DNA of 63,810 nucleotides from positions 1-63,810 of the forward strand of contig JADLHE010000005.1 in NCBI GenBank assembly GCA_020848965.1, in the 5' to 3' direction. The notes beneath the pieces are model-generated. The model made no database searches. It worked only from the letters and a program-made list of their open reading frames with translations, and was not told the origin of the DNA. Numbering within the stretch: position 1 is the first letter of the stretch; every line of letters begins with the position of its first letter. The DNA comes from Saprospiraceae bacterium (GTDB lineage Bacteria > Bacteroidota > Bacteroidia > Chitinophagales > Saprospiraceae). The position numbers and the translations under genes were made by a program. Positions 1 to 63,810 of the stretch are shown in pieces.

Positions 1-894
1 AAGGGTAGGCACGGATGGGCGAGGTAAGTACTCACCAGTATTCAAATAGGCTGGAACAATGTCGTTGGCGTTTGTGGCAGCGATGAATTGATGTACGGGT
101 AAGCCCATTTTCTTTGCAAAAAGGCCAGCCGTGAGGTTGCCAAAATTGCCACTAGGTACGCAGAAAGCTACTTGCCTCCCATCATTTGGAAGCTGCTTAT
201 AAGCTTCGAAGTAATAGAAAGACTGCGGAATAAGGCGGGCTATATTGATGGAATTGGCAGAGCTAAGACGGATGTTTTGGGTGAGTTCTTTATCCAAAAA
301 AGCTTGCTTAACGAGTGCTTGGCAATCGTCAAAACTGCCGTCCACTTCAATAGCTGTTATGTTTTTACCTAAGGTGGTTAGCTGCTTTTCTTGTAAATGA
401 CTGACCTTGCCAGAAGGGTAGAGGATGACAACTTTGATGCCGGGCGTATCATAAAAACCTGCCGCAACTGCCCCGCCCGTATCACCAGAAGTTGCCACTA
501 GTATGACCAACTCTCTGTCATTGCCCCTGTTGAAATAGCTCATTAGCTGCGCCATGAACCTCGCCCCGAAATCCTTAAAAGCCAAAGATGGGCCATGAAA
601 CAGTTCCAGTATATAGGTGTTGTCGTCAAGCTTAACTATAGGGGCAGGGAAGGTGATGGCCTTTTCGATGATAGAACGGAGGTCAGCAATAGGGATGGCC
701 CCTTTGAATAGGTGTTGACAAATTTCAAAACCTATTTCTTGGAAGGAATGACTTCCTAGGTTTTCAATAAAAGATGAAGGCAGTTGGGGGATGGACTCGG
801 GCATGAAGAGGCCGTTGTCATCTGGCAATCCTTTGAAAACGGCTTCTTGAAGGGACACAAAAAGCTGGTTGTTTTTAGTGCTGTATAAACGCAT
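1..894 (-). CDS. thrC: threonine synthase, first ~298 codons (3' end lies beyond the left window edge)
   Basis: Absent from the ORF track because there is no stop in the window. Own translation from ATG 894-892: MRLYSTKNNQLFVSLQEAVFKGLPDDNGLFMPE...ELFHGPSLAFKDFGARFMAQL...VATSGDTGGAVAAGF. Shows the PLP-lysine context SLAFKD and the GDTGG loop. Lies directly downstream of thrB. Confidence 0.85.
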   Translation of the reverse strand, partial: MRLYSTKNNQLFVSLQEAVFKGLPDDNGLFMPESIPQLPSSFIENLGSHSFQEIGFEICQHLFKGAIPIADLRSIIEKAITFPAPIVKLDDNTYILELFHGPSLAFKDFGARFMAQLMSYFNRGNDRELVILVATSGDTGGAVAAGFYDTPGIKVVILYPSGKVSHLQEKQLTTLGKNITAIEVDGSFDDCQALVKQAFLDKELTQNIRLSSANSINIARLIPQSFYYFEAYKQLPNDGRQVAFCVPSGNFGNLTAGLFAKKMGLPVHQFIAATNANDIVPAYLNTGEYLPRPSVPTL

Positions 895-963
895 GGTGAA
901 AAATGTTGAGCAGTTTTAATTGGTAGGAAACTTGGAAGCTTGGGGCTAAGGGCTATGAGAGAA

Positions 964-1896
964 TTAGCATTTGATTGCTCCTTCTTGGTTGATGGGCGAG
1001 ATATATAGGTCGTGTTCAATTTTAGCTTGCGTATAAATCCGTTTCATTGCCTCACCCACCGCTTCAGCGACAAGGCTATTGGCGCTAAGTGCAAAGATGG
1101 ACGGACCTGCACCGGATATGCTACAACCCAATGCCCCTGCATTCATCACAGCTTCTTTTACTTCATAAAAATGGGGTATCAACCTTGCCCGTTGCGGCTC
1201 GATGACCACATCCTGCAAAGCCCTTCCGATTAGCGAAATATCCGAGTTGTAAAGCCCTATTATGAACGCGCCAAGATTGGCGCTTTGTTGGATGAATTTT
1301 TTTAGTGGAACTGCATCACTGAGGATGCTTCGAGCGTCCTTGGTCAACACCTCAACGTGCGGGTAAATGACAGTAGCGTAGATACCCCTTGGCATGGGCA
1401 AGCGATGGAAATCCATCGTTTGGTTGTCACGGATAAGTACCAAGCCACCCATTAATGACGGTGCAACATTATCAGCATGCCAACCACCGGAAGCTAGGTA
1501 TTCGCCTTGCAGCGCAAAGGGAAGCAAGTCCCGTTTTTCAAGTGGCCGTTTTAGCAGTTCATTGATGGCCATGACACCCGCAACTGCACTGGCTGCACTG
1601 CTGCCAAGCCCACTTCCAATGGGCATTTTCTTGTGCAATTCCATCTCTATGCCACGGCCTGTTTCTCCTAAATGTTCGAGCAATTTAAGCGCAGCAAATC
1701 CTGCTGTGTTTTTTTGTGGGTCATAAGGCAGTTTGCCTTGTGCCCCCGAAATGAGTGTAATGCGCAGACCTGGTGTATCGCTAAACCGTACGACTATTTC
1801 ATCGCCGGGTTGTTCCAAGGCGAACCCCATCACATCGAATCCCACTGCGGCATTGCCCACAGATGCTGGAGCAAAAACTTTTATTCCTGGTTGCAT
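964..1896 (-). CDS. thrB: homoserine kinase
   Basis: ORF 964..1968. GHMP-kinase motif PIGSGLGSSAASAVAG. Start moved to the internal ATG (MQPGIKVFAPASVGN) because the track start is a TTG with a non-protein-like extension. Confidence 0.9.
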   Translation of the reverse strand: MQPGIKVFAPASVGNAAVGFDVMGFALEQPGDEIVVRFSDTPGLRITLISGAQGKLPYDPQKNTAGFAALKLLEHLGETGRGIEMELHKKMPIGSGLGSSAASAVAGVMAINELLKRPLEKRDLLPFALQGEYLASGGWHADNVAPSLMGGLVLIRDNQTMDFHRLPMPRGIYATVIYPHVEVLTKDARSILSDAVPLKKFIQQSANLGAFIIGLYNSDISLIGRALQDVVIEPQRARLIPHFYEVKEAVMNAGALGCSISGAGPSIFALSANSLVAEAVGEAMKRIYTQAKIEHDLYISPINQEGAIKC

Positions 1897-2064
1897 ATAT
1901 TTATTGCTTAATTCAAAACAAACGCCAAAAGTAGGAAGACTTGCTGTAAAAAGCCATCTTAGGGCCAAAGCGGCTAGGTATAAATTATATTAAAATAAAA
2001 TACAATATAAAAAACCGCTTCATTGCTCAATGGGAAGTACAATAAACTAGATACTTTTACAAAC

Positions 2065-3189
2065 ATGGAAGATTCACGTTTGCAAAAGTGGCGGCTCATC
2101 TTGGGCAAACAGTCCGACCCGGAAGGTGAAGTAGGGCTGGAGGGCGAGGCAGTTGGGATGGATGATGTGTTGGAAGCACTTTACAATAACGAGCGAAAAG
2201 GGGGGCTTGGCTCATCATCGCCCAATGTCAACCGTTGGCTCGGTGACATAAGAAAATACTTTCCAACAACAGTCGTGCAGATTATGCAAAAAGATGCAGT
2301 GGAGCGCCTCCAGCTCCAAAGACTGCTTTTAGAACCTGAACTATTGCAAATGGTAGAACCCGATGTTTCACTCGTGGCCACAATGCTTTCCCTAAATAAA
2401 GTCATGCCACAGAAGACAAAGGAAACTGCACGGATGGTTATTAGGAAGGTGGTGGAGGAATTGGAGAAGAAGCTGCACAACCCATTGCGCCAGGCAATTG
2501 AGGGGGCGCTGAACCGCGCTGTACGCAACCGGAGACCAAAACTCACCGAAGTGGATTGGAATAGAACCATTCGCTTAAATCTGAAGCACTATCAGGCTGA
2601 TTATCAGACAATTATACCTGAACTGATTATTGGGCATGGCCGAAAAGGGCAATCGCTCCGGCATGTTATACTACTTGTTGACCAGAGCGGTTCCATGGCC
2701 GCCTCGGTGGTTTATGCGGGCGTGATGGGAGCTATCATGGCGTCACTCAAATCTGTTCGCACACATTTTATAGCTTTTGATACGGCGGTGGTGGATTTGA
2801 CCAGCGAGCTGAAAGACCCGGTTGATTTACTGTTCGGCACACAGCTGGGGGGCGGAACAGACATTAACAAGGCGATGGGCTATGCACAAGGCTTGATACA
2901 GGTTCCATCGGACACTATTTTGGTATTAATCAGCGACCTGTACGAAGGCGGCAGCCAAAGCGAGTTGCTTAAAAAATGTGCAGCAATAAAATCTGCCGGC
3001 GTGAACCTTTTCGTGCTACTGGCACTTGACGATAAAGGTGCGCCTTCTTTTGACAAATCATTGGCCGCTACCCTAGCCTCACTTGACATCCCCAGTTTTG
3101 CCTGCACACCCGATAAGTTTCCCGAATTGATGGAGGCTGCCATTGCAAGAAAGGATTTGAACCAATGGGGAAATCAACAACGCTATTGA
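2065..3189 (+). CDS. VWA-domain protein, CoxE-like
   Basis: ORF 2023..3189 has a TTG start; the first ATG gives MEDSRLQKWRLILGK. MIDAS-type motif LLVDQSGSM followed by GGGTD. The N-terminal region resembles CoxE-type VWA proteins. Confidence 0.75.
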   Translation: MEDSRLQKWRLILGKQSDPEGEVGLEGEAVGMDDVLEALYNNERKGGLGSSSPNVNRWLGDIRKYFPTTVVQIMQKDAVERLQLQRLLLEPELLQMVEPDVSLVATMLSLNKVMPQKTKETARMVIRKVVEELEKKLHNPLRQAIEGALNRAVRNRRPKLTEVDWNRTIRLNLKHYQADYQTIIPELIIGHGRKGQSLRHVILLVDQSGSMAASVVYAGVMGAIMASLKSVRTHFIAFDTAVVDLTSELKDPVDLLFGTQLGGGTDINKAMGYAQGLIQVPSDTILVLISDLYEGGSQSELLKKCAAIKSAGVNLFVLLALDDKGAPSFDKSLAATLASLDIPSFACTPDKFPELMEAAIARKDLNQWGNQQRY

Positions 3190-3371
3190 AATTTTTTTTG
3201 ACTCGAATTCGCTACCCTGCCATGAGCAAAGAATTTCTACTTTTGCGGCATCAATTCAAAACAGGGCTATGTAGGTGAGAAGACCGCAGTGGATAATTCA
3301 GTCAAGCATTTAATGCAAAGAATTTCCATTGCTGCTCATTGCTAACAGGCTTATCCCCGCCATTTGAAACT

Positions 3372-4322
3372 ATGACAAATGCTATGGTCGAAGTAAAAAT
3401 ATTCTCAGGAACAAACTCCATTTACCTTGCGGAGAAAATAGCCGATTACTATGGTCAACCACTCGGCGACATTTCCGTGAACCGATTCAGTGATGGCGAA
3501 ATGCAGCCCGTTATCAACGAATCTGTGCGGGGAGCCTACGTATTCTTGGTTCAGTCCACTTTCGCACCATCCGAAAACCTGATGGAACTGCTGCTGACGA
3601 TTGACGCAGTGAAACGTGCTTCGGCGGGCTATATCACAGCTGTTATACCCTACTTTGGCTATGCCCGGCAAGACCGCAAGGACAAGCCCCGGGTTCCGAT
3701 TTCGGCCAAGCTCATTGCCGAGCTGCTACAGGCGGCTGGTGCTAACCGAGTGATGACAATGGACTTCCACGCCGACCAAATCCAGGGTTTCTTTGACATC
3801 CCGGTTGACCACTTGAAGAGCGAGGCCATCTATATCCCGCATTTGGAAAAGATGGACCTGAGCAATACCATTTTTGCTTCGCCCGACGTGGGCGGCGTGA
3901 AGCGGGCTAGAACCTATGCCAAGCATTTTGGTAAAAACCTAGTCATCTGCGACAAATACCGCAAAAAGGCAAACGAAATTGCTGAAATGACCGTGATTGG
4001 CGACGTTAAAGGAGCCGATGTTATCTTGGTGGATGACTTGGTGGACACTGCCGGAACTTTGTGTCGGGCTGCTGACATCATTATTAAAGAAGGAGCGAAA
4101 AGCGTAAGGGCCATCTGTACGCACCCCGTTCTTTCTGGTAAGGCTTTTGAAAATATCGAAAAGTCCTCATTGCTGGAGCTGCTGGTATGTGACACCATTC
4201 CCATTGCGCAAGCAAAAAGGCCCGACAAGATTAAAGTGCTCTCTACAGCCAAGCTTTTCGCAAGGGCAATAAGGAACACCCACGAGCACCGCTCGATATC
4301 AGCTTTGTGTATTGAAGGATAA
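3372..4322 (+). CDS. prs: ribose-phosphate pyrophosphokinase
   Basis: ORF 3339..4322 has a TTG start; ATG at 3372 or 3384. Motifs MDFHADQIQGFF, YFGYARQDRK and the PRPP loop VILVDDLVDTAGT. Confidence 0.93.
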   Translation: MTNAMVEVKIFSGTNSIYLAEKIADYYGQPLGDISVNRFSDGEMQPVINESVRGAYVFLVQSTFAPSENLMELLLTIDAVKRASAGYITAVIPYFGYARQDRKDKPRVPISAKLIAELLQAAGANRVMTMDFHADQIQGFFDIPVDHLKSEAIYIPHLEKMDLSNTIFASPDVGGVKRARTYAKHFGKNLVICDKYRKKANEIAEMTVIGDVKGADVILVDDLVDTAGTLCRAADIIIKEGAKSVRAICTHPVLSGKAFENIEKSSLLELLVCDTIPIAQAKRPDKIKVLSTAKLFARAIRNTHEHRSISALCIEG

Positions 4323-4409
4323 AAGAACTGCAACCGTAAATTATCGGCAATCTATTTTTTGAACGGGATGAATGATTTACGGACGAGTAGTTCTTGCAAG
4401 CGGCATCAA

Positions 4410-4772
4410 CTATAAATCCTCGCCGTCGTCCTCAATCTCACCCGTGAAAGTGCTGAGGAAGTCGCCAATGGCTTTCATCGCACTGCTCACCCTATCGTAG
4501 TCCACCTTGTAGTGGATGAACTTGCCATCCCGCACAGTTTCCACGATACCTGCTGAACGCAGGATACGGAGGTGCTGAGAGGTGATGGATTGCTCCAACT
4601 TGAGGGTATTGTAAATTTTGTTGACGTTGATGCTCTCGTGTTCATCAATAAACTCGAGTATTTGCATGCGCAGCGGATGCGCCAACGCCCTTAGTATCTC
4701 CGACGACAGCTGTAGCTTGTCATCGTTGATGCTTACCTTAGCCTTTCTCATAGAAGTCAAATTTTTTGGCAA
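4410..4772 (-). CDS. ArsR/SmtB-family winged-helix transcriptional regulator (no cysteines)
   Basis: LRALAHPLRMQILEFI...LEQSITSQHLRILRSAGIVETVRDGKFIHYKV is typical of the ArsR HTH. Acidic C-terminal tail. Confidence 0.8.
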   Translation of the reverse strand: MPKNLTSMRKAKVSINDDKLQLSSEILRALAHPLRMQILEFIDEHESINVNKIYNTLKLEQSITSQHLRILRSAGIVETVRDGKFIHYKVDYDRVSSAMKAIGDFLSTFTGEIEDDGEDL

Positions 4773-4825
4773 AAACGAAGTTGTGGGGCAAATATGCGCT
4801 TAATATTTATCTTTTCAAAAAAATT

Positions 4826-4868
4826 ATAAAAAATGCTGTAAGCCTACGTCAGGTTTACAGCATTTTTT
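4826..4868. terminator. bidirectional intrinsic terminator-like hairpin between the two arsR-like genes
   Basis: ATGCTGTAA / TTACAGCAT 9-bp stem (4833-4841 and 4855-4863), flanked by an A-run and a T-run. Confidence 0.55.
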
Positions 4869-5048
4869 GACTTTCCTTAGCAAGTACGAAAACTGGAGGT
4901 TGACGGCTTTTGTGAAGTCGGACTACAACGAAGCCATCTGCTTTCTAGTCAAGCTCTTTTCATTCAGGGATTATAATTACCATTCAATAGCAAGCACCCC
5001 ATGCCGTAGCTACGACACGAGACTCATTACAAAATGTTTATGAAACAA

Positions 5049-5387
5049 TTAGGCTGCCAAATCTTCCACCAATTTGGAGATTTGCCCTAAGCGGTCCTTG
5101 TCCAATCCGTAAAAAATGAATTTGCCTTGACGTTCGGTGGCAACAACGCCTGCCCTGCGGAGGATGGCCAAATGTTGGGAAGCCACAGACTGCTCAAGCC
5201 TCAATTTGATGTAGATGTCAGTGACGGTCATCTTCTCGTTCTCCTCCAAAAGGTCAATGACACGTTGGCGGAGTTTGTGGTTGATGGCCCGAAGCACCAA
5301 CACGGCTTTGCGCAATTCTGCGTAGTCGAGCTGGATTTCTTCCTTTCCCTTCTTGAGCACAATAGTCTCGCTCTTTTGCTTTCTCAT
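5049..5387 (-). CDS. ArsR/SmtB-family transcriptional regulator, paralog of 4410..4772 (no cysteines)
   Basis: LRAINHKLRQRVIDLL...LEQSVASQHLAILRRAGVVATERQGKFIFYGL. Confidence 0.8.
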   Translation of the reverse strand: MRKQKSETIVLKKGKEEIQLDYAELRKAVLVLRAINHKLRQRVIDLLEENEKMTVTDIYIKLRLEQSVASQHLAILRRAGVVATERQGKFIFYGLDKDRLGQISKLVEDLAA

Positions 5388-5626
5388 ATATGTTTAATTT
5401 AAAAATTGGTTAAAAAATTGTTGAAACCAACATTAAGTTTTCTCAAATTAACAAAATCTTCATACCTGCAAACCAAGAACTATACCAATCGAAGTGATGC
5501 AAGTCCTTTGTAATGCTTAAAGTGCCTAAAATCAGGGCGAAAATAAAAGTACATTTTTAGAATTCAAAGAAAATTAAAAGTAAAATTATTTATTATATGT
5601 ATTTTTTCGGTCTGATTATCAATGGA

Positions 5627-6325
5627 TTAGCTAGATTTTTGCTTGGAAATGGTGATATTCGGGGGCTTCAGATAAAGTGGAATCGAGTAGGCGGCATCAA
5701 GAAAATTCTTATTCATGAAACTGTTAATAGAAGCTTCGATTAAGTACAAAGAGCTGCAATTTTTTACTTCGCTGAAATCTGCCAAAGGGTTGGCCAGCAC
5801 CGTCTTACACTTTTCGGCACCATTCCCGCAGAAAATAATTTTTCGACCCTTTGCAAAGAAACTTTGAAAGGATTCACCGTCAACCACCATTGGAGTGGGG
5901 GGCAAGAGCTGCGTTCCGTCCACCTCGTACAACCCGGCATACACCTCCATCCTTCTAGCGTCAATCATAGCACAGTACAGTGCATCGGCCTCTTTTGCTG
6001 CTTGGTAGGCGGCTTGCGCAAGTGCGGCCAAGGTATTTACAGCTATCAGCGGTACGCCCAGCGAATAGCAAAGCCCTTTTGCCGTCGAATAGCCTACCCG
6101 TAGTGAGGTATAAGAGCCCGGCCCTTCGCTTACAGCCACAGCGTCTAACGCTGACAATTCAAGTTGAGCATCCTCCATGCAACGTTGGATGAGCAGGGTG
6201 ATAACCCTCGAATGCTCGTTTTGCTCCACCGACTCGTGCAGCGATAGCACTTCCCTGCCCCTGCTCAGGCACACGGAACAGACGCCCGTGGCCGCCTCAA
6301 TGTTCAAAATCAATGGATTTGTCAA
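5627..6325 (-). CDS. tsaB: tRNA threonylcarbamoyladenosine biosynthesis protein TsaB (YeaZ family)
   Basis: ILNIEAATGVCSVCL at the N-terminus, GPGSYTSLRVGYSTAKG motif, length 232 aa. Confidence 0.8.
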   Translation of the reverse strand: MTNPLILNIEAATGVCSVCLSRGREVLSLHESVEQNEHSRVITLLIQRCMEDAQLELSALDAVAVSEGPGSYTSLRVGYSTAKGLCYSLGVPLIAVNTLAALAQAAYQAAKEADALYCAMIDARRMEVYAGLYEVDGTQLLPPTPMVVDGESFQSFFAKGRKIIFCGNGAEKCKTVLANPLADFSEVKNCSSLYLIEASINSFMNKNFLDAAYSIPLYLKPPNITISKQKSS

Positions 6326-6525
6326 GTATTTTGCTGTTTGTCAGGTGATTATCTAATTTTGTGCTTCGCAAAAATTCAAGCTCATCTTTATGAAGAAAAC
6401 AGCGTTTCATCGCCATTTGTAGCTGCGCCACTTTTCATTGCTTACTCACTCAAGCAGTAATGCTGTTCTTTTTATCACAAACACAAGATAGCCGTTTTGC
6501 TGGCGCAAAAATCCAAAAATAAAGC

Positions 6526-7596
6526 ATGTTAGATAAACTCGAATCCATCCGCAGCAACTTCATCAACTTGGAGGAGCAAATGTCCGACCCCGGCATCATG
6601 AATGACCAGACCCGCTACGCCAAAATCAGCAAAGAATATTTCAAGCTGAAAGAAGTCGTGGATGCCTATCTGGATTACAAGAAAGTGCTGGAAAACTTGG
6701 AGGGTGCCAAGGAGCTTCTAAGGGAGAAAGATGACGAGCTTCGTGATATGGCCAAACTGGAACTCCAAGAACTGGAGCCACGCAAGGAGCAATTGGAGGA
6801 ACTGTTAAAGACCCTGCTCATCCCCCGTGACCCTGAAGACGGCAGGGACGTCATCTTCGAGATACGGGCGGGCACTGGTGGTGACGAGGCCAGTCTTTTT
6901 GCGGGAGACCTCTTCCGAATGTACTCCAAATACTTCGAATCGCAAGGCTGGAAAACCGAGCCGCTTTATGAAAACGAAGGTACTGTTGGTGGCTATAAAG
7001 AGGTGTCCTTGGAGGTTCGTGGAACGGACGTTTACGGCAAAATGAAATTCGAATCGGGCGTACACCGGGTGCAGCGGGTGCCTGATACCGAAACCAAAGG
7101 GCGGGTGCATACAAGCGCTGCCACGGTCGCTGTCATGCCCAAAATGGAGATGGAAGACGTGAACATCAATCGTTCCGACCTGAAAATTGATACATTCCGC
7201 TCAAGCGGTGCGGGCGGTCAGCACGTGAACAAGACCGAATCGGGTGTGCGCCTTACCCATATCCCAACAGGAGTGGTCGTGGAATGTACCGAAGGGCGTT
7301 CGCAGCACTCCAATAAGGAAATTGCGGAGCAACGCCTTTACCAGAAAATATATGAAATGCAGAAGGAGAAACTGGAGTCCACGATTGCTGCGCAACGCAA
7401 ATCGCTCGTTGGTTCTGGCGACCGCTCCGAGAAAATCCGGACCTACAACTTCCCGCAGAACCGCATCACCGACCACCGCATTGACCTGACCCTCTACAAC
7501 CTCGACCAAGTGATGGAGGGCGATATAAGCAAAATTGTAGAAGGTCTACAAATTGCAGAAAATGCGGAGAAAATGAAGGCAATGGAGGAAGCCTAA
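6526..7596 (+). CDS. prfA: peptide chain release factor 1
   Basis: GGQ motif SGAGGQHVNKTESGVRLTHIPTG; RVP-D-T-E tripeptide region of PxT type; 356 aa. Confidence 0.95.
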   Translation: MLDKLESIRSNFINLEEQMSDPGIMNDQTRYAKISKEYFKLKEVVDAYLDYKKVLENLEGAKELLREKDDELRDMAKLELQELEPRKEQLEELLKTLLIPRDPEDGRDVIFEIRAGTGGDEASLFAGDLFRMYSKYFESQGWKTEPLYENEGTVGGYKEVSLEVRGTDVYGKMKFESGVHRVQRVPDTETKGRVHTSAATVAVMPKMEMEDVNINRSDLKIDTFRSSGAGGQHVNKTESGVRLTHIPTGVVVECTEGRSQHSNKEIAEQRLYQKIYEMQKEKLESTIAAQRKSLVGSGDRSEKIRTYNFPQNRITDHRIDLTLYNLDQVMEGDISKIVEGLQIAENAEKMKAMEEA

Positions 7597-7660
7597 AGTT
7601 TTCTTTTCAATTGATTTGAATCCCGAGCCACCGCTCCAATTGGGGCAATACTTCATTCAG

Positions 7661-8746
7661 ATGAACGAAAACAACATACTTCGCCCCCACGCCGAGCAGG
7701 TTTATGCCAACGAAATCAAGGCGCTCATCACTTTTGATGAGAACCAGCGCCCGGAGAATTGGCAATTATCGCCCAAGGCGGTCGTGACCTACCTTTTGGG
7801 TGGCCAATTGCCGGATGGCACCCATATCGAACCGAAATATTTTGGCCAGCGACGGCTCATCGAAATCGCTGTGGCCACCTTGGTGACCGATAGGGCCTTG
7901 TTGCTCATTGGGATACCTGGCACCGCAAAGACCTGGGTGGCCGAGCACCTTGCCGCTGCCATTTCTGGGAACAGCACCCGATTGGTACAGGGGACGGCTG
8001 GCATGAGCGAGGAGGCTCTGCGCTATGGCTGGAACTACGCCCGGCTTTTGGCCGAAGGCCCAAGTGAAAACGCTTTGGTGCCCAGCCCCATCATGAATGC
8101 CATGCGGGAAGGTAAAATAGCCCGCATCGAAGAGCTGACCCGCATCCCATCCGATGTGCAGGATTCGCTCATCACATTGCTCTCTGAAAAAATGCTGCCT
8201 ATACCAGAACTGAACACGGAGGTGCAAGCCCGCCGGGGTTTCAATGTAATTGCTACAGCAAATGACCGTGACCGAGGCATCAATGACCTTTCCAGCGCCC
8301 TTCGCCGCCGCTTCAATACCGTGGTGATGCCCTTGCCCGCCAGCTTGGACGAGGAGGTAAGCATCGTGAAAAATCGGGTGGAAAAAATCGGGCGTTCCCT
8401 GGAGTTGCCGCCCGATACGGCTCCAGTAAAGGAGATTGAGCGGTTGGTCACTATTTTTAGGGAGTTGCGAAGCGGCAAAACCGAAGATGGCCGAACAAAG
8501 CTAAAATCGCCCGGCGCAACACTCAGCACAGCCGAAGCCATCTCGGTAATTCATAGCGGACAAGCTTTGGCTGTTCATTTCGGCGATGGCACTCTACGGG
8601 CCCATGACCTTGCCGCAGGCATCACAGGGGCCATCGTAAAAGACCCTGTTCAAGACAAAAATATCTGGCTCGAATACCTCGAAACGGTGGTTAAGGAGCG
8701 AAAGGATTGGTCAGATATTTACAGGGCGTGCAAGGATTTGATTTGA
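7661..8746 (+). CDS. AAA+ ATPase (MoxR / AAA_5-like)
   Basis: ORF 7616..8746; the ATG at 7661 gives MNENNILRPH. Walker A LLLIGIPGTAKTW, then IARIEELTRIPSDVQDSLITLLSE and NVIATANDRD...LSSALRRRF. Confidence 0.75.
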   Translation: MNENNILRPHAEQVYANEIKALITFDENQRPENWQLSPKAVVTYLLGGQLPDGTHIEPKYFGQRRLIEIAVATLVTDRALLLIGIPGTAKTWVAEHLAAAISGNSTRLVQGTAGMSEEALRYGWNYARLLAEGPSENALVPSPIMNAMREGKIARIEELTRIPSDVQDSLITLLSEKMLPIPELNTEVQARRGFNVIATANDRDRGINDLSSALRRRFNTVVMPLPASLDEEVSIVKNRVEKIGRSLELPPDTAPVKEIERLVTIFRELRSGKTEDGRTKLKSPGATLSTAEAISVIHSGQALAVHFGDGTLRAHDLAAGITGAIVKDPVQDKNIWLEYLETVVKERKDWSDIYRACKDLI

Positions 8747-8752
8747 ATTGGC

Positions 8753-11700
8753 TCAATCATCCAACTCCTCCCCTTCCACATCCGCAAAACTGTCCACTTG
8801 CTGCTGTGCCTTCAGGAAGCGGCACCACGAGCAGTCTTCTTGCCCGCAGCCCACGTAGAACTCCTGCCGCATGATTCGGGCGTAAGTATCGGTAATGAGT
8901 CCCTTCACGAAGACTACGTCCTCCGGCTGGTACTCGATGCGCTTCGTCTCGAAATTGCCCCGTGCATCGGGTTCGAGGTAGCTGATTTCGGCGCTGACGG
9001 CACGGGCCGTATTCCGCCGCCAATTGTCGAAGAGGATTTTGTAGAAAACGAGCTGGCGCCAGTAAGCACCGCCAATTTCGGATTTCGGATTTCGGATTTC
9101 GGATTGGGGGTCGTGCAACTTGCTACTGTCTGAGGACTGCTGGACTAACTGACTGTCGGACTGACTGCCAACTGCCAACTGTCGAACTGCCAACTCAAAA
9201 TTCGGCCTGCGCAGCCGCTCCGGGTCAACACCGCCCGTTTTATAGTCCACGATATGCGCTTCTTGGCCGCTTTTTCCTAGGTAATCTATCCGGTCTAGGA
9301 TGCCCATGATGGGCACGCCGTCCACCACCACGTTGTTGAATTCTTGCTCTACTTTGCAGTTCAATGTCCAATTGGCTTGGTGGTGGCGCACGTAGTCGGC
9401 GAGGTACTGCCTGCCGAGGTCGAGCCGCCGTTCAAAGTCTTTTTTGCTTAAAAACCCTTGCTGCCGTCGCATTTCATGCTCAAAAAACTGCACGAACTCG
9501 CCCGCAAAGGGAAAATGCCGATTGCCGGGGGCCGCCCGTAGCACTTGGTCGAAGCCCCGGCGCAAGGCATTGTGCATGGCCACGCCGTAGAACGCTGCTT
9601 CGGTAGCCACGGCAGGTGCCCGCAGCACATTTTCATAGTAAAAACTCAGCGGGCAGCGCAGGAACTTGTTCATGGCCGTTACGCTGAGGGTAAACTTCTC
9701 CAGTAGCGCCTGCACCGCCGCCCGGTCGTGAGTCCCGATGCCTTCGGTCGGCTTGCTTTCGAGCAGCAGCGCTGCTTGCGCCTCCAAAATGGCCATTGGG
9801 CTGACGCTGCCGGGTCGTTCCTCAATTCCCGTCCCGGCTCCAAGGGGGCTTGCCCCCTTGCCATTCCCCATTATTTCATCCAAAAACTGGGTGCGCATGA
9901 GCGCCTTCCCGTCGTCGCCTTGCGTGGCATAGCTGATGTGCAGCCGCTCCTTCGCCCTCGTCATGGCCACGTAGAACAAGCGCCGCCTTGCCTCTAGTGC
10001 ATCGGCCTCGCCGCTCAGGTGCAGCGTATCCGGGAAGCTAAACTGGAACTGCCCGCCCCGCTTGGCTGGCTCCCAATTGTCCTTCACGCAGTCGAGCAGG
10101 AAGACGTGGCGGAACTCAAGACCCTTGGAACTGTGAGCGGTGAGGAGTTGAACAGCTTGGTTTGAATTGTTTGAGGAGTTTGAATTGTTTGATGGGTTTG
10201 AGTCGCTTGGGAGACTGCCAACTGCCAACTGTCGAACTGTCGAACTTCCTGAAGCCAACTGTCGAACTGCCAACTGAATCCTATTTGCGTCCATGCTGGC
10301 GAAAACCTCCAACAGCCTCGTCAGGTGGAGCCGTGGATTGCGGAGCGCCTCGTTTTCGATGAAATTGGTGAAGGCGAACAGCACTTGCAGCAGCTCAGCC
10401 TTTCGGTCGCTGGCCAGTACGTGGCGCAGCAGACCGCTTCGGTTGATGAGCCTTTCGATAAAATGCGGCACGCTCAGGTTGGCGTATTCACCAAGCATAA
10501 ATTCCACAAAATCAGACAATTGTGAAAATGCATTGGGGTTTTCGACCCCAGCCGTTTCCAAGAAATTTTTATCGGAAATCAACTGCCGCCAAGGCCGGGC
10601 AACACTGACCGAATCGCCGTCTGCCGTCTGCCGTCCACCGTCCACCGTCCACCGTCCAGCGTTCACCGAGAGCCGAGCAATATCCTGTGGTTTTATCCCA
10701 AAAAACTCGAAATGCAACATTCGGAAAAGCGCCTGCTCGCCACTGAACGGGCGGTGGAACTCGTCCACAAAATAGCCGAGCATCAGGCGCAGGTTCTGCA
10801 CCAACGGCAGGTCGAGGGCATTGATGGATTGGCGGGTCTGGTACGGGATGCCTTTTTTTTCCAAAAGCGACATCAGGCGCTTGGCTTGGCGGTGCTTCGC
10901 AAAAATGACGGCTACCTCATCGAGCGGGAAGCCCTCGTTCATTAGGTTTTCGAGTTGCTCCGCAATGGCCACCTCCTCCTGCAAGCGGTTCGGGTAGGCG
11001 TTTACCGAAGGTAAAATGGACAACTGGGCATAGTCGGGATGCCGTGCAGTCAGGATTTTTTCCAGCCCCAAATCCTTGAGGTTGTTCACGATTCGCAGCG
11101 TGTTCGTGGCGATGAGTGTCCCTGCCGAGTCGAGTATGTGCTGCGTGGAGCGATAGTTTTCGGTCAGCACCACCACCTTCAGGTCGTCGTGGTGGGTGTG
11201 GTAAAAATCGGTGATGTTCTTCAGCCTTGCCCCCTGAAACTCGTAGATGCTCTGGTCGTCGTCGCCGACGATGAAGATGTTGGGGGCATCCCAATACTCG
11301 GTAAGGCCTTGCAGTATTTCGTTCTGTGCGCCGTTGGTGTCTTGGTATTCGTCGAGTAGGAAATAGAGGTACTGCTCTTGGTAGCGGGCCAGCAGGTAGG
11401 GGTGTTCCCGGAAGGCTCGTAGTACCCACAAAATCATGTCCTCGTAGTCGTAGCGGCGGCGCTCTCGCAATATTTCTTCATAGCGTGGGAACAACTTCAC
11501 AGCCGAGCGAAGCCGCTCCATTTTCAGTTTTTCATCCTCAATGGCGGCGGTTTTCAGGTCGCCTTTTTTCCAAGTGCCACGGTTTTGTTGGTAAATGAAC
11601 TCTTTGCGGGCGGGCAGGTCAGTGAGGTAGGCGTCTATTTTTTCTTCGACAAAAGTAGGCGTCCAGTTCTCCGATTTCATGCGGCGGAACAGCTCCTGCA

Positions 11701-12166
11701 AATGCTGCTCGTAGCGGTAGCCATCGGAGCGGCCCCGACGCAGCGGGTGCGTCCACGGCAGTTCGTCGAGGAGCTGGCGGAGGGTTTCCACCCGCTCTAG
11801 GTCGCTGAGTGGCTCGGTTTCCCGGCGGCCAAAAAGGTCGAGGTTGTCCTGAATGATGGTGTTGCAAAACGAGTGGAAGGTGAAGATATGCACCTTGTGG
11901 ACATCCGGCCCGATAAGTGAGAGCAGTCTTTGGCGCATGGCCTGCACCCCAGCATCGGTGAAGGTGAGGCAGAGGATATTGTGCGGCTGTGCATCGGTTT
12001 TCAGTAGGATGTTGCCGATGCGGGCAGCGAGGATATGTGTCTTGCCTGTGCCCGGCCCGGCGATGACCAGCACGGGGCCTTCGATGGTTTCCACGGCTTC
12101 CCGTTGCGCCGGGTTGAGGCGCTCCAGTTCCCGAAGGAATTGCTCATTGTTGGTCTGGATGGTCAT
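8753..12166 (-). CDS. UvrD/PcrA-type SF1 helicase fused to a C-terminal PD-(D/E)XK (RecB/AddB/Cas4-like) nuclease domain, carrying three in-frame low-complexity insertions
   Basis: ORF 8753..12226; start set to ATG 12166 (MTIQTNNEQFL). Helicase motifs: Walker A IAGPGTGKTH, LLDEYQDT, TAHSSKGLEF. Nuclease motifs: ILDRIDYL, IVDYKTG, YWRQLVFY. One Cys in CPLSFYY plus a C-terminal CGQEDCSWC cluster. Confidence 0.85.
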   Translation of the reverse strand: MTIQTNNEQFLRELERLNPAQREAVETIEGPVLVIAGPGTGKTHILAARIGNILLKTDAQPHNILCLTFTDAGVQAMRQRLLSLIGPDVHKVHIFTFHSFCNTIIQDNLDLFGRRETEPLSDLERVETLRQLLDELPWTHPLRRGRSDGYRYEQHLQELFRRMKSENWTPTFVEEKIDAYLTDLPARKEFIYQQNRGTWKKGDLKTAAIEDEKLKMERLRSAVKLFPRYEEILRERRRYDYEDMILWVLRAFREHPYLLARYQEQYLYFLLDEYQDTNGAQNEILQGLTEYWDAPNIFIVGDDDQSIYEFQGARLKNITDFYHTHHDDLKVVVLTENYRSTQHILDSAGTLIATNTLRIVNNLKDLGLEKILTARHPDYAQLSILPSVNAYPNRLQEEVAIAEQLENLMNEGFPLDEVAVIFAKHRQAKRLMSLLEKKGIPYQTRQSINALDLPLVQNLRLMLGYFVDEFHRPFSGEQALFRMLHFEFFGIKPQDIARLSVNAGRWTVDGGRQTADGDSVSVARPWRQLISDKNFLETAGVENPNAFSQLSDFVEFMLGEYANLSVPHFIERLINRSGLLRHVLASDRKAELLQVLFAFTNFIENEALRNPRLHLTRLLEVFASMDANRIQLAVRQLASGSSTVRQLAVGSLPSDSNPSNNSNSSNNSNQAVQLLTAHSSKGLEFRHVFLLDCVKDNWEPAKRGGQFQFSFPDTLHLSGEADALEARRRLFYVAMTRAKERLHISYATQGDDGKALMRTQFLDEIMGNGKGASPLGAGTGIEERPGSVSPMAILEAQAALLLESKPTEGIGTHDRAAVQALLEKFTLSVTAMNKFLRCPLSFYYENVLRAPAVATEAAFYGVAMHNALRRGFDQVLRAAPGNRHFPFAGEFVQFFEHEMRRQQGFLSKKDFERRLDLGRQYLADYVRHHQANWTLNCKVEQEFNNVVVDGVPIMGILDRIDYLGKSGQEAHIVDYKTGGVDPERLRRPNFELAVRQLAVGSQSDSQLVQQSSDSSKLHDPQSEIRNPKSEIGGAYWRQLVFYKILFDNWRRNTARAVSAEISYLEPDARGNFETKRIEYQPEDVVFVKGLITDTYARIMRQEFYVGCGQEDCSWCRFLKAQQQVDSFADVEGEELDD
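9075..9105. repeat. heptamer array ATTTCGG x4.4 inside the helicase CDS
   Basis: Read directly. Encodes ..SEIRNPKSEI.. on the minus strand. Confidence 0.9.
9134..9196. repeat. degenerate CCAACTG/GGACTGN word array inside the helicase CDS
   Basis: Read directly. Contains a 27-mer (9163-9189) identical to 10213-10239. Confidence 0.85.
10159..10202. repeat. GTTTGAA/TTGTTTG word array inside the helicase CDS
   Basis: GGTTTGAATTGTTTGAGGAGTTTGAATTGTTTGATGGGTTTGAG. Encodes the SNSSNNSNQ-type low-complexity peptide. Confidence 0.85.
10213..10276. repeat. CCAACTG / TCGAACTG word array inside the helicase CDS
   Basis: Encodes QLAVRQLASGSSTVRQLAVGS. Shares the exact 27-mer GACTGCCAACTGCCAACTGTCGAACTG with 9163-9189. 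Confidence 0.9.
10618..10668. repeat. heptamer arrays CGTCTGC x2 plus CGTCCAC x3 (and 2 degenerate units) inside the helicase CDS
   Basis: Read directly. 51 nt, or 17 codons. Encodes ..GRWTVDGGRQTADG.. Confidence 0.9.
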
Positions 12167-12253
12167 TGCGGAGCAAAGTAAGCATGTACAGAGCACAAAC
12201 ACAAAACTTGGACAGTCAGCGAACACTGATTAGCTTAGCCCAAATTTTGAACA

Positions 12254-12559
12254 ATGAAAATTCTTGCACTAATTCTTTGCATCGCCAACCTAGGCATGAC
12301 CCTCGTTTCCGGCTTCATGGCCATGTTTTCGCCGATGGCGATGGATGCGCCGGGCAGCGAAAAAATTACCAGTCTCAAGGTGTTTGTGTACTTGATGTTT
12401 GCTTCGCCGCTGGTTTTTCTCATAACGGACGCATTGGCATGGATGCGGTACAGCAAGGGTAACTACGCTGCTGCTTCGACGGTGGCCGCCCTTGGTTGGC
12501 TGCCGTTTTTGATTGCCATCCTCGCCTTGTTTTTTACCAGTACGGGGTCACAACACTGA
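12254..12559 (+). CDS. small integral membrane protein (about 3 TM helices), unknown function
   Basis: ATG start and hydrophobic segments; divergent from the helicase gene. Confidence 0.55.
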   Translation: MKILALILCIANLGMTLVSGFMAMFSPMAMDAPGSEKITSLKVFVYLMFASPLVFLITDALAWMRYSKGNYAAASTVAALGWLPFLIAILALFFTSTGSQH

Positions 12560-12614
12560 GCCGACCGCCCAATAAAATAGTCTTGAAACTGGCATTTTAG
12601 CTTTCTTTGTAGCA

Positions 12615-14249
12615 ATGAAACAAAGGACAACACTTGCCATGCTCATCATGCTGCTGCGATTTGCCACTGCGGAGGCGCAGTTCTTCCTCAATGGCTCCGC
12701 CGTGCAGTTCAACGATACCTGCTGGACGCTAACCCCAGCGCAGAACAATAAGGTAGGCTCCATCTGGAACGGCACGAAAGTGGACCTAGGCAATTCCTTT
12801 CAGGTCATCATGGATATGTACTTCGGCTGCAAGGACGGCGATGGGGCAGACGGCATCCTCTTCGGCCTGCAGCCCGTGAGCACTAGCATTGGACAGGCGG
12901 GCGAGGGCATCGGGTTTCAGGGGGTGACGCCGTCGCTAGGCATCGAGTTCGATACTTGGCAAAACTTCAACCTCAGCGACCCCGGCTCCGACCACGTGGC
13001 CATTTGCAAAAACGGCAACCTCAACCACGGCGGCGCTACCAATCTCGCTGGCCCCATTCAGGCCAATGCCTCTAACGCCAATATCGAAGATTGCGACTGG
13101 CACAAGCTGCGGGTGGACTGGGATGCCCCCACGCATACCCTCGATGTTTGGTTCGATTGCGATAAGCGGCTGACCTATACGGCGGACATCGTGAACGAGA
13201 TTTTCGGTGGCGACCCCAATGTTTTCTGGGGCTTCACTTCGGCCACCGGTGGGGCCAACAACGAGCAAAAGGTCTGCTTCAGCTATGTAACTTTTTTGGA
13301 CAAATTCGAGGACGTGGTCATCTGCCCAGGCGGGCAATACCAGATAACGCTCAGCGGCGGCGTAGAGTACCACTGGTCGCCACCGGATGGATTGAGCAAC
13401 CCCGATATCGCCAACCCGATAGCAGCGCCTGACGAGACGACCGAGTACCAAGTGGAGGTCTTGGATGCCTGCGGAAATACGTTTTTCGATACCATCAATG
13501 TCATCGTGGATGGCGATACGGTCTTCTTCGACCTTGGCGTGGACACGAGCTTTTGCGAAGGCCAGTCGCTGCTGCTAGATGCAACTTCGTTCGGCACCAA
13601 CTCGGTGGATTACCAGTGGTCATCGGGGCAGACTTCGGCCACGGTTCTTGCTTCGCAAACGGGCCTTTACGCCGTCACTGTCACCATTGACGATTATTGC
13701 AAAGCCGACGACCGCAAAGCCATCACGGTCATCCCCTTGCCGAAGGCAACGCTCGGCACCGATACCTCGCTTTGCTTGGGCCAAAGCCTGGTGTTGGATG
13801 CAACGACAACGGGCAACCCCAGTTATTTGTGGAGCGATGGCCTTGCGGAGCCAAGCCGCACCGTGATCTCGCCGGGCACTTATTCCGTTGTTGCGAGCAA
13901 TATTTGCGGAGCAAGGGAAGCCAATATCACGGTTGCTTACGAAGATTGCCGACAGGTCTATTTCCCAAGCGCCTTTTCGCCGAATGGCGACGGCATCAAC
14001 GATGTGTTCATGCCCTTCGATGGCGGCGACGTGGGCATCGTTCGCAGCTTGCAAGTCTTCGACCGATGGGGGGAGTTGGTCTTCGAGTTTTACAATTTCC
14101 AACCGAATGATTTGTCCGCCCCTGGCGGATGGGATGGCTTTTTTAAAGGAAAAAACGCCAGCCAAGGCGTGTATGCTTGGCTGGCGCAGGTGGAGTTTCG
14201 GGATGGGTTCCAGCAGTTGTTGGCTGGGGAGGTGACGCTGCTTCGTTGA
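12615..14249 (+). CDS. secreted lectin-like (legume-lectin/LamG-type) protein with repeated Ig-like modules and a T9SS type B (gliding-motility CTD) sorting domain
   Basis: Signal peptide MKQRTTLAMLIMLLRFATAEA. Repeated DTSxCxGQSLxLDAT modules. C-terminus YFPSAFSPNGDGINDVFMPF...VFDRWGELVFE...GWDGFFKGKNASQGVYAW. Confidence 0.8.
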   Translation: MKQRTTLAMLIMLLRFATAEAQFFLNGSAVQFNDTCWTLTPAQNNKVGSIWNGTKVDLGNSFQVIMDMYFGCKDGDGADGILFGLQPVSTSIGQAGEGIGFQGVTPSLGIEFDTWQNFNLSDPGSDHVAICKNGNLNHGGATNLAGPIQANASNANIEDCDWHKLRVDWDAPTHTLDVWFDCDKRLTYTADIVNEIFGGDPNVFWGFTSATGGANNEQKVCFSYVTFLDKFEDVVICPGGQYQITLSGGVEYHWSPPDGLSNPDIANPIAAPDETTEYQVEVLDACGNTFFDTINVIVDGDTVFFDLGVDTSFCEGQSLLLDATSFGTNSVDYQWSSGQTSATVLASQTGLYAVTVTIDDYCKADDRKAITVIPLPKATLGTDTSLCLGQSLVLDATTTGNPSYLWSDGLAEPSRTVISPGTYSVVASNICGAREANITVAYEDCRQVYFPSAFSPNGDGINDVFMPFDGGDVGIVRSLQVFDRWGELVFEFYNFQPNDLSAPGGWDGFFKGKNASQGVYAWLAQVEFRDGFQQLLAGEVTLLR

Positions 14250-15515
14250 CTACCAAGCGGTTTTTTTGTGGCCTTTCAAGGAGTAGTACAAAATGATTAA
14301 ATAGCTGGGAATCAATATGATATAAGCCATTTTGGGGCCTATGCTTTCCATGTCTGCGAGGCTGCCATACACCAAGGGCATGAGCGCCCCGCCAAGTATG
14401 GCCATGATGAGCAGTGCGGAAGCCGTTTTGGTAAACTTGCCCAAGCCATGAATGGCGAGCGGCCATATAGCGGGCCATACCAATGCGTTGGCCAAGCCGA
14501 GCATAGCGATGAACAGCACGGAGACATAGCCACTCGTGAGCATCACCATCAGGCTAAGTGCGATACCGAGAATTGCGGAATAGGTGAGTGCCTTTGCTTG
14601 GGTGATGAACTTCGGTATTACAATGATGCCAATGATATATCCCAGCACCATTGCGCCCATGGTAAACGAAGTAAAAAACCTTGCCTCAGATAACGGGATG
14701 CCCTGCGATTGCCCATAGGTGCCAATGGTATCGCCAGCTACCACTTCCAAGCCCACATAAAAGAAGAGCGTAATTACCCCAAGCACAAGGTTTGGGTATT
14801 GGACAACGCTGGTTTTTTCGCTTCCAGCGATTGGGTGAGCTGGGTCTTCGTCCTGCTCCTGCTCGATTTCGGGAAGTGGTGAAAATCGAACCATGAGTGC
14901 CAAGCCCACCAACACGAGTGCCATCAAAGTATAGGGGGTCACTACCCGCAGCGCCAGTTCGTCCAGCCGGGCAGCTTTTTGAACAGCGTCCATTGTGAGC
15001 AATTCTTTGGTCAGTGAATCAGCGTCGGACAAAATGACTGCGCCGAGGATGAAAGGAGCGACGAACCCCGCCACTTTGTTGCAGATGCCCATGATACTGA
15101 TGCGCTGGGCGGCACTTTCGATGGGCCCAACTATCGTAATATATGGATTTACAGCCGTTTGCAAAAGTGAGAGACCCGTTCCGATGATGAATAGGCCAGT
15201 CAAAAACATGGCATAAGTCCTGGATTGCGCAGCCGGAATGAACATCAAGGCACCCGCTGCCATGACCAATAAGCCGAGCATGATGCCCTTTTTAAAACCC
15301 GTTTTGTTCAATATCCACGATGCGGGAAGCGCCGTTACGAAATAGGAAATATAAAAAGCGAAGGCTACCTGCAAGGCTTGAAAAGTGGTAAGCTCACAGG
15401 CGATTTTAAGGTAAGGGATGAGCGTACCATTGAGCCAGGTGACAAACCCAAATACGAAGAACAGAACGCCCAAGATAATGATGGGCACAAGGTTAGATTT
15501 TGTTGATGATTGCAT
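14250..15515 (-). CDS. sugar MFS transporter (FucP / glucose-galactose transporter family)
   Basis: ORF 14250..15557; the ATG at 15515 gives MQSSTKSNLVPIIILGVLFFVFGFVTWLNGTLIPYLK. About 12 predicted TM helices. Confidence 0.75.
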   Translation of the reverse strand: MQSSTKSNLVPIIILGVLFFVFGFVTWLNGTLIPYLKIACELTTFQALQVAFAFYISYFVTALPASWILNKTGFKKGIMLGLLVMAAGALMFIPAAQSRTYAMFLTGLFIIGTGLSLLQTAVNPYITIVGPIESAAQRISIMGICNKVAGFVAPFILGAVILSDADSLTKELLTMDAVQKAARLDELALRVVTPYTLMALVLVGLALMVRFSPLPEIEQEQDEDPAHPIAGSEKTSVVQYPNLVLGVITLFFYVGLEVVAGDTIGTYGQSQGIPLSEARFFTSFTMGAMVLGYIIGIIVIPKFITQAKALTYSAILGIALSLMVMLTSGYVSVLFIAMLGLANALVWPAIWPLAIHGLGKFTKTASALLIMAILGGALMPLVYGSLADMESIGPKMAYIILIPSYLIILYYSLKGHKKTAW

Positions 15516-15723
15516 CTGATAAATAGTTGGTTGGTGAATTTGCGCAGCACTCGACACAAGCGCTTGCGAGGTCAGCCTGCTGCCAAATCAGTTTCGTTTT
15601 GCGATTCCGAGCGGAAAGCTAGTTGTTGAAATTTGGATGACCAAATAGAACGACGGGAAACTGTCCGACTGGGCCATTTCAACCATTGGGTGATAGTCGA
15701 ATTTGATGATTCGCCCGGAGGGG

Positions 15724-17193
15724 TTATTGCTTCAATGCATACAAGTAGTAGTTCTCGTTTTTTACGTTGTAACCATCGAACGGTTTCCAAACTTGGGCAT
15801 TTGGATAGCGCGCTTTCTCCAATTCTTTGTCCGTGACGATTACGATGCCGCCAACGCCTTTGTACTTGGCAAAAAGCCTAAGCTCTGACTCTGTTGGCAG
15901 GTAAACCTTTTCCAGCCACTTGAAATAGGTGAAGGGCATCCCATTTGGCAATTCATAGAACGGCCTTCGGGCGTAGCCTGACACAGGGGCCGCAGCGAAT
16001 TTGTTGATAGCTACGATAGGCACATTTTCAGGTACATTTTTTCGGATGAACTCTCCCGCTATTTCGGCATTGGTAAAAGGGTACGACACATCTTTTTGCA
16101 ATGCCCGCAGGTTGTAGAGCAATTGCGCACCTAGGAACACCGCCAAGATGGTCGTTCGTTGCCAGTTTAGCGGCTTGGTTTCTTTGCTAGACAAGGCCAG
16201 GGCCATCAGGAAGAAGGCATACTGCATACCCCATTGCCGCAGCCCACCGGGATAAATGGCCACGCCGAAGAGGAAAAACGCAGTGGTGTGCAAAAAGAAA
16301 GTCCAGAATGCTTTGGCCGCAGGCCAGAAGAAATAAGCCAAGGCTATGACGACCAAGGCGCTAAGGAGCAAGTTGATGGCTGATACACCAAACACGTTGG
16401 TGTCTTTAATTAGGCCAATCAGGAAGGTATTGGCAAAGTCGCCTTGAAAGGCAGTGGCGAAGTTGTCCGCTGAGAATGGCTGGCTAGTGTAGGCTCGCCC
16501 CAGTTCTTCGTGTTGAGCGCGTGGGAACACCGTAGCGACAAAAAGCAAGACTCCCGCTGCGAACGCCGCTAGGGTTTTTCGCAGTGCCAAATCATGAAGC
16601 GCCATTTGCCATTTGCCTCCTTGCAGCTTCATTTGCAATAAATGGAACCACAAGCAGGCCGCCATGATGACGCCAAAGACCTCGGTCTGGCAGAGCAGGA
16701 AGAGGTAAATGCCCAGTGTCCAAGGTTTCTCATCCGTTTTTTCGAGCGCCGAGACGCCCAAAAAACCAAACAACAGGACGAAAGCATAGCCTCGGTCTAG
16801 AATGCCGTATTCAAAGAAAATGAAATAGCCAAACAGGGCCAACGCTTTCACCCAGAAAGCCATGCGCAACCGGAACACCAGCACCGCCCATGTAGCAGTT
16901 ACGACCAACCAATGCGACAGGTGCAGCAATGTCTCACCGGGCAACTTGGTCGCTTGGGCCAGATAGGTCCAGATTTTCAAGTAAAAATACCATATGGCGG
17001 GGTGGCCTTCGTAGAACAGCGATGCATACAATTTGCCCCAACCCATGTCACGGGCCATGAGCCAAGCCTGCCATTCGTCCTTCCAACATTCGTGAAAGCC
17101 AAATTTGACAGTCAAAGCAAAAAGACTAGCGGCAGCCAACAATATGTATTTTGCTGGCTTGGAGCTACCGTCCTCTATGGTGGGCAAATTCAT
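15724..17193 (-). CDS. polytopic membrane protein, possibly a GT-C-type glycosyltransferase (function uncertain)
   Basis: 489 aa with many hydrophobic helices and a soluble C-terminal ~130 aa. No catalytic motif that I can name. Confidence 0.5.
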   Translation of the reverse strand: MNLPTIEDGSSKPAKYILLAAASLFALTVKFGFHECWKDEWQAWLMARDMGWGKLYASLFYEGHPAIWYFYLKIWTYLAQATKLPGETLLHLSHWLVVTATWAVLVFRLRMAFWVKALALFGYFIFFEYGILDRGYAFVLLFGFLGVSALEKTDEKPWTLGIYLFLLCQTEVFGVIMAACLWFHLLQMKLQGGKWQMALHDLALRKTLAAFAAGVLLFVATVFPRAQHEELGRAYTSQPFSADNFATAFQGDFANTFLIGLIKDTNVFGVSAINLLLSALVVIALAYFFWPAAKAFWTFFLHTTAFFLFGVAIYPGGLRQWGMQYAFFLMALALSSKETKPLNWQRTTILAVFLGAQLLYNLRALQKDVSYPFTNAEIAGEFIRKNVPENVPIVAINKFAAAPVSGYARRPFYELPNGMPFTYFKWLEKVYLPTESELRLFAKYKGVGGIVIVTDKELEKARYPNAQVWKPFDGYNVKNENYYLYALKQ

Positions 17194-17362
17194 GGCAGGG
17201 TATAGTTTCTGAAGCGTATTTAAGGCATGATGTATCCCCGTTCAACGTGGAGAAACCATCAAACAGTGGCGAAGGTACGCGAGTGGGAGGTGTTGATAGC
17301 ATCGCAATTTTTTCAAAAAATGGGTTTGCAATTCCAGAGACAGAAAACGGTGGGCAGTGTGG

Positions 17363-17812
17363 TTAACTGACTTCATGAATGGCAATATCCGCTCCCCTAA
17401 AACCCACCATTTCCCCAGTTGAGCGGCCTGCCAGCGCGGCCCCTATTGGCGACGCCAAGGATACAAGGTAATAAAGCCTGCCATCAAGTTCCGCTTTCCC
17501 AGCACTGATGGCGATAAAATAATTGCCTTGGCTCGTCAACACAAGGCTACCTTCGGCAATGGTAGGTGAAGCTTTTTCAACGGAAATACTGTTCAAAACC
17601 TGTTGAAGCTGTTGGGCTTCGGCGAGCTGAATGGTGAGCTTTTCCTGTTCTAAGTGCATCATGGCACGCCCCGTTTCATACTTGTCGCCCACACTGCTCT
17701 TGCCCTCCTCGTTGGCAGCTTGGCGGGCGGCTTCCAGTGCGTGGGTCACAGTGTCTAGCCGTTGCTGCACGTATTGCTGGCAATGGTCGAGGAGGCGCTG
17801 CTTGAGGCTCAT
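17363..17812 (-). CDS. GreA/GreB C-terminal-domain-like protein
   Basis: Coiled-coil N-terminal half. C-terminal YYLVSLASPIGAALAGRSTGEMVGFRG resembles the GreA C-terminal domain. ATGA overlap with the upstream gene. Confidence 0.45.
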   Translation of the reverse strand: MSLKQRLLDHCQQYVQQRLDTVTHALEAARQAANEEGKSSVGDKYETGRAMMHLEQEKLTIQLAEAQQLQQVLNSISVEKASPTIAEGSLVLTSQGNYFIAISAGKAELDGRLYYLVSLASPIGAALAGRSTGEMVGFRGADIAIHEVS

Positions 17813-18195
17813 AGCTGCTTGTCCACCTCTTGCAACTCTTCCAAGTTGAACTCCCCGAACCAGTCTTGAAGCTTCTTGCGGGCGGTGATGCGCACCTCGT
17901 CGTTCACATAGGCGGCGATGGTCACGAGGCCGAAACTGAGCACGCCGAGGTCGTCCGTATAGCCAAGTATGGGCGTGAGGTCGGGCAGGGCGTCAATGGG
18001 CGAGATGAAATAGCCGAGCACGCCGATGATGATGCGCTTTGCCCAAATTGGTGTGTCCTTGCGGCGATAGGCGTAGTAGAGCAGCAGCACGCTGTACACG
18101 ACCTTCAGGCCAGCTTGCTTCGCAAACTGTTTGATTTTTTCGAGCAAGCCAAATTCGGAGAATCGGCTTGCGTATTTTTCAAAAGGATTTTTCAT
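17809..18195 (-). CDS. YkvA/DUF1232-family membrane protein
   Basis: Signature ISPIDALPDLTPILGYTDDLGVL. Confidence 0.7.
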   Translation of the reverse strand: MKNPFEKYASRFSEFGLLEKIKQFAKQAGLKVVYSVLLLYYAYRRKDTPIWAKRIIIGVLGYFISPIDALPDLTPILGYTDDLGVLSFGLVTIAAYVNDEVRITARKKLQDWFGEFNLEELQEVDKQL

Positions 18196-18209
18196 CGCAA
18201 AAATTATTC

Positions 18210-18369
18210 AATGGTTCGTGAAGTGTCGGGTTTAAATTTTCAGGGAAGAACCTGCAATACTCATTTTTGGAAGGGTTGATTTGCTATCAAAGCCATTTCA
18301 AAAATGCCGTCATTTCATTTGCCGTAGAAGTTCCGTGAAACCTGAAACTTTAAACCTTTACGAACCATT
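18210..18369. repeat. ~160-bp palindromic MITE/REP-like element, copy 1
   Basis: Termini AATGGTTCGTGAAG... and ...CTTTACGAACCATT are inverted. The arms are built from GGTTT / AAACC 7-nt-periodic words. The element ends 2 nt from the stop codon at 18371. Confidence 0.6.
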
Positions 18370-18370
18370 A

Positions 18371-18712
18371 TTATTGGATGGCCTTCAACAGTTCTTCGTA
18401 CACCTTCACCCGGTTTTTGTTGAGGCCGAATGAGCCTGTTTTGAAAATGGTGTAGATGAAATAGGCCATTCCCATCAAAAATATATAGACGGTGATTTGG
18501 CTGAACTTGGTCAAAAACAAGGCTGCCGTGTAGGCCACGAACCAAACACCCCCAAACCAGATGTCACGCTGTATCAGCTTTTTGAAGTAGGCAATTTTCT
18601 CCTCTAGCCACTCGGCGCTGAGGTCTTCTTGTGCCTTCAGGATGATTTGTTCCTTTTTTGGCAAAATGCTGATGATGCGTTCCAACTCTTTGGGCTGCAA
18701 TTTTTTACCCAT
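18371..18712 (-). CDS. small membrane protein (2 TM), unknown function
   Basis: ATG start; two hydrophobic helices in the C-terminal half. Confidence 0.5.
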   Translation of the reverse strand: MGKKLQPKELERIISILPKKEQIILKAQEDLSAEWLEEKIAYFKKLIQRDIWFGGVWFVAYTAALFLTKFSQITVYIFLMGMAYFIYTIFKTGSFGLNKNRVKVYEELLKAIQ

Positions 18713-18787
18713 TGCTCGTTTCTGTTTTTAAAAATAGATGGAAATTAGAAATAACGGGATGAAAGTACGGATACTGGCCAAGTTGGT

Positions 18788-19462
18788 TCATGCTTGGTCG
18801 TTTTCCAGCTCCACATTTTCGAGGTACCCGGTCGCACGGAAGTAAAAGCCAGCGACCAAGCCCATTGCGAAGCCACCGATATGCGCCCACCACGCCACGC
18901 CGCCGCCCGATTCACTGGCCATTGCCGAGGTGCCATACGACCATTGCTGCAAAATCCAAAGACCAAGAAATATCCATGCGCTGATGCGGAAAGGAAAGAT
19001 GATGAATAGCATCTTGATGCGGGAGGTAGGGTGCATGACCAAATAGGCCCCCATCACCGCCGAAATGGCCCCGCTGGCCCCGACCATCGGCATTTCGCTG
19101 TGCATGTTGAAGTAGATATGCGAAAACACCGCTACCAGCCCACCGAGAAAATAGAAAACGACGAATTTGAAGCTGCCCACTGTCGCCTCGATATTGTCGG
19201 CAAAGACCCAAAGGAAGAGCATGTTGCCGATGAGGTGCCACCAATCGCCGTGCATGAACATGCTGGTGAAGAGCGTGAACAGGTCTTGACCACTGGTTAT
19301 TTCGGCGGGGATGGCCCCGAAGTGAAGGTCGAGGGCGTCCTGCTGTTCGGGATTCAGGGTGACTTTGTAGATGAAACAGGCGACGTTCAGCAAAATGAAA
19401 GCGTAGCTGAAAAAAGGAAAGTGGCCGCCTTTTACTTGGTCATCGCCAATAGGGAAAATCAT
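18788..19462 (-). CDS. rhomboid-family intramembrane serine protease
   Basis: ORF 18788..19519; the ATG at 19462 gives MIFPIGDDQ. Motifs HGDWWHLIGNMLFLW, GASGAISAVMGAY (GxSG) and HIGGFAMG. Confidence 0.85.
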   Translation of the reverse strand: MIFPIGDDQVKGGHFPFFSYAFILLNVACFIYKVTLNPEQQDALDLHFGAIPAEITSGQDLFTLFTSMFMHGDWWHLIGNMLFLWVFADNIEATVGSFKFVVFYFLGGLVAVFSHIYFNMHSEMPMVGASGAISAVMGAYLVMHPTSRIKMLFIIFPFRISAWIFLGLWILQQWSYGTSAMASESGGGVAWWAHIGGFAMGLVAGFYFRATGYLENVELENDQA

Positions 19463-19469
19463 GCTTTGC

Positions 19470-19541
19470 GAGGATTTGAAGATGCGTGGATTCGAGGATT
19501 CGTGCGGGGGGCATCTCAAATCCTCGCATCTTCAAATCCTC
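19470..19541. repeat. 17-bp perfect inverted repeat built from GAGGATT(T/C) octamer words, between two minus-strand genes
   Basis: GAGGATTTGAAGATGCG (19470-19486) and CGCATCTTCAAATCCTC (19525-19541). The spacer contains further GGATTCGAGGATTC / AAATCCT words. Confidence 0.85.
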
Positions 19542-19553
19542 AAATCCTCACTA

Positions 19554-19910
19554 TTAAAGGTCCCAGAAAGACCGTGGACGGTTATAGACTTTGATAGTGT
19601 CGGAGATGGTCTGCCAGAAGTACCAGATGACCACACCGGCCACGGGCAGATAGGCCAGTTCGCCTACGAAGCGCATCCACAGCGGTAGGCTCACGGCCAG
19701 CACGATGGCAGTCTTCACGTAGTTCAGCCGCTTGATATGGCTATATACATATATAAGGTGGATGGCGCTCGCCATTTGCCAGATGCCCAGTGCCACGAGC
19801 ATGGTGTTCGTGCTGCGCATGCCCGTTGCGAAGAAGGCCAGCAGCACAATGGCCACTATCAAAACGGCCTGCCCCAGCAGGTCAATCTTCATCCTGAATT
19901 TTGAAATCAT
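19554..19910 (-). CDS. membrane protein (about 4 TM), unknown function
   Basis: 118-aa hydrophobic ORF with an ATG start. Confidence 0.5.
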   Translation of the reverse strand: MISKFRMKIDLLGQAVLIVAIVLLAFFATGMRSTNTMLVALGIWQMASAIHLIYVYSHIKRLNYVKTAIVLAVSLPLWMRFVGELAYLPVAGVVIWYFWQTISDTIKVYNRPRSFWDL

Positions 19911-19937
19911 AGCAAGCTATCTTTGCGGCTTCCTAAA

Positions 19938-19995
19938 GGTTACTGGTCAATGCTTATTGGTCGTTAAAGACCCCAATGAACAGTGGCTAATGACC
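19938..19995. repeat. GGTCATT-family 7-nt-periodic word array with an inverted half
   Basis: GGTTACT GGTCAAT GCTTATT GGTCGTT AAAGACC CCAATGA ACAGTGG CTAATGA CC. Confidence 0.6.
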
Positions 19996-20019
19996 TTCTA
20001 AGAGTCAAAATTACCAAAA

Positions 20020-20601
20020 ATGCCCATTACTCCCGACCTCGTTTCCGAACTGATTCGCAAAAGGCGGTCAATTTTCCCGAAAACCTACAATGACAAGCCG
20101 ATACCCCGGCCCCTCATCGAAGAGGTGCTCGAAAATGCCAATTGGGCACCCACCCATCGCCTCACCGAGCCTTGGCGTTTCAAGGTCTTCACTGGCGCTT
20201 CGCTTCAACGTTTGGGCGATTACCTCGGCGATTTTTATAGAAACAACACGCCACCGGAGGAGTTTTCAGAAACCAAGTATAAAAAGTCGAAAGAAAGCCC
20301 TTTGCGGTCGGCCTGCGTAATCGCCATCTGTATGAAACGGGATGAAACGGGCAGCGTGCCGGAGTGGGAAGAACTGGCCGCCGTGGCCTGCGCCGTGCAA
20401 AATATGTGGCTAACCTGTACTGCCCACGGCATTGGCAGCTATTGGAGCACCCCGAAGGCGGCCCTTGTAGCCGATGAATTCCTAGGCTTGGGCGAAGGGG
20501 AACGCTGCCTCGGTCTCTTCTACATGGGCTACCATGACCTACCCGACTTGCCCGGAAAGCGGTCGCCCATTTCGGAGAAAACAACTTGGATACTTGAGTG
20601 A
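20020..20601 (+). CDS. nitroreductase-family protein
   Basis: RRSIFPKTY...NWAPTHRLTEPWRF is typical of the NAD(P)H nitroreductase fold; 193 aa. Confidence 0.75.
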   Translation: MPITPDLVSELIRKRRSIFPKTYNDKPIPRPLIEEVLENANWAPTHRLTEPWRFKVFTGASLQRLGDYLGDFYRNNTPPEEFSETKYKKSKESPLRSACVIAICMKRDETGSVPEWEELAAVACAVQNMWLTCTAHGIGSYWSTPKAALVADEFLGLGEGERCLGLFYMGYHDLPDLPGKRSPISEKTTWILE

Positions 20602-20632
20602 GAAATGGGCTGTGAGGTTTGGGTTAAGGGTT

Positions 20633-20677
20633 GCGAGCGGATTACTCGAAACTCGAAACTCAAAACTCAAAACTTCT
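20633..20677. repeat. ACTCGAA/ACTCAAA heptamer array with GCGAGC head, 5 nt upstream of the pabB ATG
   Basis: GCGAGCGGATTACTCGAAACTCGAAACTCAAAACTCAAAACTTCT. Near-identical to 62774..62813. Confidence 0.85.
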
Positions 20678-20681
20678 AAGG

Positions 20682-21980
20682 ATGACGAGGCTTTCCGAAA
20701 TATTTCCCCTTCCAATCGGCCATGATTTCAAGCAACGAGCCTTCCGCTGGGCGAGCCAGTTCGAGGTGTCTTGCTATCTGGACAGCAACGGCTACCAAGG
20801 CGTCGTCGGCAGTGAGCATGATTGTCTGTTGGCGGTTGGTGTTGCTTCGCAATTGCTGCTAAAAACCGAAGCTGGTGCCTTCAATGCGCTGAAAAATTAC
20901 GTGGACGGCCACCAAGACTGGCTTTTCGGCTACCTTACCTACGACCTGAAGAACGACGTGGAACCCCGTCTTTCTTCAAAAAACCACGATGGCATTGGCT
21001 TCCCCGCCCTGCATTTTTTCCAACCAGCGGTGGTCATGGAGATTGCGCAGCAAAGTGTCACCATTCACAGCCTAACAGATTTGCCGCAGCTACTCTACAA
21101 AACCATCAACAGTTTGCCACATACAGTACGGGTTGGCGCAATCCGCAATCCGCAATCCGCAATCCGCAATAGAATACACAAGGCCGATTACCTAGAAACC
21201 ATCCAAGCCATCCGCCAGCACATCCTTCGGGGCGATATTTACGAGATGAATTTTTGCCAAGAATTCTTCGCAGAGGATTGCCTGATTGATGCCCCTGCCG
21301 TTTTTCAAAAATTGAACGGCCTTGGGAAAGCTCCTTTCTCAGGTTATTACCGCCTTGCCGACCGCCACCTACTTTGCGCCAGCCCTGAGCGGTTTTTGAA
21401 AAAAATAGGCAGTAAGCTCATATCGCAGCCCATCAAAGGTACCCGCCGCAGGGGCCGTACCGTCGAAGAAGATGCCGCATTGCGCCAGCAACTCTACCAA
21501 AGCCAGAAAGACCGCTCCGAAAATGTGATGATTGTTGACCTCGTTCGCAACGACCTCGCCCGCTCCTGCCGGGCAGGTAGCGTGCTGGTGGATGAACTGT
21601 ACGGCATTTATCCGTTCGAGCAGGTGCTCCAAATGATTTCGACGGTGAGCGGCGAGCTGTTGCCGGACGTACATCCCGTGGACGCCATACGCCGCTCCTT
21701 CCCGATGGGCTCCATGACCGGGGCGCCCAAGGTGCGCAGCATGGAACTGATAGAGCAGTACGAACAGACTAAACGGGGACTGTATTCCGGGGCGGTAGGC
21801 TACTTCACCCCGCAGGGCGATTTTGACTTCAATGTGGTTATCAGAAGTATCCTCTACAACGCCGCCGACCGTTTCCTGAGCTTCCAGGCTGGCGGGGCCA
21901 TCGTCTTTGATTCGGAGCCGGAAAGTGAGTATGAAGAGAGCCTTCTCAAGGCTCAAGGCATGTTCAAGGTGCTGTCTTGA
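20682..21980 (+). CDS. pabB: aminodeoxychorismate synthase component I (chorismate-binding enzyme family)
   Basis: ORF 20631..21980; the ATG at 20682 gives MTRLSEIF. Motifs PIKGTRRRG, VRNDLAR, SFPMGSMTGAPK and GGAIVFDS. Confidence 0.8.
   Translation: MTRLSEIFPLPIGHDFKQRAFRWASQFEVSCYLDSNGYQGVVGSEHDCLLAVGVASQLLLKTEAGAFNALKNYVDGHQDWLFGYLTYDLKNDVEPRLSSKNHDGIGFPALHFFQPAVVMEIAQQSVTIHSLTDLPQLLYKTINSLPHTVRVGAIRNPQSAIRNRIHKADYLETIQAIRQHILRGDIYEMNFCQEFFAEDCLIDAPAVFQKLNGLGKAPFSGYYRLADRHLLCASPERFLKKIGSKLISQPIKGTRRRGRTVEEDAALRQQLYQSQKDRSENVMIVDLVRNDLARSCRAGSVLVDELYGIYPFEQVLQMISTVSGELLPDVHPVDAIRRSFPMGSMTGAPKVRSMELIEQYEQTKRGLYSGAVGYFTPQGDFDFNVVIRSILYNAADRFLSFQAGGAIVFDSEPESEYEESLLKAQGMFKVLS
21137..21171. 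repeat. heptamer array CGCAATC x~5 inside the pabB CDS
   Basis: Read directly. Encodes GAIRNPQSAIRN. Confidence 0.9.
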
Positions 21981-22295
21981 TATTTTTATTTCCTTATATT
22001 AGTTTTTTGGCAAGGTAATTGATTTTATTCTGAGTGTACGTTAGTTGGTGCAATCACAATAATTTATGCAAGTGATTTTTTTTGCACTTGAAGATTGTGC
22101 CCATCCAAATTCGAAATTTACTGATACTCAAATTGTCCCATGCAACATTTGTACTTTGAATGTAAAAATCCTTTTGTGCAGTTTATCTGTACGGAGTGGG
22201 TTGCATGGGGTTGTCCTTCCCTTTCGTAAGTCCTTCCCTTTTCGGCCTTCTCATTTTTGATATACTATTTCTCATCTCAAAAACGGTTTTAGGCT

Positions 22296-22415
22296 ATGAT
22301 TATCTTTCAATTTGCACTCGGAGCGTTCCTACTTGGTGGTGGTGTAATTACCCTCACAAACTGGCTGGCAGAGAAGCGGCTGGAGAACAAGGGACTGGAG
22401 AATTTGCATGCCTGA
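22296..22415 (+). CDS. possible 39-aa membrane peptide (MIIFQFALGAFLLGGGVITLTNWLAEKRLENKGLENLHA)
   Basis: Own reading. It is the only ATG ORF with a clear hydrophobic helix in an otherwise ORF-poor AT-rich region. No further support. Confidence 0.2.
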   Translation: MIIFQFALGAFLLGGGVITLTNWLAEKRLENKGLENLHA

Positions 22416-22673
22416 TAGCATCCGAACTCGACTATAAACCCTGTTTGTACTGACTGCTTTTACCGCTAACACGACGAACTTTACTACCGTCATTTTCACG
22501 GCATCCCAAAAACCGGTGAAAATGACGCAGGCATCCCACTGTTTACCTACTTCATTCGGGCTTTCATCGTCATTGGTTCACCCAATTTGGGTCTGTTACT
22601 TGGTCTCGGAAACCTCTTTGCCTCGCAACTTCCGCTTGGCAGTTTCCATCTCAATTCTTTCCACGAATGCGGA

Positions 22674-22722
22674 AACACACCCTTGTCGCCAGTAGGTTTA
22701 CTGGCGGCAAGGGTTGTGTGTT
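22674..22722 (-). terminator. long hairpin just downstream of the M20 amidohydrolase stop
   Basis: AACACACCCTTGTCGCCAGT / ACTGGCGGCAAGGGTTGTGTGTT, a ~20-bp near-perfect stem with a 6-nt loop. Weak U-tract. Confidence 0.45.
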
Positions 22723-22727
22723 TATTA

Positions 22728-24005
22728 CTAAATACCTTCCAACTCCCGCACCGCCAACCAGCTCATCAGCCCCATGCCCACCAGCAGGCTGTCTTCGTCC
22801 ACGTCGAAAGTATCGGTGTGGATGGGCGAGGTGATGCCACGGGCCACATTGCCCGTGCCAAGGCGGTAAAAACAGGCGGGAATCACTTGGGAGTAATAGG
22901 CGAAATCCTCCGCCGTCATGCGCATGGGCAGGTCAACCACGTTTTCTTCGCCCAAATACTCCACGGCAAACTGGCGGCTGCGCAAGGTGAGCGCCTCGTC
23001 ATTTTTCAGGAATGGATAGCCTTTCATGATATGGAAATCGCAACTGCCGCCCATGCCCTCGGCAATGGATTCGGCCATTTTTTTCATTAAAATATGCGCC
23101 TTGGCACGCCAAGCTTCGTCCATGGTGCGGAAGGTGCCCTCCATTTTCACCTCATTGGGTATGACGTTGGTGGAGCCGCCCGTCGAATTGATTTTGCCGA
23201 AGGTGACCACCGATGGCACAATGGGGTTGCAGTTCCTGCTCACGATTTGCTGCAGCGCAACAACGATATGGGACGTGATGAGCACTGGGTCAACGGCATC
23301 GTGCGGTACGGCACCGTGGCCGCCTTTGCCTCGCACGGTCACATACAACTCGTCGGCACTGGCCATGAACATGCCAGGGCGGAAGCCCACCTTCCCCGTT
23401 GCGAGTGCGGGCAGTACGTGCTGCCCGATGATATGTGCTGGAGTAGGGTTTTCCAAGACGCCTTCTGCAATGAGTATGGAGGCACCGCCCGGCAACCGCT
23501 CTTCGGCGGGTTGGAAAATCAGCTTGACGGTTCCTTCTATTTCGCTCCGCAATTCGTGAAGGATGCGGGCCACACCGAGCAGCGAGGCAGAATGCACGTC
23601 GTGTCCACAGGCGTGCATAACCCCCTCTTTTTGAGACTTATAGGAGACATTGTTGGCCTCGGCGATGGGCAGTGCATCAATATCGGCCCGCAGGGCAATG
23701 GTCTTGCTCGCCGGGTTTTTACCTTCGATATAGGCCACCACGCCGTGCTCGCCCCAACCATGCTCGTGCCTTATTCCGTAGTCATGTAGTTGCTGCGCAA
23801 TGAACTTCCCGGTCTCCACTTCTTGGAACGAAAGCTCCGGGTGGCTGTGCAAATGGCGGCGTATGGCCACGATGTCGGGGTGGAACTTGGCGGCCAGTTG
23901 TTTGATTCTCTCTTTCAAGTTGAAGTATTTTCTACAAAATACGGCCAAGTCGAGCAGTTTGATTGGTTTTTTTAATAAAAAATGCGCTCGGAGGTCAAAA
24001 ACCAC
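22728..24005 (-). CDS. M20-family amidohydrolase (N-acyl-L-amino-acid amidohydrolase type)
   Basis: IRRHLHSHPELSFQE and MHACGHDVH motifs. The true start may lie downstream of the track start. Confidence 0.8.
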   Translation of the reverse strand: MVFDLRAHFLLKKPIKLLDLAVFCRKYFNLKERIKQLAAKFHPDIVAIRRHLHSHPELSFQEVETGKFIAQQLHDYGIRHEHGWGEHGVVAYIEGKNPASKTIALRADIDALPIAEANNVSYKSQKEGVMHACGHDVHSASLLGVARILHELRSEIEGTVKLIFQPAEERLPGGASILIAEGVLENPTPAHIIGQHVLPALATGKVGFRPGMFMASADELYVTVRGKGGHGAVPHDAVDPVLITSHIVVALQQIVSRNCNPIVPSVVTFGKINSTGGSTNVIPNEVKMEGTFRTMDEAWRAKAHILMKKMAESIAEGMGGSCDFHIMKGYPFLKNDEALTLRSRQFAVEYLGEENVVDLPMRMTAEDFAYYSQVIPACFYRLGTGNVARGITSPIHTDTFDVDEDSLLVGMGLMSWLAVRELEGI

Positions 24006-24131
24006 CCGTGCGCATTCTTATCAAAAAGCTTTAACTCGTCCAGATTCAGCAGGCACTGACTGCCATCCCGAAATATCGGGACAAGACCTGCCACCTGTCC
24101 AACTGTTTACCCCTTTGGGGCCAACTCTAAA

Positions 24132-24830
24132 TCAGTCCACCCGTAGGTCCTCAAACTTACAGCCCGGACACTCGGTCTTGGCGAAGGTAAAGGTGCTGGC
24201 TGCTACGGTCTTGTTCGGCGTGAGTTTGTTCACGGTTAGGTTGTAACGGGAGCCATCCTTTCCGAAGGACTTGATGCTGATGATTTCCAGCGTCTTTTTA
24301 TCGAGGGTCAGGCGCACTTTTGAGTAATCGGAGCCTTTGGTGGTTGGCTTGAACTCAATTTGCTGCAACAGCTTACCGGCCTCGCTGTATTCGTTGGTGA
24401 TGGCATAAACGTAGTCCTTCCAGGCATAAGCCTTCAGCAGGTCTTGTGGGGAGGAGATGCCGCCTTCGCCCTCATCGCCTTCCACGTCGTTGATTTGTAC
24501 CTCTTTGTTTTTGGGGATGTGCAGCCAAACCGACTTCCCGTCAGATACCATTGTGCGGTCGTTGAACTTCAGACGGTATTTTTCGCCCTGTTGGGTCAAG
24601 GTGCCCTTTTGGGTTTGCTTGGGCTGTTGCGGCACTTCGATTTCGAGGGAAAACTCGGCCTCCAATGTGCTGTAAGCCTCATATTTCTTGCGCATCTTCT
24701 CCAGCACGGCCTTGGCTGCTGGGTCGGAGGTCTCTTGCTGGGCTTTGACGGGGGCTGGTTTTGATTTTTGGGCAATTGCTACCGAGGCGCCGAAAAGGAC
24801 AAGGAGCAATAGCATAAGGTAATTTCGCAT
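24132..24830 (-). CDS. LolA-like outer-membrane lipoprotein carrier family protein
   Basis: Signal peptide followed by AKAVLEKMRKKYEAYSTLEAEFSLEI...GEKYRLKF, typical of the LolA-like fold. Confidence 0.55.
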   Translation of the reverse strand: MRNYLMLLLLVLFGASVAIAQKSKPAPVKAQQETSDPAAKAVLEKMRKKYEAYSTLEAEFSLEIEVPQQPKQTQKGTLTQQGEKYRLKFNDRTMVSDGKSVWLHIPKNKEVQINDVEGDEGEGGISSPQDLLKAYAWKDYVYAITNEYSEAGKLLQQIEFKPTTKGSDYSKVRLTLDKKTLEIISIKSFGKDGSRYNLTVNKLTPNKTVAASTFTFAKTECPGCKFEDLRVD

Positions 24831-24939
24831 GGTTCTTCTATTTTTTGATTCAGTTTTCTAAACGTTTCAGACGAGGTTTTAGTCGTTTTGCAACAAGGTC
24901 ACAGGGTTAAAAAAAGTTTAAACCTATTTTCAGTTGGGA

Positions 24940-25263
24940 TTAGAAATGGTCGGCAGGGTTCCAGAAATGCCGTTCAAAGTCCACAATTTGGTCGTTTTCG
25001 ACCTTTACGCCTTCTTTCTCCAACAACTCCTGCATAAGGCCCGGTGGCCTGAAATGTGCCCTACCGGACAGCTCGCCTTTGCGATTGACAACCCGATGCG
25101 CTGGCACGTCGCCTGCCCCAAAGCAGTTGTTCAGCGCCCAGCCCACCATCCTAGCTGCGCCCAGCGATAAAAAACTGGCAATGGCGCCATAAGTAGTCAC
25201 CCGGCCTTCGGGCACGCAGCGCACCACATCATAAACTTGCTCGAAATAGGATTCTTTTGGCAT
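24940..25263 (-). CDS. MGMT-family DNA-binding protein lacking the acceptor cysteine (alkyltransferase-like)
   Basis: VPEGRVTTYGAIA...VPAHRVVN. The PCHRV active site reads PAHRV. Confidence 0.75.
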   Translation of the reverse strand: MPKESYFEQVYDVVRCVPEGRVTTYGAIASFLSLGAARMVGWALNNCFGAGDVPAHRVVNRKGELSGRAHFRPPGLMQELLEKEGVKVENDQIVDFERHFWNPADHF

Positions 25264-25318
25264 GTACTCCTTAGTTCACAGTGTTTTAGCTTTGCCAAAA
25301 ATTGCATCAAGCTCAACA

Positions 25319-25954
25319 ATGGGAAAGACAAAGATAAAGGCAAGTGCCGTCAACAACCTCACAGACGCCCGATATTTTGCCGCAAGAGAGGTCGAGTGGC
25401 TAGGGTTTCGCTTGGATGATACTACTTCGTTCATGGCCGCCAAGGCCATTGCAGAATGGGTGGACGGGGTGAAAATCGTTGGCGAATTTGATTTTTCAAC
25501 GGCTGAAGAGATACTAGCCGCTCATGCGCAATTGCGTTTTGATGCCGTAGAAATTGGCAGGTATATGCCCTTGCATGAATTGGAAAAACTGGAAGGCATT
25601 CCCGTCATTCAATCCATTGTCGTTGAAAAAACGAGTAATGAAGCGGATTTGGTGGCTTTCCTAAACGAGCGGGCGCCTTTCTGCAGCTATTTTTTATTGG
25701 ATTTTGAAAAATCAGGCATCACTTGGGCCATGCTCAAGGCGGGCATGCCCGTGTCGGTTGCTTTTTTGAATTCGATTTTTGCGCAGCAAAAAACTTTGGT
25801 GGCCCTAGTGTTCCAGGGCGAAGAGCTGGGCGAAATGCTTGAAATGCTTCACCCACATGGCTTGAGCCTGATGGGCGGCGACGAGGAGAAAGTAGGGTTT
25901 AAATCTTTTGACGAGTTGGACGAAATACTTGACGGCTTGGAAGCGACAGTTTGA
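25319..25954 (+). CDS. phosphoribosylanthranilate-isomerase-like (TrpF-fold) protein, probably non-canonical
   Basis: ORF 25262..25954; the ATG at 25319 gives MGKTKIKASAVNNLTDARYFAAREVEWLGF, collinear with the TrpF N-terminus. C-terminus GGDEEKVGFKSFDELDEIL. Confidence 0.4.
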   Translation: MGKTKIKASAVNNLTDARYFAAREVEWLGFRLDDTTSFMAAKAIAEWVDGVKIVGEFDFSTAEEILAAHAQLRFDAVEIGRYMPLHELEKLEGIPVIQSIVVEKTSNEADLVAFLNERAPFCSYFLLDFEKSGITWAMLKAGMPVSVAFLNSIFAQQKTLVALVFQGEELGEMLEMLHPHGLSLMGGDEEKVGFKSFDELDEILDGLEATV

Positions 25955-25999
25955 ACGCTGTCCCGCTTGGAAGTTTTCACGTTTTTATTCTTATTTGAA

Positions 26000-26341
26000 A
26001 TGACCATTGCTGAAGCACAAAAAACAGTGGACGAATGGATAAGCACCATTGGGGTCCGCTATTTCAACGAACTGACAAACACAGCCCTTTTAATGGAGGA
26101 GGTCGGTGAAATGGCCCGGTTGATGGCCCGGCTCTATGGCGAGCAGTCGTTCAAGTCAACGGAACAATCTGGCACTGCCAAGGACGATTTGGCAGACGAA
26201 ATGGCAGATGTGCTTTTCGTGCTCATCTGCCTTGCCAACCAAACTGGCGTGGACCTGACCGAGGCGCTCGGGAAGAGCTTGGAAAAGAAAACCCGCCGAG
26301 ACCTCACCCGCCATGTCACCAACGAAAAATTGAAGCCATAA
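26000..26341 (+). CDS. MazG-like nucleotide pyrophosphohydrolase
   Basis: ORF 25967..26341; ATG at 26000. LMEEVGEMARL...LADEMADVLFVLICLAN is a typical EExxE / ExxD MazG helix pair. Confidence 0.7.
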   Translation: MTIAEAQKTVDEWISTIGVRYFNELTNTALLMEEVGEMARLMARLYGEQSFKSTEQSGTAKDDLADEMADVLFVLICLANQTGVDLTEALGKSLEKKTRRDLTRHVTNEKLKP

Positions 26342-26350
26342 AACAGAAAA

Positions 26351-26380
26351 GGGCCTCGGTGCTGATGCGCCGAGGCCCTT
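26351..26380 (+). terminator. hairpin after the mazG-like gene
   Basis: GGGCCTCGG / CCGAGGCCC 9-bp GC-rich stem followed by TTT. Confidence 0.5.
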
Positions 26381-26703
26381 TAAAAAAAAGAAAAAAAGTG
26401 AGTTTAAGACCAGCTCTACCCCCCAAACGAACTGGTCTCACTCACTGTCCCGAGGCACTTCTGCCCCGAAGACGTCTTTGGATTCAAGCTGCTTTTAGGC
26501 TCGCTTGCAAGGAAGCCGGGGTGGGCTTCATCCGTCTCTTTATTGCCATTAAACTGGCTTGGGAATATAGTATGAATTCAATTTGGGTGGTTTAAGGGAA
26601 GCGGGGTTCATTCGGAAGCAAAACTCAGTGTGGGAGGATGAACAGGCTGTGCCCGAATTTAATTTTGAAATCGTCCTAATTATTCCGAAAACCGTGCCAA
26701 TTT

Positions 26704-27021
26704 TTAAATCATATTGGACAAGGCCATATTTTTTTTCGGAATATTGATAATCATATTATTGAACTTCGCCTGTTGCAATTCACTGAAAGCCTTCCTATAC
26801 TCCGCGTACTCCGTAAACTCCCGGAAGAGAACTGTATCTCCTCCATCCACATGCAATAGAATGTGAAAGCATAAGTTGCTGTTGCGATAAAAGAACTTGG
26901 TGACAAGATCCTTTACACGGTGACCAGAAATAGCTTCAACCATATTCGTACCGAATTCGGCTTCTCGCAATTCATTATTATGTCTTACAGCATTTACCAT
27001 AATTTGATATTTAGTCATCAA
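26704..27021 (-). CDS. hypothetical protein, AT-rich orphan
   Basis: 105-aa ORF with an ATG start and no motif I recognise. Its composition is visibly more AT-rich than the neighbours. Confidence 0.4.
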   Translation of the reverse strand: MMTKYQIMVNAVRHNNELREAEFGTNMVEAISGHRVKDLVTKFFYRNSNLCFHILLHVDGGDTVLFREFTEYAEYRKAFSELQQAKFNNMIINIPKKNMALSNMI

Positions 27022-27309
27022 AACAACGGTACAAGTTTACAGGCAAAACCGATGCCTTTTCTTTGCGAAATACGTGAAAGTGTGACGTCAAAAATCGCTG
27101 TTGTACATATATTTGGAATAATATGTAAAATTTAACATGCTTTTCAAGCCCAATAAAAACAGTCATTTTGTCAGTTAAAAGCCGATGGCACGTGCTTTGA
27201 AAAGTCTTTTTTTGCCAACAGATATTTTAATAAAAATGATTTGTGGCGATTTTGATGGGCAAAAGCCCAATTTGCTTCTAAAACAATCATTATCAATAAA
27301 TAACAAAAA

Positions 27310-29181
27310 ATGCAAAAAGGCAATATCTCTGTTCAATCAGAAAACATTTTTCCAATCATCAAAAAGTTCCTGTACTCGGACCACGAGATTTTCTTGCGGG
27401 AACTTGTTGCGAACGCAATTGATGCCACCACAAAACTCAAATCCGTGGCCTCCCGTGGCGAGCTGAAAGGCGAAGTGGGCGACCTAACCGTAGAAGTAAT
27501 TGTGGATAAAACGGCAGGGACGCTGACGATTCGTGACAAGGGTATCGGAATGAGCGAGGAGGAGGTGAACAAGTACTTGGGCCAAATTGCCATTTCCAGT
27601 GCTGCGGAATTTGTGGAAAAATACCAGGGCGAACACAATATCATCGGAAAGTTCGGCCTTGGGTTTTATTCGGCCTTCATGGTCGCTGACCGCGTAGAGG
27701 TGAACACCAAATCTTGGCGGGAAGGCGAGGGCGCAGTTCATTGGACTTGCGATGGCAACCCAGAGTTCCAACTTGCGCCCAGCGAAAAAACGAGTCGAGG
27801 CACCGACATCATCCTTCATATCAGTGATGATAGCAAGGAGTTCCTCGAAGACAACCGCATTGAGGAACTGCTGAAAAAATACTGCAAGTTCCTGCCAATT
27901 TCCATTAAATTCGGTACCCGCAAAGAAAGCATAGATGAGGGCGAGGGCGAAGAAAAGACCACCAAAGAGGTGGAGGTGGACAATATCATCAACAACCCAG
28001 CACCAGCCTGGAAAAAGCAGCCCAATGACCTGACGGACGAGGACTATAAAAACTTCTACGAAGAGCTTTATCCGTACAGCTACCAGACGCCCATGTTCTG
28101 GATTCACCTCAATATTGATTACCCGTTCAACCTAACGGGCATTCTTTACTTCCCCAAACTGGGCAATGCAATGGAGGTTCAGAAGAACAAAATTCAATTG
28201 TACTGCAACCAGGTCTATGTGACCGATGAGGTGAAAGAAATCGTGCCTGACTTCCTCACGCTCCTGCACGGCGTTATTGACTCGCCGGATATTCCGTTGA
28301 ACGTGAGCCGCAGCTATCTCCAGAGCGATAGCAACGTTCGGAAAATCACGGGCTATATCACCAAAAAAGTAGCCGACAAACTCCATGAACTTTTCAAAGC
28401 TGATAGAAAGGCGTTTGAAGATAAATGGAACGACCTCGGCGTGTTCGTTAAGTATGGCATGTTGTCCGATGAGAAGTTCCATGAGCGGGCAATGGACTTC
28501 GTGCTGCTCAAAAATGTGGACGGGGCGTTTTCCACTGTTGAAGATTACCGCAGCAAGGTGAAAGATGCTCAAACTGACAAGCACAACCGCACTGTGCTGC
28601 TCTATACCCATAACAAGGATGAGCACCATAGCCTCATCGAAGCGGCAAAGGAGCGTGGTTACGATGTCTTGGAGTTCGACAATATGATTGACGCCCACTT
28701 CATGCAGCATTTGGAGCATAAACTGAAGGACGTGACCTTCGTGCGGGTGGATTCTGATACGGTGGACAACCTTGTTCAGAAGGATGAAAAGCAGGAAAGT
28801 GTACTAAGTGAAAAGGGACAGGAGAGCGTGAAAGCTGTTTTCGAAGAATTGGTGAAGGACAAAAAAGGGCCTACCGTGAACCTGAAGCCGCTTTCGCCCA
28901 ATGACCAGCCTGTTCAGATTACCCGCCCTGAGTTCATGCGGCGCATGAAGGAAATGCAGGCGCTGCAAGGTGGCGGCTTCGGCGACTTTGGCGATATGTA
29001 CAATGTGGTGGTGAACACCAACCATCCGTTTGTGGCCGAAAAGCTGCTAAAACTGCAAGATGGCGACGAGCGAAATGCCCTCGGAAAGCACCTGCTCGAC
29101 CTTGCCTTGTTGAACCAAGGCATGTTGAAAGGGGCTGAGCTAAGCGCCTTTGTGAAGAAGAGTTTGGAGTTTCTGAAGTAA
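27310..29181 (+). CDS. htpG: molecular chaperone HtpG (Hsp90)
   Basis: FLRELVANAIDA, GKFGLGFYSAFMVA; 623 aa. Confidence 0.95.
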   Translation: MQKGNISVQSENIFPIIKKFLYSDHEIFLRELVANAIDATTKLKSVASRGELKGEVGDLTVEVIVDKTAGTLTIRDKGIGMSEEEVNKYLGQIAISSAAEFVEKYQGEHNIIGKFGLGFYSAFMVADRVEVNTKSWREGEGAVHWTCDGNPEFQLAPSEKTSRGTDIILHISDDSKEFLEDNRIEELLKKYCKFLPISIKFGTRKESIDEGEGEEKTTKEVEVDNIINNPAPAWKKQPNDLTDEDYKNFYEELYPYSYQTPMFWIHLNIDYPFNLTGILYFPKLGNAMEVQKNKIQLYCNQVYVTDEVKEIVPDFLTLLHGVIDSPDIPLNVSRSYLQSDSNVRKITGYITKKVADKLHELFKADRKAFEDKWNDLGVFVKYGMLSDEKFHERAMDFVLLKNVDGAFSTVEDYRSKVKDAQTDKHNRTVLLYTHNKDEHHSLIEAAKERGYDVLEFDNMIDAHFMQHLEHKLKDVTFVRVDSDTVDNLVQKDEKQESVLSEKGQESVKAVFEELVKDKKGPTVNLKPLSPNDQPVQITRPEFMRRMKEMQALQGGGFGDFGDMYNVVVNTNHPFVAEKLLKLQDGDERNALGKHLLDLALLNQGMLKGAELSAFVKKSLEFLK

Positions 29182-29190
29182 TTGAACACT

Positions 29191-29217
29191 CGTTGAGCCG
29201 TCCTTGGCGGCTCAACG
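29191..29217 (+). terminator. hairpin after htpG
   Basis: CGTTGAGCCG / CGGCTCAACG 10-bp stem. Poor U-tract. Confidence 0.4.
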
Positions 29218-29231
29218 CTTTGGATTGATTG

Positions 29232-29280
29232 AAAAGAAAAATGGCCGTCCACTCAGGTAAGTGGCGGCCATTTTTCTTTT
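29232..29280. terminator. bidirectional terminator between convergent htpG and the S41 protease gene
   Basis: AAAAGAAAAATGGCCG / CGGCCATTTTTCTTTT 16-bp arms. A/T-rich flanks are part of the stem. Confidence 0.6.
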
Positions 29281-29310
29281 GTGCGGATTGCGCAAAAGCT
29301 CCCAGTTGGC

Positions 29311-31410
29311 TTATTTTATCATCAGCATATCGTGCATGATGTTCAGCGTTTCGAGGAGGTAAACGTCTTTTCTGACATCCTTCAACCACTCGTCGTTGCG
29401 GGCTTTTTTGCTTTCGTCGGCAGTGATGCTCGCCATGTCAACGGGCAGGTTTTGGATGCTGGTCAGTACGTCTTTATCAAAAAGTTTATCGTAGGTGCCG
29501 TCTTCCTCATCGAGTTTTTTGTTTTCGGCCAAGTAGGCGTCAAGGTTGAGGCTGTGGTCGGTATCGTCCCGTAGCTCCTTCACTCGGCGGGCACGCTGGT
29601 CAATCTTTTGGAAAACCTCGTTCGACTTGATGCGGGCTTCGGCCATTTGCTTGATTTGTGGTAGCGCAGCCAATGAATAAACCTTCTGGCCATAAGGCAC
29701 GGGGTCTATCTGGGTCCATTCCATCGGGAAGTCTTCCTCTTTTTCACCCGTTTCGACATACAACCAGTTGTCTGGCAGTATGATGTCGGGGGTCACGCCC
29801 TTGAGCTGTGTGGAGCCGCCATTTACCCTAAAGAATTTCTGCACGGTGAGTTTCACCTCGCCGAGTGGCTTCACTTCTGGGTTGCCCCGCACTACCGCAT
29901 CGAGGTCGAAGAAGCGCTGCACGGTGCCCTTGCCAAAAGTGCTGGTGCTCGTGCCCACGATGATGGCCCGGCCATAGTCTTGCAGCGCAGCCGCCAAGAT
30001 TTCGGAGGCGGAGGCGCTGAACTGGTCAACCATGACGATGAGCGCACCTTTGTACTGTACGGATGGGTCGTCGTCGGTGAGTACCTCTGGCGTGCGGGAG
30101 CGGGACTTCACCTGCACAATGGGGCCTTCTTCTACGAAGTAGCCGCCCATCTTCACCACGTCACGCAGCGAACCGCCGCCATTGCCACGCAGGTCGAGGA
30201 TGATGCCCTGCACATTGGCCTGTTGCAGTTTTTCCAATTCAACGGCGATGTCTTCGGCGCAGCGACGACCGTCCTTGTTCTGGAAATCGGCATAGAATTT
30301 CGGCAAGCGAATATAGCCGATGCGCTCGCCTTGCGGAGCGTCAATCAGCAGCGATTTGGCAAAGCCTTCTTCAAGTATAACCACATCACGCACCACGGTA
30401 ATTTCTTCGGTGGTATTGCCTTCGGCTTTTTTGATGGCAAGTGTCACCTTGGTATTAGGCTTGCCCCGAATGAGTTGCACCACATCGTTGATGACCATGC
30501 CCGTCAGGTCGGTCCATTCGGCTTGGCCTTCTTGTTTTACTTTCAGAATCTTATCGTTTTCCTTCAAAATGCCCTGCTTCCACACTGGGCCACCTACAAT
30601 GATTTCACTCACTTTGGTGAATTCACCATCCGTTTGAAGGCGGGCGCCGATGCCCTCCAAGCGGCCTGACATTCCGATGTCGAAGTTCTGCTTGTCCACC
30701 GGCTCGTAGTACTCGGTGTGCGGGTCGAAGATATTGGTGAAGGCATTGAGGTACATGCTGAGAAAATCGGTGCGCTTGCGCTTTTCCAAGCGGTCGTACC
30801 AATCGTCATAAACCTTGAGGGCGTCTTTGCGGGCCTCAGCTTCGAGTTCCTCGGCGGTTTTGTCCTTGAAATCGGCTTCACCTTTTTCCTTTTTTTCCAG
30901 TTTTTCGGTGAGGCGGGTCAGGGTCTCCCACTTCATCTGTTTGCGCCAATATTCCTTCAGTTCTTGGTCGTTTTTGGCAAAAGCCTTTTTCTCTCCATCC
31001 AATTCGATGGTCTCGTTTTGTTTGAAATCAAAGGGCTTTGACAACAGCTCACGGTACCAAGCCTGTGTTTTGCGGATGCCCGCCTCCTGCAACTGCGTGG
31101 CGAGGTCGAGGAAAGCGAAGGTGCCTTCGTTGGCCTCGTTGTCGAGCTTCATTTTCCAAGCCTCCAACTGCTTTACATCGGATTGCGTGAGCCAACGGCG
31201 GCTGCCGTCGAGGCGCTCGATGAAAAGGCCGTACACCTTCTCCGAGAGGGCGTCGTTGACCTCCAGCGGCTGGTAGTGGTAGTAGTTGAGTTCAGTGAGG
31301 ATGGACTCCATGAGCGTCGCCTCCTTCTGCGCATTGTTTACTGGAAAGTAGAAAGCCAGAAACAGGCCGGCAGCGGCAACAAGGGCGAGCAAGAGACCTT
31401 TGTTTTTCAT
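29311..31410 (-). CDS. S41-family carboxy-terminal processing (tail-specific) protease
   Basis: ORF 29311..31464; the ATG at 31410 gives MKNKGLLLALVAAAG (signal/anchor). PDZ-like region, RGNGGGSL and VDQFSASASEILAAAL catalytic-Ser context. Confidence 0.85.
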   Translation of the reverse strand: MKNKGLLLALVAAAGLFLAFYFPVNNAQKEATLMESILTELNYYHYQPLEVNDALSEKVYGLFIERLDGSRRWLTQSDVKQLEAWKMKLDNEANEGTFAFLDLATQLQEAGIRKTQAWYRELLSKPFDFKQNETIELDGEKKAFAKNDQELKEYWRKQMKWETLTRLTEKLEKKEKGEADFKDKTAEELEAEARKDALKVYDDWYDRLEKRKRTDFLSMYLNAFTNIFDPHTEYYEPVDKQNFDIGMSGRLEGIGARLQTDGEFTKVSEIIVGGPVWKQGILKENDKILKVKQEGQAEWTDLTGMVINDVVQLIRGKPNTKVTLAIKKAEGNTTEEITVVRDVVILEEGFAKSLLIDAPQGERIGYIRLPKFYADFQNKDGRRCAEDIAVELEKLQQANVQGIILDLRGNGGGSLRDVVKMGGYFVEEGPIVQVKSRSRTPEVLTDDDPSVQYKGALIVMVDQFSASASEILAAALQDYGRAIIVGTSTSTFGKGTVQRFFDLDAVVRGNPEVKPLGEVKLTVQKFFRVNGGSTQLKGVTPDIILPDNWLYVETGEKEEDFPMEWTQIDPVPYGQKVYSLAALPQIKQMAEARIKSNEVFQKIDQRARRVKELRDDTDHSLNLDAYLAENKKLDEEDGTYDKLFDKDVLTSIQNLPVDMASITADESKKARNDEWLKDVRKDVYLLETLNIMHDMLMIK

Positions 31411-31851
31411 AATCACTTCTTTTATGCGGTTAACAAATGTTGTAGGTTGAGGATGGTCAATCATCTTCGTATGGTTGTTGAACGAAATCAGGCTTCAAAG
31501 TTAAGGGCCTCTACGCAGAATCCCAATTCGCCAACAAGTTTACAATTATAGCCGTTGAAATGTTTATGCCCAAAACGGGCGGGGGGCAGACTTTAACGGC
31601 GTTTTAACCACCGCCGCTTAGAGACGTATTTTTTTGTAAATGATTGCATTGCGTGGCAAAATTCCTGATGCTTATGCGTGTTTTCGGCCAAATTGCTTGC
31701 CAAAGGCAAGCAGAATCCTATGTTGTTTCAATAAAAGCCTCTTTTGTAATTGAAAAAATGTTTGTTGCAACCTGTTGGCGTTTCTTTTAAAACTGCAAAG
31801 CTATTTGTACATTTTTCAGCAGAGGGCATGAAGAACTGGCTATGCCTAAGT

Positions 31852-32394
31852 TCAATTATCCGAAAACCGAAACCCGTCCAAGTACATTTGTTGCAGATTA
31901 AAAATAGGGTACTCGGTTGCGCCATATATCATCATGATGGCGAGAGCTTTGGGGTTCACCCAACCTTTCACGGCGTATTGAACACTGTCAGCGCCCTCCC
32001 AATAGTCAATCACCCCACGGGCGTCGGGTGCAGTTTCGAGGGTATGGCCCCTGCCCACCCCTGCCGAGGTGGTGATGCCAAATTGTTCTTGCAAAAAAGC
32101 CATGTAGCTAATGAGCAATTCCTCCATTTCTTCTGGCGAAGAATCTGTGAACGGCTCTGCAAATTTCACGGTGATGCATGCAAAATGAAAGCCATCCACT
32201 TCCGCCTCGCCGGTATAAACATCCGCACCGTCCTCCGATTTACTGGGCGTGAACTCGCTCATGCCCGCAGGGAAATACCCATAGCAGCCCGATTGCCCTA
32301 TCGCCATTTTCGATAGGCGAGGCACGTTGTTTTGGGCAGATAGAAAACAAGGGAAAACGGCAACAAGGACGAGCAGAAAGGACAGGTACTTCAT
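31852..32394 (-). CDS. secreted hypothetical protein
   Basis: Signal peptide MKYLSFLLVLVAVFPCFLSAQ; 180 aa. Confidence 0.55.
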   Translation of the reverse strand: MKYLSFLLVLVAVFPCFLSAQNNVPRLSKMAIGQSGCYGYFPAGMSEFTPSKSEDGADVYTGEAEVDGFHFACITVKFAEPFTDSSPEEMEELLISYMAFLQEQFGITTSAGVGRGHTLETAPDARGVIDYWEGADSVQYAVKGWVNPKALAIMMIYGATEYPIFNLQQMYLDGFRFSDN

Positions 32395-32487
32395 TTTGAT
32401 GGATTTTTATAGGTAAACGGAGAGTCAAATCCATGCCATAAAGCACATGTGGGGCAGCGTATTGATTTTTGCAAAAAGCGAAATTTC

Positions 32488-32647
32488 AATGGTTTGAGGT
32501 TTCTGGTTTCAAGTTCCACGGTAAAGGCCTGCTAAATCATTTTTCAGTAGGTTCTTTGGTCAAACCAATCGTTTTGAAAATGCGATTTATTTGAAATTGA
32601 ACCAGAAACTCCATGAAACCTTAAACTTGAAACCTTCACGAACCATT
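32488..32647. repeat. ~160-bp palindromic MITE/REP-like element, copy 2
   Basis: Termini AATGGTTTGAGGTTTCTGGTTTCAAG... and ...CTTGAAACCTTCACGAACCATT. Same ends and length as 18210..18369. The element ends 5 nt from the stop codon at 32652. Confidence 0.6.
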
Positions 32648-32651
32648 GATA

Positions 32652-33350
32652 TTACAAATCTCCCAACTGTGGCCTAATGACGATTTCTTCCACTACAGCA
32701 GAAGGCCCCATTTGCCAAGCGCTCCAAACGGCAAGTGCTATGTCACTTGCTTGCATCAAGCGGCTTTCGGGAAGGGTGACACCCGCCCAACTGTCCGACC
32801 ACGTGGCGCCGGGCATGATGGAGGTCACTTTGATGCCCTTCGTTTTTAGCTCTTCCCGCAGCACTTTGGAGAACCCCAACAAGGCAAACTTGGATATGGT
32901 ATAGGAGCCGCCGCCGGGGTAGGCAATCAAGCTCGCAATGCTGCACATATTGAAGATGTGGCCGCTGCCCTTGGCGAGCATCACAGGCAGCATTGCTCGT
33001 GTGAAATAGTAGGCGCTGTAAAGGTTCGTCTCTATTTGCATTTCCAATTGCCCATCGGGCTCGGCGGTGATTTCGCCGGAAAGGAAAACCCCGGTATTGT
33101 TGACGAGACAATCCACTTCGCCCCATGTTTGCTTCACAAATTCGGCGAAGGCCAGAACTTCAGGTTTCTGGCGCATATCGGTAGCCCTTGTGAGCACTTC
33201 GATGCCGTATTTGGCTTCAAACTCCTTTTTGAAAGCAGCCAAATCGGCTTCCGAACGGGCACAAACCTCAAGGTCGAAGCCCTCGGAAGCAAATTTTTCG
33301 GCAATGGCCCTGCCAATGCCTTTGGTGGCACCTGTGATGATGATTTTCAT
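32652..33350 (-). CDS. short-chain dehydrogenase/reductase (SDR)
   Basis: TGATKGIGRA Rossmann motif, NNTG, and YTISK (YxxxK). Confidence 0.85.
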   Translation of the reverse strand: MKIIITGATKGIGRAIAEKFASEGFDLEVCARSEADLAAFKKEFEAKYGIEVLTRATDMRQKPEVLAFAEFVKQTWGEVDCLVNNTGVFLSGEITAEPDGQLEMQIETNLYSAYYFTRAMLPVMLAKGSGHIFNMCSIASLIAYPGGGSYTISKFALLGFSKVLREELKTKGIKVTSIMPGATWSDSWAGVTLPESRLMQASDIALAVWSAWQMGPSAVVEEIVIRPQLGDL

Positions 33351-33378
33351 TGAATAGAAGAATAAAATCAGAACACAA

Positions 33379-33864
33379 CTAGACCGTGGTCAACACGTCA
33401 ATCACCGTTTTCAAAGCGACAAACATTGGTTCCTGGCCTTCGGCAGTGAGGGTGAAAGGCTGCCCATCTTCGTTTTCGGCTTCGCCAATGATGGCATCTT
33501 CCACAAAGGCCATGAGGTCTTCTTGTGGCGATTTTTCGTAGAAAATATCCAACCGCTTATGAAAATCGGTGGATTTTGATGTTTCCATCAATGACCAATT
33601 GGCTTCCTCGGCAGCGCTAATTTCTTCTTCGCTCAGCATTGGAAGCTCGCCGGGCTGGCCTTCCTGTATGGATTTGTAAATGACAAGGGCCAAATACAAC
33701 AGGAAATCTTCCTCATCTTGTGAGAAAACGCCTTCGTTGTCACCGATGAGGTAGGAAAAAATGGCAGGCTGCTCGCTGGCGAACTCCTGTACGGCCTGCT
33801 CGTAGTCTATGGCTTGGGTGTCGAATTTGTCGAGCACCTTGTCAATGATGTCTTCTGAAATCAT
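33379..33864 (-). CDS. acidic hypothetical protein
   Basis: ORF 33379..33897; the ATG at 33864 gives MISEDIIDKV. Strongly D/E-rich. Confidence 0.5.
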   Translation of the reverse strand: MISEDIIDKVLDKFDTQAIDYEQAVQEFASEQPAIFSYLIGDNEGVFSQDEEDFLLYLALVIYKSIQEGQPGELPMLSEEEISAAEEANWSLMETSKSTDFHKRLDIFYEKSPQEDLMAFVEDAIIGEAENEDGQPFTLTAEGQEPMFVALKTVIDVLTTV

Positions 33865-33958
33865 GAATTGAAAATAAGTGATGGAAATATGCCACAAAAG
33901 TAGTGCGCTTCAAGTTCATACTTTTGCATTTCTGTCAATACCACCAGATATTCTTTTT

Positions 33959-34984
33959 GTGAAACTCTACCGCCACGACATCCGCAACTTTCTCGGCAAG
34001 CTCACGCTGCGCCGGGCTTGGAACGTGGCAAAAATTTTCAGCTCCTATCACCTCACTCGTTGGCTACGCCGCCCTGTTCAGTGGGGCCTGCCCATGACCA
34101 TCTCGCTGGAACCGACCACAGCTTGCAACCTGCGCTGCCCCGAATGTCCCAGCGGGCTTCGTGCCTTTACCCGCCCTACGGGCAATTTGAAGGAAGATTT
34201 TTTCCGGAAAACCATTGATGAATTGCATCGGGAGCTGCTCTACCTCATCTTTTATTTTCAAGGCGAGCCATACATCAACCCTAAGTTCCTTGACATGGTG
34301 CAGCACGCCCGGAGCCGGGGCCTCTACACCATCACCAGCACCAACGGTCATTTTCTCAACGATGAAAACGCCCGCCGCACTATCGAGTCGGGGCTGGATC
34401 GGCTCATCATTTCCGTGGATGGCACCACTCAGGACACCTACGAGAGCTACCGCAAAGAGGGCAAGCTGGAGGTCGTTTTGCAGGGCGCAAGGAATGTGGT
34501 GAAATGGAAAAAGCAGTTGAAATCAAAGACGCCGCACCTCATTTTCCAGTTCCTCGTCGTGCGGCCCAATGAGCACCAAATCCCCGAAATCTATCGCCTC
34601 GCCGAGGAAATCGGCATTGACGAAGTCAAATTGAAAACGGCCCAAGTCTATGACTTCGAGCATGGCAACGACCTGATTCCCACCTTGAAAAAATATGCCC
34701 GTTACGAAGAGGAAAAAGACGGAACCTGGCGGGTGAAAAACCAGTTGCTCAATCACTGCTGGAAGCTATGGCATGCCTGCGTCATCACTTGGGACGGCCT
34801 CGTGGTGCCCTGCTGCTTCGATAAGGACGCCCTGCACCGGCTCGGCGATTTGAAGCAAAAAACCTTCAAGGAAATATGGAACGGTGCCGATTATGGCCGC
34901 TTCCGAAGCTCGCTGTTGGCCGGACGTGACCAGATTGATATTTGCAAGAACTGCACGGAAGGTTGTACGGTGTGGGCGGAGTGA
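33959..34984 (+). CDS. radical SAM / SPASM-domain protein
   Basis: ORF 33878..34984. CNLRCPEC (CxxxCxxC). C-terminal Cys-rich region CWKLWHACVITWDGLVVPCCFD...CKNCTEGC. The start is uncertain; the in-frame GTG at 33959 was chosen to avoid overlap with the divergent gene. Confidence 0.75.
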   Translation: MKLYRHDIRNFLGKLTLRRAWNVAKIFSSYHLTRWLRRPVQWGLPMTISLEPTTACNLRCPECPSGLRAFTRPTGNLKEDFFRKTIDELHRELLYLIFYFQGEPYINPKFLDMVQHARSRGLYTITSTNGHFLNDENARRTIESGLDRLIISVDGTTQDTYESYRKEGKLEVVLQGARNVVKWKKQLKSKTPHLIFQFLVVRPNEHQIPEIYRLAEEIGIDEVKLKTAQVYDFEHGNDLIPTLKKYARYEEEKDGTWRVKNQLLNHCWKLWHACVITWDGLVVPCCFDKDALHRLGDLKQKTFKEIWNGADYGRFRSSLLAGRDQIDICKNCTEGCTVWAE

Positions 34985-35011
34985 CTTTCGAGGTTGATGT
35001 GGTTTATGAAA

Positions 35012-35058
35012 TTGATAAGGGTTGATGGGGTACCTGCGACTCCATCAACCCTTATCAA
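35012..35058. terminator. 17-bp perfect hairpin between convergent radical-SAM and sodA genes, built from TTGATAAGGG-type words
   Basis: TTGATAAGGGTTGATGG (35012-35028) and CCATCAACCCTTATCAA (35042-35058). Imperfect extension of the arms spans 34991..35079. Confidence 0.55.
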
Positions 35059-35086
35059 CTTTTATCAACCCTTCATAAACCAAGTA

Positions 35087-36103
35087 TTACTCGCTACAAA
35101 GCCCCTGAATCTCGTGGAAAACATCGTGCAGCTTGGTCAGGCTCTCCGTCACGGCCTTGTCGCTGCTTTTTTTCTTTCCCACCAATTTATCGAGCGCCTC
35201 GCTGCCCTTCACGAGCTTGTCTATGGCCGACTTGATGGCGGGCGTGTTGAACGACGCAGGGATTTTGCCGGATTGCAAGGTTTTGGCCTTGGCCAACATC
35301 TCTGTGGAGCGGCTGCGGATGGGCTTTAGGTCGCCCTCTTCTGCTGGGTGGAAGGTCTGCGCCATTACCTTGTGGAAGTCCTTCAACTCCGTCCATGCGT
35401 CTTTTTCTATGACCTTCAGCAATGGGCTGGCGAGGGCGTCCTTGTAGTTTTGGTTCACCTGCTGCCAGTTGATGACGTTCCAAATAGCGGCGAGGTAATC
35501 GCCCCGCTTGTTGGTGTACTTGAGATAGTAAGCGTGCTCCCACACGTCAATGCCGAGCACGGGGATGCCCCGCTGCGGTGACACGTCCATGATGGGGTTG
35601 TCTTGATTGGGCGAAGAGCAGACGGCGAGTTTTTTCTCTGGCGTAAGATAGAGCCAAGCCCAGCCGGAGCCGAAACGGGTAGCGCCTGCCTGGTTCATCA
35701 GCGTTTTTAGGCTATCGAGGCTGACGAAGGCGCCTGTGATGGCCTTGCCTACTTCTGAGTTTGGGTCGAATTTATTGCCCGTGCCCAGTATTTTCCAGAA
35801 ATGGCTGTGGTTGTAGTGCCCGCCGCTGTTGTTGCGGATGGCATCGCCCGTGCTGCTTGCCCGTAGCATGAGGTCTTCGAGGGACATTTTCTCGTACTTC
35901 CCGCCCTTTACCGCCTTGTTCAGGTTATTGACATAGGCTTGGTGGTGCTTGGTAACGTGGGTCTCCATCGTCTGGGCATCAATATATGGCTCCAACGCAT
36001 TGTAGGCGTAGTCCAGTTTTGGGAGGGAGAAGGGATCGGCAGTTTGCGCTTGCGCAAAAAGGCTTGCCAGCAGGGCAAAGCATGGTAGGATGAATTTTTT
36101 CAT
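35087..36103 (-). CDS. sodA: Fe/Mn superoxide dismutase with signal peptide and ~110-aa C-terminal helical extension
   Basis: MKKFILPCFALLASLFAQAQ, then LPKLDYAYNALEPYIDAQTMETHVTKHHQAYV...DVWEHAYYLKY...NWQQV. A further ~110 aa follow the SOD fold. Confidence 0.85.
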   Translation of the reverse strand: MKKFILPCFALLASLFAQAQTADPFSLPKLDYAYNALEPYIDAQTMETHVTKHHQAYVNNLNKAVKGGKYEKMSLEDLMLRASSTGDAIRNNSGGHYNHSHFWKILGTGNKFDPNSEVGKAITGAFVSLDSLKTLMNQAGATRFGSGWAWLYLTPEKKLAVCSSPNQDNPIMDVSPQRGIPVLGIDVWEHAYYLKYTNKRGDYLAAIWNVINWQQVNQNYKDALASPLLKVIEKDAWTELKDFHKVMAQTFHPAEEGDLKPIRSRSTEMLAKAKTLQSGKIPASFNTPAIKSAIDKLVKGSEALDKLVGKKKSSDKAVTESLTKLHDVFHEIQGLCSE

Positions 36104-36273
36104 GTTGTTATTTTGAAAAATTGCTTTGAAAATGCCAGCGTCAGTGCTTGCTGATGGCTCATTGCGGAAGCACGGACTGGCAGTCCGTATACGTGGGCAC
36201 GGCCCGCAAAATTAACAAGCGAAGACAGGGAAAGGTCGAAAAGGTGGGAAGAAAGATGAGGAGCGGGAAAAAT

Positions 36274-36305
36274 AGACCTTCCAAGTTGCGCAACTTGGAA
36301 GGTCT
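36274..36305 (-). terminator. intrinsic terminator of the kinase/lipoprotein/regulator operon
   Basis: AGACCTTCCAAGTTG-CG-CAACTTGGAAGGTCT 15-bp perfect palindrome, followed on the minus strand by ATTTTTCCC. Lies 10 nt after the regulator stop. Confidence 0.7.
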
Positions 36306-36315
36306 TGGGCGGCCA

Positions 36316-37041
36316 TTAAACGGCCTTGTCTTTTTCAAGCAATTGAAAACCGTTGCCGTGGATGTTGACGATTTCGAGGTTGTCGTCCTCGGCCAAGTAC
36401 TTGCGCAGCTTGGTCACGAACACGTCCATCGAGCGGGCGGTGAAGTAGTTGTCCTCGCCCCAAATCTTGGTGAGTGCCTCGCTGCGGGTCAGCACGTCGT
36501 TCATTTTCAGGGCGAACATCTTGAGCAGCGATGCCTCTTTGGGCGACAGTTTGTACTGTGGCTCGTTCACGCCGCCCTTGTCAAAAGTGAGGATTCGTAG
36601 CGGGTAATTGAAGTGGTATTTGCCGATGAAATACTCACGGGCTTCCTCTTTCGGCTCCTCCTTCGGCTTGGTGCGCTTGAGGATAGCCCCGATGCGGAAC
36701 AGCAGTTCCTCGGAGTTGAACGGCTTGGTGATATAATCGTCGGCCCCGATTTTGAAGCCTTGGAGCACGTCTTCTTTCAGCGTTTTGGCGGTGAGGAAGA
36801 TGATGGGCACTTCCTGGTTTTTCTCCCGGATTTCCCTTCCGACCGTGAAGCCGTCCTTGCGGGGCATCATCACATCAAGGATGCAGAGGTCGAAGTCACC
36901 CCGGTTGAAGGCTTCCATGCCCTTGATGCCGTCATTGGCGAGGGTCACTTCGTAGTCGTTCATTTCGAGGTAGGAGCGCAGTACGTCCCCGAAGTTTTGG
37001 TCGTCCTCGACCAAGAGTATATTTCCACGTGTAGCAGACAT
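36316..37041 (-). CDS. OmpR/PhoB-family response regulator
   Basis: Receiver domain ILLVEDD...ILDVMMPRKDG...LTAK, followed by a winged-helix output domain. Confidence 0.9.
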   Translation of the reverse strand: MSATRGNILLVEDDQNFGDVLRSYLEMNDYEVTLANDGIKGMEAFNRGDFDLCILDVMMPRKDGFTVGREIREKNQEVPIIFLTAKTLKEDVLQGFKIGADDYITKPFNSEELLFRIGAILKRTKPKEEPKEEAREYFIGKYHFNYPLRILTFDKGGVNEPQYKLSPKEASLLKMFALKMNDVLTRSEALTKIWGEDNYFTARSMDVFVTKLRKYLAEDDNLEIVNIHGNGFQLLEKDKAV

Positions 37042-37072
37042 CTTTTATAATTGGGTTTTGAATTGTTTTTGA

Positions 37073-37429
37073 CTAAAAAATCTCAATTTCGGTGCTATCG
37101 TTCACTTCAAACTCAATGTGCTGGTCACAATCAAGTTTTATGCTTTCTTTGGTTTTGGCGGCCAATACCTTGCCATTCAAGGTCATCCTGAACTCAATCG
37201 GCCCTTCTTGTGGCCAATCATCGCTTTTGCCGCCTATGCAAACATCCTCTAATTCGGCTGTCTCGCCCGGTAGCAGGCCACCTGCCAAGTAATGCCCTTT
37301 CCAAACGACTTCCCTCAGTTCAATATTTGGGAGACGGTTCGTTACGGATAGGCTCAGTTTTTCGTCTTCACAACTGGGCAATAGCACAGCTGCGATAAAA
37401 ACAAGCATAACGTTGAAAAGCTGCTTCAT
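37073..37429 (-). CDS. small lipoprotein, unknown function
   Basis: Lipobox AAVLLPSC. ATGA overlap with the upstream gene. Confidence 0.6.
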   Translation of the reverse strand: MKQLFNVMLVFIAAVLLPSCEDEKLSLSVTNRLPNIELREVVWKGHYLAGGLLPGETAELEDVCIGGKSDDWPQEGPIEFRMTLNGKVLAAKTKESIKLDCDQHIEFEVNDSTEIEIF

Positions 37430-37986
37430 ATTTGAATATTGAACTTTCCAACAAATACACTTCGCTCTTTCGGTTCAATGCTGAGCAATTGTGTATCCGA
37501 GAGTTTGATGGTGCTTGGCTCATTGGCCATATTGTTGATTTTCAGCTCATTGAGCTTGAAAAAATAGTCGCCCGGCAACAAGAATCCTCGTAAGAAATTG
37601 GCAGCCTCACCCGCCGTTTGTAAATCGCTTGACGCAGCGTTGTAGTTTAAAGTCAGGTGATGAATGTACGGCTCGTTTTGCACGTAGAATCCGTTCATCT
37701 GTGAAACCCCGCTGGCATTTGGGTCAATTGGGTCGGTTTTTTCATCGAAAACGCCCCATGCTTCTCCATTGATGTCCACGGCGATATCGTAAATCGAATC
37801 AAGCAAGATATAGCGGACTTGCTGCGTGGCAGGGTCAATCGTTGTGATTTCCACGTCCACCAGCACTTCCTCAAAATCGGATTCGTTGTCCGTGTCCACG
37901 GTGGCTTGGGATACCGGGGTTGTATAATCATCGGCTGCGCAGCCGACAAGAAATACCGTGAAAAAGAGAATGTAAAGGCGCCGCAT
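37426..37986 (-). CDS. lipoprotein, unknown function
   Basis: ORF 37426..38034; the ATG at 37986 gives MRRLYILFFTVFLVGCAADD (lipobox). Starts 10 nt after the kinase stop. Confidence 0.6.
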   Translation of the reverse strand: MRRLYILFFTVFLVGCAADDYTTPVSQATVDTDNESDFEEVLVDVEITTIDPATQQVRYILLDSIYDIAVDINGEAWGVFDEKTDPIDPNASGVSQMNGFYVQNEPYIHHLTLNYNAASSDLQTAGEAANFLRGFLLPGDYFFKLNELKINNMANEPSTIKLSDTQLLSIEPKERSVFVGKFNIQI

Positions 37987-37996
37987 AAAAACTTGT

Positions 37997-39523
37997 TTAC
38001 CCATTGGCAATAGACGTTGGGAAAAACAGCACAAAACTGCTCCCTTTCCCCAGTTCGCTCTTCACCTCCACCCGGCCCTTGTGGGCATCCATCATGGCCT
38101 TCACGTAGCTAAGGCCGAGGCCAAAGCCCTTCACATCGTGGAGGTTGCCGGTGTGTACCCGGTAGAATTTTTCAAAAATGAGCTTTTTGGCCTCCTTGCT
38201 GAGGCCAATGCCCTTGTCGCTGACTATAACTTCGACCCCGCCGTTCACATTGCGTGTTGCAACGGAAATTTCAGGATTTTCGGGCGAATATTTGTTGGCG
38301 TTGTCCAATAAGTTGTTGACAATGTTGGAGATATGCGTCATGTCGCCTTGCACGATGGGCTGCGTGGCTTGCAGGTCGGTGCTCACCGTACCGTCCCGTT
38401 TTTCCACTTGCAGGCCGATGTAGCCTACTGCCTGAGTGATAACGTCGTGGAGGTTCACATCGCTGAGTTTCAGTTCAAAATCTTGGCGGTCGATCTGCGC
38501 CATTTGGAGCACCTTTTCCACTTGGTTGTTCATCCGCTTATTCTCTTGCCGTATGATGTCCACGAAGCGGCGGATTTTGTCAGGGTTGTTCACCACCATC
38601 GGGCTGGCAATGCTGTCGGAGGCGAGGCTGATGGTGGCGATAGGCGTCTTGAACTCGTGGGTCATGTTGTTGATGAAGTCGTTCTTCATCTCCGACACTT
38701 TTTTCTGCTTGAAAATCACGGAAATCGTGTAGGCAAAACAGAAAAGGATGATAAGGGTAAACAGGATGGACCCAATCAGGTTTTTCAGCACCGAGTTCCA
38801 GAGGTAGCTGTCCTTGTTTGGGAAATAAATCATCAACAAGCCGGGCACTTCGGCGTCTCTTTGGAAAAGGCTGACTTGATACTCGCTATTGTTCAGGTTA
38901 TTGAAGCCCTCCAAGGTTGGCTTTGAGCGACTGTCCACCATCGTATAGTGCCCATCCGCAATGACCAAGCTTTTTTTCCGGTTATCAAATACGCCATACC
39001 GGAAAGGGATTTTAATGCCATTGTCCTGAAACTCCTGCCGTAAGAAACTTGCCAGTTCGTCCAGCTTTATGCGTTCGGTGAGGGATGCCAAGTCCATGCC
39101 TTGCGTGAGGCTGACAAATTGCGTCAACATCTTTGCCCGTTCAGCCCTACAATTGGAGCAATTGCAGTTGTTGTTGGCCAACATGATTTCAATCAACTGC
39201 TGTTTTGTGAGATGGGCATGGGCTTGTTCGGCTTCTCCACCTTCTTCAATGGTGAGCATAAGGCCCTCTGTTTCAATGCGTTGCCTTACTTCGGCTTGGT
39301 AAAAATCCTGAGCGAAGCCGTTATCTACATGCTTGAAGGCTTCCATTTCCTCATTCTCTTCCAATTTTTCGGCTACTCGCTTCAAAGCCGCCTGAACATG
39401 GTTGTCAAACTGCTTCTCGTTGGCACGCAAGGAGTCGGCCACCCATTTTGCCTGCATGGCGGCTATGCCGATGAGCGACGCCGTCATCAGTCCTATGATT
39501 AGCCAGATTACTTTCTTGTTCAT
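37997..39523 (-). CDS. sensor histidine kinase
   Basis: Two TM segments flank a ~230-aa periplasmic region. H-box NMTHEFKTPIATI, N-box NLLDNANKY, G-boxes DKGIGL and GFGLGLSYV. Confidence 0.9.
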   Translation of the reverse strand: MNKKVIWLIIGLMTASLIGIAAMQAKWVADSLRANEKQFDNHVQAALKRVAEKLEENEEMEAFKHVDNGFAQDFYQAEVRQRIETEGLMLTIEEGGEAEQAHAHLTKQQLIEIMLANNNCNCSNCRAERAKMLTQFVSLTQGMDLASLTERIKLDELASFLRQEFQDNGIKIPFRYGVFDNRKKSLVIADGHYTMVDSRSKPTLEGFNNLNNSEYQVSLFQRDAEVPGLLMIYFPNKDSYLWNSVLKNLIGSILFTLIILFCFAYTISVIFKQKKVSEMKNDFINNMTHEFKTPIATISLASDSIASPMVVNNPDKIRRFVDIIRQENKRMNNQVEKVLQMAQIDRQDFELKLSDVNLHDVITQAVGYIGLQVEKRDGTVSTDLQATQPIVQGDMTHISNIVNNLLDNANKYSPENPEISVATRNVNGGVEVIVSDKGIGLSKEAKKLIFEKFYRVHTGNLHDVKGFGLGLSYVKAMMDAHKGRVEVKSELGKGSSFVLFFPTSIANG

Positions 39524-39790
39524 TTAAACTTAATGGTAGTCGTTGCGAATAGCCAGCGGCAAAATGCCAATAGCCAATTTTCCCGCACTGCAAACATGAC
39601 AAAATTAACAATGGTAGTCGCCAATATGCTGCTTTAACTTAGATTTAACGCCAAAGTTGCCAAGGGTTTGGGCGTTCCTTTTGCCGGAGGCAACGTTACT
39701 AGCCTTTGGGTTTTAGAAATTGGATGATGGTACTTTGCTGCACATATCACTATCTTTAAAGCCCAAATTACTGCCCTTTGTCTCAAAAGC

Positions 39791-40699
39791 ATGAACCACT
39801 ACACTTGGACATACGTCGGCGATGCGGGTAGGAACTACCGGGTAGGCCTGATGTACGGCCCCAAGACCGGACACTTGCTCATTTACATCGGCTCCAAAAT
39901 CGTACAAGTGGACTTCAAGGTATTCGAATCGAAGGAGTACACGTTTTTTATTGAGGAAGAACTGGTGCACATCAACCTCGAACGGCGGGGCAACGAGATG
40001 TACTTCACCTTCAATATTGACAAAGAAGCCAACACGCCCCGCAACCAAGTACGCCACTCTTTGGAGCGGAAGTATTTCCGGCACATGCTCATATTTCTGG
40101 GCGTGATGGGTGTTTTGGTGGCTGGGGTGGTCATTTTCGGAAGGAATGCCAAAAAATCGGAAACGCAGCGTATCGAAGAGGCATTGGCGGAGGGCAGCCA
40201 AGAGGCAACTGGGCGAGTGCTTTTGAAGAAACTGGACGCCAACCAAACGGAGATTTCCTACGAATTCGTGGCAGGTACCGAGACCATCACCTCCAAATCC
40301 TTGATACAGTCCGAGCCGCTCATTCTTTTGGTGAACCCCATGCCCTTGGAGCCAGGAGATGAGTGTCGGGTGCGGTACTCCACCCGAAAGCCACGCATTA
40401 ACCAGATGCTCTTCAGCGAGCCGATGCCTCGGCAAGTGGAAATCTATAAACAACGGGCCATTGCAAAGCACAACCTGCTGCACCCCGATGCTCCATCTGG
40501 CATGACTGATTGTTTCGTGCAAACGGCCTTCGAACGGGATAGCCTTCGGGCCTTGGCCGACATCTATTTTCAGGACACCAAGCCCGGTTACAACCTGGAG
40601 CACAACCTCGAAACCTATGCGAAACTCACCACGGACAAAGGTTTCTTGGCGAAAATGGAGGAAAAATGCGGGCATTTAATAAAGCTTGATAAGGGTTGA
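39791..40699 (+). CDS. hypothetical single-pass membrane protein
   Basis: ATG start and one TM helix (MLIFLGVMGVLVAGVVIF). Preferred over the antisense ORF 39713..40675. Confidence 0.55.
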   Translation: MNHYTWTYVGDAGRNYRVGLMYGPKTGHLLIYIGSKIVQVDFKVFESKEYTFFIEEELVHINLERRGNEMYFTFNIDKEANTPRNQVRHSLERKYFRHMLIFLGVMGVLVAGVVIFGRNAKKSETQRIEEALAEGSQEATGRVLLKKLDANQTEISYEFVAGTETITSKSLIQSEPLILLVNPMPLEPGDECRVRYSTRKPRINQMLFSEPMPRQVEIYKQRAIAKHNLLHPDAPSGMTDCFVQTAFERDSLRALADIYFQDTKPGYNLEHNLETYAKLTTDKGFLAKMEEKCGHLIKLDKG

Positions 40700-40796
40700 T
40701 AAGCTTGGCATCGTTCGCCAAGTATCAGCTCATTTTTTTGACTATTTTTGCACGCTTTTTACAAACCCACGCCCCTCTAACAATCCAACAATTTAG

Positions 40797-40837
40797 CAAT
40801 CCCCGTCTGCCGTCGGGCAGGCAACAATTAATCATCC
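40797..40837 (+). promoter_or_regulatory. start-codon-proximal motif with CTGCC-N4-GGCAG hairpin, copy upstream of scpB
   Basis: CAATCCCCGTCTGCCGTCGGGCAGGCAACAATTAATCATCC, directly followed by the scpB TTG start. Confidence 0.45.
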
Positions 40838-41443
40838 TTGGAAAGACTCGCCCAACATATAGAAGCCCTCGTGTTCGCCGCCGACACCCCGCTTTCGCCG
40901 GAGGACATTCAGCTTTGCCTCAATGAAACCTTCGAGACGGAGTTCAGCGACGAAGACGTGGCCACTGCCATTGAACAAGTAAAAGCCCGGTACGCTTCCG
41001 ATGAGTTTGCCATCGAATTGGTGCAGATAGCCGGGGGGCTTCAGTTCATGACCAAAGGTGCCTACCATGCCGCCGTGGGCACTTGGCTGAAGCAGACGAC
41101 CAAGCGCCGCCTCTCGCAGGCCGCTATTGAAACATTGGCCGTCATTGCCTACAAACAGCCCGTTTCCAAGACAGAAATAGAACAAATACGGGGCGTTAGC
41201 AGCGATTACTCCTTGCAAAAACTGTTGGAAAAAGAGCTTATCTCCATCACGGGCCGCAGCGAAGGCCCCGGCAGGCCACTGCTCTATGGTACGAGCGTCA
41301 AGTTCATGGACTATTTTGGCTTGAAAGACTTGAGCGACCTGCCCAAGCCAAAAGACTTCAAAGACCCCGACCAAGAAATAGGCGAGCGGGCACCGATTGA
41401 GGAGCAAGTACCCAGCAGCAGGGAAGAAGGGGAAGCCGAGTAA
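40838..41443 (+). CDS. scpB: segregation and condensation protein B
   Basis: IEALVFAADTPLS...AIETLAVIAYKQPVSKTEIEQIRGV...LLEKELI...GRPLLYGTS. TTG start as given in the track. Confidence 0.8.
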   Translation: MERLAQHIEALVFAADTPLSPEDIQLCLNETFETEFSDEDVATAIEQVKARYASDEFAIELVQIAGGLQFMTKGAYHAAVGTWLKQTTKRRLSQAAIETLAVIAYKQPVSKTEIEQIRGVSSDYSLQKLLEKELISITGRSEGPGRPLLYGTSVKFMDYFGLKDLSDLPKPKDFKDPDQEIGERAPIEEQVPSSREEGEAE

Positions 41444-41573
41444 TGGCAACAGGGAGGTGATTTGCATTTTTTTGTCAAAAAACGATAACTTGTTGCCTGC
41501 AAAACCAAGCTTTTATTGGCCTTTGGCCAACAATAGCGGGACTTGAGCAGTTTCATCAAAAAAATATCTTACC

Positions 41574-42311
41574 ATGAAAAATCACCTGTTCTCCGCATTG
41601 TTGGCCTTGGTGCTGGCCGCAATTTTTAGCTGCCAAAACCAACCCGGCAAACATAGCCAAGCCGGCATGATTCCCAGGGGCGACACCACGCATGTTGACC
41701 GCTTTGAAAACGAGGTGCAAGCCTATGAGGCCGCCGACCAAGCACAAATGCCAGCAAAGGGCGGCATCGTTTTCGTCGGCAGTTCCAGCATCAGGCTTTG
41801 GGAAACGTTGACAAAAGACTTCGCACCACTGCCTGTCATTGGCCGGGGCATCGGTGGTAGCACTACGCCCGAAATCAACCACTACGCCAAGCGCCTCGTG
41901 GACAAATATCAGCCAAGTGTCATCGTTTACTATTGTGGCGAAAATGACATTGCGGAGGAGGTTGCTCCCCAAATCGCTTTCCAGAATTTCAAAAAATACA
42001 TTGGTGAAACCGAAAAGAACCTGCCCGATGCGACAGTTATTTTCATATCCGCCAAGCCCTCGCCCAGCCGTTGGCACCTTTGGAAGAACATCCAACAATA
42101 TAATTCAATGGTAGAGCAGTTCGCTGCCAGCCGCCCGGACAAACTCCGTTTTGTGGACGTCACCAAAGAACTGCTCGGCACCAATGGCGAACCCAATCCT
42201 GCCCTTTATGTGGAGGACAAGCTGCACCTGAATGCCAGTGGCTACGCCAAATGGACGGCAGTGCTAAAGCCATTGCTCACGGAGGTTTACAATGCAAAGA
42301 CCATGAAATAA
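41574..42311 (+). CDS. SGNH/GDSL-type hydrolase
   Basis: Signal peptide, block I IVFVGSSSI, block V-like DKLHLN. Confidence 0.65.
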   Translation: MKNHLFSALLALVLAAIFSCQNQPGKHSQAGMIPRGDTTHVDRFENEVQAYEAADQAQMPAKGGIVFVGSSSIRLWETLTKDFAPLPVIGRGIGGSTTPEINHYAKRLVDKYQPSVIVYYCGENDIAEEVAPQIAFQNFKKYIGETEKNLPDATVIFISAKPSPSRWHLWKNIQQYNSMVEQFAASRPDKLRFVDVTKELLGTNGEPNPALYVEDKLHLNASGYAKWTAVLKPLLTEVYNAKTMK

Positions 42312-42458
42312 GGCCTTCACTTTTTTATGTATAAACTTTGATTTCTGGCGGGTTTATTTATCTTCGCACCGCTTTTTGAAAAACGGGCAGCCGGTCTTCA
42401 ATAAAGGCCCTGAAAAGGACGTGGTTGCGGACTTATCATCCAGTTTCCGGCATCCAAC

Positions 42459-43175
42459 ATGCAAAAGGTCATTTACAAAGATTTGGGGCGCATACCCTAC
42501 CGGGAGGCTTGGGACTTGCAGCAAGGGCTGCACGACGAGGCCATCCGGCGGAAGCGGGAGAACCGGGAGCGGAAGGAACGGGGCGAGGAGCTTTTGCCCA
42601 TCAACCACCACCTGCTGTTCTGCGAGCACTCGCCCGTGATGACTTTGGGCCGTAGCGGCTCTGAGGAGCACCTGTTGCTCGACGCAGCAGGGCTACAAGC
42701 AAAAGGCATCGAGTTCTTTAAAATCAACCGGGGCGGTGACATCACGTACCACGGGCCGGGGCAAATCGTGGGTTACCCGATTTTCGACCTCGACGAGTTT
42801 TTTACTGATGTCCACCGCTACGTGCGCTGCTTGGAAGAGGCCGTCATCCGCACCCTTGCCGAATATGGCATTGAAGATGCCTACCGAATCAAGGAGTACA
42901 CAGGGGTTTGGCTGCCGCAAAAGGGCTGGCTGCCGAAACGGAAGATTTGCGCCATTGGCGTACACCTCAGCCGCTGGGTGACGATGCACGGGTTCGCCTT
43001 CAACGTGAACACCGACCTTGGCTACTTTCGCCACATCGTCCCTTGCGGCATCAACGACAAAGACAAAGACGTTACGTCCCTAGCGAATGAGCTGGGGCAC
43101 ACTATGGATGAGCACGAGGTCAAGGAAAAACTGCGCCGCCACTTTGCCGAACTTTTCGGCTTTGAATTTGCATAA
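42459..43175 (+). CDS. lipB: lipoyl(octanoyl) transferase
   Basis: NRGGDITYHGPGQIVGYPI and RKICAIGVHLSRWVTMHGFAFNV. Confidence 0.92.
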   Translation: MQKVIYKDLGRIPYREAWDLQQGLHDEAIRRKRENRERKERGEELLPINHHLLFCEHSPVMTLGRSGSEEHLLLDAAGLQAKGIEFFKINRGGDITYHGPGQIVGYPIFDLDEFFTDVHRYVRCLEEAVIRTLAEYGIEDAYRIKEYTGVWLPQKGWLPKRKICAIGVHLSRWVTMHGFAFNVNTDLGYFRHIVPCGINDKDKDVTSLANELGHTMDEHEVKEKLRRHFAELFGFEFA

Positions 43176-43217
43176 GCAGTGTTTTCCTATTTCTTCAAAT
43201 GCCGACGGCATCAAATT

Positions 43218-43286
43218 GTCATTTGCCATTGGTCATTGAGGTCATTTCGAGTGAATGCCCATGACTTAAATGCTCAATGAACATTG
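43218..43286. repeat. GTCATTT/GCCATTG/GTCATTG word array upstream of ORF 43320..43730
   Basis: GTCATTTGCCATTGGTCATTGAGGTCATTTCG...CCCATGAC...CTCAATGAACATTG. Confidence 0.7.
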
Positions 43287-43319
43287 AAAACCATACGGCA
43301 CAACCAGGATTTATGGCCC

Positions 43320-43730
43320 ATGAAAAAGGATATTCCAGAATACAAAGTGGAAGAACTGGCCATCGCTATTTTGCCGAGGATTGAAGACGGCATCCAGGAC
43401 AACGAAATGTGGGACGTTTATCTGGTGAACCTAAAAGCGGACACCATCGAGAACGTGCTGATCAACTCCCGTGGCTACGGCGAGATAGATGGTGAGCAGA
43501 TGAAAACGACCATTCTGCGTCATTTTTTCAATGAAGTCGGGCCTCAACAAGCCCATCTGATAGAACCTATCCAGACCAAACTGTTCGATATTGCAAACGA
43601 ATATTGGGTCAGCTTTACCTACGATGGCTACATGTACGACAAACGCTATGTGTTTGTCAGGGGCAGCATCACCGAAGACAATTTCACGACCATCCCCGTG
43701 CTGGAGCGAAGAGGCGTAATGATAAAGTGA
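43320..43730 (+). CDS. hypothetical protein
   Basis: ORF 43284..43730 has a TTG start; the ATG at 43320 gives MKKDIPEYKV. No motif I recognise. Confidence 0.5.
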   Translation: MKKDIPEYKVEELAIAILPRIEDGIQDNEMWDVYLVNLKADTIENVLINSRGYGEIDGEQMKTTILRHFFNEVGPQQAHLIEPIQTKLFDIANEYWVSFTYDGYMYDKRYVFVRGSITEDNFTTIPVLERRGVMIK

Positions 43731-43742
43731 TGATGCACATCC

Positions 43743-43819
43743 GGTCATTATAGTCTTGAGTCATTGGGTCATTTGATGATTCCCATGACCTATGGCCAAT
43801 GGCACGAATGACCAATGAC
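43743..43819. repeat. GGTCATT / AATGACC word hairpin downstream of ORF 43320..43730
   Basis: GGTCATT...AGTCATTGGGTCATT...CCCATGACC...GAATGACCAATGAC. The arms AGTCATTGGGTCATT and GAATGACCAATGACA are near-complementary. Confidence 0.7.
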
Positions 43820-44362
43820 AAAAAAATGAGAGCAAAAAAAGTAAGTGAATCAACGGCCACCATGACCGAAATGGTGATGCCCAACGATACAAACCCCCTG
43901 CAAAACCTGATGGGCGGCAACCTGATGCGTTGGATGGACGTGGCGGCCAGCATTGCCGCAGGCAAACACTGTGAAGCACATGTGGTCACGGCCAGTGTTG
44001 ACCATGTTTCTTTCCACAAGCCTATTGCCTTGGGCGACATCGTGACCTTAAACGCACGCCCAACGAGGGCTTTCAACACCTCCGTAGAGATTTTCGTGGA
44101 GGTGTTTGCTGCTGACATCAAAGGCGGAAACCCTCGGAAGTGCAACCATGCCTACTTCACCTTTGTGGCCATTGAGGATGAGACCCGCAAGCCGAAGCCG
44201 GTGCCGGAAGTAATCGCCTTGACGGGTGAAGAAGAAAAGCTGTACGAAAGCGCTGCACGCAGGCGGGAAGTGCGCCTCGTGCTCAGCGGACGGATGAAGC
44301 CAGAAGAGGCGTCAGAGCTACGGGCGCTTTTCTTGAGTTTCGAACCGAACGACGGGAACTAA
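43799..44362 (+). CDS. acyl-CoA thioesterase (hotdog fold, YciA-like)
   Basis: MPNDTNPLQNLMGGNLMRWMDVAASIAA...VTASVDHVSFHKPI. The start is uncertain, ATG 43799 or 43826. Confidence 0.8.
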   Translation: MARMTNDKKMRAKKVSESTATMTEMVMPNDTNPLQNLMGGNLMRWMDVAASIAAGKHCEAHVVTASVDHVSFHKPIALGDIVTLNARPTRAFNTSVEIFVEVFAADIKGGNPRKCNHAYFTFVAIEDETRKPKPVPEVIALTGEEEKLYESAARRREVRLVLSGRMKPEEASELRALFLSFEPNDGN

Positions 44363-44613
44363 AACCGGACAAAAGGTTCTTACATGTTTTTGTAAACAAT
44401 GAACATCAACAGCATCAGTAACAATACTGCGATACCCAAAGCTGTGAAGAACTTTTTGGAATCCCTTTTATCCAAAGTCTCGTTGCGTTTTTTGCTCTTA
44501 GTTGACATAATACTCTTGTGTGATTTGGTTTGTGATGAAACAATGCGCTAAGCAAAGGCGAAAATTAATAGTTCGATGAAAATCTACAAGTGATTTTAAG
44601 CATTATTTTCACA

Positions 44614-44659
44614 TAAAAAAAGAAGCCCCGACTATTTATGCAGTCGGGGCTTCTTTTTT
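44614..44659. terminator. bidirectional intrinsic terminator between convergent thioesterase and SRPBCC genes
   Basis: AGAAGCCCCGACT / AGTCGGGGCTTCT 13-bp perfect stem, flanked by A7 and T6 runs. Confidence 0.8.
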
Positions 44660-44675
44660 GCTGGGTATTAGAGGG

Positions 44676-45713
44676 CTACTTTGGCGATTCCACGAAGTAG
44701 TAAATCTTGGTCAACCACTTCGATTGGTCTTTTTCTACTTCTGGGTCTGTCAGGTATTCTTCCAGAACTGGGGCTATTTCCTTGAGCCCTTTCTCCTTTA
44801 CATAAGCAGTCAACGCCTCGTGGGCTTTACCGATGCCTTCATACGCTCCGTAGTAGTCAACCACGAGCGCTTTGTTCGCTGGCACGTCAAAGACCTTTAT
44901 GCTTGGGTCGCCCGCAATGGCTGTGCCCTTGGCGATGGGCATGGCCACTGCCATATCCGTTTTTTTGGTGGCCTCGTCCCAAAGAAAATATACGCTTGTG
45001 GGCGAACCAGCACCTTGCAATTTTGCCTTCTCCATCAAGCCCATCACCTTTCCGATGCGCTCCGAAAAGAAGGACTGTTTCATAGCTTCATCGAAGCTGG
45101 CTTCCTGTCGAATGCCCAGGTAAGTAGCACCAGGAAAGTTTGTTTCCTTTACCTCAAAACTACCCGTTGCAGCCGGGGCTGCGGCAGCTTGCGCTTCGGC
45201 CATTTTCTTTAGATCGGTAAGGCCAGTATCGAACATCTTGTTCATCATGCTACCTGCAAATAAGGCGGTAAAAATATTGGTGGGCCAAGGAGCATCGAAT
45301 GCCATGCCCCAGGATGTCTTGGTAGCACCGTTTTCGCCATCTGCTAGCTTGTACCAACCATCGCCGCCCCCTTGTCCTTCAAATTCGACTTTTACCTTTA
45401 CAGAAGTAGGTGGTGTTGACTCAGTAATGGTCTGCTTGCCGTTGCCGGAGCCTTCCGATGTCCATGAACTGACTTGCCCTACCCCAGAAGCCACTTCATT
45501 GTAGATGTTTTTGATGGTGGGGTCTTGTTTTTGCCAAGGCCCCCAGACGTCCTGGGTCTTGAGGTCGTTGACGATGCTGAACACGACCTCTTTGGAGGCG
45601 TTGATGTCAATGCTGCGCTCGTACTCGAAGTTTTTTGGCAGGAATGCTGCTACCAATATCGCAAGTGCTATGATGCCCAAAATGGCGAACAGGATTTTTT
45701 TCAAGATTCCCAT
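44676..45713 (-). CDS. membrane-anchored SRPBCC-domain plus GyrI-like effector-binding-domain protein
   Basis: N-terminal TM helix, SRPBCC-like IDINASKEVVFSIVNDLKTQDVW, and a C-terminal GyrI-like half (..GATYLGIRQEASFDEA...YYGAYEGIGKAHEAL). Confidence 0.55.
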   Translation of the reverse strand: MGILKKILFAILGIIALAILVAAFLPKNFEYERSIDINASKEVVFSIVNDLKTQDVWGPWQKQDPTIKNIYNEVASGVGQVSSWTSEGSGNGKQTITESTPPTSVKVKVEFEGQGGGDGWYKLADGENGATKTSWGMAFDAPWPTNIFTALFAGSMMNKMFDTGLTDLKKMAEAQAAAAPAATGSFEVKETNFPGATYLGIRQEASFDEAMKQSFFSERIGKVMGLMEKAKLQGAGSPTSVYFLWDEATKKTDMAVAMPIAKGTAIAGDPSIKVFDVPANKALVVDYYGAYEGIGKAHEALTAYVKEKGLKEIAPVLEEYLTDPEVEKDQSKWLTKIYYFVESPK

Positions 45714-46004
45714 GACAAAAAGTTTTAGTTGATAAAGATTTTGTTTTAAAATACAAAGCGAAGGTAATTATTTTTAAAAACAAAAAGTGTTTTATTCTAT
45801 TTTTTTCGACCTTGTTTGCAGAAAATTATTCCCTATTGGGCGAAATCACCCCAAAGGGAGTAAAAAAGGCGCTTTTCCACATTTAAGGCCCCTGTTTTTT
45901 CAGAAGGATTTACTTTTGCCCGCTTGCAGCACAGACTGCTAGTTTGTACCTTTTTCGTTTGCCAATCGCACGAGCTTTAAGCCTGTGTTACAAACCTTTG
46001 TGAA

Positions 46005-47408
46005 ATGATTTCAAACCGCTATTTCGACTTGATTGACCAGACCTTCTACTTCCCACAGGAGGGCTTCGACATCGAAGATGGCAACCTTGTTTTCAACGGC
46101 GTTCCGCTGATGTATTTGATCAAAAAATACGGCACGCCGCTCAAGCTGACCTACCTGCCCAAAATTGGCGCTCAAATCAAAAAGGCCCGCAACCTTTTCA
46201 CAAAGGCCATGAAAACCAGTGGATACAGGGGCAAATACAATTATTGCTACTGCACCAAAAGCTCGCACTTTAGCTATGTGGTGAAGGAGGTGCTCAAACA
46301 TGATGTGGAGATTGAGACCTCCAGCTCTTTCGACATTGACCTCGTTCGTCGCCTTTTTGAAGAGGAGTTCATTGACAAGCAGACGATTATTGTCAACAAC
46401 GGATTCAAGACCCGGGAGTACGCCGAGAAGATTAGCAGCCTCATCAATGAGGGCTTCGAGAACGTCATTCCCGTGCTGGACAATAAAGAGGAACTCGCCT
46501 TTTACGAAGAAATGGTGAAGGGACAGTGCAACCTCGGACTCCGGGTAGCCACGGACGAAGAGCCGAACTTTGAATTCTACACCAGCCGCCTCGGCCTGAG
46601 GGCTTCTGAAATTATCAGCTTTTATAAGGACCGCCTCGAAAAGAACCCCAAATTCAAGCTGACCATGCTCCACTTCTTTGTGGATACAGGTATCAAGGAC
46701 ACCATCTATTACTGGGGCGAGTTGAAGAAGGCCGTGAAGATGTACTGTGAACTGAAAAAGGTTTGCCCAAGTTTGACGGCACTGAACATCGGCGGTGGCA
46801 TGCCCATCCGCAATTCCCTGGGCAGCGAGTTCGACTATACTTATATGGTGCGTGAAATCGTAAATCTCATACTCCATGCCTGCCAAGAAGAGGAGATAGA
46901 AGAACCGGACATCTTCACCGAGTTCGGCAAGTACACCGTGGGCGAGAGCGGGGCCATTATCTACTCGGTGTTGGGCCAAAAACGCCAGAACGACGCCGAG
47001 CTTTGGTACATGATTGACAACTCGCTAATTACTACCGTGCCTGATACTTGGGGCATCGGCGAGCGCTTTATCCTCCTGCCAGTGAACAAGTGGCACAATG
47101 AAGTGCATCGAGTCAATTTGGGCGGCATCTCCTGCGACAATTCCGACTACTACAATTCCGAGATGCACGACACCCGTGTATATCTGCCTGTTATTGACGA
47201 CAAAAGCAAGGAGCCGCTCTATGTCGGCTTTTTCCATACGGGGGCCTACCAAGATTCGCTAAGTGGCTACGGCGGCATCAAGCACTGCCTCATCCCAGCA
47301 CCAAAGCATATCCTGATTTACAAGGACTCTAAGGGGAACATCGTGGATAAACTCTACAAGGAAGAGCAAAAGCCGGAAGATATGCTGCGGATTTTGGGCT
47401 ATATTTAG
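46005..47408 (+). CDS. PLP-dependent arginine decarboxylase-like enzyme (Orn/DAP/Arg decarboxylase fold)
   Basis: 467 aa. YGTPLKLTYLPKI...YCTKS (PLP-Lys context)...LNIGGGMP...GGISCDNSDYY. Confidence 0.7.
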   Translation: MISNRYFDLIDQTFYFPQEGFDIEDGNLVFNGVPLMYLIKKYGTPLKLTYLPKIGAQIKKARNLFTKAMKTSGYRGKYNYCYCTKSSHFSYVVKEVLKHDVEIETSSSFDIDLVRRLFEEEFIDKQTIIVNNGFKTREYAEKISSLINEGFENVIPVLDNKEELAFYEEMVKGQCNLGLRVATDEEPNFEFYTSRLGLRASEIISFYKDRLEKNPKFKLTMLHFFVDTGIKDTIYYWGELKKAVKMYCELKKVCPSLTALNIGGGMPIRNSLGSEFDYTYMVREIVNLILHACQEEEIEEPDIFTEFGKYTVGESGAIIYSVLGQKRQNDAELWYMIDNSLITTVPDTWGIGERFILLPVNKWHNEVHRVNLGGISCDNSDYYNSEMHDTRVYLPVIDDKSKEPLYVGFFHTGAYQDSLSGYGGIKHCLIPAPKHILIYKDSKGNIVDKLYKEEQKPEDMLRILGYI

Positions 47409-47413
47409 TAGGG

Positions 47414-47746
47414 CTAGTCCATCTTGATAGACTGGTTGAAGGTTGACAAGTCAATTTGGAGGTCAAACCCGTCCTCTTGAATGCCCCTCAGGAATATTTG
47501 GCAAAAGGAGGGGTAAATATGTCTTACTTGCTCAGCAGGGTAAATTTCAATGCAAATGGCCAAGGCCAATTGAAGGCTTCCTTTTTCGTCGTCCCCCCAG
47601 CCAAAGCCATTCAGGGAATGTGCCTTGATTTTCAGGCTTTTGTCCAACTTTAGGAATGTGTTGTTAAGCCAAACTTTGGATTCGGCGCCTGAATTGTTTG
47701 AGCGTAGCCCTCTCAAGCGAATGGCATCGGAAAGCAGTTTTTTCAT
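47414..47746 (-). CDS. hypothetical protein
   Basis: 110-aa ORF with an ATG start and no catalytic motif. Confidence 0.45.
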   Translation of the reverse strand: MKKLLSDAIRLRGLRSNNSGAESKVWLNNTFLKLDKSLKIKAHSLNGFGWGDDEKGSLQLALAICIEIYPAEQVRHIYPSFCQIFLRGIQEDGFDLQIDLSTFNQSIKMD

Positions 47747-47822
47747 AGTATTTGGTTTCTAGCAAAGGTAGCTAGAATAATGCAAATACTCAATATTGTG
47801 AATAAAAATTTACAAAAAGTAA

Positions 47823-48833
47823 TTATTGTGAAAATTGCTCAACTTCAAGGCCCAACCAATCCAGCGTATTTTTATAAAAAATCTTTTCCACTACAGCCGC
47901 AGGTAAATCGGACTCCTCGATGAACTTTCCAATCTCCAAATCGCCCAACGGGAAAGGGTAGTCAGAGCCTAGCGTTACTTTATCTTCACCGACCATGTCC
48001 AGTACGTATTTAAGCATGGCAATGTCGTGCGTAATGCCGTCCACCCAAAATTTACCGAGGTAATTGCGAGGGTTCACGGGGTTGTCCAGCGCCACAAGGT
48101 CGGGGCGGCAGTTAAAGCCGTGCTCGATGCGCCCGATGGTGGGCAGGAAGGAGCCACCCGCATGGGCAAAGCAGCAGCGCAGCCCCGGCAGTTTTTCAAA
48201 AACACCACCGAAAATCATGGAACAGATGGCCCGGCTCGTCTCGGCGGGCATGCCCACCAGCCAAGGGAGCCAGTAGCGTTGCATGTGTTTTTCGCCCATC
48301 ATGTTCCAAGGGTGCACGAACAGCGCCATGCCAAGGTCTTGGCAAGCCTCAAAAATGGGCAGAAACTGAGGCTCGCCCAGGTTTAGGTCGTTGATATTGG
48401 AGCCGATTTGGACGCCCACCAGCCCGACTTCCTTGCAGCGTTGCAACTCCTTGATACTCAGTTCGGTATCCTGCATGGGCAAGGTGCCGAGGCCGATGTA
48501 GTGGCGTGGTTTTTCGGCCACCAGTTCGGCAATATGGTCGTTGAGGAAACGGGAAATATCCAGTGTGTCGGCGGGCTTGGCCCAGTAGCTGAACAGTACG
48601 GGGATGGTACAAACGACCTGCACCTGCGTGCCGTGCGTGGCGTATTCTTCGATTCGCAGGTCGGCGTCCCAGCAGTTTTGCTCCACCCTTCGGAAAAAGG
48701 TTGTCCCCTTCATCATGTCCGCATAGCCCGGCTGGTTGTGCTCCAAATGGATGAAGCCGTCGTAGCCGAACTTCTCAGCCCAGCGGGGTAGGTGGGCGGG
48801 CATGAGATGGGTGTGCATGTCTATTTTCAGCAT
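47823..48833 (-). CDS. amidohydrolase-2 family decarboxylase, ACMSD-like (2-amino-3-carboxymuconate-6-semialdehyde decarboxylase)
   Basis: MLKIDMHTHLMP...FGY.G.I.L.H...NCWD...VPVLFSYWAKP...GLGTLPMQ...VHPW is collinear with animal/bacterial ACMSD as I remember it. Confidence 0.75.
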   Translation of the reverse strand: MLKIDMHTHLMPAHLPRWAEKFGYDGFIHLEHNQPGYADMMKGTTFFRRVEQNCWDADLRIEEYATHGTQVQVVCTIPVLFSYWAKPADTLDISRFLNDHIAELVAEKPRHYIGLGTLPMQDTELSIKELQRCKEVGLVGVQIGSNINDLNLGEPQFLPIFEACQDLGMALFVHPWNMMGEKHMQRYWLPWLVGMPAETSRAICSMIFGGVFEKLPGLRCCFAHAGGSFLPTIGRIEHGFNCRPDLVALDNPVNPRNYLGKFWVDGITHDIAMLKYVLDMVGEDKVTLGSDYPFPLGDLEIGKFIEESDLPAAVVEKIFYKNTLDWLGLEVEQFSQ

Positions 48834-48939
48834 GGCAATGAATTTTGGGGCAAAACTATCCTTTCCCTTTGGTGAATATATGAGTTTTGATGCTGTTTCT
48901 TGTATATGATTGACTTTAAGTATATTCTAATTGACCTCG

Positions 48940-48971
48940 TTTGGCTCGCCATAAATGCGCAACTACCTTTG
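48940..48971 (+). promoter_or_regulatory. candidate Bacteroidota-type promoter for the TonB receptor gene
   Basis: TTTG (48940-48943), 20-nt spacer, TACCTTTG (48964-48971). Matches the TTTG / TAnnTTTG consensus. Confidence 0.4.
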
Positions 48972-49035
48972 CCAAGCATTTTCAAACACCTGAACAAGCT
49001 AGCCTAGACCAACTTATTCATCAATATTTAGCTAC

Positions 49036-51213
49036 ATGAAAAAATCGCTACTCCCATTGGGCATGGCACTGTTTTGTGCCTGCATTGTTTATGGCCAAGA
49101 AGCTAATGATACGCTCAAACAGATTACTATCCAACAAATTGAGGTTTCCGAAAGCCGCAGCACCATCACCCGTTTGCCGAAGGCTTCGGACGGGTTTCTT
49201 TGGTCTGGCAAAAAAAACGAAGTCATCCAAGTTGAATCTGCAGATGCCAATATCGCCGAGAAATCCCCTCGCCAGATTTTCGCCAAAGTGCCCGGCGTCT
49301 TCGTTTACGACATGGACGGCACGGGCAACCAGGTCAATATCTCCACCCGTGGGCTCGACCCGCACCGGGGCTGGGAGTTCAATATCCGCAAGAACGGCAT
49401 CATCACCAACACCGACCTATACGGCTACCCGGCCAGCCATTTCACGCTGCCGATGGAGGCCGTGGAGCGCATTGAAATGGTTCGGGGAACTGGGGCGCTC
49501 CAGTACGGCCAGCAGTTCGGCGGTATGATTAACTATGTGATGAAACAGCCCGACACCTCTCGCACCATTGGGCTGGAAACGGTCAACACCATTGGCTCGT
49601 TTGGGATGCTGAGCACCTACAATTCCATCGGCGGCAAAGTGGGCAAACTGGAATACTCGGCCTACTACAGCAAGCGTGGCGCCGACGGCTACCGTGACGA
49701 CAGCCGCTCCGACTTCAACGGCCAGTCGGTCATGCTGCGCTATCGGCCCAGCAAAAAACTGAGCCTCACGGCAGAGTTTTCGCATTCCGAATACGTGATT
49801 CAATTGGCAGGGCAACTCACCGACAGCATGTTCCAGCAGAATCCCCGGCAGAGCACCCGCAGCCGCAACTACTACAGCCCCGACATTTATGTGCCCTCCA
49901 TCAGCCTCGACTGGGCCTTGGGTGAAAAATCTCGCCTGAAATGGACGACCTCCGCCGTCTATGGCAGCCGCAACAGTGTCATGTTCGACAAACCAGCCAC
50001 CACGGCGGATGTCATTGACCCAACAACGCTCCACTACGCCAACCGCCAAGTGGACATTGACAACTACCATAGCCATACTTCCGAGCTGCGCTTTTTACAC
50101 AATTATAATATGGGTAAAATCGGCGGGACGCTCGCCGCCGGGCTGCAATACATCAACAACGACCTGCACCGCCGCCAGCAAGGCAAGGGCAGCACTGGCA
50201 CGGACTACGACCTGACCGTTGCCGACGGCAAATGGGGCCGTGACATGCACTTCAAGACGCAGAACATCGCCTTTTTTGTGGAAAACCTCTTCCAAATTAC
50301 CGACCGCTTCAGCATCAGCCCCGGTGTGCGGGTCGAGTCGGGTGCGTCTAAAATGTCGGGCTATATCAGCTACCTGCCCGACGACGAGGTGCCGAACACC
50401 ATCAAGCACCAGTTCCCGCTTTTTGGCATCAACACGGAGTACAAACTGGGCGAACTGCAAACCCTCTATGCAGGCTGGTCGCAAGCGTACCGCCCCGTTA
50501 TTTTCAAGGACATCATCCCCGGCTCGCTCCTCGAAAAATCGGACAAGAACCTCAAGGACGCCCAAGGCTACAATTTCGAGGCAGGCTACCGGGGCACGGT
50601 AGGCGGCTTCCGCTGGGACCTGGGCGTGTTCAGGATGCAGTACAACAACCGCCTCGGCAACCAAGCCGTGCAGGAGGATAGCAGCTTCTATGTTTTCAGG
50701 ACGAACATCGGCAATTCGGTGACGCAGGGCGTTGAGTTGTTTGCTGAATACAATTTCAAACTTGGCGGCGCATGGAAAGCCACTGTGTTCAACTCAACCG
50801 CCTATATGGACGCCCAATACGAGGACGCCGCCATCCGGGTAGGCAGCGACAACGTGGACATCAGCGGTAACAAAGTGGAGAGCGTGCCAGCGTGGATTTC
50901 CCGCAGCGGCCTCACCTTGAAATACAAAACTGCCAGCCTGACCGCCCTCTACAGCTACACTGCCGAGAGCTTCGCCGACCCACTGAACACGGTGAAGCCC
51001 TCCACCACGGGCGCAGTGGGCCTGGTGCCAGCCTATGGCCTGCTCGACCTGAACGCCACTTGGCGCATCTCCAGCAACGTGACACTTCGCATGAGCCTGA
51101 ACAACTTGCTTGATAATCAATATTTTACGAAAAGGCCATCGTTCTACCCCGGCCCCGGCATCTGGCCTTCGGACGGGCGCAGTGCAAATCTGTCGGTGGG
51201 GGTGCGGTTCTAG
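49036..51213 (+). CDS. TonB-dependent outer-membrane receptor (siderophore-receptor size class)
   Basis: Signal peptide, plug-domain motifs (IEMVRGTGALQYG), and a C-terminal beta-barrel ending ..NLSVGVRF. Confidence 0.9.
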   Translation: MKKSLLPLGMALFCACIVYGQEANDTLKQITIQQIEVSESRSTITRLPKASDGFLWSGKKNEVIQVESADANIAEKSPRQIFAKVPGVFVYDMDGTGNQVNISTRGLDPHRGWEFNIRKNGIITNTDLYGYPASHFTLPMEAVERIEMVRGTGALQYGQQFGGMINYVMKQPDTSRTIGLETVNTIGSFGMLSTYNSIGGKVGKLEYSAYYSKRGADGYRDDSRSDFNGQSVMLRYRPSKKLSLTAEFSHSEYVIQLAGQLTDSMFQQNPRQSTRSRNYYSPDIYVPSISLDWALGEKSRLKWTTSAVYGSRNSVMFDKPATTADVIDPTTLHYANRQVDIDNYHSHTSELRFLHNYNMGKIGGTLAAGLQYINNDLHRRQQGKGSTGTDYDLTVADGKWGRDMHFKTQNIAFFVENLFQITDRFSISPGVRVESGASKMSGYISYLPDDEVPNTIKHQFPLFGINTEYKLGELQTLYAGWSQAYRPVIFKDIIPGSLLEKSDKNLKDAQGYNFEAGYRGTVGGFRWDLGVFRMQYNNRLGNQAVQEDSSFYVFRTNIGNSVTQGVELFAEYNFKLGGAWKATVFNSTAYMDAQYEDAAIRVGSDNVDISGNKVESVPAWISRSGLTLKYKTASLTALYSYTAESFADPLNTVKPSTTGAVGLVPAYGLLDLNATWRISSNVTLRMSLNNLLDNQYFTKRPSFYPGPGIWPSDGRSANLSVGVRF

Positions 51214-51260
51214 CTTCGCAATGACTTCCGTGCCCTATTTTTGCCCCACAAAATCACTTC

Positions 51261-52544
51261 ATGCAGTTTCGTTTGGCCTTGCTTTGCTTCGCAATATGCC
51301 TTGCCGTCCTTGCCCAAGGACAGCAAGACATATTGGCCATTCCTTTTGCTTTGCAATCCATTCATATTGACGGTTGGGGGGACGATTGGGACACCGACCC
51401 GTTGAATTTCACCGTAAAAAACACCTATACTTCCGATAGCAACCAAGTACAACTTCGCTTGGCTTGGAACGAACAATTCCTTTTCGGTAGGGCGCAAATC
51501 AGCGACCGACAGCTCGTTAAATTGCGCAGCGGCACCAACAACCCCACCCTCAACCTCGGCGACGCCATCGAAGTCTATCTTGACCCGTTCGCCGACAGCC
51601 ACGACCGCATGGACCTGAACGACTACCAGTTCATCATGGACGTCGGCGGCGACTACGCCATTTTTAAAGGCGATAAAAATTTCATCCGGGAGGAATACCA
51701 AACACCGAAGGACACGGGCTTGGCGACCATTGCCTTTGATTTTCTGGCGCAAAAATTCGGGACCGTAAACGACGAAAGCAACGTGGACGGTGGCTGGGCC
51801 ATCGAGTTTGCGCTGCCTTGGGCGGCCCTTGGCGTTCATGCTCACAGGGGCACGGTCTTCCGCCTCGATTTTTGCCTCGACGACATGGACGATGAGGTGA
51901 ACCTAGAAGATTACACCGAAAACGATGTGATTGAACCATACAGTTTCGCCAGTTGGCAAGGCGACACCACCTTTGGCTTCCCCAACCGCTGGCGGGCTTG
52001 CTGCCTCGTCGGCGAACCGGACACACTGACCAAGGCTTGGCGCTTTTCAGGCAAACGGGGCTTTCTGCTGCTGGCACTGGCCGTGCTGCTGGCCTTGGGC
52101 ATCGCCTTGCGGCAATACCTGCTCATTAGGCGCTTGCGCAAACTGCCCCGCCAATCGGAAGTGGAACTCACGCCAGCCGGGAACTGGGCCATCGAGCAGC
52201 CCATTGCGGAGCGCCCACAACTGCCCAGCGCCGAGCTGTTCGACTGCATGCGGGCGCTCGTGCTGGAGCGGATGCACGACGACCTGCGCCCCGAAGACCT
52301 CGCCTCGGCTGCGAACATGAGCCTCCGGCAATTGCAGCGCACTTTCCGGGAAGAACTCGATACCTCGCCACACCATTTTATCATCATGCTAAAAATGGAG
52401 CGGGCTTCGGCCATGCTGCGGGAAGGCAAATCCAACGTGTCGGAAGTGGCGTGGGCGCTTGGCTTCACCGATCCAGCGTATTTTTCAAAGGTTTTCAAGA
52501 AATATTTCGGCAGTTCCCCAAAAGAGTTCCAGTCACAGGCTTAG
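51261..52544 (+). CDS. membrane-anchored AraC-family regulator with extracytoplasmic CBM9-like domain
   Basis: Signal peptide MQFRLALLCFAICLAVLAQG. Ectodomain with IHIDGWGDDW...GDAIEVYLDP...WAIEFALPW. TM helix GFLLLALAVLLALGIAL. C-terminal AraC HTH (LRQLQRTFREELDTSPHHF...GFTDPAYFSKVFKKYFG). Confidence 0.7.
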   Translation: MQFRLALLCFAICLAVLAQGQQDILAIPFALQSIHIDGWGDDWDTDPLNFTVKNTYTSDSNQVQLRLAWNEQFLFGRAQISDRQLVKLRSGTNNPTLNLGDAIEVYLDPFADSHDRMDLNDYQFIMDVGGDYAIFKGDKNFIREEYQTPKDTGLATIAFDFLAQKFGTVNDESNVDGGWAIEFALPWAALGVHAHRGTVFRLDFCLDDMDDEVNLEDYTENDVIEPYSFASWQGDTTFGFPNRWRACCLVGEPDTLTKAWRFSGKRGFLLLALAVLLALGIALRQYLLIRRLRKLPRQSEVELTPAGNWAIEQPIAERPQLPSAELFDCMRALVLERMHDDLRPEDLASAANMSLRQLQRTFREELDTSPHHFIIMLKMERASAMLREGKSNVSEVAWALGFTDPAYFSKVFKKYFGSSPKEFQSQA

Positions 52545-52554
52545 CCGGAGCATT

Positions 52555-52660
52555 CAGGGTGGCCTTTGTGATTTTACAAGTGCGTGTCTGAACGTTCAGG
52601 GTGGCACTGCCAAAGTTTGCAGTGCATGTCTAAGCACTTAAGGTGGCACTGCCAAAGTTT
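52555..52660. repeat. 42-bp tandem repeat, about 2.5 units, upstream of the pectate lyase gene
   Basis: CAGGGTGGC starts at 52555 and 52597, and AAGGTGGC at 52639. GGTGGCACTGCCAAAGTTT is identical at 52600-52618 and 52642-52660. Confidence 0.85.
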
Positions 52661-52676
52661 TTGGACGCCCCGCACC

Positions 52677-52725
52677 ATTTTCAATTCTCCCTGCCTGCCG
52701 GACAGGCAAGAATTTTCAATTCTCC
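52677..52725. repeat. direct repeat ATTTTCAATTCTCC x2 flanking a CTGCCTGCC-GGA-CAGGCAAG hairpin
   Basis: Copies at 52677-52690 and 52712-52725. Confidence 0.85.
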
Positions 52726-52820
52726 ATTGGTTCTGCGCCTTTTTACCCGTTTTTGGCGCAAAATTCCATGTATGGAACTGCCATTCCCGCCGTGTTTTGT
52801 CCACAAAAAAAATCTGTTTT

Positions 52821-54815
52821 ATGAAGTACACGATTTTGGCTTTCAGTTTATTCATTTTCAGCTTCGCAAACGGCCAACTACCCGCTTTCCCCGGAGCGGA
52901 GGGCTTTGGCACCACGACAACCACGGGCGGGCGTGGCGGCACGGTTTATTATGTGACCAACCTCAATTGCAGCGGCCCCGGCTCCCTCAACTACGGCCTC
53001 AGCCAGTCGGGGGCGAAGTACATCCTGTTCAAGGTCAGTGGCATCATTGACTGTGCGGCGGAGGTGCTTTGGGGCAACTGCTATATCGCTGGGCAGACCT
53101 CGCCGGGCGGCGTCACCGTGCGGGGCATCCTCTTCGACGATTTTTACGACCCCGCCGGCTCTGCCGAAAACGTCATCATCCGCCACCTGAACTCCCGGCC
53201 CAGTACCGAGGACGTGCGGGCCGGCACAGGCTGGGTCATGGACGACGCCCTGCGCCTCGACGGGGCGAGCAATATCGTCGTTGACCATTGTTCTTTTGCC
53301 AACGCAACGGATGAATGCGTGCAGCTCTCCCGCAGCTCGAACATCACCATCTCCAATTGCCAACTGGCGGAGACCCTCGGCGGGCACTACTACCTTGGCG
53401 GCATGCTCATGAACTACTCGACCACCGCCCACCCCCGTGACCATGTGAGCATCCACCACAATATCTGGAACCGCATCGGCGGGCGCATGCCCGAAATCTC
53501 CTGCGAGCCGAGCGGCGAGGTGCCCGGCGACATGGACTGTCTGGCGCACCCGTTCCGCTTCGAGTTCTCCAACAACCTGCTCTGGGACATGCCCATCCAG
53601 ATTTACTACGAGCCGCTCGACGAGTTTTTGATTGAGCCAAACTTCGTCAACAACCGCTGCGTGGCAAGGGCCAGCTACGGCGGTGCCATGTTCCACCACC
53701 CCATGCTCGACCACAGCGGTAACGAGTTGTACTCCGATGGCAACACCATGAACCTCTACCCCAGTTACTCGGACTACGAGCTTTTTTATTGCTGCAACGA
53801 CTTCAATCTTTACAATCCCAATCCCGACAACGGCGTGGCCACCCTGCGCTCCAGCCGTTTCAACTACCCTGATATATCCTATACGCCAACTGGAAATTTG
53901 GACGACTATGTCTTCGACAATGTCGGGGCCTTTAACGCCCACAGCAGCATGGGCCGTGACAGCATGAACCGCCGCCTGATGAAGTTCATCAACAACAACA
54001 GCATAGACCCCCAGCCCGTGGACGGTGAGGACTACTACCACGACGCCTTCCTGCTCGACTTTACTACCCCACCCGCCGCCCCGACCGATACCGACAACGA
54101 CGGCATGCCCGATGCTTGGGAAAACACCTATGCCTCCTATGGCCTCGACCCCAACGTGGCCGACCACAACGGCACCCAGCTTTCCGTGCCGTTGACGGGC
54201 ATGGCGGGCTACACCAACCTGGAGTGCTACCTGAACCTATTGGCCGAAAACCTCGTGTCCGGCAACGTCACCCTTGCCACTGAGTTGGTGGACTTCAACG
54301 CCATTCCCATCGCTGCCGAGCGCAAGGTGCTGCTCCGCTGGACGACCGCCAACGAGGCTGATAATCAAGCCTTTATCGTGGAGCACAGCGCCAACGGTCA
54401 TGATTTTGAGGTGGTGGGACGTGTTGCTGCGCAAAACCAATCGCACACCGTCCGCTATGAGTTGGTTGACGAAAACCTGCGGAGCGGCCTGCATTATTAT
54501 CGCCTCGTTGCCCTCGGCAATGACGGCAGCCGGGAGGTTTTCAAGACTGTTTCGGTCAACCTCGTAGCGGCAGGTGATTGGTTGCGGCTGCGCCGCAATA
54601 TTTCCGAAGGGAAAATAGAAGTACAGGTAATGGACGAGCTGCGGCTGCCCTTGCGGGTGGCGCTCTACGACGTGAACGGCCGCATTTGGCGGGACGCCAG
54701 CCTCCAAAACGGGCAAGGCTCGGTGGACGTGTCGGGGCTGCCGTCGGGCGTGTATTTCCTACAGCTTTGGAATGGTTATTTGCGGCACTCGGAGCGGGTG
54801 GTGGTGGGGCGGTAA
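52821..54815 (+). CDS. secreted pectate-lyase-like (right-handed beta-helix) protein with T9SS type A C-terminal sorting domain
   Basis: ORF 52584..54815; the ATG at 52821 gives MKYTILAFSLFIFSFANGQLPAFPGAEGFG. Ca-binding-type DTDNDGMPDAWE. C-terminus VALYDVNGRIW...LPSGVYFLQL. Confidence 0.75.
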   Translation: MKYTILAFSLFIFSFANGQLPAFPGAEGFGTTTTTGGRGGTVYYVTNLNCSGPGSLNYGLSQSGAKYILFKVSGIIDCAAEVLWGNCYIAGQTSPGGVTVRGILFDDFYDPAGSAENVIIRHLNSRPSTEDVRAGTGWVMDDALRLDGASNIVVDHCSFANATDECVQLSRSSNITISNCQLAETLGGHYYLGGMLMNYSTTAHPRDHVSIHHNIWNRIGGRMPEISCEPSGEVPGDMDCLAHPFRFEFSNNLLWDMPIQIYYEPLDEFLIEPNFVNNRCVARASYGGAMFHHPMLDHSGNELYSDGNTMNLYPSYSDYELFYCCNDFNLYNPNPDNGVATLRSSRFNYPDISYTPTGNLDDYVFDNVGAFNAHSSMGRDSMNRRLMKFINNNSIDPQPVDGEDYYHDAFLLDFTTPPAAPTDTDNDGMPDAWENTYASYGLDPNVADHNGTQLSVPLTGMAGYTNLECYLNLLAENLVSGNVTLATELVDFNAIPIAAERKVLLRWTTANEADNQAFIVEHSANGHDFEVVGRVAAQNQSHTVRYELVDENLRSGLHYYRLVALGNDGSREVFKTVSVNLVAAGDWLRLRRNISEGKIEVQVMDELRLPLRVALYDVNGRIWRDASLQNGQGSVDVSGLPSGVYFLQLWNGYLRHSERVVVGR

Positions 54816-54871
54816 GGTCCAAAGCGAGGCGGGCAACTGCGAATTTTTGCCCGTCTCGCACCAATTTTTAA

Positions 54872-56557
<1,686 letters not shown>

Positions 56558-56637
56558 CAATGATAAATGATGAATGATGAATGATGAATCCTCACGGCAC
56601 ATCATTTATCATTCTATCATTTATCATTCATCATTTG
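56558..56637. repeat. AATGATG heptamer array plus inverted TCATCATT-type array forming a long imperfect hairpin between atpD and atpC
   Basis: CAATGATAAATGATGAATGATGAATGATGAATCC ... ACATCATTTATCATTCTATCATTTATCATTCATCATTTG. Confidence 0.85.
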
Positions 56638-56645
56638 AATAAAAG

Positions 56646-56951
56646 ATGAATATCTCCATCTTAACGCCCGATAAAGAAGTTTTTAGTGGTACGGTGATAT
56701 CTGTGAAGGTATCAGGTGCGCTTGGCGAGTTCCAAGTGTTGAAAGGCCACGCCCCGATTGTATCTTCATTGGGAAAAGGCACTGTGACGCTTGTGACTGC
56801 TGGTGGCGAATACCGCTATTATGACCAAGATTCCAGTTCGATTATTACTGGCACGGAGAAAGATAAAACACTGGCCTTTCAGATTGCAGGCGGTTTTATC
56901 GAAGTACTGAACAATGAAGTTTCCCTACTTGCTAGGGGCTTGAAGAAATAG
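56646..56951 (+). CDS. atpC: F0F1 ATP synthase subunit epsilon (short form)
   Basis: MNISILTPDKEVFSGTVISVKVSGALGEFQVLKGHAPIVSSL. Confidence 0.85.
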   Translation: MNISILTPDKEVFSGTVISVKVSGALGEFQVLKGHAPIVSSLGKGTVTLVTAGGEYRYYDQDSSSIITGTEKDKTLAFQIAGGFIEVLNNEVSLLARGLKK

Positions 56952-56978
56952 TTTTTTATTTTTATTTCGCTGTTGTTT

Positions 56979-57016
56979 AAGGGAGGGGTGAAAACACTTC
57001 TCCCTTTTATTTTTTC
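56979..57016 (+). terminator. intrinsic terminator after atpC
   Basis: AAGGGAG..GGTG-AAAA-CACT..CTCCCTT followed by TTATTTTTT. Confidence 0.7.
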
Positions 57017-57042
57017 CAGCAACGGGTAAGTAGGTTTTGATA

Positions 57043-57084
57043 AATCAAAGGCGATGACAGCACCCCGTCATCGCCTTTGATTTT
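57043..57084. terminator. second hairpin between convergent atpC and the epimerase gene
   Basis: AATCAAAGGCGATGAC / GTCATCGCCTTTGATT 16-bp perfect arms followed by TTTT. Confidence 0.65.
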
Positions 57085-57097
57085 GAAAGCGCAATGT

Positions 57098-58081
57098 TTA
57101 AATTTTGCTATTCGCTTTCAACCAATCCACGGTTTCCTGAATCGCCACTTTTATCGGAGTCTGTGGCAAGCCAAGCTCTTGCCTCGCTTTTTCAGGCGAA
57201 TAAAAATTCTCGTCAATAGAGATGCGGCACATTCGGTAGCTGATTTTGGGTGCTTTGCACGTTAGTCGGGCAAGGGTGGTGGCAATGACACCAAAGGCCA
57301 ATACCACAAAACCAGGAATGGCTCGTTTGGGCGGCGGTACCTTCAGCACCTCGGCAATGAGGCTGAAAATTTCCCGGTAGTTCATGTTTTGGTTGCCAAG
57401 CAGGTAGCACGAGCCGGGCGTGGCCTTTTCCAGTGCATTGGCGATGCCAACGCACACGTCCTTCACGGCCACGTAGTTGCGGCCGCCGGGCGTGTAGCCC
57501 GCCAGTTTTCCATGCAAAATATTGTCAATCATCAAGGTAGCTCCGGTCTTGGCAGCGTAGGGGCCGAACATAAAAGTCGGATTCACCACGGCAGCCGGCA
57601 GGCCCCGTTCTTTGACCATGCGCATGACAAGGTCTTGCGCTTCCCGTTTGGTGTCCATATAGCCGAGGCCGTAGTGCCCAGAATTGTAGGGCAGGGTCTC
57701 ATTGCCGGGATTTTGCCGATTGCCATAGCCGTAGCTATTGGCCGTGCCGACGAAGACGATGCGCCGAACGCCCAACTCCAGCGCAGTGTCCATCACGTGG
57801 CGGGTGCCATCCACGTTCACTTTTCTTTGGATTTCGGAGTAATAAGGCCAAACACCCAAGTGCGCTGCCGAGTGTACCAGCCCTTCGCAGCCTTGCATGG
57901 CCTCCCGAATGCTGGCTTGGTCGAGCAAATCTCCGTAGCTGAAGGCAATGGGCAAGCCTTCGAGCGTGACGGGTTGGAGTCCCCGTTGTATGAAAGCAAC
58001 GACCTCGTGGTTGCGTTTCAAGAGTTCCCGGACGAGGTTGCTACCGACAAAGCCATCGGCGCCAGTGACGAGTATTTTCAT
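57098..58081 (-). CDS. NAD-dependent epimerase/dehydratase (extended SDR, dihydroflavonol-reductase-like)
   Basis: ORF 57098..58150; the ATG at 58081 gives MKILVTGADGFVGSNL. YMDTK (YxxxK). Confidence 0.8.
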   Translation of the reverse strand: MKILVTGADGFVGSNLVRELLKRNHEVVAFIQRGLQPVTLEGLPIAFSYGDLLDQASIREAMQGCEGLVHSAAHLGVWPYYSEIQRKVNVDGTRHVMDTALELGVRRIVFVGTANSYGYGNRQNPGNETLPYNSGHYGLGYMDTKREAQDLVMRMVKERGLPAAVVNPTFMFGPYAAKTGATLMIDNILHGKLAGYTPGGRNYVAVKDVCVGIANALEKATPGSCYLLGNQNMNYREIFSLIAEVLKVPPPKRAIPGFVVLAFGVIATTLARLTCKAPKISYRMCRISIDENFYSPEKARQELGLPQTPIKVAIQETVDWLKANSKI

Positions 58082-58124
58082 GAAGTAAATGATTGAAGCC
58101 TGCCTTGTCGGCAGACAGGGATGG
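58082..58124 (-). promoter_or_regulatory. start-codon-proximal motif with CTGCC-N5-GGCAG hairpin, copy upstream of the epimerase gene
   Basis: The minus strand reads CCATCCCTGTCTGCCGACAAGGCAGGCTTCAATCATTTACTTC, directly followed by the ATG at 58081. Confidence 0.45.
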
Positions 58125-58200
58125 AATGAGTGAAGGATGGAAGGAAACACACGGCAACAATATCAACCCTTGATTCCCTCAGCCCTTCATTCCTTGAACG
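58118..58200. repeat. GGAATGA/GAAGGAT words and an inverted CCCTTCATTCC copy in the 5' region of the epimerase gene
   Basis: GGGATGGAATGAGTGAAGGATGGAAGGAAAC ... TTGATTCCCTCAGCCCTTCATTCCTTGAACGG. Confidence 0.55.
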
Positions 58201-58222
58201 GCGACAAAGGTACATTTTGAAC

Positions 58223-58257
58223 CAAAAAAAAGACCCGCAACGCCGTGTTGCAGGTCT
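58223..58257 (-). terminator. intrinsic terminator of the ECF sigma / anti-sigma / Spy-like unit
   Basis: AGACCTGCAAC / GTTGCGGGTCT on the minus strand (one mismatch), followed by T8. Confidence 0.75.
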
Positions 58258-58285
58258 TTTTATAAAAACTCAGGTGTTAATTGCT

Positions 58286-58783
58286 TCAATTGCGCCTAGG
58301 CGCTCCGCCTTGGCGGGCTTCCCGGCGCTTTTTGATTTCTTCGAGCAGGGCCACCTTGAAGTCCCGGTCAATGCGCTGGAGCAAGGCCACCTTGCGCACA
58401 GGCAGCACTTCCATGAAGCGGCGAACGTAGTCACGGCGGAGCTTCACCAGTTGTTCTTCCATTTCGATGTGCTGCATGATGGCGGCCTCCACCTCTTTGT
58501 CCGACAAAAGTTCGAGCTTTTTGTCTTCGAGGTCATACTTGTCCTTGAGGCCGTCCCGCTCGTTTTCAAATTGGTTGTACAAGGGCCAAAAAGCCTTGGA
58601 TTCGTCAGGCGTGAGTTGCAGCCTTTCGGTGAAAAAGGCAATTTTGAAGGCTTCCATCTTCTCCTGCCGCTTCTCGCCACGGGGGCCGGGCTGCGCCATC
58701 ACTGAAATTGCGAAGGCGAAAAGAAATACAGTTGCGAAACTTAATTTTTTCATTGCTTTAAATTTTACAGCCGCCATATTCAT
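58286..58783 (-). CDS. periplasmic Spy/CpxP-like helical protein, last gene of the ECF sigma unit
   Basis: Signal peptide. Lys/Glu-rich helices with the LTPDESKAFWPLY motif. Confidence 0.4.
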   Translation of the reverse strand: MNMAAVKFKAMKKLSFATVFLFAFAISVMAQPGPRGEKRQEKMEAFKIAFFTERLQLTPDESKAFWPLYNQFENERDGLKDKYDLEDKKLELLSDKEVEAAIMQHIEMEEQLVKLRRDYVRRFMEVLPVRKVALLQRIDRDFKVALLEEIKKRREARQGGAPRRN

Positions 58784-58847
58784 TGGGTCGGCAAAGGTTT
58801 TAGTTGTAAAAACTGGCTAGGTGCATGCGCAGTGAGCGACTGCCAAC

Positions 58848-59420
58848 TCACAAAAGCTCCTCTAAATCTTCGACGTTGATTTCATCAATCACATCGTCAA
58901 TATACTCTTCCATTTCCTCCACTTCGGGCTTTGGGGCCGCTGTTTTCGGTAGGGAAGGCTTTGTTTTCGACTGTGTTTTTATTTCGGGCAATTCAGGGCC
59001 AGCGGTTTCCAGCACGAGGTCGTGGTCAAAATCACTGATATTCTCTGAGACGTAGGCGAAAAGCTCCTCGTCACTGATGTCGTTCAAGCTAACTGCTGCA
59101 ATTGGTGGTGCAGTCTCCCTGTCTGATTTGCCAATGAACCAGATTCCAGCCACCACCAAGGCCAGCACCGAAGCAAATGCCATTGCATACCGGGGCTGTA
59201 GGAGGCCCGCAAAGAACTCCCCTGCCCGCTCCATCCAACTTGGCTGGGGCAATGGCTGCGGCACAGGCTCCTTGGCCTTGCGCAAGACCTCATCAGGCAG
59301 GTGCTTGAAGTAGTTCTTCGGCACTTGCAGCCCAGTCTGGGGCGATTGTTCCTTCATTTTTTTGAGGAACGGCAGTTCGCCCAACTCGTCCCTCAGTTCT
59401 TTATCGTTCATGCTACTCAT
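58848..59420 (-). CDS. putative anti-sigma factor (single-pass membrane protein)
   Basis: Position directly after the ECF sigma gene. One TM helix (FASVLALVVAGIWFI) and an acidic C-terminal tail. Confidence 0.5.
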   Translation of the reverse strand: MSSMNDKELRDELGELPFLKKMKEQSPQTGLQVPKNYFKHLPDEVLRKAKEPVPQPLPQPSWMERAGEFFAGLLQPRYAMAFASVLALVVAGIWFIGKSDRETAPPIAAVSLNDISDEELFAYVSENISDFDHDLVLETAGPELPEIKTQSKTKPSLPKTAAPKPEVEEMEEYIDDVIDEINVEDLEELL

Positions 59421-59447
59421 TTCAAATTTTTCATTCCCGTAGGGAGC

Positions 59448-60011
59448 CTAATCGCAATTCACCAGGTACCCTTCGATTTTTTTGGCTGCATGGTGAAACG
59501 ATGCCTTCAGTGCCCCCTCCGAGGTGCCCAGCAGTTCGGACATTTCGGCGTAGCTCATTTCATCGAAATAGCGCAGGTTGAACACCTGCCGCTGTTTGTC
59601 GGGCAGGGTTTCAATGGCTGCCAGCAGTTTCAGTTGCGCAGCATCGCCGTCGAAATGCTCGTCGGCCCGCAGGCTATTGGCCATCGGGCTTTCGCCAGCA
59701 TCGAGCGGGGTGGACATACGCTGCTTTTTTTTGTTCAAAAAAGTGATGGCCTCGTTCGTTGCAATGCGGTAGAGCCAAGTAAAGAGCTTCGACTTTCCCT
59801 CGAAAGTGTGGTGGCTACGATAGATTTTCACAAAGCAGTTTTGAAGCACATCGTTGGCATCTTCGTGGTCAAAGACCATACGGCGCACTTGCCAGTAGAG
59901 CCGCTCTTGGTACGATTCCATCAGTAGCCGAAAGCCACGGTCGGCTTGGCTGCCACCCTCCCGCAGCAGTGACAAAATCCTTTCGTCCACGATTTCGCTG
60001 TTTTGCACCAT
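59448..60011 (-). CDS. ECF-type RNA polymerase sigma-70 factor
   Basis: Region 2 (DANDVLQNCFVKIY...FTWLYRIATNEA) and region 4 (LPDKQRQVFNLRYFDEMSYAEMSELLG). Confidence 0.9.
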   Translation of the reverse strand: MVQNSEIVDERILSLLREGGSQADRGFRLLMESYQERLYWQVRRMVFDHEDANDVLQNCFVKIYRSHHTFEGKSKLFTWLYRIATNEAITFLNKKKQRMSTPLDAGESPMANSLRADEHFDGDAAQLKLLAAIETLPDKQRQVFNLRYFDEMSYAEMSELLGTSEGALKASFHHAAKKIEGYLVNCD

Positions 60012-60243
60012 CGAATCTTGCGTGAGGGTTTGGTGGATAGACTTCTACAAGTTGGCAAAGTTTAAAAAGCCTGTAAAAATTTTATTGTTATGCTCGAAAA
60101 AGCCTTCTCGCACAATTTTTGCCATAAAACCCAGTTAGGCGCAGGTAAAAGTTGAACATGGCTTGTGCATTATCTCCATTGCAGCCATCCTCACTACTTT
60201 TGTTGCACTTAAACAAGCCCCTGAGTCCTTAAAACTGATAGTC

Positions 60244-62403
60244 ATGAGAATTCTACCACATAAAGATTTGTTCCGCAAGATAGCATTTGCCTGTCTTGCT
60301 GCGGCAGCGCTTGGAACTACTTCGCCACTGCTGGCGCAATCCAAGACCATAGACAAGGCCAACGAACTCTATAAAAACAACCAGTTCTCCGATGCAGCGG
60401 ACCTATACCGCCGTGCCTTGCAGGAAATGGAAAACGAGGGCAAACTGGGTCGGAATGCCACCACGCTCAAGAGCAAACTCGCCTATTGCTACCGCATGAA
60501 CAACAAAATGGACATGGCCGAGGCACTCTACGCCGAAGTGGTGAAGGACGAAACCGCAAAGGCGGATAACCTATACTATTATGGCGAGGCACTGATGAGC
60601 AATGGCAAGTACGACGAAGCCCGTAAATGGTTTTCGGACTACCAAAAACTGGAGCCACAGGACGAGAAAGCGGGCCTTATGCTTCGGGCTTGCGACTACG
60701 CCCCGCTCATTCAGCCTTATTTCCAATATATTGATATACAGCCGTTTCCGTTCAATTCCGATGCCGATGACAATGCCCCGATTGCTAGCCGAAAGGGCCT
60801 GATTTTCTCCTCGGACCGGAAACAGGGCATGAAGATACTGAAGGAAAAATCGGGCTGGACTGGCCGTGATTACCTCAACCTTTATATCAGCGAGAAAAAA
60901 ACGAATGGCAGTTTTGCAGAGCCGATTCAATACTCCTCCAAACTGAGCGAGGTGAACAAAAACACGGGCAATGCCTCCCTCACCGCCGATGGTTCCGAGA
61001 TTTTCTTTACCCGAAACGACAATGAACTGAACAAGCAGAACACCTACAGCTTGCAACTCTACTCCGCAAAATCGGGCGAAACCGAGCGCTGGAAAGACGT
61101 CGAAAAACTGCCATTTTGCTCATCAAACCACAATTTCATGCACCCCGCTGTATCGCCCGATGGCAAATTGCTCTTTTTTGCATCCAATCGGGCAGGCGGC
61201 TTCGGCGGCACGGACCTTTGGGTTTCGGAGCGGAAAAATGGCGAATGGAGCAAGCCGGAAAACCTCGGCCCCGCAGTGAACACCACGGCCAACGAGGGCT
61301 TCCCGTTCGTGGCGATTGATGGCAAATTGTATTTCTGCTCCAAAGGCCACCCCGGCTTCGGCGGCTTCGATATTTTCATGACCTACAAAGACGAGAACGG
61401 GGCCTGGCAGCCAGCCACCAACCTTGGCAAACCCATCAATAGCCCATTGGACGATATTTCCATCTTTGTTGCCAACGACGAGCATAGTGGCTATTTCACC
61501 AGCAGCCGCAGTGGCGGCGATGATGATATTTACATTTTCACCGTGCTGGACAAAGCACCCGAATTACCCACGGCGGAGGAGCCAGTAGCTATTGTAACAA
61601 CACCAACCGTAGCTCCTGCCATAACGGAAACACCCCAACCAGCTAGTGAGGAAATAGCCGTTGAGGAGCCAGCAGCCGTTGTAGAAACGAAAAAAATAGA
61701 ACTCCCCATTGCGACGCCGCCGCCTGCAAAAGTGGAGGAAAGCCCCGTGCAGTCGGTTCAAAAGCCCCAATCTCAGCCCGTTGCCGTTGAAGAGCCTACC
61801 CCCAAAACGCATCAAAAAAGCGAAGAATTAAAGCCAGTAGCACCTGCGGAAACTGATAAAGGCCCAGCTTCGGAAGTAGTCCCACCAACTACCCAAAGCA
61901 AAGACCCTTTTGCGCCGACTGAAGTTGCGGAGCAAAAGCCCAAAACACTGGAGCCTGGGAAAAGCTATATCAACCAATTGGGCAGTTTCGTTGATTTATC
62001 CAGCAAGCTGGATGATGGTAGCTTAGCATTGGGCGAGCGTTTTCGCTTGGATGGCGCAGTGTTCGACCCCAATGTTTGGCAGTTGACCCCAAGGGTCATT
62101 AACCCATTGAACAAACTGGCGAACCTATTGAAAAACTATCCTTCGCTTCAAGTTGAAATCAGTGCGCATACGGAGGCGCTGGGTGTGGATGAAACAAACC
62201 TCCAAATTTCGGAGAGCCGAGCCGGTACCATCTTAGATTATCTGGTACGGGAAGGCATTGACAAGCGACGTATCCTGACAAAGGGCTGCGGGGAAACCAT
62301 GCCCCTCAACCATTGCCGAAATGGGGAGACTTGCAGCATGGATGAACACATGCTCAACCATCGCATAGAGGTAAAAGTGTTGGCCGTAGATGGAAAATGG
62401 TAA
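60244..62403 (+). CDS. OmpA-family protein with TPR region, TolB-like beta-propeller repeats, Pro-rich linker and C-terminal OmpA domain
   Basis: ORF 60163..62403; the ATG at 60244 gives MRILPHKDLFRKIAFACLAAAALG. Repeated SPDG..L.F.S.R.GG.G..D.. propeller blades. C-terminus ISAHTEALGVDETNLQISESRAGTILDYL. Confidence 0.8.
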   Translation: MRILPHKDLFRKIAFACLAAAALGTTSPLLAQSKTIDKANELYKNNQFSDAADLYRRALQEMENEGKLGRNATTLKSKLAYCYRMNNKMDMAEALYAEVVKDETAKADNLYYYGEALMSNGKYDEARKWFSDYQKLEPQDEKAGLMLRACDYAPLIQPYFQYIDIQPFPFNSDADDNAPIASRKGLIFSSDRKQGMKILKEKSGWTGRDYLNLYISEKKTNGSFAEPIQYSSKLSEVNKNTGNASLTADGSEIFFTRNDNELNKQNTYSLQLYSAKSGETERWKDVEKLPFCSSNHNFMHPAVSPDGKLLFFASNRAGGFGGTDLWVSERKNGEWSKPENLGPAVNTTANEGFPFVAIDGKLYFCSKGHPGFGGFDIFMTYKDENGAWQPATNLGKPINSPLDDISIFVANDEHSGYFTSSRSGGDDDIYIFTVLDKAPELPTAEEPVAIVTTPTVAPAITETPQPASEEIAVEEPAAVVETKKIELPIATPPPAKVEESPVQSVQKPQSQPVAVEEPTPKTHQKSEELKPVAPAETDKGPASEVVPPTTQSKDPFAPTEVAEQKPKTLEPGKSYINQLGSFVDLSSKLDDGSLALGERFRLDGAVFDPNVWQLTPRVINPLNKLANLLKNYPSLQVEISAHTEALGVDETNLQISESRAGTILDYLVREGIDKRRILTKGCGETMPLNHCRNGETCSMDEHMLNHRIEVKVLAVDGKW

Positions 62404-62554
62404 AAATCTTTTGGGCAATTTTACACTAAGTTTATTGGGGTTGCTGTTTTTGTAAATTATTGAATATCAAATACTTGCAAGTTGTTTTACCTTGGAATTT
62501 CCAAAATCCATCCGTTATGGAAATAAAAAAAGTGGCTCTTCAAGTGCGTTGGCT

Positions 62555-62586
62555 ATTGCGCCGTATTGCATAAGCGGTTAAGTTTG
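62555..62586 (+). promoter_or_regulatory. candidate promoter for the pheA leader region
   Basis: ATTG (62555-62558), 20-nt spacer, TAAGTTTG (62579-62586). The leader-1 ATG is 19 nt downstream of the -7 box. Confidence 0.35.
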
Positions 62587-62604
62587 CCGCATAATCGAAA
62601 TCAA

Positions 62605-62661
62605 GATGAATCTGTATCCGAACAATTTTTGGTTTAGCTTTTACTTTTACGGTCAATCGTA
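62605..62661 (+). CDS. candidate leader peptide 1: MNLYPNNFWFSFYFYGQS
   Basis: Own reading. 18 codons, 8 of them F/W/Y. About 12 nt downstream of a candidate promoter. Followed by an antiterminator/terminator pair. Confidence 0.55.
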
Positions 62662-62711
62662 ACGGGGCTAAAGCATTTTGTTCTTCAATCAGGTTTGAAA
62701 ATAAAATCAAA

Positions 62712-62737
62712 GAGTCCCGCTTGCGGGACTTTTTTTT
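62712..62737 (+). terminator. intrinsic terminator (attenuator 1) after leader peptide 1
   Basis: AGTCCCG-CTTG-CGGGACT followed by a long T-run. Confidence 0.7.
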
Positions 62738-62773
62738 TGCCCTTATTCAAAAAGACAAGTGATGAGCGATGAT

Positions 62774-62813
62774 GCGAGCATACTCGAAACTCGCAACTCA
62801 AAACTCATAACTT
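62774..62813. repeat. ACTCGAA-family heptamer array with GCGAGC head, 12 nt upstream of the leader-peptide-2 ATG
   Basis: GCGAGCATACTCGAAACTCGCAACTCAAAACTCATAACTT. Near-identical to 20633..20677. Confidence 0.85.
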
Positions 62814-62824
62814 TTTCCGCAGCC

Positions 62825-62884
62825 ATGTCGCCTAACCAAGTTAACTTTTTCTGGGGTTTTTATTTTTTCTGGGGTACTCCTTAG
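62825..62884 (+). CDS. candidate leader peptide 2: MSPNQVNFFWGFYFFWGTP
   Basis: Own reading. 19 codons, 8 of them F/W/Y. Followed by GGGGACTTT and a strong terminator that ends about 15 nt before the pheA ATG. Confidence 0.6.
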   Translation: MSPNQVNFFWGFYFFWGTP

Positions 62885-62922
62885 GGGACTTTTGGTTTGC
62901 TTTTTTGTGAAAAAGAAAAACG

Positions 62923-62954
62923 AAAGCCCCGCAATGCCGGGGCTTTTTTGTTTT
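62923..62954 (+). terminator. intrinsic terminator (attenuator 2) immediately upstream of pheA
   Basis: AAAGCCCCG-CAATGC-CGGGGCTTT followed by TTTGTTTT. Confidence 0.75.
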
Positions 62955-62968
62955 ATAAATAATTGAAA

Positions 62969-63810
62969 ATGAGCATAGTAGAAACAAATATCGGAAGCGA
63001 GGCCACTGCCGAAGTGGAGGCACAGCCAAAGCTCAAGGTTGCCATCCAAGGCGTGCCCGGTGCTTTTCACGACATCGCTGCCCGGCACTTCTTCGGCGCC
63101 GACCGGGTGGAAATCGTGGCAGCCCACACTTTCCGCCAACTCGTTGAACAAGTGGAAAGCGGCGCTGCCGACACCGGCCTCATGGCCATTGAAAACACCA
63201 TTGCTGGTAGCATCATCGGTAATTACCGATTGCTCACGGCCAGCAAACTGCGGGCAGTCGGAGAGGTTTACTTGCGCATCCGGCAGAACCTAATGGCACT
63301 GCCCGGCCAGCGAATCGAGGACCTGTGGGAAGTACACTCGCACCCCATCGCCATCGCCCAGTGCGACGAGTTCTTTGCGCAGCACCCACACATACGCCTC
63401 GTGGAAATGGAGGACACCGCCCTGAGTGCCCAGCGCATTGCGCAGCAGCAAATCAAAGGCGTTGGAGCCATCGCCAGCAGCCTCGCCGCCAGCATGTACG
63501 GCCTCGACCTGCTCGCAGAGAGCATCGAAACCAACAAGCTGAACTTCACCCGCTTCCTCGTGCTGGAGCGCATGGCTGAAGTTCAGACAACCACCAATGC
63601 CGACAAAGTTTCCCTCTTCTTCTCCCTCTCGCACGAGGTCGGCAGTCTGCACAAGGTGCTCGCCGCCCTCGCCGCCTACGGTGCGAACTTGACGAAAATC
63701 CAGTCCGCCCCCATCGAAGGACGGCCTTGGGAATACTTCTTTTTCGTTGACTTCGTCAATGAAGAAGGTGCCGAGTGGCAAGCAGCAGTTGAGGCGATTC
63801 GGCCTTTTAC
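62969..63810 (+). CDS. pheA: prephenate dehydratase, first ~280 codons (runs off the right edge)
   Basis: Absent from the ORF track because there is no stop. Own translation: MSIVETNIGSEATAEVEAQPKLKVAIQGVPGAFHDIAARHFF...GLMAIENTIAGSI...NFTRFLVL...SLFFSLSHEVGSLHKVLAALAAYGANLTKIQSAPIEGRPWEYFFFVDF (PDT plus ACT domain). Confidence 0.88.
   Translation, partial: MSIVETNIGSEATAEVEAQPKLKVAIQGVPGAFHDIAARHFFGADRVEIVAAHTFRQLVEQVESGAADTGLMAIENTIAGSIIGNYRLLTASKLRAVGEVYLRIRQNLMALPGQRIEDLWEVHSHPIAIAQCDEFFAQHPHIRLVEMEDTALSAQRIAQQQIKGVGAIASSLAASMYGLDLLAESIETNKLNFTRFLVLERMAEVQTTTNADKVSLFFSLSHEVGSLHKVLAALAAYGANLTKIQSAPIEGRPWEYFFFVDFVNEEGAEWQAAVEAIRPF

What the first reader, a model, noticed from the sequence alone, without database searches (positions are those of the whole stretch)
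9075..62813. Window-wide system of 7-8 nt tandem word arrays, usually paired with an inverted copy
At least 16 loci in 64 kb share one construction principle but not one sequence. A 7-nt (sometimes 8-nt) word is repeated 3-7 times in tandem. It is often followed after a short spacer by an array of the reverse-complement word, giving a long imperfect hairpin. The words seen are as follows. ATTTCGG at 9075. CCAACTG at 9134 and 10213. CGTCTGC and CGTCCAC at 10618. GGTTTCA/TGAAACC at 18210 and 32488. GAGGATT(T/C) at 19470. GGTCATT/AATGACC at 19938, 43218 and 43743. ACTCGAA at 20633 and 62774. CGCAATC at 21137. TTGATAAGGG at 35012 and 40686. AATGATG/TCATCAT at 56558. GGAATGA at 58118. The 42-bp repeat at 52555 is six heptamer lengths. 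Classical REP/BIME or MITE families share a consensus sequence. Here the architecture is conserved while the word changes from locus to locus, with a small vocabulary reused at 2-3 sites. The arrays sit at gene ends, between operon genes, just upstream of start codons and in frame inside genes. The nearest known analogue I can name is the heptameric STRR repeats of heterocystous cyanobacteria; I know of no such description for Bacteroidota. A dedicated generating mechanism, such as templated slippage or a repeat-specific transposase/nuclease encoded elsewhere, or an RNA-level function, is possible but is pure inference.
Basis: seen in the sequence. Interest (0 to 1): 0.75.

Follow-up and report, generated by a model that had tools for sequence, protein, structure and literature searches.

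The report
Heptamer repeat arrays forming intergenic hairpins
This stretch of a Saprospiraceae (Bacteroidota) chromosome is peppered with tandem 7-8-base repeats, often as mirror-image pairs that fold into hairpins filling the gaps between genes; this is a real, fast-evolving relative of the poorly understood heptamer repeats of cyanobacteria, not a new kind of system.

Summary
Exact period-7 arrays number 9 in the window. Dinucleotide shuffles give 0, codon-shuffled genes give 0.01, and periods 4-6 and 9-16 give none. There are two forms. (i) Inverted pairs: a G/T-rich array, a loop, then a C/A-rich array. These fill whole spacers from stop codon to start codon and fold strongly (z -5 to -9.5). 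(ii) In-frame arrays inside variable loops of an AddA-like helicase-nuclease and a PabB-like enzyme. Syntenic relatives show gain and loss, copy-number change and word replacement at orthologous sites, while the flanks stay about 95% identical. A small vocabulary recurs at non-orthologous sites: 26 shared-word pairs against 0.66 expected. The atpD-atpC spacer is a hot spot across Bacteroidota, with 15 times the array density of other co-directional spacers and a different word in each lineage. Stem mismatches show no G·U preference. The window encodes no transposase.

Best reading: these are slippage-driven heptanucleotide simple-sequence repeats of the STRR/LSSR kind, whose hairpin forms are tolerated or mildly useful at operon junctions. 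Heptamer excess, heptamer repeats in some Bacteroidetes and inverted heptamer pairs in Xanthomonas are already published. New here are the Saprospiraceae case, the conserved hot spot and the arm polarity. The 42-bp repeat is unrelated.

The parts
9075..9105 (.). ATTTCGG x4.4, in frame in the AddA-like helicase-nuclease (gene on the - strand; encodes PKSEIRN repeats). Insertion hot spot 4, inside the PD-(D/E)XK domain loop.
9134..9195 (.). Degenerate ACTGCCA/ACTGTCG array (encodes QLAVGS/AVRQ), in the same hot spot of the AddA-like gene.
10160..10276 (.). 9-mer GTTTGAATT array followed by an ACTGCCA/ACTGTCG heptamer array, in frame in the AddA-like gene (hot spot 2). Relatives carry other words or an inverted pair at this position.
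10616..10668 (.). GCCGTCT x2.9 plus CCGTCCA x5.4, in frame in the AddA-like gene (hot spot 1).
16601..16617 (.). Minor GCCATTT x2.4 array inside a 489-aa ORF.
18205..18372 (.). ~165-nt element with heptamer-like inverted termini (GGTTTCA/TGAAACC). It fills the spacer between the stop of gene 18371-18712(-) and the start of the DUF1232 gene. It is absent from the orthologous 12-39-nt spacers of L086, L001 and L002.
19470..19549 (.). Hairpin with 8-nt GAGGATT(T/C) arrays, 27-31-nt arms, 93% complementary. It lies between the stop of gene 19554-19910(-) and the rhomboid start. The same word occurs at the orthologous site in three relatives, with different lengths.
19936..19997 (.). Decayed GGTCATT/AATGACC hairpin in a divergent spacer. 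L086 has a pristine palindrome at this site, while the flanks are ~95% identical.
20609..20674 (+). G-rich GGTTTGG/GGGTTAA segment plus an ACTCGAA/ACTCAAA x4.4 array. It fills the nitroreductase-pabB spacer (83 nt). Relatives have 13-19 nt at this site.
21137..21170 (+). CGCAATC x4.9, in frame in the PabB-like linker (encodes SAIRNPQSAIRN). L001 has the same word here. L002 has the word CCCTCAC, and L086 has a peptide (SSLTPHPSIL) consistent with that word.
32483..32650 (.). Second copy of the ~165-nt element. Mean column identity to 18205-18372 over the aligned stretch is 81%. It ends next to the stop codon of the short-chain dehydrogenase gene (-).
34995..35075 (.). Hairpin built on the 10-nt word TTGATAAGGG, filling a convergent spacer between the radical-SAM and Sod_Fe (superoxide dismutase-domain) genes.
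40686..40735 (.). TTGATAAGGG x2 followed by a short hairpin. The weakest member.
43215..43285 (+). Degenerate GGTCATT-type hairpin between the lipoate-ligase-like gene and the next ORF.
43738..43822 (+). GGTCATT/AATGACC hairpin between ORF 43284-43730 and the thioesterase gene.
56559..56636 (+). AATGATG x4.4 / CATCATT x5 hairpin filling the atpD-atpC spacer: 1 nt after the stop codon and 10 nt before the start codon.
58116..58196 (.). Imperfect hairpin with 8-nt GGATGGAA-type arrays, upstream of the epimerase gene (-) and downstream of a canonical terminator at 58227-58261.
62782..62812 (+). Unpaired ACTCGAA/ACTCAAA x4.4 array, downstream of a terminator-like hairpin at 62713-62730.

Best explanation
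These are heptanucleotide (locally octanucleotide) simple-sequence repeat arrays of the STRR / long-SSR kind, here in a Saprospiraceae chromosome.

Shown:
- The arrays are specific to period 7-8 and lie far beyond chance.
- They change in copy number, word and presence between orthologous sites of close relatives, much faster than their flanks.
- They are about 10 times denser in spacers than in genes.
- A few related words recur at unrelated sites.

Inferred:
- The arrays grow and shrink in place by replication slippage with a preferred 7-8-nt step. This is the polymerase-footprint idea attributed to Mrazek 2007.
- The complementary second arm arises by intrastrand template switching (fold-back copying).
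- Variant words spread within an array by repeated slippage.

Why they persist (inferred): an inverted pair folds on itself, so an insert of any length still leaves the upstream stop codon and the downstream start codon side by side at the base of the stem. Operon junctions such as atpD-atpC therefore tolerate it, and may use it as an intercistronic stem-loop. In genes, only arrays that keep the reading frame and fall in surface loops survive. No dedicated enzyme needs to be invoked, and none is seen in the window.
For: - Period specificity and excess.
- In-place turnover. The GAGGATT hairpin is present in the window and three relatives at different lengths. A pristine (L086) and a decayed (window) GGTCATT palindrome sit in ~95%-identical flanks. 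The nitroreductase-pabB spacer is 83 nt in the window and 13-19 nt in three relatives.
- The AddA-like orthologues range from 1101 to 1175 aa. All length variation falls in four hot spots that carry 7-aa-periodic peptides, and these are absent from distant ~1047-aa homologues.
- Array density per kb: coding sequence 0.02, co-directional spacers 0.20, convergent 0.20, divergent 0.09.
- The hairpins span their spacers. In 23 atpD-atpC hairpins the stem begins 0-5 nt after the stop codon in 22 of 23 and ends 0-13 nt before the start codon in 18 of 23. The window loci show similar geometry.
- Stem mismatches look neutral on the sense strand: G·T 46, A·C 40, other 43; 23 against 15 in the window.
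- No transposase, reverse transcriptase or REP-associated tyrosine transposase (RAYT) among the ~60 ORFs.
- Literature: heptamer excess with a slippage explanation, heptamer repeats in Bacteroidetes, and inverted pairs in Xanthomonas (PMC4679880, PMC4692102).
Against: - Pure local slippage does not explain why the same words turn up at non-orthologous sites. Examples are AATCCGC in both AddA and PabB, and AACTGCC in two AddA hot spots and an intergenic hairpin of L083. The count is 26 shared pairs against 0.66 expected.
- It does not explain why the word in the PabB linker is distributed against the phylogeny: the window and L001 share one word, while L002 has another and the closer relative L086 carries a peptide consistent with that other word.
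- It does not explain the arm polarity. The 5' arm is G>C in 11 of 11 window hairpins and in 19 of 22 atpD-atpC hairpins that show a skew (23 analysed). Ordinary hairpins give 33 against 26.
- The 15-fold excess at atpD-atpC suggests selection rather than mere tolerance.
- Why the step is 7-8 nt is not explained by anything tested here.
Confidence: 0.55

Rival explanations
1. The arrays and hairpins are small non-autonomous mobile elements (MITE-, REPIN- or SDR-like). They are copied to new sites by an enzyme encoded elsewhere in the genome, and slippage only remodels them afterwards.
For: - The word vocabulary is reused at non-orthologous sites far beyond chance.
- There are clean filled/empty orthologous sites for the 165-nt element and for the nitroreductase-pabB hairpin.
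- Two copies of the 165-nt element share inverted termini CAATGGTTYG.
- Inverted pairs occur in frame inside the AddA-like gene of L083, as with Rickettsia palindromic elements.
- Word distribution in the PabB linker is incongruent with phylogeny.
- Some IMG/VR contigs carry the same word at up to 7 places.
Against: - There is no shared consensus, terminus or clear target-site duplication across loci.
- No further copy of the 165-nt element was found in 2.1 Mb of related loci.
- The window encodes no transposase or RAYT.
- Orthologous hairpins differ by gradual unit changes rather than by presence or absence.
Confidence: 0.2
2. The intergenic hairpins are selected RNA elements at operon junctions. 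They could be intercistronic stem-loops that stabilise the upstream message, act as RNase III sites, or couple translation of the downstream gene to termination upstream. This would be like REP/BIME in malE-malF. In this view slippage is merely how the stems drift.
For: - The atpD-atpC spacer carries 22 arrays in 7.2 kb (3.06 per kb), against 0.20 per kb in other co-directional spacers, across many Bacteroidota families and with different words.
- 24 of 34 atpD-atpC spacers of 60-200 nt fold with z < -3 (median -5.2), and 20 of 34 close end to end. Other co-directional spacers give 34 of 150, median -1.1, and 40 of 150.
- The stems start at the stop codon and end at the start codon.
- The 3' arm next to the start codon is G-poor. 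This fits the Shine-Dalgarno-less, A-rich leaders of Bacteroidota (my knowledge, not tested here).
Against: - There is no wobble preference in stem mismatches on the sense strand: 46 G·T against 40 A·C, and 23 against 15 in the window.
- 39 of 80 orthologous atpD-atpC spacers are 40 nt or shorter, too short to hold such a hairpin.
- Stems of 30-67 bp are far longer than any such function needs.
- The same arrays occur inside genes and in convergent and divergent spacers.
- The hairpins lack the T tail of terminators.
Confidence: 0.2
3. Chance, compositional bias or assembly artefact.
For: The weakest loci (40686, 43218, 16601) would not stand alone.
Against: - Shuffles give 0-0.5 arrays against 9-10 observed.
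- Only periods 7-8 are enriched.
- The arrays are conserved at orthologous positions in independent assemblies, including isolate genomes.
Confidence: 0.01

Closest known systems
STRR (short tandemly repeated repetitive) heptamers of heterocystous cyanobacteria, and heptanucleotide long SSRs in general (Mazel 1990 from memory; Mrazek 2007 as cited in PMC4679880 and PMC4692102)
   Same: Tandem 7-nt units; several word families dispersed over the chromosome; mostly intergenic; hypervariable; function and origin unknown. One word is identical: GGTCATT is a rotation of TTGGTCA and matches GAC(C/T)AAT of Nostoc recO.
   Different: The host is Saprospiraceae (Bacteroidota). Most intergenic copies are inverted pairs forming spacer-filling hairpins with a consistent arm polarity. 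8-nt units are mixed in. In-frame arrays occur in housekeeping proteins.
TAACTGA and other heptamer direct repeats of Beggiatoaceae, cyanobacteria and five Bacteroidetes (MacGregor 2015, PMC4679880)
   Same: Heptamer arrays just upstream of start codons and occasionally inside ORFs. Related genomes have shorter spacers without repeats. Bacteroidetes are included.
   Different: That system is dominated by one word in direct orientation, with a single inverted case. Here there are many words and mostly inverted pairs. TAACTGA itself occurs only once, inside the 9134 array.
GGGAATC / GGGGA(T/C)T heptamer repeats of Xanthomonas and Nostoc (Rehm 2015, PMC4692102)
   Same: Intergenic heptamer arrays with extensive length and sequence variation between close species at the same gene pairs. 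Some occur as convergent inverted pairs able to form stem-loops. They share a GGATT-type core with the window words GAGGATT, GCGGATT and CGGATTT.
   Different: Those repeats are G-quadruplex-prone and form a single family. The words here are mostly not G4-forming.
REP/BIME and REPINs with RAYT transposases (PMC3116915)
   Same: Extragenic imperfect palindromes at operon junctions and gene ends, and a possible role as mRNA stem-loops.
   Different: REPs share a family consensus and are linked to a RAYT gene. Here the sequence differs from locus to locus, and no RAYT is seen in the window.
Rickettsia palindromic elements (in-frame palindromic insertions in protein genes; from memory)
   Same: Palindromic repeats tolerated in frame within surface loops of housekeeping proteins, such as the AddA-like hot spots and the inverted pair in L083.
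   Different: RPEs are 100-150-bp elements with a conserved consensus, not tandem heptamers.

Membership tests
Heptanucleotide long SSR / STRR-like repeats | Head-to-tail copies of a 7-nt unit, 3 or more copies | tested here: met
   for example ATTTCGG x4.4, CGCAATC x4.9, CCGTCCA x5.4, AATGATG x4.4
Heptanucleotide long SSR / STRR-like repeats | Over-represented against chance and against other unit lengths | tested here: met
   Period 7 gives 9 arrays against 0 in shuffles; period 8 gives 1; periods 4-6 and 9-16 give 0. Codon shuffle gives 0.01 against 6.
Heptanucleotide long SSR / STRR-like repeats | A few word families dispersed over many loci | tested here: met
   26 shared-word pairs against 0.66 expected among 32 arrays of the clade
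Heptanucleotide long SSR / STRR-like repeats | Length and sequence variable between close relatives at the same locus | tested here: met
STRR in the strict sense | Host is a heterocystous cyanobacterium | tested here: not met
   The best relatives of the window are Saprospiraceae metagenome-assembled genomes. It is therefore STRR-like, not STRR.
REP/BIME/REPIN | Copies share a family consensus sequence | tested here: not met
   Words differ from locus to locus
REP/BIME/REPIN | Imperfect palindrome in extragenic DNA | tested here: met
REP/BIME/REPIN | Associated RAYT (Y1 transposase) gene in the genome | not testable with these tools
   None among the window ORFs. The rest of the genome is not available.
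MITE | Several copies of one element with terminal inverted repeats, and presence/absence between relatives | tested here: inconclusive
   This holds only for 18205-18372 and 32483-32650: two copies, 81% mean column identity, absent from L086, L001 and L002. No further copies were found and a target-site duplication is unclear. It does not hold for the other loci.
Intrinsic (Rho-independent) terminator | G+C-rich stem followed by a run of T | tested here: not met
   The heptamer hairpins in the scanned region (43001-63000) are not called by the scan. Canonical terminators sit elsewhere, for example 56979-57006 after atpC and 58227-58261.
Phase-variable contingency locus | Unit gain or loss switches a gene on or off within a population | not testable with these tools
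   No population reads are available. All coding arrays seen keep the reading frame and lie in housekeeping genes.
Known structured RNA family | Match to an Rfam covariance model | tested here: not met
   0 matches at gathering score over the whole window

The most novel reading that the evidence does not exclude
A lineage-encoded, templated repeat-adding or template-switching activity deposits words from a small 7-8-nt vocabulary as inverted pairs (G/T-rich arm first) at breaks or stalled forks. That would explain together the reuse of identical words at unrelated sites, word replacement against the phylogeny at one site, the arm polarity, and a unit length that appears to differ between lineages (period 7 in spacers of Saprospiraceae-labelled contigs, period 8 in most Chitinophagaceae- and Ferruginibacter-labelled ones). 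The same activity might underlie the unexplained heptamer repeats of cyanobacteria, Beggiatoaceae and Xanthomonas.
Probability: 0.08. Interest if true: 0.85.

Novelty: new variant of a known kind. Interest (0 to 1): 0.5.

Why it matters
Heptamer repeats have been known in bacteria for decades (Mazel 1990, from memory). Why the unit is seven bases, how identical words reach many sites, and what the repeats do all remain open. This window, together with the comparison panel assembled here, offers an unusually tractable handle on those questions. One orthologous junction (atpD-atpC) repeatedly carries a spacer-filling heptamer or octamer hairpin across Bacteroidota families, with the word replaced from lineage to lineage. 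Some carriers are cultivable, for example Mucilaginibacter segetis (L053). That makes direct tests possible: swapping the hairpin, measuring slippage by unit length, and mapping transcript ends. If the repeats turn out to be only tolerated slippage products, they still matter for two reasons. They are a source of rapid loop-length variation in housekeeping proteins, and they cause assembly and annotation errors, such as over-extended ORFs and broken contigs.

Tried and rejected
- Rfam scan of the whole window: no match.
- Exact-sequence look-up of AtpC to find the same species elsewhere: nothing on record.
- Contigs encoding close AddA orthologues (L081-L083): synteny outside the gene is not conserved, so they served only for word counts and the in-gene hot spots.
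- Wobble test for RNA-level selection (G·T against A·C on the sense strand): no bias, 46:40 and 23:15. It has limited power and no good positive control, since generic hairpins also gave 131:141.
- Universal arm polarity: rejected. It holds in the Bacteroidota panel. In IMG/VR contigs it holds for GATTGCG, TGGCAGT and TGGTTCA (10:0), but it is reversed for GGTCATT in several GC-rich contigs (2:6).
- 'Globally limited vocabulary': not shown. Counts of (word)x3 in IMG/VR were 29, 48 and 28 for window words, but 2 and 34 for two scrambles.
- More copies of the 165-nt element: none in 2.1 Mb.
- The 42-bp repeat as part of the system: rejected.
- The heptamer hairpins as terminators: rejected.
- Elhai 2008 and Mrazek 2007 could not be read. 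They are cited only through secondary sources or marked as memory.

Full report
**Where the window comes from.** The ATP synthase beta subunit and an AddA-like helicase-nuclease have their closest relatives in Saprospiraceae metagenome-assembled genomes. Identity is 90% and 85% at the protein level. About 60 ORFs were scanned against Pfam. All are ordinary chromosomal genes: RF-1, PRPP synthetase, HtpG, tail-specific protease, a Sod_Fe-domain protein, atpD/atpC, a TonB-dependent receptor and others. None is a transposase, integrase, reverse transcriptase or Y1/RAYT enzyme. Rfam finds nothing at gathering score.

- Tandem Repeats Finder reports period-7 arrays at 9075, 9164, 10214, 10616/10631, 20644, 21137, 56559/56601 and 62782. 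It reports period-8 arrays at 19469/19515 and 58119.
- An exact-run test gives 9 period-7 arrays against 0.0 in 50 dinucleotide-preserving shuffles. Period 8 gives one, and periods 4-6 and 9-16 give none.
- A mismatch-tolerant score gives 10 against 0.2-0.5.
- Shuffling codons within 54 ORFs gives 0.01 arrays, against 6 observed in coding sequence.
35012 and 40686 have a 10-nt unit. 19470 and 58118 have an 8-nt unit. 19938, 43218 and 43743 are degenerate.
- The 42-bp repeat at 52555 has no period-7 substructure and is unrelated.

**Anatomy.** There are two forms.

(i) Intergenic inverted pairs consist of an array, a loop of 7-18 nt (83-89 nt in the two larger elements), and the complementary array. 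The predicted folds are far more stable than shuffles:

| Span | z-score |
|---|---|
| 56555-56640 | -9.5 |
| 35005-35080 | -9.0 |
| 19465-19555 | -7.9 |
| 19935-20000 | -5.1 |
| 43740-43825 | -4.8 |
| 18205-18372 | -4.8 |
| 32483-32650 | -4.0 |

The hairpins fill their spacers. In the window the stem base lies 1-12 nt from the upstream stop codon and 7-14 nt from the downstream start codon at five co-directional junctions. In the region scanned (43001-63000) they have no T tail and are not called as terminators. Canonical terminators sit elsewhere, for example after atpC at 56979-57006.

The loci at 18205 and 32483 are two copies of one ~165-nt element whose inverted termini are heptamer-like. 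Mean column identity over the aligned stretch is 81%.

(ii) Arrays also lie in frame inside genes. Five sit in the AddA-like gene (8753-12166, minus strand) and one in the PabB-like gene. These do not fold (z between -0.5 and +2.6).

**Comparison with relatives.** Twenty AddA-like orthologues were aligned. The arrays occupy four hot spots that are absent from distant ~1047-aa homologues and hypervariable among close ones (1101-1175 aa). Relatives carry 7-aa-periodic peptides there, which is what a heptamer array gives when read in all three frames:
- a PHPSSLx-type 7-residue repeat, about six units, in P0009;
- SAIRNPQ (word CCGCAAT, the same word as the window's 21137 array) in P0004, P0006 and P0010;
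- PKSEIRN (CCGAAAT) in the window.

In L083 one hot spot holds an in-frame inverted pair, (GGATTGC)n...(CAATCCG)n.

A metagenome contig, L086, is fully syntenic with window 17.3-24 kb at 78-94% protein identity. L001 and L002 cover the same genes. Spacer by spacer:
- The 165-nt element is present only in the window. Relatives have spacers of 12-39 nt.
- The nitroreductase-pabB spacer is 83 nt with the ACTCGAA hairpin in the window. It is 13-19 nt in three relatives (L086, L001, L002), two of which share the identical 13-mer TAAAAACGCAGCA.
- The GAGGATT hairpin is present in all four genomes with the same word but different lengths.
- The divergent spacer at 19938 holds a pristine (GGTCATT)x4/(AATGACC)x3 palindrome in L086 and a decayed version in the window, while the flanks are about 95% identical.
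- In the PabB linker the window and L001 carry the AATCCGC word. L002 carries CCCTCAC, and L086, which is closer to the window than L001 is, carries a peptide (SSLTPHPSIL) consistent with that word. This runs against the phylogeny.

The arrays are therefore real genomic features that turn over much faster than their surroundings.

**Vocabulary.** Among 32 arrays in the window and eight relatives, 26 non-adjacent pairs share the same word class under rotation and reverse complement. Random heptamers give 0.66 on average, with a maximum of 3 in 200 draws. Some sharing reflects orthology. However, AATCCGC occurs in both AddA and PabB, and AACTGCC occurs in two AddA hot spots and in an intergenic hairpin of L083.

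By my own inspection the words fall into a few related groups: a GGATT type, a TCATT type and an AACT type. GGTCATT is a rotation of cyanobacterial STRR2 TTGGTCA (from memory) and matches the GAC(C/T)AAT array upstream of Nostoc recO (bioRxiv 10.1101/2022.06.06.494920). Counts of three-unit arrays in IMG/VR were 29, 48 and 28 for three window words, but 2 and 34 for two scrambles. A globally closed vocabulary is therefore not shown.

**An unexpected hot spot.** The 80 atpD loci were fetched only to identify the organism, and they serve as an independent panel.
- Exact arrays in the panel are again dominated by period 7: 27, against 1 each for periods 8 and 9.
- The atpD-atpC spacer carries a heptamer or octamer hairpin in many Bacteroidota families, including an isolate genome, Mucilaginibacter segetis (L053). 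The word differs in almost every lineage: AGTTATG, ACGGTTG, ATTTCGG, TTGTCAA, TGGTAAA, GTGAGTT, TTTGGTG and others.
- Array density there is 3.06 per kb, against 0.20 in other co-directional spacers and 0.02 in coding sequence.
- Pooled autocorrelation of the 38 spacers of 40-220 nt peaks at 7 (0.413), 8 (0.353), 14 and 21, against 0.286 in shuffles.
- Of 34 spacers of 60-200 nt, 21 are 7- or 8-periodic. Period 7 is found in the spacers of Saprospiraceae-labelled contigs and period 8 in most Chitinophagaceae- and Ferruginibacter-labelled ones.
- 24 of the 34 fold with z < -3 (median -5.2), and 20 close end to end. Among 150 other co-directional spacers, 34 fold with z < -3 (median -1.1) and 40 close end to end.
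- Yet 39 of the 80 orthologous spacers are 40 nt or shorter, too short to hold such a hairpin.

**RNA-level or DNA-level?** In 23 atpD-atpC hairpins, stem mismatches on the sense strand are G·T 46, A·C 40 and other 43. In the window's oriented hairpins they are 23, 15 and 21. There is no wobble preference, so pairing shows no sign of RNA-level purifying selection. The test has limited power, and a 2:1 bias is only just excluded.

**Arm polarity.** The 5' arm is G>C in 11 of 11 window hairpins. It is G>C in 19 of the 22 atpD-atpC hairpins that show a skew, out of 23 analysed. It is G>C in 7 of 8 other heptamer hairpins, against 33:26 for ordinary hairpins. In a simpler test on neighbouring arrays the count is 14:2. 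This property is the same on both strands, so it is a real asymmetry of the structure.

An independent test on IMG/VR contigs agreed for three words (10:0) but was reversed for GGTCATT in several GC-rich contigs (2:6). The polarity is therefore lineage-dependent and not universal. Possible reasons are all inference:
- a need for a G-poor leader upstream of start codons in Shine-Dalgarno-less Bacteroidota;
- avoidance of a C-rich first-emerging arm that could load Rho;
- fold-back priming favoured by G·T self-pairing of a G/T-rich nascent array.

**Interpretation.** The most economical reading is that these are heptanucleotide simple-sequence repeats of the kind already known as STRR in cyanobacteria and as over-represented heptamer long SSRs in many prokaryotes. 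PMC4679880 and PMC4692102 attribute that observation, and a polymerase-footprint slippage explanation, to Mrazek 2007. Slippage, template switching between arms, and tolerance or use at junctions are inferred. Turnover, position, vocabulary reuse and neutral-looking stems are shown.

Reuse of words at unrelated sites, word replacement against the phylogeny, the polarity and the atpD-atpC excess are not explained by plain slippage. They keep two rivals alive: small mobile elements driven by an enzyme encoded elsewhere, and selected intercistronic RNA stem-loops.

**Comparison with the literature.**
- MacGregor 2015 (PMC4679880) describes TAACTGA and other heptamer direct repeats in Beggiatoaceae, cyanobacteria and five Bacteroidetes. 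Relatives there have shorter, repeat-free spacers.
- Rehm 2015 (PMC4692102) describes GGGAATC repeats in Xanthomonas. Their length varies between species at the same gene pairs, and some form inverted pairs.
- My full-text searches found no description for Saprospiraceae, none of a conserved operon-junction hot spot with word turnover, and none of arm polarity.

I therefore rate this a new variant of a known kind, of moderate interest. The claim of no precedent in Bacteroidota is not right, and a dedicated mechanism remains possible but unsupported.

Noticed in passing
window 56558-56645 and loci L001-L080 (atpD-atpC spacers): The atpD-atpC spacer is a hot spot for 7-8-nt array hairpins across many Bacteroidota families. 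It has 15 times the array density of other co-directional spacers, and the word differs by lineage. Period 7 is found in Saprospiraceae-labelled contigs and period 8 in most Chitinophagaceae- and Ferruginibacter-labelled ones.
   Followed up: yes
all heptamer hairpins of the window; L001-L086: The arms have a polarity: the 5' arm is G/T-rich and the 3' arm is C/A-rich in nearly all Bacteroidota cases (11 of 11 window hairpins; 19 of 22 at atpD-atpC). The polarity is reversed for GGTCATT pairs in several GC-rich IMG/VR contigs (L167, L174, L177, L178). Unexplained.
   Followed up: partly
window 40800-40825, 52685-52712, 58095-58115; also the divergent spacer of L001 (about 14150-14180): A short G+C-rich palindrome, CTGCC-N3-8-GGCAG, recurs in spacers next to 7-8-nt arrays. 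The copy at 52691 is flanked by a 13-nt direct repeat, TTTTCAATTCTCC. It may be a tiny REP- or SDR-like element.
   Followed up: partly
window 52555-52665: Two to three copies of a 42-nt direct repeat (CAGGGTGGCACTGCCAAAGTTT...) lie between an AraC-family regulator gene and a secreted pectate-lyase-like (type IX sorting domain) gene. They might be regulator binding sites. There is no heptamer substructure.
   Followed up: partly
window 8753-12166 (-): The AddA-like helicase-nuclease holds 5 of the window's 9 exact heptamer arrays in about 5% of its length. One hot spot lies inside the PD-(D/E)XK nuclease domain. Orthologues vary from 1101 to 1175 aa because of these inserts.
   Followed up: partly
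L086 about 9400-9700: Two near-perfect long palindromes that are not heptamer arrays (AAAAAATTCTTGGCGGCTGGCGGC...GCCGCCAGCCGCCAAGAATTTTTT and GGGGGAAACGAAAATTTTGC...GCAAAATTTTCGTTTCCCCC) lie in the spacer between the M20 peptidase start and the LolA gene, 272 nt in L086 against 129 nt in the window. This suggests a general tendency to palindromic insertions in this lineage.
   Followed up: no
window 17.8-27 kb versus 54.9-57 kb; L001, L002: In relatives L001 and L002 the genes matching window 17.8-27 kb follow directly after atpC. The window lineage, or theirs, therefore has a rearrangement separating these blocks by about 30 kb.
   Followed up: no
window 36274-36305: A perfect 32-nt palindrome, AGACCTTCCAAGTTGCGCAACTTGGAAGGTCT, lies between the Sod_Fe (superoxide dismutase-domain) and response-regulator genes.
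   Followed up: no
window 54887-55040: The longest atpD ORF starts at a TTG about 50 codons upstream of where homologues begin to align. The real start is probably near 55030-55040.
   Followed up: no
IMG/VR loci L258, L261, L235: Some viral or proviral contigs carry (CGCAATC)n arrays at 4-7 separate places on one contig. Single-word dispersal therefore also occurs outside the window's lineage.
   Followed up: no

Follow-up and report, generated by a model that had tools for sequence, protein, structure and literature searches.

The DNA analyzed here, referred to as the window, is a 63,810-nucleotide stretch from a Saprospiraceae bacterium. On its minus strand, at positions 8753..12166, it carries a gene whose product, as judged from the open reading frame (ORF), Pfam and orthologs, combines a UvrD/PcrA-like superfamily-1 helicase with an AddB/Cas4-like PD-(D/E)XK nuclease. 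The ORF is intact, runs from an ATG at 12166 to a stop codon at 8753 and encodes 1137 amino acids, with the Pfam domains UvrD-helicase, UvrD_C and PDDEXK_1 and four conserved cysteines in the nuclease part. The conserved motifs are invariant in an alignment of 25 orthologs, and the best PDB matches are PcrA/UvrD. The protein falls below all the NCBIfam equivalog cut-offs for AddA/AddB, RecB, PcrA and UvrD, the best score being that for pcrA, 249 bits against a cut-off of 911. The gene is a housekeeping repair gene. An earlier note, based on the sequence alone, had described it as a 1137-codon UvrD-type helicase/PD-(D/E)XK nuclease ORF that stays open through three blocks of tandem words, and this description is confirmed by the ORF list and Pfam. 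The block peptides quoted there are found in the translation, and the flanking motifs IVDYKTG and YWRQLVFY (block A) and TAHSSKGLEF (block B) were given correctly. An example of a predicted peptide of this protein that spans an insert is LAVGSQSDSQLVQQSSDSSK.

All three blocks are real, and a GC hairpin at 9827-9865, overlooked before, makes a fourth insert. Block A (9074..9196, minus strand, aa 991-1031, ELAVRQLAVGSQ...PKSEI) is inserted in frame into the nuclease domain, between the DYK and QxxxY motifs. One end of it is a perfect array of CCGAAAT (ATTTCGG on the plus strand) x4.4, which occupies 31 nt at 9075..9105 (minus strand; Tandem Repeats Finder) and translates to SEIRNPKSEI. The other end, at 9161..9196 (minus strand), is a copy of a dispersed CAGTTGG-type unit of about 35 nt (gene strand AGTTGGCAGTTCGACAGTTGGCAGTTGGCAGTCAG) that includes a 27-mer at 9163-9189 and was detected by Tandem Repeats Finder as a CCAACTG-type array at 9164-9195. 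Block B (10160..10276, minus strand, aa 631-669) is inserted in frame at the 2B-to-2A junction, immediately before TAHSSKGLEF, and contains two copies of the CAGTTGG-type unit at 10213..10276 (minus strand), one with the exact 27-mer at 10213-10239 and one with a 78% copy of it at 10243-10269; Tandem Repeats Finder reports a CCAACTG/CGAACTG array at 10214-10276. Block C (10616..10668, minus strand, aa 504-517, GRWTVDGGRQTADG) lies in a loop of the 2B domain and is an array of GGACGGT/AGACGGC with an additional degenerate unit; its plus-strand words are reported by Tandem Repeats Finder as GCCGTCT x2.9 and CCGTCCA x5.4 at 10616-10668. Block D (9827..9865, minus strand, NGKGASPLGAGTG) is inserted in frame into the linker that joins helicase and nuclease; positions 9842-9859 within it form the GC palindrome AAGGGGGCTTGCCCCCTT.

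The blocks do not consist purely of tandem words: they are largely built of 7-nt words, but block A is degenerate in its middle part, at about 9106-9160. For block B a purely heptameric composition does not hold, as the 3' half on the gene strand (10160..10201, minus strand; Tandem Repeats Finder) is made of GTTTGAATTGTTTGAGGA x2.3, translates to NSNSSNNSN and has a period of 9/18 nt, a multiple of 3. The peptide of block C, previously placed at 10618-10668, is present but spans 10616-10657, and 10658-10668 is a degenerate extension. Along the ORF, the arrays sit at about 44%, 55-59% and 87-91% of its length, and their longest perfect tracts comprise 4.4, 3.9, 2.9 and 2.6 units. None of the words in the helicase gene, CCGAAAT included, contains a stop codon on either strand.

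The inserts are predicted to occupy flexible loops between conserved motifs. In an AlphaFold model of mediocre quality (mean pLDDT 62, pTM 0.33), in which some non-repeat segments are also of low confidence, coil with pLDDT below 50 covers aa 998-1028 of block A, aa 634-669 of block B and aa 508-521, at block C. In the same mediocre model the three blocks are bordered by better-predicted elements. Blocks B and C fall in the region that aligns with the 2B domain of PcrA and the junction of that domain. Of the four occupied sites, two are in or beside the 2B domain; the others are the helicase-nuclease linker and the stretch between the nuclease motifs.

Several other readings of the inserts were rejected. 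Structured RNA or hairpin elements are ruled out for the window blocks, which fold without excess structure (z = -0.6, +1.8 and +2.5 for blocks A, B and C, and -0.2 for block D despite its short palindrome). A scan of the whole window against Rfam at the gathering thresholds yielded no match, and the arrays therefore represent no curated RNA family. When the block D palindrome and a hairpin nested in the arrays of the related loci L001 and L007 were sought as dispersed repeats in the window and all loci, matches were limited to helicase genes. Intein, intron and translational-bypass readings were dismissed because these mechanisms would not require in-frame, stop-free inserts, which is what every ortholog has. 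An assembly artefact is excluded by the presence of inserts at the same sites in independent assemblies, some of them long-read.

Alignment with orthologs bore out the proposal that the blocks are insertions, as they are absent from distant orthologs of about 1046-1050 aa. Block A is missing in orthologs at or below about 66% identity and is present, with varying content, in close relatives; relatives at 71-88% identity all carry inserts at the same loop sites, but the inserts vary in length and, in many cases, in heptamer family. Across the array-bearing clade, nucleotide identity outside the blocks is about 72-90%. Ten array-bearing orthologs (nine complete genes and the partial L134) were read at the DNA level, and all 10 have a single frame that is open through every block; no frameshifted allele was seen among them. 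The inserts in orthologs measure 78-147 nt (A), 63-177 nt (B) and 33-78 nt (C), all multiples of 3, and the length differences between orthologs are likewise divisible by 3, but in most cases not by 7 or 21. The earlier suggestion of selection for multiples of three units does not hold in the literal sense: the unit numbers are fractional (4.4, 7.3), and what is conserved is the divisibility of the total insert length by 3.

The content of the sites changes quickly. Site C holds a CGCAATC array in L007, where a standard 32-nt AATCCGC array replaces about 35 nt, a reshuffled GGACGGC/CAACGGT array in L003, and no array in L009, which carries the proto-repeat GAACGGCAAGAAGGCGAT. Block D is found in the window gene and L134, is doubled in L007, different in L008 and absent from L001, L002, L003, L005, L006 and L009. 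The start of block A, ELAVRQLAVGS, is kept in most relatives. In L001 and L007 the CAGTTGG arrays contain small nested hairpins, and block B of L006 folds with excess structure (z = -6.8).

These observations bear on the possibility, raised in the earlier note, that the gene is a contingency (phase-variation) locus, in which slippage of the 7-nt units would toggle the helicase-nuclease and reversibly change the capacity for repair or recombination. It follows directly from the sequence that a one-unit change would frameshift the gene, 7 not being a multiple of 3; a perfect x4.4 tract exists at 9075-9105, and heptanucleotide tracts of Haemophilus are able to mediate phase variation (PMC2651432). 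Two further close relatives found by a metagenome scan have contigs that both end at block C, which could mean population heterogeneity, but assembly alone also predicts contig breaks at repeats. The tracts are, however, short and interrupted, with at most 4.4 perfect units against the 8-38 documented (PMC2651432), and lie in the middle or near the 3' end of the gene, not close to its 5' end, whereas phase-variable simple-sequence repeats (SSRs) are enriched near N-termini (PMC3315296). Furthermore, the host is a housekeeping repair gene rather than one of the surface or restriction-modification type, the 10 orthologs are uniformly in frame, and the same arrays occur in unrelated housekeeping genes and in intergenic hairpins. 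The total length of block C is also constant, at 69 nt in the window gene, L003 and L008, despite reshuffled units and although these lineages are about 15-20% apart in nucleotide sequence. An on/off switch finds no support in this combination of tract length, position, reading frame and constant length, and we consider it highly improbable.

The origin of the arrays can be approached through the 27-mer, which, as previously stated, is present without a mismatch at 9163-9189 and 10213-10239. These are its only two occurrences in the window, and no match was found in 100 dinucleotide shuffles. It is part of the roughly 35-nt unit, in which the imperfections are fixed. With at most 3 mismatches, the 27-mer is found at both helicase sites in six genomes. 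Outside the helicase gene it occurs in an intergenic position in L006 (2930-2956), as an inverted intergenic pair in L003 (15652/15749), and in other ORFs of two more Saprospiraceae metagenome-assembled genomes, L100 (two places) and L068 (an ORF for a TonB receptor). It is absent from the 116 loci of other taxa fetched by the genome scan, and the viral contigs scanned for it gave no match.

The recurrence of this imperfect 27-35-mer at unlinked loci and in other Saprospiraceae genomes supports the earlier argument that a pre-formed array was copied, as opposed to slippage alone. Sites A and B also share 44 identical nt in L001, including a non-repeat hairpin, and 29 identical nt in L006. Because the unit of about 35 nt recurs in other genes and in intergenic hairpins, the support for copying extends beyond the helicase gene. 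A purely local origin would instead invoke slippage or duplication of native codons in place, without copying between loci, the identity of the 27-mers being due to convergence or to an ancient intragenic duplication. Some signs of local growth are visible. In 60%-identity orthologs without large inserts, site B already has QLAV, coded CAGTTGGCAGTT; L009 has its proto-repeat at site C; and homogenization at the level of units is evident in block C, which is a 14-mer x2.5 in L003 and contains 3-4 identical units in the window gene. Some array sequence could accordingly have grown from native codons, as judged from the CAGTTGGCAGTT of site B and the GAACGGCAAGAAGGCGAT of L009. As the whole explanation, local origin is nevertheless quite unlikely, given that 27-35-mers with identical internal deviations (..GTTCGACAG..) are found at unlinked genic and intergenic loci and in other genomes, that the 44 nt shared in L001 extend over a non-repeat hairpin, and that site C of L007 was replaced by a standard array. 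In addition, since nucleotide divergence outside the blocks is 14-23%, it is unlikely that 27 bases remained unchanged by descent alone.

Heptamer arrays are not confined to the helicase gene. Period 7 is the sole over-represented tandem period in the window, with 5 arrays against 0-1 for each other period from 4 to 12, and the window together with eight ortholog loci contains 21 period-7 arrays against 0-5 for other periods. In the window, about 6-7 arrays are outside long ORFs and 5 are within genes. The word families, such as the CAGTTGG-type unit, CGCAATC and ACTCAAA, recur at many unlinked loci. A CGCAATC x4.9 array (21137..21170, plus strand) lies in frame (GAIRNPQSAIRN) in a linker of the gene for a pabB-like chorismate-binding enzyme (20682-21980), orthologs of which have other heptamer-derived peptides at the array site, and an ACTCGAA/ACTCAAA x4.4 array (20644..20674, plus strand) is located immediately upstream of the start codon of the same gene. 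Another ACTCGAA/ACTCAAA-type array (62782..62812) is outside any long ORF. An intergenic inverted pair, AATGATG x4.4 / CATCATT, follows a stop codon at 56559..56636 and forms a strong hairpin (RNA fold -35 kcal/mol, z = -7.4); its word, AATGATG, has stop codons in the forward orientation. An inverted pair of 8-nt arrays at 19467..19550 also forms a hairpin (fold z = -5.9). In L003, an in-frame array is found in an ORF for an NtrC-type regulator. Among the matches listed, CGCAATC arrays of about 32 nt are spread over many phyla and also occur in viral contigs, and they frequently lie in frame within conserved genes; the hosts of in-frame arrays in other phyla include UvrA, a class I tRNA synthetase, a Ser/Thr kinase, a NuoL/Mrp subunit and FtsX, and the ATTTCGG/CCGAAAT word also forms arrays at loci of other phyla. 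A literature search for the array strings and the encoded peptides found no paper.

The arrays are nonetheless concentrated in the helicase gene, with 14 in 27.0 kb of this gene versus 2 in 90.1 kb of flanks. This strong enrichment is one of the points in favor of regarding the peptides as adaptive modules, with selection favoring them as disordered linkers or as interaction segments through which the 2B domain and the nuclease are tuned, by comparison with the tandem repeats of Borgs, which make disordered regions under selection (PMC9879509). The persistence of inserts at the same four sites throughout the clade and the retention of ELAVRQLAVGS at the start of block A point in the same direction. 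Against this, content and length at each site vary freely among close relatives, up to swaps of the whole heptamer family; L009 has no block C and most relatives have no block D; identical arrays are present in unrelated proteins and in non-coding DNA; and the ELAVRQ unit is conserved at the DNA level in non-coding copies as well. Adaptive modules appear improbable.

The blocks are probably resident copies belonging to a family of heptanucleotide word arrays that is scattered over these genomes, tolerated in loops as fast-changing passengers and not acting as a switch. This reading builds on what has been demonstrated: where the arrays lie and in which frame, that they are dispersed and turn over fast, and that disorder is predicted for them. 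Under this scenario, arrays would be spread over Saprospiraceae genomes, in intergenic regions (often as inverted hairpin pairs) as well as inside genes, where survival would demand a stop-free word in the reading orientation, a total length divisible by 3 and a permissive loop or linker. Such arrays would be transcribed and translated as low-complexity disordered loops, and their content would turn over in two ways: units would be homogenized, and sequence would be copied or converted from other arrays, both inside this gene (site A with site B) and at other places in the genome. The frame would be held by purifying selection, and the arrays themselves would be passengers, at most linker material. 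A pure passenger model leaves the strong enrichment of arrays in the helicase-nuclease unexplained. A broader reading, which we regard as conceivable but doubtful, is that heptamer arrays of about 31-35 nt (4.5 units) are a distinct class of micro-elements, actively copied or templated into DNA instead of growing by slippage, shared by many bacterial phyla and by phages and entering ORFs at stop-free loop sites, with the helicase-nuclease as a preferred recipient, possibly via its action at DNA ends or repeats.

The arrays of the helicase-nuclease are a variant of known repeats, namely heptanucleotide SSRs and in-frame repeats of the Rickettsia type. Heptanucleotide long simple-sequence repeats (LSSRs; Mrazek et al. 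2007), as summarized in PMC4679880, include the cyanobacterial STRRs; TAACTGA repeats are known from Beggiatoaceae, Cyanobacteria and Bacteroidetes (PMC4679880), and GGGNATC repeats from Xanthomonas and Nostoc (PMC4692102). The arrays described here share with LSSRs and STRRs the tandem 7-nt units, the over-representation of period 7 alone, the few dispersed word families, the frequency of arrays of about four units, the tandemly inverted pairs, a possible intergenic bias and the patchy distribution among phyla. However, LSSRs and STRRs have different words and, as described, lie mostly between genes and are scarcer than expected in ORFs, whereas here several in-frame arrays occupy conserved loop sites of one conserved housekeeping gene, and the size preference of about 4.5 units applies to words that are unable to form G-quadruplexes.

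Rickettsia palindromic elements (RPEs; Ogata et al. 2000, as summarized in PMC10969869) are selfish in-frame repeats in protein-coding genes. By that summary, RPEs likewise form a dispersed family; their copies occur in frame in housekeeping genes that have no relation to one another, at places where the fold is predicted to accommodate them, and are read as extra peptide. They differ in being palindromic elements of about 150 bp with a conserved peptide, not heptamer arrays of about 31-35 nt. In contrast to RPEs, the arrays in the window are mostly devoid of hairpin potential and their content turns over between close relatives. The palindromic or terminal-inverted-repeat structure of RPEs and MITEs is lacking in blocks A-C of the window and is found in block B of L006. 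No target-site duplication, transposase or other sign of mobility came to light with the arrays. The small dispersed repeats (SDR) of Nostoc, reportedly described by Elhai and coworkers in 2008, are said to be shorter than 100 nt, nestable in heptamer arrays and present inside conserved genes; the small nested hairpins of L001 and L007 may resemble them, although phylum and sequences differ. The units of repeats within Borg ORFs are reportedly multiples of 3 and of local origin, unlike the 7-nt unit and dispersed families seen here. Both are rapidly evolving and encode disordered segments (PMC9879509). The SSR contingency loci of host-adapted pathogens (PMC2651432, PMC3315296) are similar in having a tandem unit not divisible by 3 within an ORF and differ in tract length, gene position and gene class, and in their out-of-frame alleles, not seen here among the 10 orthologs.

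Arrays of 7-nt units, usually seen as intergenic curiosities or phase-variation tracts, can thus persist stably in frame in conserved housekeeping enzymes, where they would act as fast-evolving loop cassettes. The RPE phenomenon therefore has a heptamer-array counterpart in Bacteroidota that are free-living and, it appears, in numerous other phyla as well. In practice, such arrays break metagenome assemblies, inflate apparent protein divergence and can be mistaken for contingency loci or pseudogenes. Their conserved imperfections, preferred array size and swaps of word family at a single site provide a handle for separating copying from slippage. Should the micro-element reading prove true, it would mean an undescribed mechanism of insertion or repair templating, from which conserved proteins would widely gain new disordered loops.

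The helicase-nuclease gene of the window occupies positions 12166 to 8753 (minus strand) and encodes a 1137-aa protein with UvrD-helicase, UvrD_C and PDDEXK_1 domains (Pfam). The protein reached none of the NCBIfam equivalog cut-offs, the top match being pcrA with 249 bits vs the cut-off of 911; its nearest solved structures are PcrA and UvrD, and the names of its homologs assign the source organism to Saprospiraceae, Bacteroidota. An earlier note on this DNA described three in-frame repeat blocks (A, B and C) within the open gene, and these have been confirmed by ORF analysis and Tandem Repeats Finder, which reported a 4.4-unit ATTTCGG array (9075-9105), ACTGCCA-type arrays (9164-9195 and 10214-10276), a 9/18-nt repeat (10160-10201) and GCCGTCT / CCGTCCA arrays (10616-10668). 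Tandem 7-nt words are not, however, the sole content of the blocks as described: block A is degenerate at its centre, and one half of block B repeats with a period of 9 nt. Likewise, the array of block C is present but the peptide listed for it covers 10616-10657, and a fourth in-frame insert (block D, 9827-9865), encoding NGKGASPLGAGTG and including the GC palindrome AAGGGGGCTTGCCCCCTT at 9842-9859, had been overlooked. Period 7 is represented by 5 arrays in the window vs 0-1 for each other period from 4 to 12 (lag-7 self-match scan). The words used in the helicase gene contain no stop codon in either orientation and are therefore tolerable in any phase. One plus-strand TAACTGA, found within the degenerate centre of block A (9140-9160), has the AACTG core in common with CCAACTG, which may be a coincidence; TAACTGA is a mostly intergenic direct-repeat heptamer of Beggiatoaceae, Cyanobacteria and five Bacteroidetes (PMC4679880).

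The best 120 homologs of the protein are all full length, the majority being 1046-1050 aa, and the nearest ones (71-85% identity) are 1101-1175 aa long. In an alignment of 25 sequences, the extra length of the close homologs is confined to a few sites, and at the block sites sequence is short or lacking in remoter orthologs, so that the alignment proposed earlier as a check came out in favor of insertion. A codon alignment of the window's copy with eight close orthologs fetched as DNA (from the loci L001-L009) contains nine genes, all open throughout, which vary at four sites (C, ~aa 502-520; B, ~aa 631-670; D, ~aa 768-780; A, ~aa 991-1031), with inserts of 78-147 nt (A), 63-177 nt (B) and 33-78 nt (C), all multiples of 3; in most cases, the difference in insert length between two orthologs is divisible by neither 7 nor 21. 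The content of the inserts differs even among relatives with 84-90% nucleotide identity outside the blocks. At site C, the window and L003 carry GGACGGT-type units and L007 a standard 32-nt CGCAATC array; the sequence there is non-repetitive in L001, L002, L005 and L006, and L009 carries nothing at this site. Site B is occupied either by CAGTTGG units and a 9-mer repeat (the window, L001, L002 and L005) or by an inverted pair GGATTGC...GCAATCC (L003, L006, L007 and L009), which in L006 forms a hairpin of ~160 nt (fold z = -6.8). The right half of site A consists of CCGAAAT in the window, ACTCAAA-type words in L001, L002 and L005, CGCAATC in L003 and L006, and GAAACCA-type words in L007 and L009. 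Scanning metagenomes brought up a further close relative, L134, carrying its own versions of A and B, and detected no heptamer arrays in the helicase-nuclease gene of orthologs at <=61% identity; block D is also present in L134, doubled in L007 and missing from most close orthologs. The nearest metagenome relatives, L137 (94% aa identity, contig end) and L134 (85%, contig start), both break at block C, which suggests that the arrays disrupt short-read assembly or vary within populations.

These data bear on the earlier proposal that the heptamer tracts form a contingency switch toggling the helicase-nuclease, which now appears highly improbable: none of the ten array-bearing genes is out of frame, and the total length of block C stays at 69 nt across three diverged lineages. 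Moreover, the tracts are short and interrupted, compared with 8-38 units in documented heptanucleotide phase variation (PMC2651432), and lie away from the N-terminus (PMC3315296).

Blocks A and B both contain a 27-mer (9163-9189 and 10213-10239), part of a CAGTTGG-type unit of ~35 nt; as noticed earlier, it is present in both, with exactly two copies in the window and none expected by chance. Searching 1.59 Mb of fetched DNA with up to 3 mismatches revealed the 27-mer at helicase site A in the window, L002, L003, L005, L006 and L009, and at site B in the window, L002 and L005. Beyond this gene, it occurs between genes in L006 (2930-2956) and, as an inverted pair within one spacer, in L003 (15652-15678 / 15749-15775). 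Two Saprospiraceae MAGs also carry it: Tobar13m-G26 in two other ORFs, and OdNE in the ORF of a TonB-dependent receptor, where a CAATCCG x4.7 array directly follows. The 116 genome scan loci from other taxa yielded no matches with <=3 mismatches. The copies display the same internal departures from a pure heptamer repeat (consensus AGTTGGCAGTTCGACAGTTGGCAGTTGGCAGTCAG, ~5 units); such common imperfections are predicted by copying of a pre-formed unit, not by independent slippage. Sites A and B also have 44 identical nt in common in L001, a small hairpin included, and 29 identical nt of a CGCAATC array in L006, and site A of L006 matches site B of the window over 34 nt. Insertion or copying of a pre-formed array, as originally suggested, is thus supported by the common stretches and the dispersed copies, and extends beyond the helicase-nuclease gene. 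A purely local origin of the arrays by slippage is contradicted by the dispersed unit and seems unlikely, although native proto-repeats, for example QLAV (CAGTTGGCAGTT), may have served as seeds for arrays or attracted them. The small hairpin CCCGATGAGGNACGAATCGGG, nested in CAGTTGG arrays at both sites of L001 (3829-3849 and 4900-4920) and at site A of L007 (13067-13087), recalls the very small mobile repeats that sit within heptamer arrays.

In the protein, all four blocks appear to be located in loops or linkers. In a mediocre AlphaFold model built from the 25-sequence alignment (mean pLDDT 62, pTM 0.33), aa 508-521, 634-669 and 998-1028 (blocks C, B and A) are predicted as coil with pLDDT <50, and the flanking segments are better predicted than the blocks. 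Residues 455-661 align with PcrA 391-549, a region that in PcrA, UvrD and Rep is the mobile 2B subdomain. Block B adjoins the conserved motif LMTxHxaKGLEF, block D falls in the stretch that runs from the end of the helicase core to where the PDDEXK_1 match begins (aa 826), and block A separates the DYK and QxxxY nuclease motifs. We consider it probable that the blocks are resident copies of dispersed heptamer-array repeats, selected to be in frame, stop-free and in loops. Beyond the position, frame, dispersal, turnover and predicted disorder that the data show, the arrays would be translated as disordered loops, would be neutral, and would turn over through unit homogenization, as seen in block C of the window vs L003, and through ectopic copying or conversion. 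Arrays are strongly concentrated in the helicase-nuclease gene, with 14 in 27.0 kb of this gene vs 2 in 90.1 kb of flanks across eight ortholog loci. Such strong enrichment would be easier to account for if the inserts were adaptive linkers, a reading that we regard as doubtful, being a poor fit with the free swapping of insert content and with identical copies in non-coding DNA.

Heptamer arrays are also found in other genes. A CGCAATC x4.9 array of the window (21137-21170) encodes GAIRNPQSAIRN in frame within the linker that joins the domains of a pabB-like enzyme; at the equivalent site, pabB-like orthologs carry the peptides IRNPQSA, IRNPKSE, KLETQNS, LIPHPSS or ITNHQSP, which are word families also seen in the helicase. 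In L003, a CAGTTGG array is located within a sigma-54 response regulator ORF. When one genome per species was scanned for runs of three CAATCCG units, at least 119 stretches were returned, with listed matches in Acidobacteriota, Planctomycetota, Verrucomicrobiota, Gemmatimonadota, Chloroflexota, Bacteroidota and others. The 850 kb of listed loci comprise 257 period-7 arrays vs 3-15 per other period, and ~97 of the 257, among the matches listed, are in long open frames. Pfam-confirmed hosts include UvrA, a class I tRNA synthetase, a Ser/Thr kinase whose array separates its DFG and SPE (APE-type) motifs, a NuoL/Mrp subunit, FtsX and a C25 peptidase, the arrays reading NPQSAIRNPQS or RIADCGL. The AATCCGC word was also found in viral contigs (61 stretches, several copies being present in some of them). 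Among the matches listed, AATCCGC/GATTGCG arrays from many phyla and viral contigs often form inverted pairs and are often in frame in conserved genes, and perfect AATCCGC stretches have a length mode of 31-33 nt (~4.5 units; 53/127); the perfect arrays of the window are 31-34 nt. Two intergenic inverted pairs of the window, at 56559-56636 (7-nt arrays, z = -7.4) and 19467-19550 (8-nt arrays, z = -5.9), form very stable hairpins, the former immediately after a stop codon and resembling a terminator made of repeat arrays. A 42-nt tandem duplication (x2.0, 82% identical; 52579-52660) at the 5' edge of the long open frame 52572-54812 is unrelated to the heptamer arrays.

In many prokaryotes, heptanucleotide repeats are the commonest class of long SSRs, and their distribution is patchy (Mrazek et al. 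2007, summarized in PMC4679880). The GGGNATC repeats of Xanthomonas and Nostoc prefer four units, form tandemly inverted pairs and are under-represented within ORFs (PMC4692102); the G-quadruplex explanation proposed for their four-unit preference is inapplicable to AATCCGC and the window words. Rickettsia RPEs are dispersed repeats inserted in frame into housekeeping genes (PMC10969869). A search of the searchable literature for the array strings and their peptides found no matching paper. The case described here brings long SSRs and RPEs together, in that heptamer-array units act like RPEs, occupy several conserved loop sites within a single enzyme and undergo swapping of array families.

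Follow-up and report, generated by a model that had tools for sequence, protein, structure and literature searches.

The window analysed here is one contig, 63,810 nt long, of the assembly of an uncultured Saprospiraceae MAG (5.83 Mb in 623 contigs, 85% complete), whose nearest public relatives are likewise uncultured Saprospiraceae MAGs. A sequence-only reading had noticed nearly the same motif directly upstream of two genes in this window, here called site 1 and site 2, and had offered two explanations: one reused word of a repeat system, or a shared cis-element for chorismate-branch genes.

At site 1, a nitroreductase-family gene (20020..20601, plus strand; Pfam PF00881, E 7.6e-29) ends with a TGA stop codon at 20599-20601 directly upstream of the motif, which is followed by the gene for a PabB-like chorismate-binding enzyme (20682..21980, plus strand; Pfam Chorismate_bind, E 1.2e-80). 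The best NCBIfam match of this protein is pabB (TIGR00553), with 298.7 bits and thus under the equivalog cut-off of 328, and the gene probably encodes aminodeoxychorismate synthase component I. Its coding region contains a heptamer array of its own, (CGCAATC)x4.9, which TRF places at 21137..21170 on the plus strand, in a linker at about codon 150; the word is other than that of site 1.

Site 2 lies upstream of pheA, a prephenate dehydratase gene (62969..63808, plus strand) that is truncated by the window end and is recognised by Pfam PDT (E 1.4e-54) and ACT domains and by the NCBIfam prephenate dehydratase model. In the upstream region, 62579-62953, a promoter-like block, TTG...TAAGTTTG, is followed by a tandem pair of Phe-rich leader peptides, and each leader has a terminator of its own. 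All of these features are on the plus strand. The sequence TAAGTTTG (62579..62586) is a putative Bacteroidota-type -7 motif upstream of leader 1, in a block conserved in relatives; we take it to be a promoter from the Bacteroidetes TAnnTTTG consensus. Leader peptide 1 (MNLYPNNFWFSFYFYGQS and stop; 62607..62663) is followed by terminator 1 (62713..62740; GAGTCCCGCTTGCGGGACT then a T-run), the stem of which was detected on the minus strand and the T-run read from the sequence. Leader peptide 2 (MSPNQVNFFWGFYFFWGTP and stop; 62825..62884) is Phe-rich and is followed by a predicted terminator 2 (62922..62953). Both leader peptides are conserved in 11 genomes. The arrangement looks like tandem attenuators in a Bacteroidota lineage.

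Both motif copies were confirmed in sequence and in position. Copy 1, GCGAGCGGATTACTCGAAACTCGAAACTCAAAACTCAAAACTTCT, spans 20633..20677 and copy 2, GCGAGCATACTCGAAACTCGCAACTCAAAACTCATAACTT, spans 62774..62813, both on the plus strand. TRF describes each as a period-7 array of 4.4 copies; the (ACTCRAA)x4.4 array of site 1 covers 20644-20674 and the array of site 2 covers 62782-62812. Site 1 is made up of GCGAGC, GGATT and then (ACTCGAA)2(ACTCAAA)2 ACTTCT, and site 2 of GCGAGC, AT and then ACTCGAA ACTCGCA ACTCAAA ACTCATA ACTT. Common to both are the GCGAGC prefix and (ACTCRAA)x4, and the copies differ by a 3-nt indel 3' of GCGAGC and by two to three substitutions. The motif ends 4 nt ahead of the pabB ATG (20682) at site 1, and 11 nt ahead of the ATG of leader peptide 2 (62825) at site 2.

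Partly complementary words upstream of each copy, which had also been reported, are real, and each site folds as one hairpin. The site 1 hairpin (20610..20680, plus strand) has a G-rich 5' arm, GAGGTTTGGGTTAAGGGTTGCGAG, a loop at about 20638-20643 and the ACTCRAA array as its 3' arm. It fills the nitroreductase-pabB spacer, its stem reaching from about 10 nt past the nitroreductase stop codon to about 3 nt ahead of the pabB ATG. The site 2 hairpin (62757..62813, plus strand) pairs the 5' arm AGTGATGAGCGATGATGCGAG with the ACTCRAA array as 3' arm and sits between terminator 1 and the leader-2 ATG. At both sites the 5' arm is a degenerate array complementary to the 3' array, and the hairpins are imperfect. 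Cut tightly, site 1 folds into a single hairpin of -23.4 kcal/mol (z -3.43; none of 200 shuffles equally stable) and site 2 into a single hairpin of -16.0 kcal/mol (z -2.67); wide 100-nt folds give only a modest z of -0.95 to -2.2, so that significance holds only for the tightly delimited hairpins.

Familiar functional classes do not account for the arrays. They do not read as intrinsic terminators, as no T-run follows site 1 and the real terminators at site 2 are separate, conserved stems. Nor do they read as promoters: the count of promoter-like sequences equals the shuffle expectation. Rfam gave no match over the site 1 motif and nothing at gathering score anywhere in the window. At site 2 it gave only weak Phe_leader matches below gathering, which cover the leaders and not the array (26.7 bits at 62660-62738 in the leader 1 region; 35.7 bits at 62843-62952 in the leader 2 region). 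A gapped pattern spanning site 1, meant to reveal strain-level differences in copy number, had no match in metagenome contigs.

The arrays belong to a system that runs through the whole genome. A strict tandem scan over periods 4-12 returned 184 period-7 arrays and at most 60 for any other period, while shuffled sequence gave no arrays at periods of 6 or more. TRF lists 775 period-7 rows in the genome, which fall into recurrent word families with about 190 canonical words, including AATGATG (87), AACTGCC (66), AGGGATG (61), AATCCGC (42) and AAAACTC (36); ACTCRAA arrays of at least three units number 55. For a census we used the 585 period-7 arrays with at least 2.8 copies. Although about 90% of the genome is covered by ORFs, 475 of these 585 arrays (81%) lie outside long ORFs, and for 33% of them an inverted partner lies no more than 70 nt away; at random positions this was so for 2 of 585. 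The closest relative, G002, has a similar period-7 excess (78 arrays in 400 kb), and the excess is absent from a genome of another family in the order. Exact (ACTCRAA)3 is distributed patchily within the genus and has one match only outside it. Together, these counts demonstrate that hairpins in which an array faces its inverted partner occupy hundreds of short intergenic spacers in this Saprospiraceae genus.

The window holds other members of the system. A hairpin of AATGATG arrays in the atpD-atpC spacer (56555-56645) folds with -34.3 kcal/mol (z -7.4), and an octamer-word hairpin at 19460-19556 folds with -44.2 kcal/mol (z -7.5); these two are much cleaner members than the two ACTCRAA sites. 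A 137-codon ORF at 43320-43730, which has arrays on both sides, gave no Pfam match and is not recognisably PF05635.

How alike the two copies are depends on the comparison. Even with three mismatches allowed, the window contains the 27-nt core TACTCGAAACTCGMAACTCAAAACTCA just two times; the complete 5.83-Mb assembly contains it no more often, and it was found in none of 100 shuffles. The proper null for the likeness of the two sites is the repeat family, not random sequence. Among the 55 ACTCRAA arrays, the pair formed by sites 1 and 2 ranks 9th of 1485 pairs in similarity, and the two are mutual best partners; they are therefore a sub-variant pair inside the ACTCRAA family, not a unique element. 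A signature of GCGAGC-N(2-5)-TACTCGAAACTCG occurs at these two sites only within the assembly. It might be argued that two low-complexity, A/C-rich stretches resemble each other by chance, given that tandem repeats of one word necessarily look alike and that two of 55 arrays in one 64-kb window are not unusual (about 0.6 expected). The empty shuffles speak against this, as does the finding that only these two places agree in the GCGAGC prefix, which is not part of the repeat, and in the order of their unit variants. Their common origin in one family is evident, and we give chance resemblance next to no credence.

Closeness to gene borders is a rule of the arrays at large. Within the ACTCRAA family, the outer array end lies at most 30 nt from the ATG of a long same-strand ORF in 16 cases, and about 15 nt or less from the stop codon of a convergent gene in about 20 cases. 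When all words are taken together, 133 arrays at most 30 nt upstream of an ATG have a sense strand with more C than G, and 10 have one with more G than C; for arrays just downstream of a stop codon the figures are 191 with more G and 39 with more C. The commonest distance is 3-9 nt from array end to ATG, and 0-6 nt from stop codon to array start. Thus, closeness to start codons is generic to the heptamer arrays of this genome. Moreover, the G-rich arm is 5' and the C-rich arm 3' in all 136 skewed hairpins, including 26 of 26 in stop-stop (convergent) spacers, and the same polarity holds 13:0 in 400 kb of G002. This polarity is invariant under reverse complementation.

Comparison with relatives shows both arrays to lie in insertions. 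The synteny of the nitroreductase gene and pabB is kept throughout the genus. In ten genus members with 66-78% PabB identity, the spacer consists of TAA, about 12 nt and TTG, with no array. An array ahead of pabB is present only in this genome (G000), G002 and G014, the latter two with 86-88% identity to G000; the insertion ends with ...CTCGMAACTCRAAACTCRAAACTTCTWARRATG, and unit number and 5' arm differ among the three. The pabB start codon is ATG in exactly these three array-bearing genomes and an aligned TTG in the ten with the spacer of about 12 nt. The change from TTG to ATG may be a compensation for lost translational coupling.

At pheA, the whole region from the promoter-like block through leader 1, terminator 1 and leader 2 to terminator 2 is nearly invariant across 11 genomes. 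From terminator 1 to the leader-2 ATG there are about 15 nt and no array in 8 of these 11. The same spot carries a 60-nt ACTCRAA hairpin in G000, (CCTGAAA)n in G014 and a short remnant in G002, and ACTCRAA is found at pheA in G000 only among the 11 genomes. The alignments show both sites to be insertions; the corresponding spacers of most relatives measure about 12-18 nt. They also show that neither the conserved attenuators nor pabB depend on the arrays.

Words also turn over in place. The pabB linker near codon 150 holds a heptamer array in almost every species of the genus, with differing words: CGCAATC, CGAAATC, ACTCRAA (in G004 and G024), CCCTCAY, CAATCAC and ACCTCAT. An array is retained at this place in the linker, but its word changes, and with the word the encoded peptide. 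A syntenic comparison of G000 and G002 found gain, loss and word replacement in neighbouring spacers as well. These alignments show that arrays come and go, change their size by steps of 7 nt and exchange their words between species that are about 85% identical in DNA.

Several individual differences were seen along the window. The spacer at 19935-19997 has a hairpin of the GGTCATT/AATGACC type in G000 and one of the ATAGACA/TGTCTAT type in G002 (C1 79143-79249). Further downstream, G002 alone has a (CCCTCAT)n array, at a place where the spacer of G000 measures 11 nt (22723-22734). A 160-bp palindromic element at 18210-18369 (AATGGTTCG...CGAACCATT) is found in G000 and is absent from the orthologous G002 site; ATTATT-like sequence stands on both sides of it in G000, against a single ATTACT in G002, and it looks like an insertion with target duplication.

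These data bear directly on the proposal that the motif is a shared cis-regulatory element of a chorismate-branch regulon, whether a protein- or RNA-binding site or a translational element. What recommends it is that both copies lie just 5' of an ATG, in the same orientation, ahead of chorismate- or prephenate-consuming genes, and that they are mutual best matches in their family with a unique common GCGAGC signature. The sequence-only reading had itself named two outcomes that would speak against such an element, a lack of association of genome-wide copies with aromatic genes or with start codons, and absence of the motif from orthologues in close relatives while regulation is unchanged. The genome-wide copies show no link to aromatic genes; their association with start codons is real, and it is generic to all arrays. 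The fifteen other start-adjacent ACTCRAA arrays precede unrelated genes, namely those for a CN-hydrolase, an ABC-2 permease, a DUF4835 protein, Obg, AspRS, a histidine kinase, a phytoene synthase, an AMP-binding (acyl-CoA-synthetase-like) enzyme, a carbamoyltransferase, a NuoL-like protein, a protein with no Pfam match, an esterase, a Pyr_redox enzyme, a saccharopine dehydrogenase and an HlyD-like protein. Both sites are forward-oriented arrays a few nt upstream of a start codon, in a family with no functional pattern downstream.

Other genes of the pathway point the same way. Two of them have no ACTCRAA array upstream: on C394 a gene of the DAHP-synthase family, and on C266 the second of the chorismate-binding genes. 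The aromatic genes inspected were those with readable upstream DNA; a DAHP synthase/CM fusion on C527 is cut by the contig edge, and PDH_N was not found in the 85%-complete assembly. In relatives, the motif is absent ahead of pabB in 10 of 13 close genus members and absent from the pheA leader region in 10 of 10, where the attenuators are fully conserved; G014 carries another word at the pheA site, and a pair of conserved Phe-rich leader-peptide attenuators is already in place at pheA. Of 17 start-adjacent ACTCRAA arrays, two stand ahead of chorismate-branch genes, against about 0.1 expected if some 0.5% of genes belong to the pathway, a share that we assumed. This is nominally unlikely, but the category was chosen post hoc from one window, and the copies are not independent draws, because they have in common a signature found nowhere else in the assembly. 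The shared regulatory element thus fails on both counts that had been named against it, and we consider it refuted, or at the mildest grading largely refuted, and very improbable. The reuse of a repeat word, the other explanation offered, is the one that the genome-wide census and the lineage-specific presence of the arrays support.

A regulatory role need not be specific to chorismate. Start-adjacent heptamers might bind a general RNA-binding protein (S1, Csp or CsrA-like) or tune initiation, and thereby act as a generic post-transcriptional element. The strong rule of orientation and distance relative to start codons would fit such a role, and so would the composition of the arm: across 1013 genes without an array, the last 30 nt ahead of the ATG contain 8-17% G and an A peak at -16..-11 with no Shine-Dalgarno signal, and the ACTCRAA arm therefore has native-leader composition, A-rich and G-poor. 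The TAACTGA repeats of Beggiatoaceae are similar and likewise show no functional pattern downstream (PMC4679880). Against this, about 190 canonical words are in use, which makes a single sequence-specific binder unlikely; the ATG-side arm is base-paired in the hairpin; the arrays are dispensable at orthologous sites; and the same polarity is found in stop-stop spacers with no start codon near. We therefore regard a generic element of this kind as quite unlikely.

A different question is how the copies came to their places. All 8 PF05635 genes of G000 (on C403, C139, C463, C208, C536, C148, C317 and C461) have a G-rich array on the left and a complementary C-rich array on the right, independent of gene direction, and the flanking word families are also found as solo hairpins, for example GATTGCG/CAATCCG and GAATGAT/CATTCAT. 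PF05635 denotes a 23S-rRNA-IVS protein, an Avd-like four-helix bundle (PMC10053308). The flanks link the hairpins to IVS-like cassettes, which does not imply descent.

The hairpins could on this basis be non-autonomous, MITE-like elements, perhaps ORF-less derivatives of PF05635 cassettes, with the two copies as two insertions of one sub-family. The presence/absence differences between species have sharp borders, the same word families stand at tens of loci, and the two copies share a unique sub-family signature; the PF05635 genes between arrays of families that also occur alone add to this. Set against these points, the hairpins have no fixed termini and no constant length, since their arms are tandem units of variable number, and the two insertion sites show no target-site duplication. 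Nor are the unit variants of one arm mirrored in the other. Words differ at one site between species, including inside pabB, which in-situ turnover fits equally well, and no ACTCRAA-flanked PF05635 gene was seen in the assembly. Genes for Y1 (IS200/RAYT-type) transposases do not track array abundance, Y1_Tnp genes being equally present in array-poor relatives. On balance, MITE-like insertion strikes us as an unlikely origin that still deserves attention.

A Y1/RAYT transposase was considered separately as the mobiliser and set aside, as PF01797 occurs in 34 of 41 relatives, array-rich or not, and is uninformative. In a wider and rather doubtful version of the cassette account, the hairpins would form one polar element class, ORF-less derivatives of PF05635 cassettes, that is spread or re-templated by copying and tolerated through RNA-level processing of the stem, as rRNA IVSs are; word replacement, even inside the pabB frame, would then be re-templating and not drift.

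Taken together, we are confident that both motifs are the C-rich 3' arm and loop-proximal unit of a heptamer-array hairpin, a dispersed, lineage-specific and fast-evolving repeat with no chorismate-specific regulation. In such a hairpin, tandem copies of a 7-nt word are opposed by a degenerate, inverted array of the complementary word. The arrays end a few nt before an ATG because the ancestral spacer was short. In the dispersed-repeat model that we favour, replication slippage would lengthen and shorten the arrays, and copies of a word family would spread by a copy process, either ectopic conversion or a transposition-like one. The pheA copy is probably a recent copy or conversion, in the G000 lineage, of an older pabB-type array, because the GCGAGC-N-TACTCGAAACTCG signature is unique to both, and because the pabB copy is present in two sisters, in which another word stands at pheA. 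The fixed orientation, with the G-poor, A/C-rich arm ahead of starts, probably reflects selection for G-depleted, A-rich, Shine-Dalgarno-less leaders. Start-context selection alone does not explain the polarity in 26 of 26 stop-stop spacers; copies there may inherit the polarity of their family. On mRNA, the hairpins would have at most a generic effect; they might, for instance, separate cistrons by a stem that affects processing or stability, or form a barrier by which translation is coupled. The site 1 stem could uncouple or gate translation, or serve as a processing site.

For annotation, it follows that when two genes of related pathways in such a genome have a striking motif in common, this is no evidence that they are co-regulated, because the repeat system puts G-poor arms beside hundreds of start codons. 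The two sites are also informative in themselves. Site 1 offers a clean before/after case, in which a coupled spacer of 12 nt has become an 80-nt hairpin spacer with an ATG for the TTG of pabB, and at site 2 a conserved tandem attenuator tolerates a 60-nt insertion. Such before/after pairs could be used to gauge the effect of hairpins on operon expression in Shine-Dalgarno-less Bacteroidota. More interesting as leads than the motif pair itself are the absolute polarity of the arms, the arrays within coding regions and the Avd-like genes between arrays; of these, the polarity and the Avd-like genes bear on the origin of the repeats.

Several known systems resemble these hairpins in part. The GGGAATC arrays of Xanthomonas campestris and X. 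citri are about 90% intergenic and lie near a neighbouring ORF, they form 70-75 convergent pairs that are G-rich on the plus and then on the minus strand, and close species differ in the length and sequence of their arrays (Rehm et al. 2015, PMC4692102). Heptamer tandem arrays, a polarity of G-rich 5' and C-rich 3' arms and closeness to ORFs are features of both systems. Whereas Xanthomonas uses essentially one G-quadruplex-prone word, some 190 words in several large families are found here, only a few nt separate the arrays from start and stop codons, and the organism is a member of the Bacteroidota.

TAACTGA repeats occur in Beggiatoaceae, cyanobacteria and a few Bacteroidetes, mostly intergenic, forward and a few nt upstream of starts; the functions of downstream genes show no pattern, and relatives often have shorter, repeat-free spacers (MacGregor 2015, PMC4679880). 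A single word is favoured, inverted pairs are almost never seen (1 case in 170), and binding by S1, Csp or a CsrA-like RNA-binding protein has been proposed (PMC4679880). Our arrays are likewise tandem heptamers, start-proximal and forward, with no functional pattern downstream, but they use many words, at least one third of them form hairpins, and the word at the two sites is ACTCRAA.

REP/BIME sequences with RAYT transposases carry a GTAG or CGTC tag and a fixed palindrome of 20-40 bp (PMC3733652). The hairpins described here are also short extragenic repeats of high copy number, often between operon genes, but their arms are variable tandem arrays, and inspection of 37 family members by eye showed no tag. 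As in 23S rRNA IVSs, a long stem of inverted flanks surrounds the PF05635 gene at 8 of 8 PF05635 loci of this genome. The stem of an rRNA IVS is excised by RNase III. Unlike IVSs, the two ACTCRAA sites are free of ORFs, and the spacers that contain them belong to mRNA instead of rRNA.

Like the Xanthomonas arrays and the TAACTGA repeats, STRR are among the closest matches; these are tandem heptanucleotide families that Mazel et al. reportedly described in 1990 in heterocystous cyanobacteria, and long heptameric SSRs are comparable. As in those, several families of tandem 7-nt words are scattered in intergenic DNA, here in another phylum and with other words. To our knowledge, descriptions of STRR include neither a strict hairpin polarity nor so close a fit to gene borders. 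As relayed by two later papers (PMC4679880, PMC4692102), Mrazek et al. 2007 report the heptamer as a favoured SSR unit in many bacteria, with polymerase slippage proposed as the mechanism. Both of our sites consist of at least three head-to-tail 7-nt units of a kind that is dispersed over many loci, mostly intergenic and variable among relatives. The two motifs are heptamer repeats of the STRR/LSSR type, and not a MITE, an intrinsic terminator or a member of any Rfam family.
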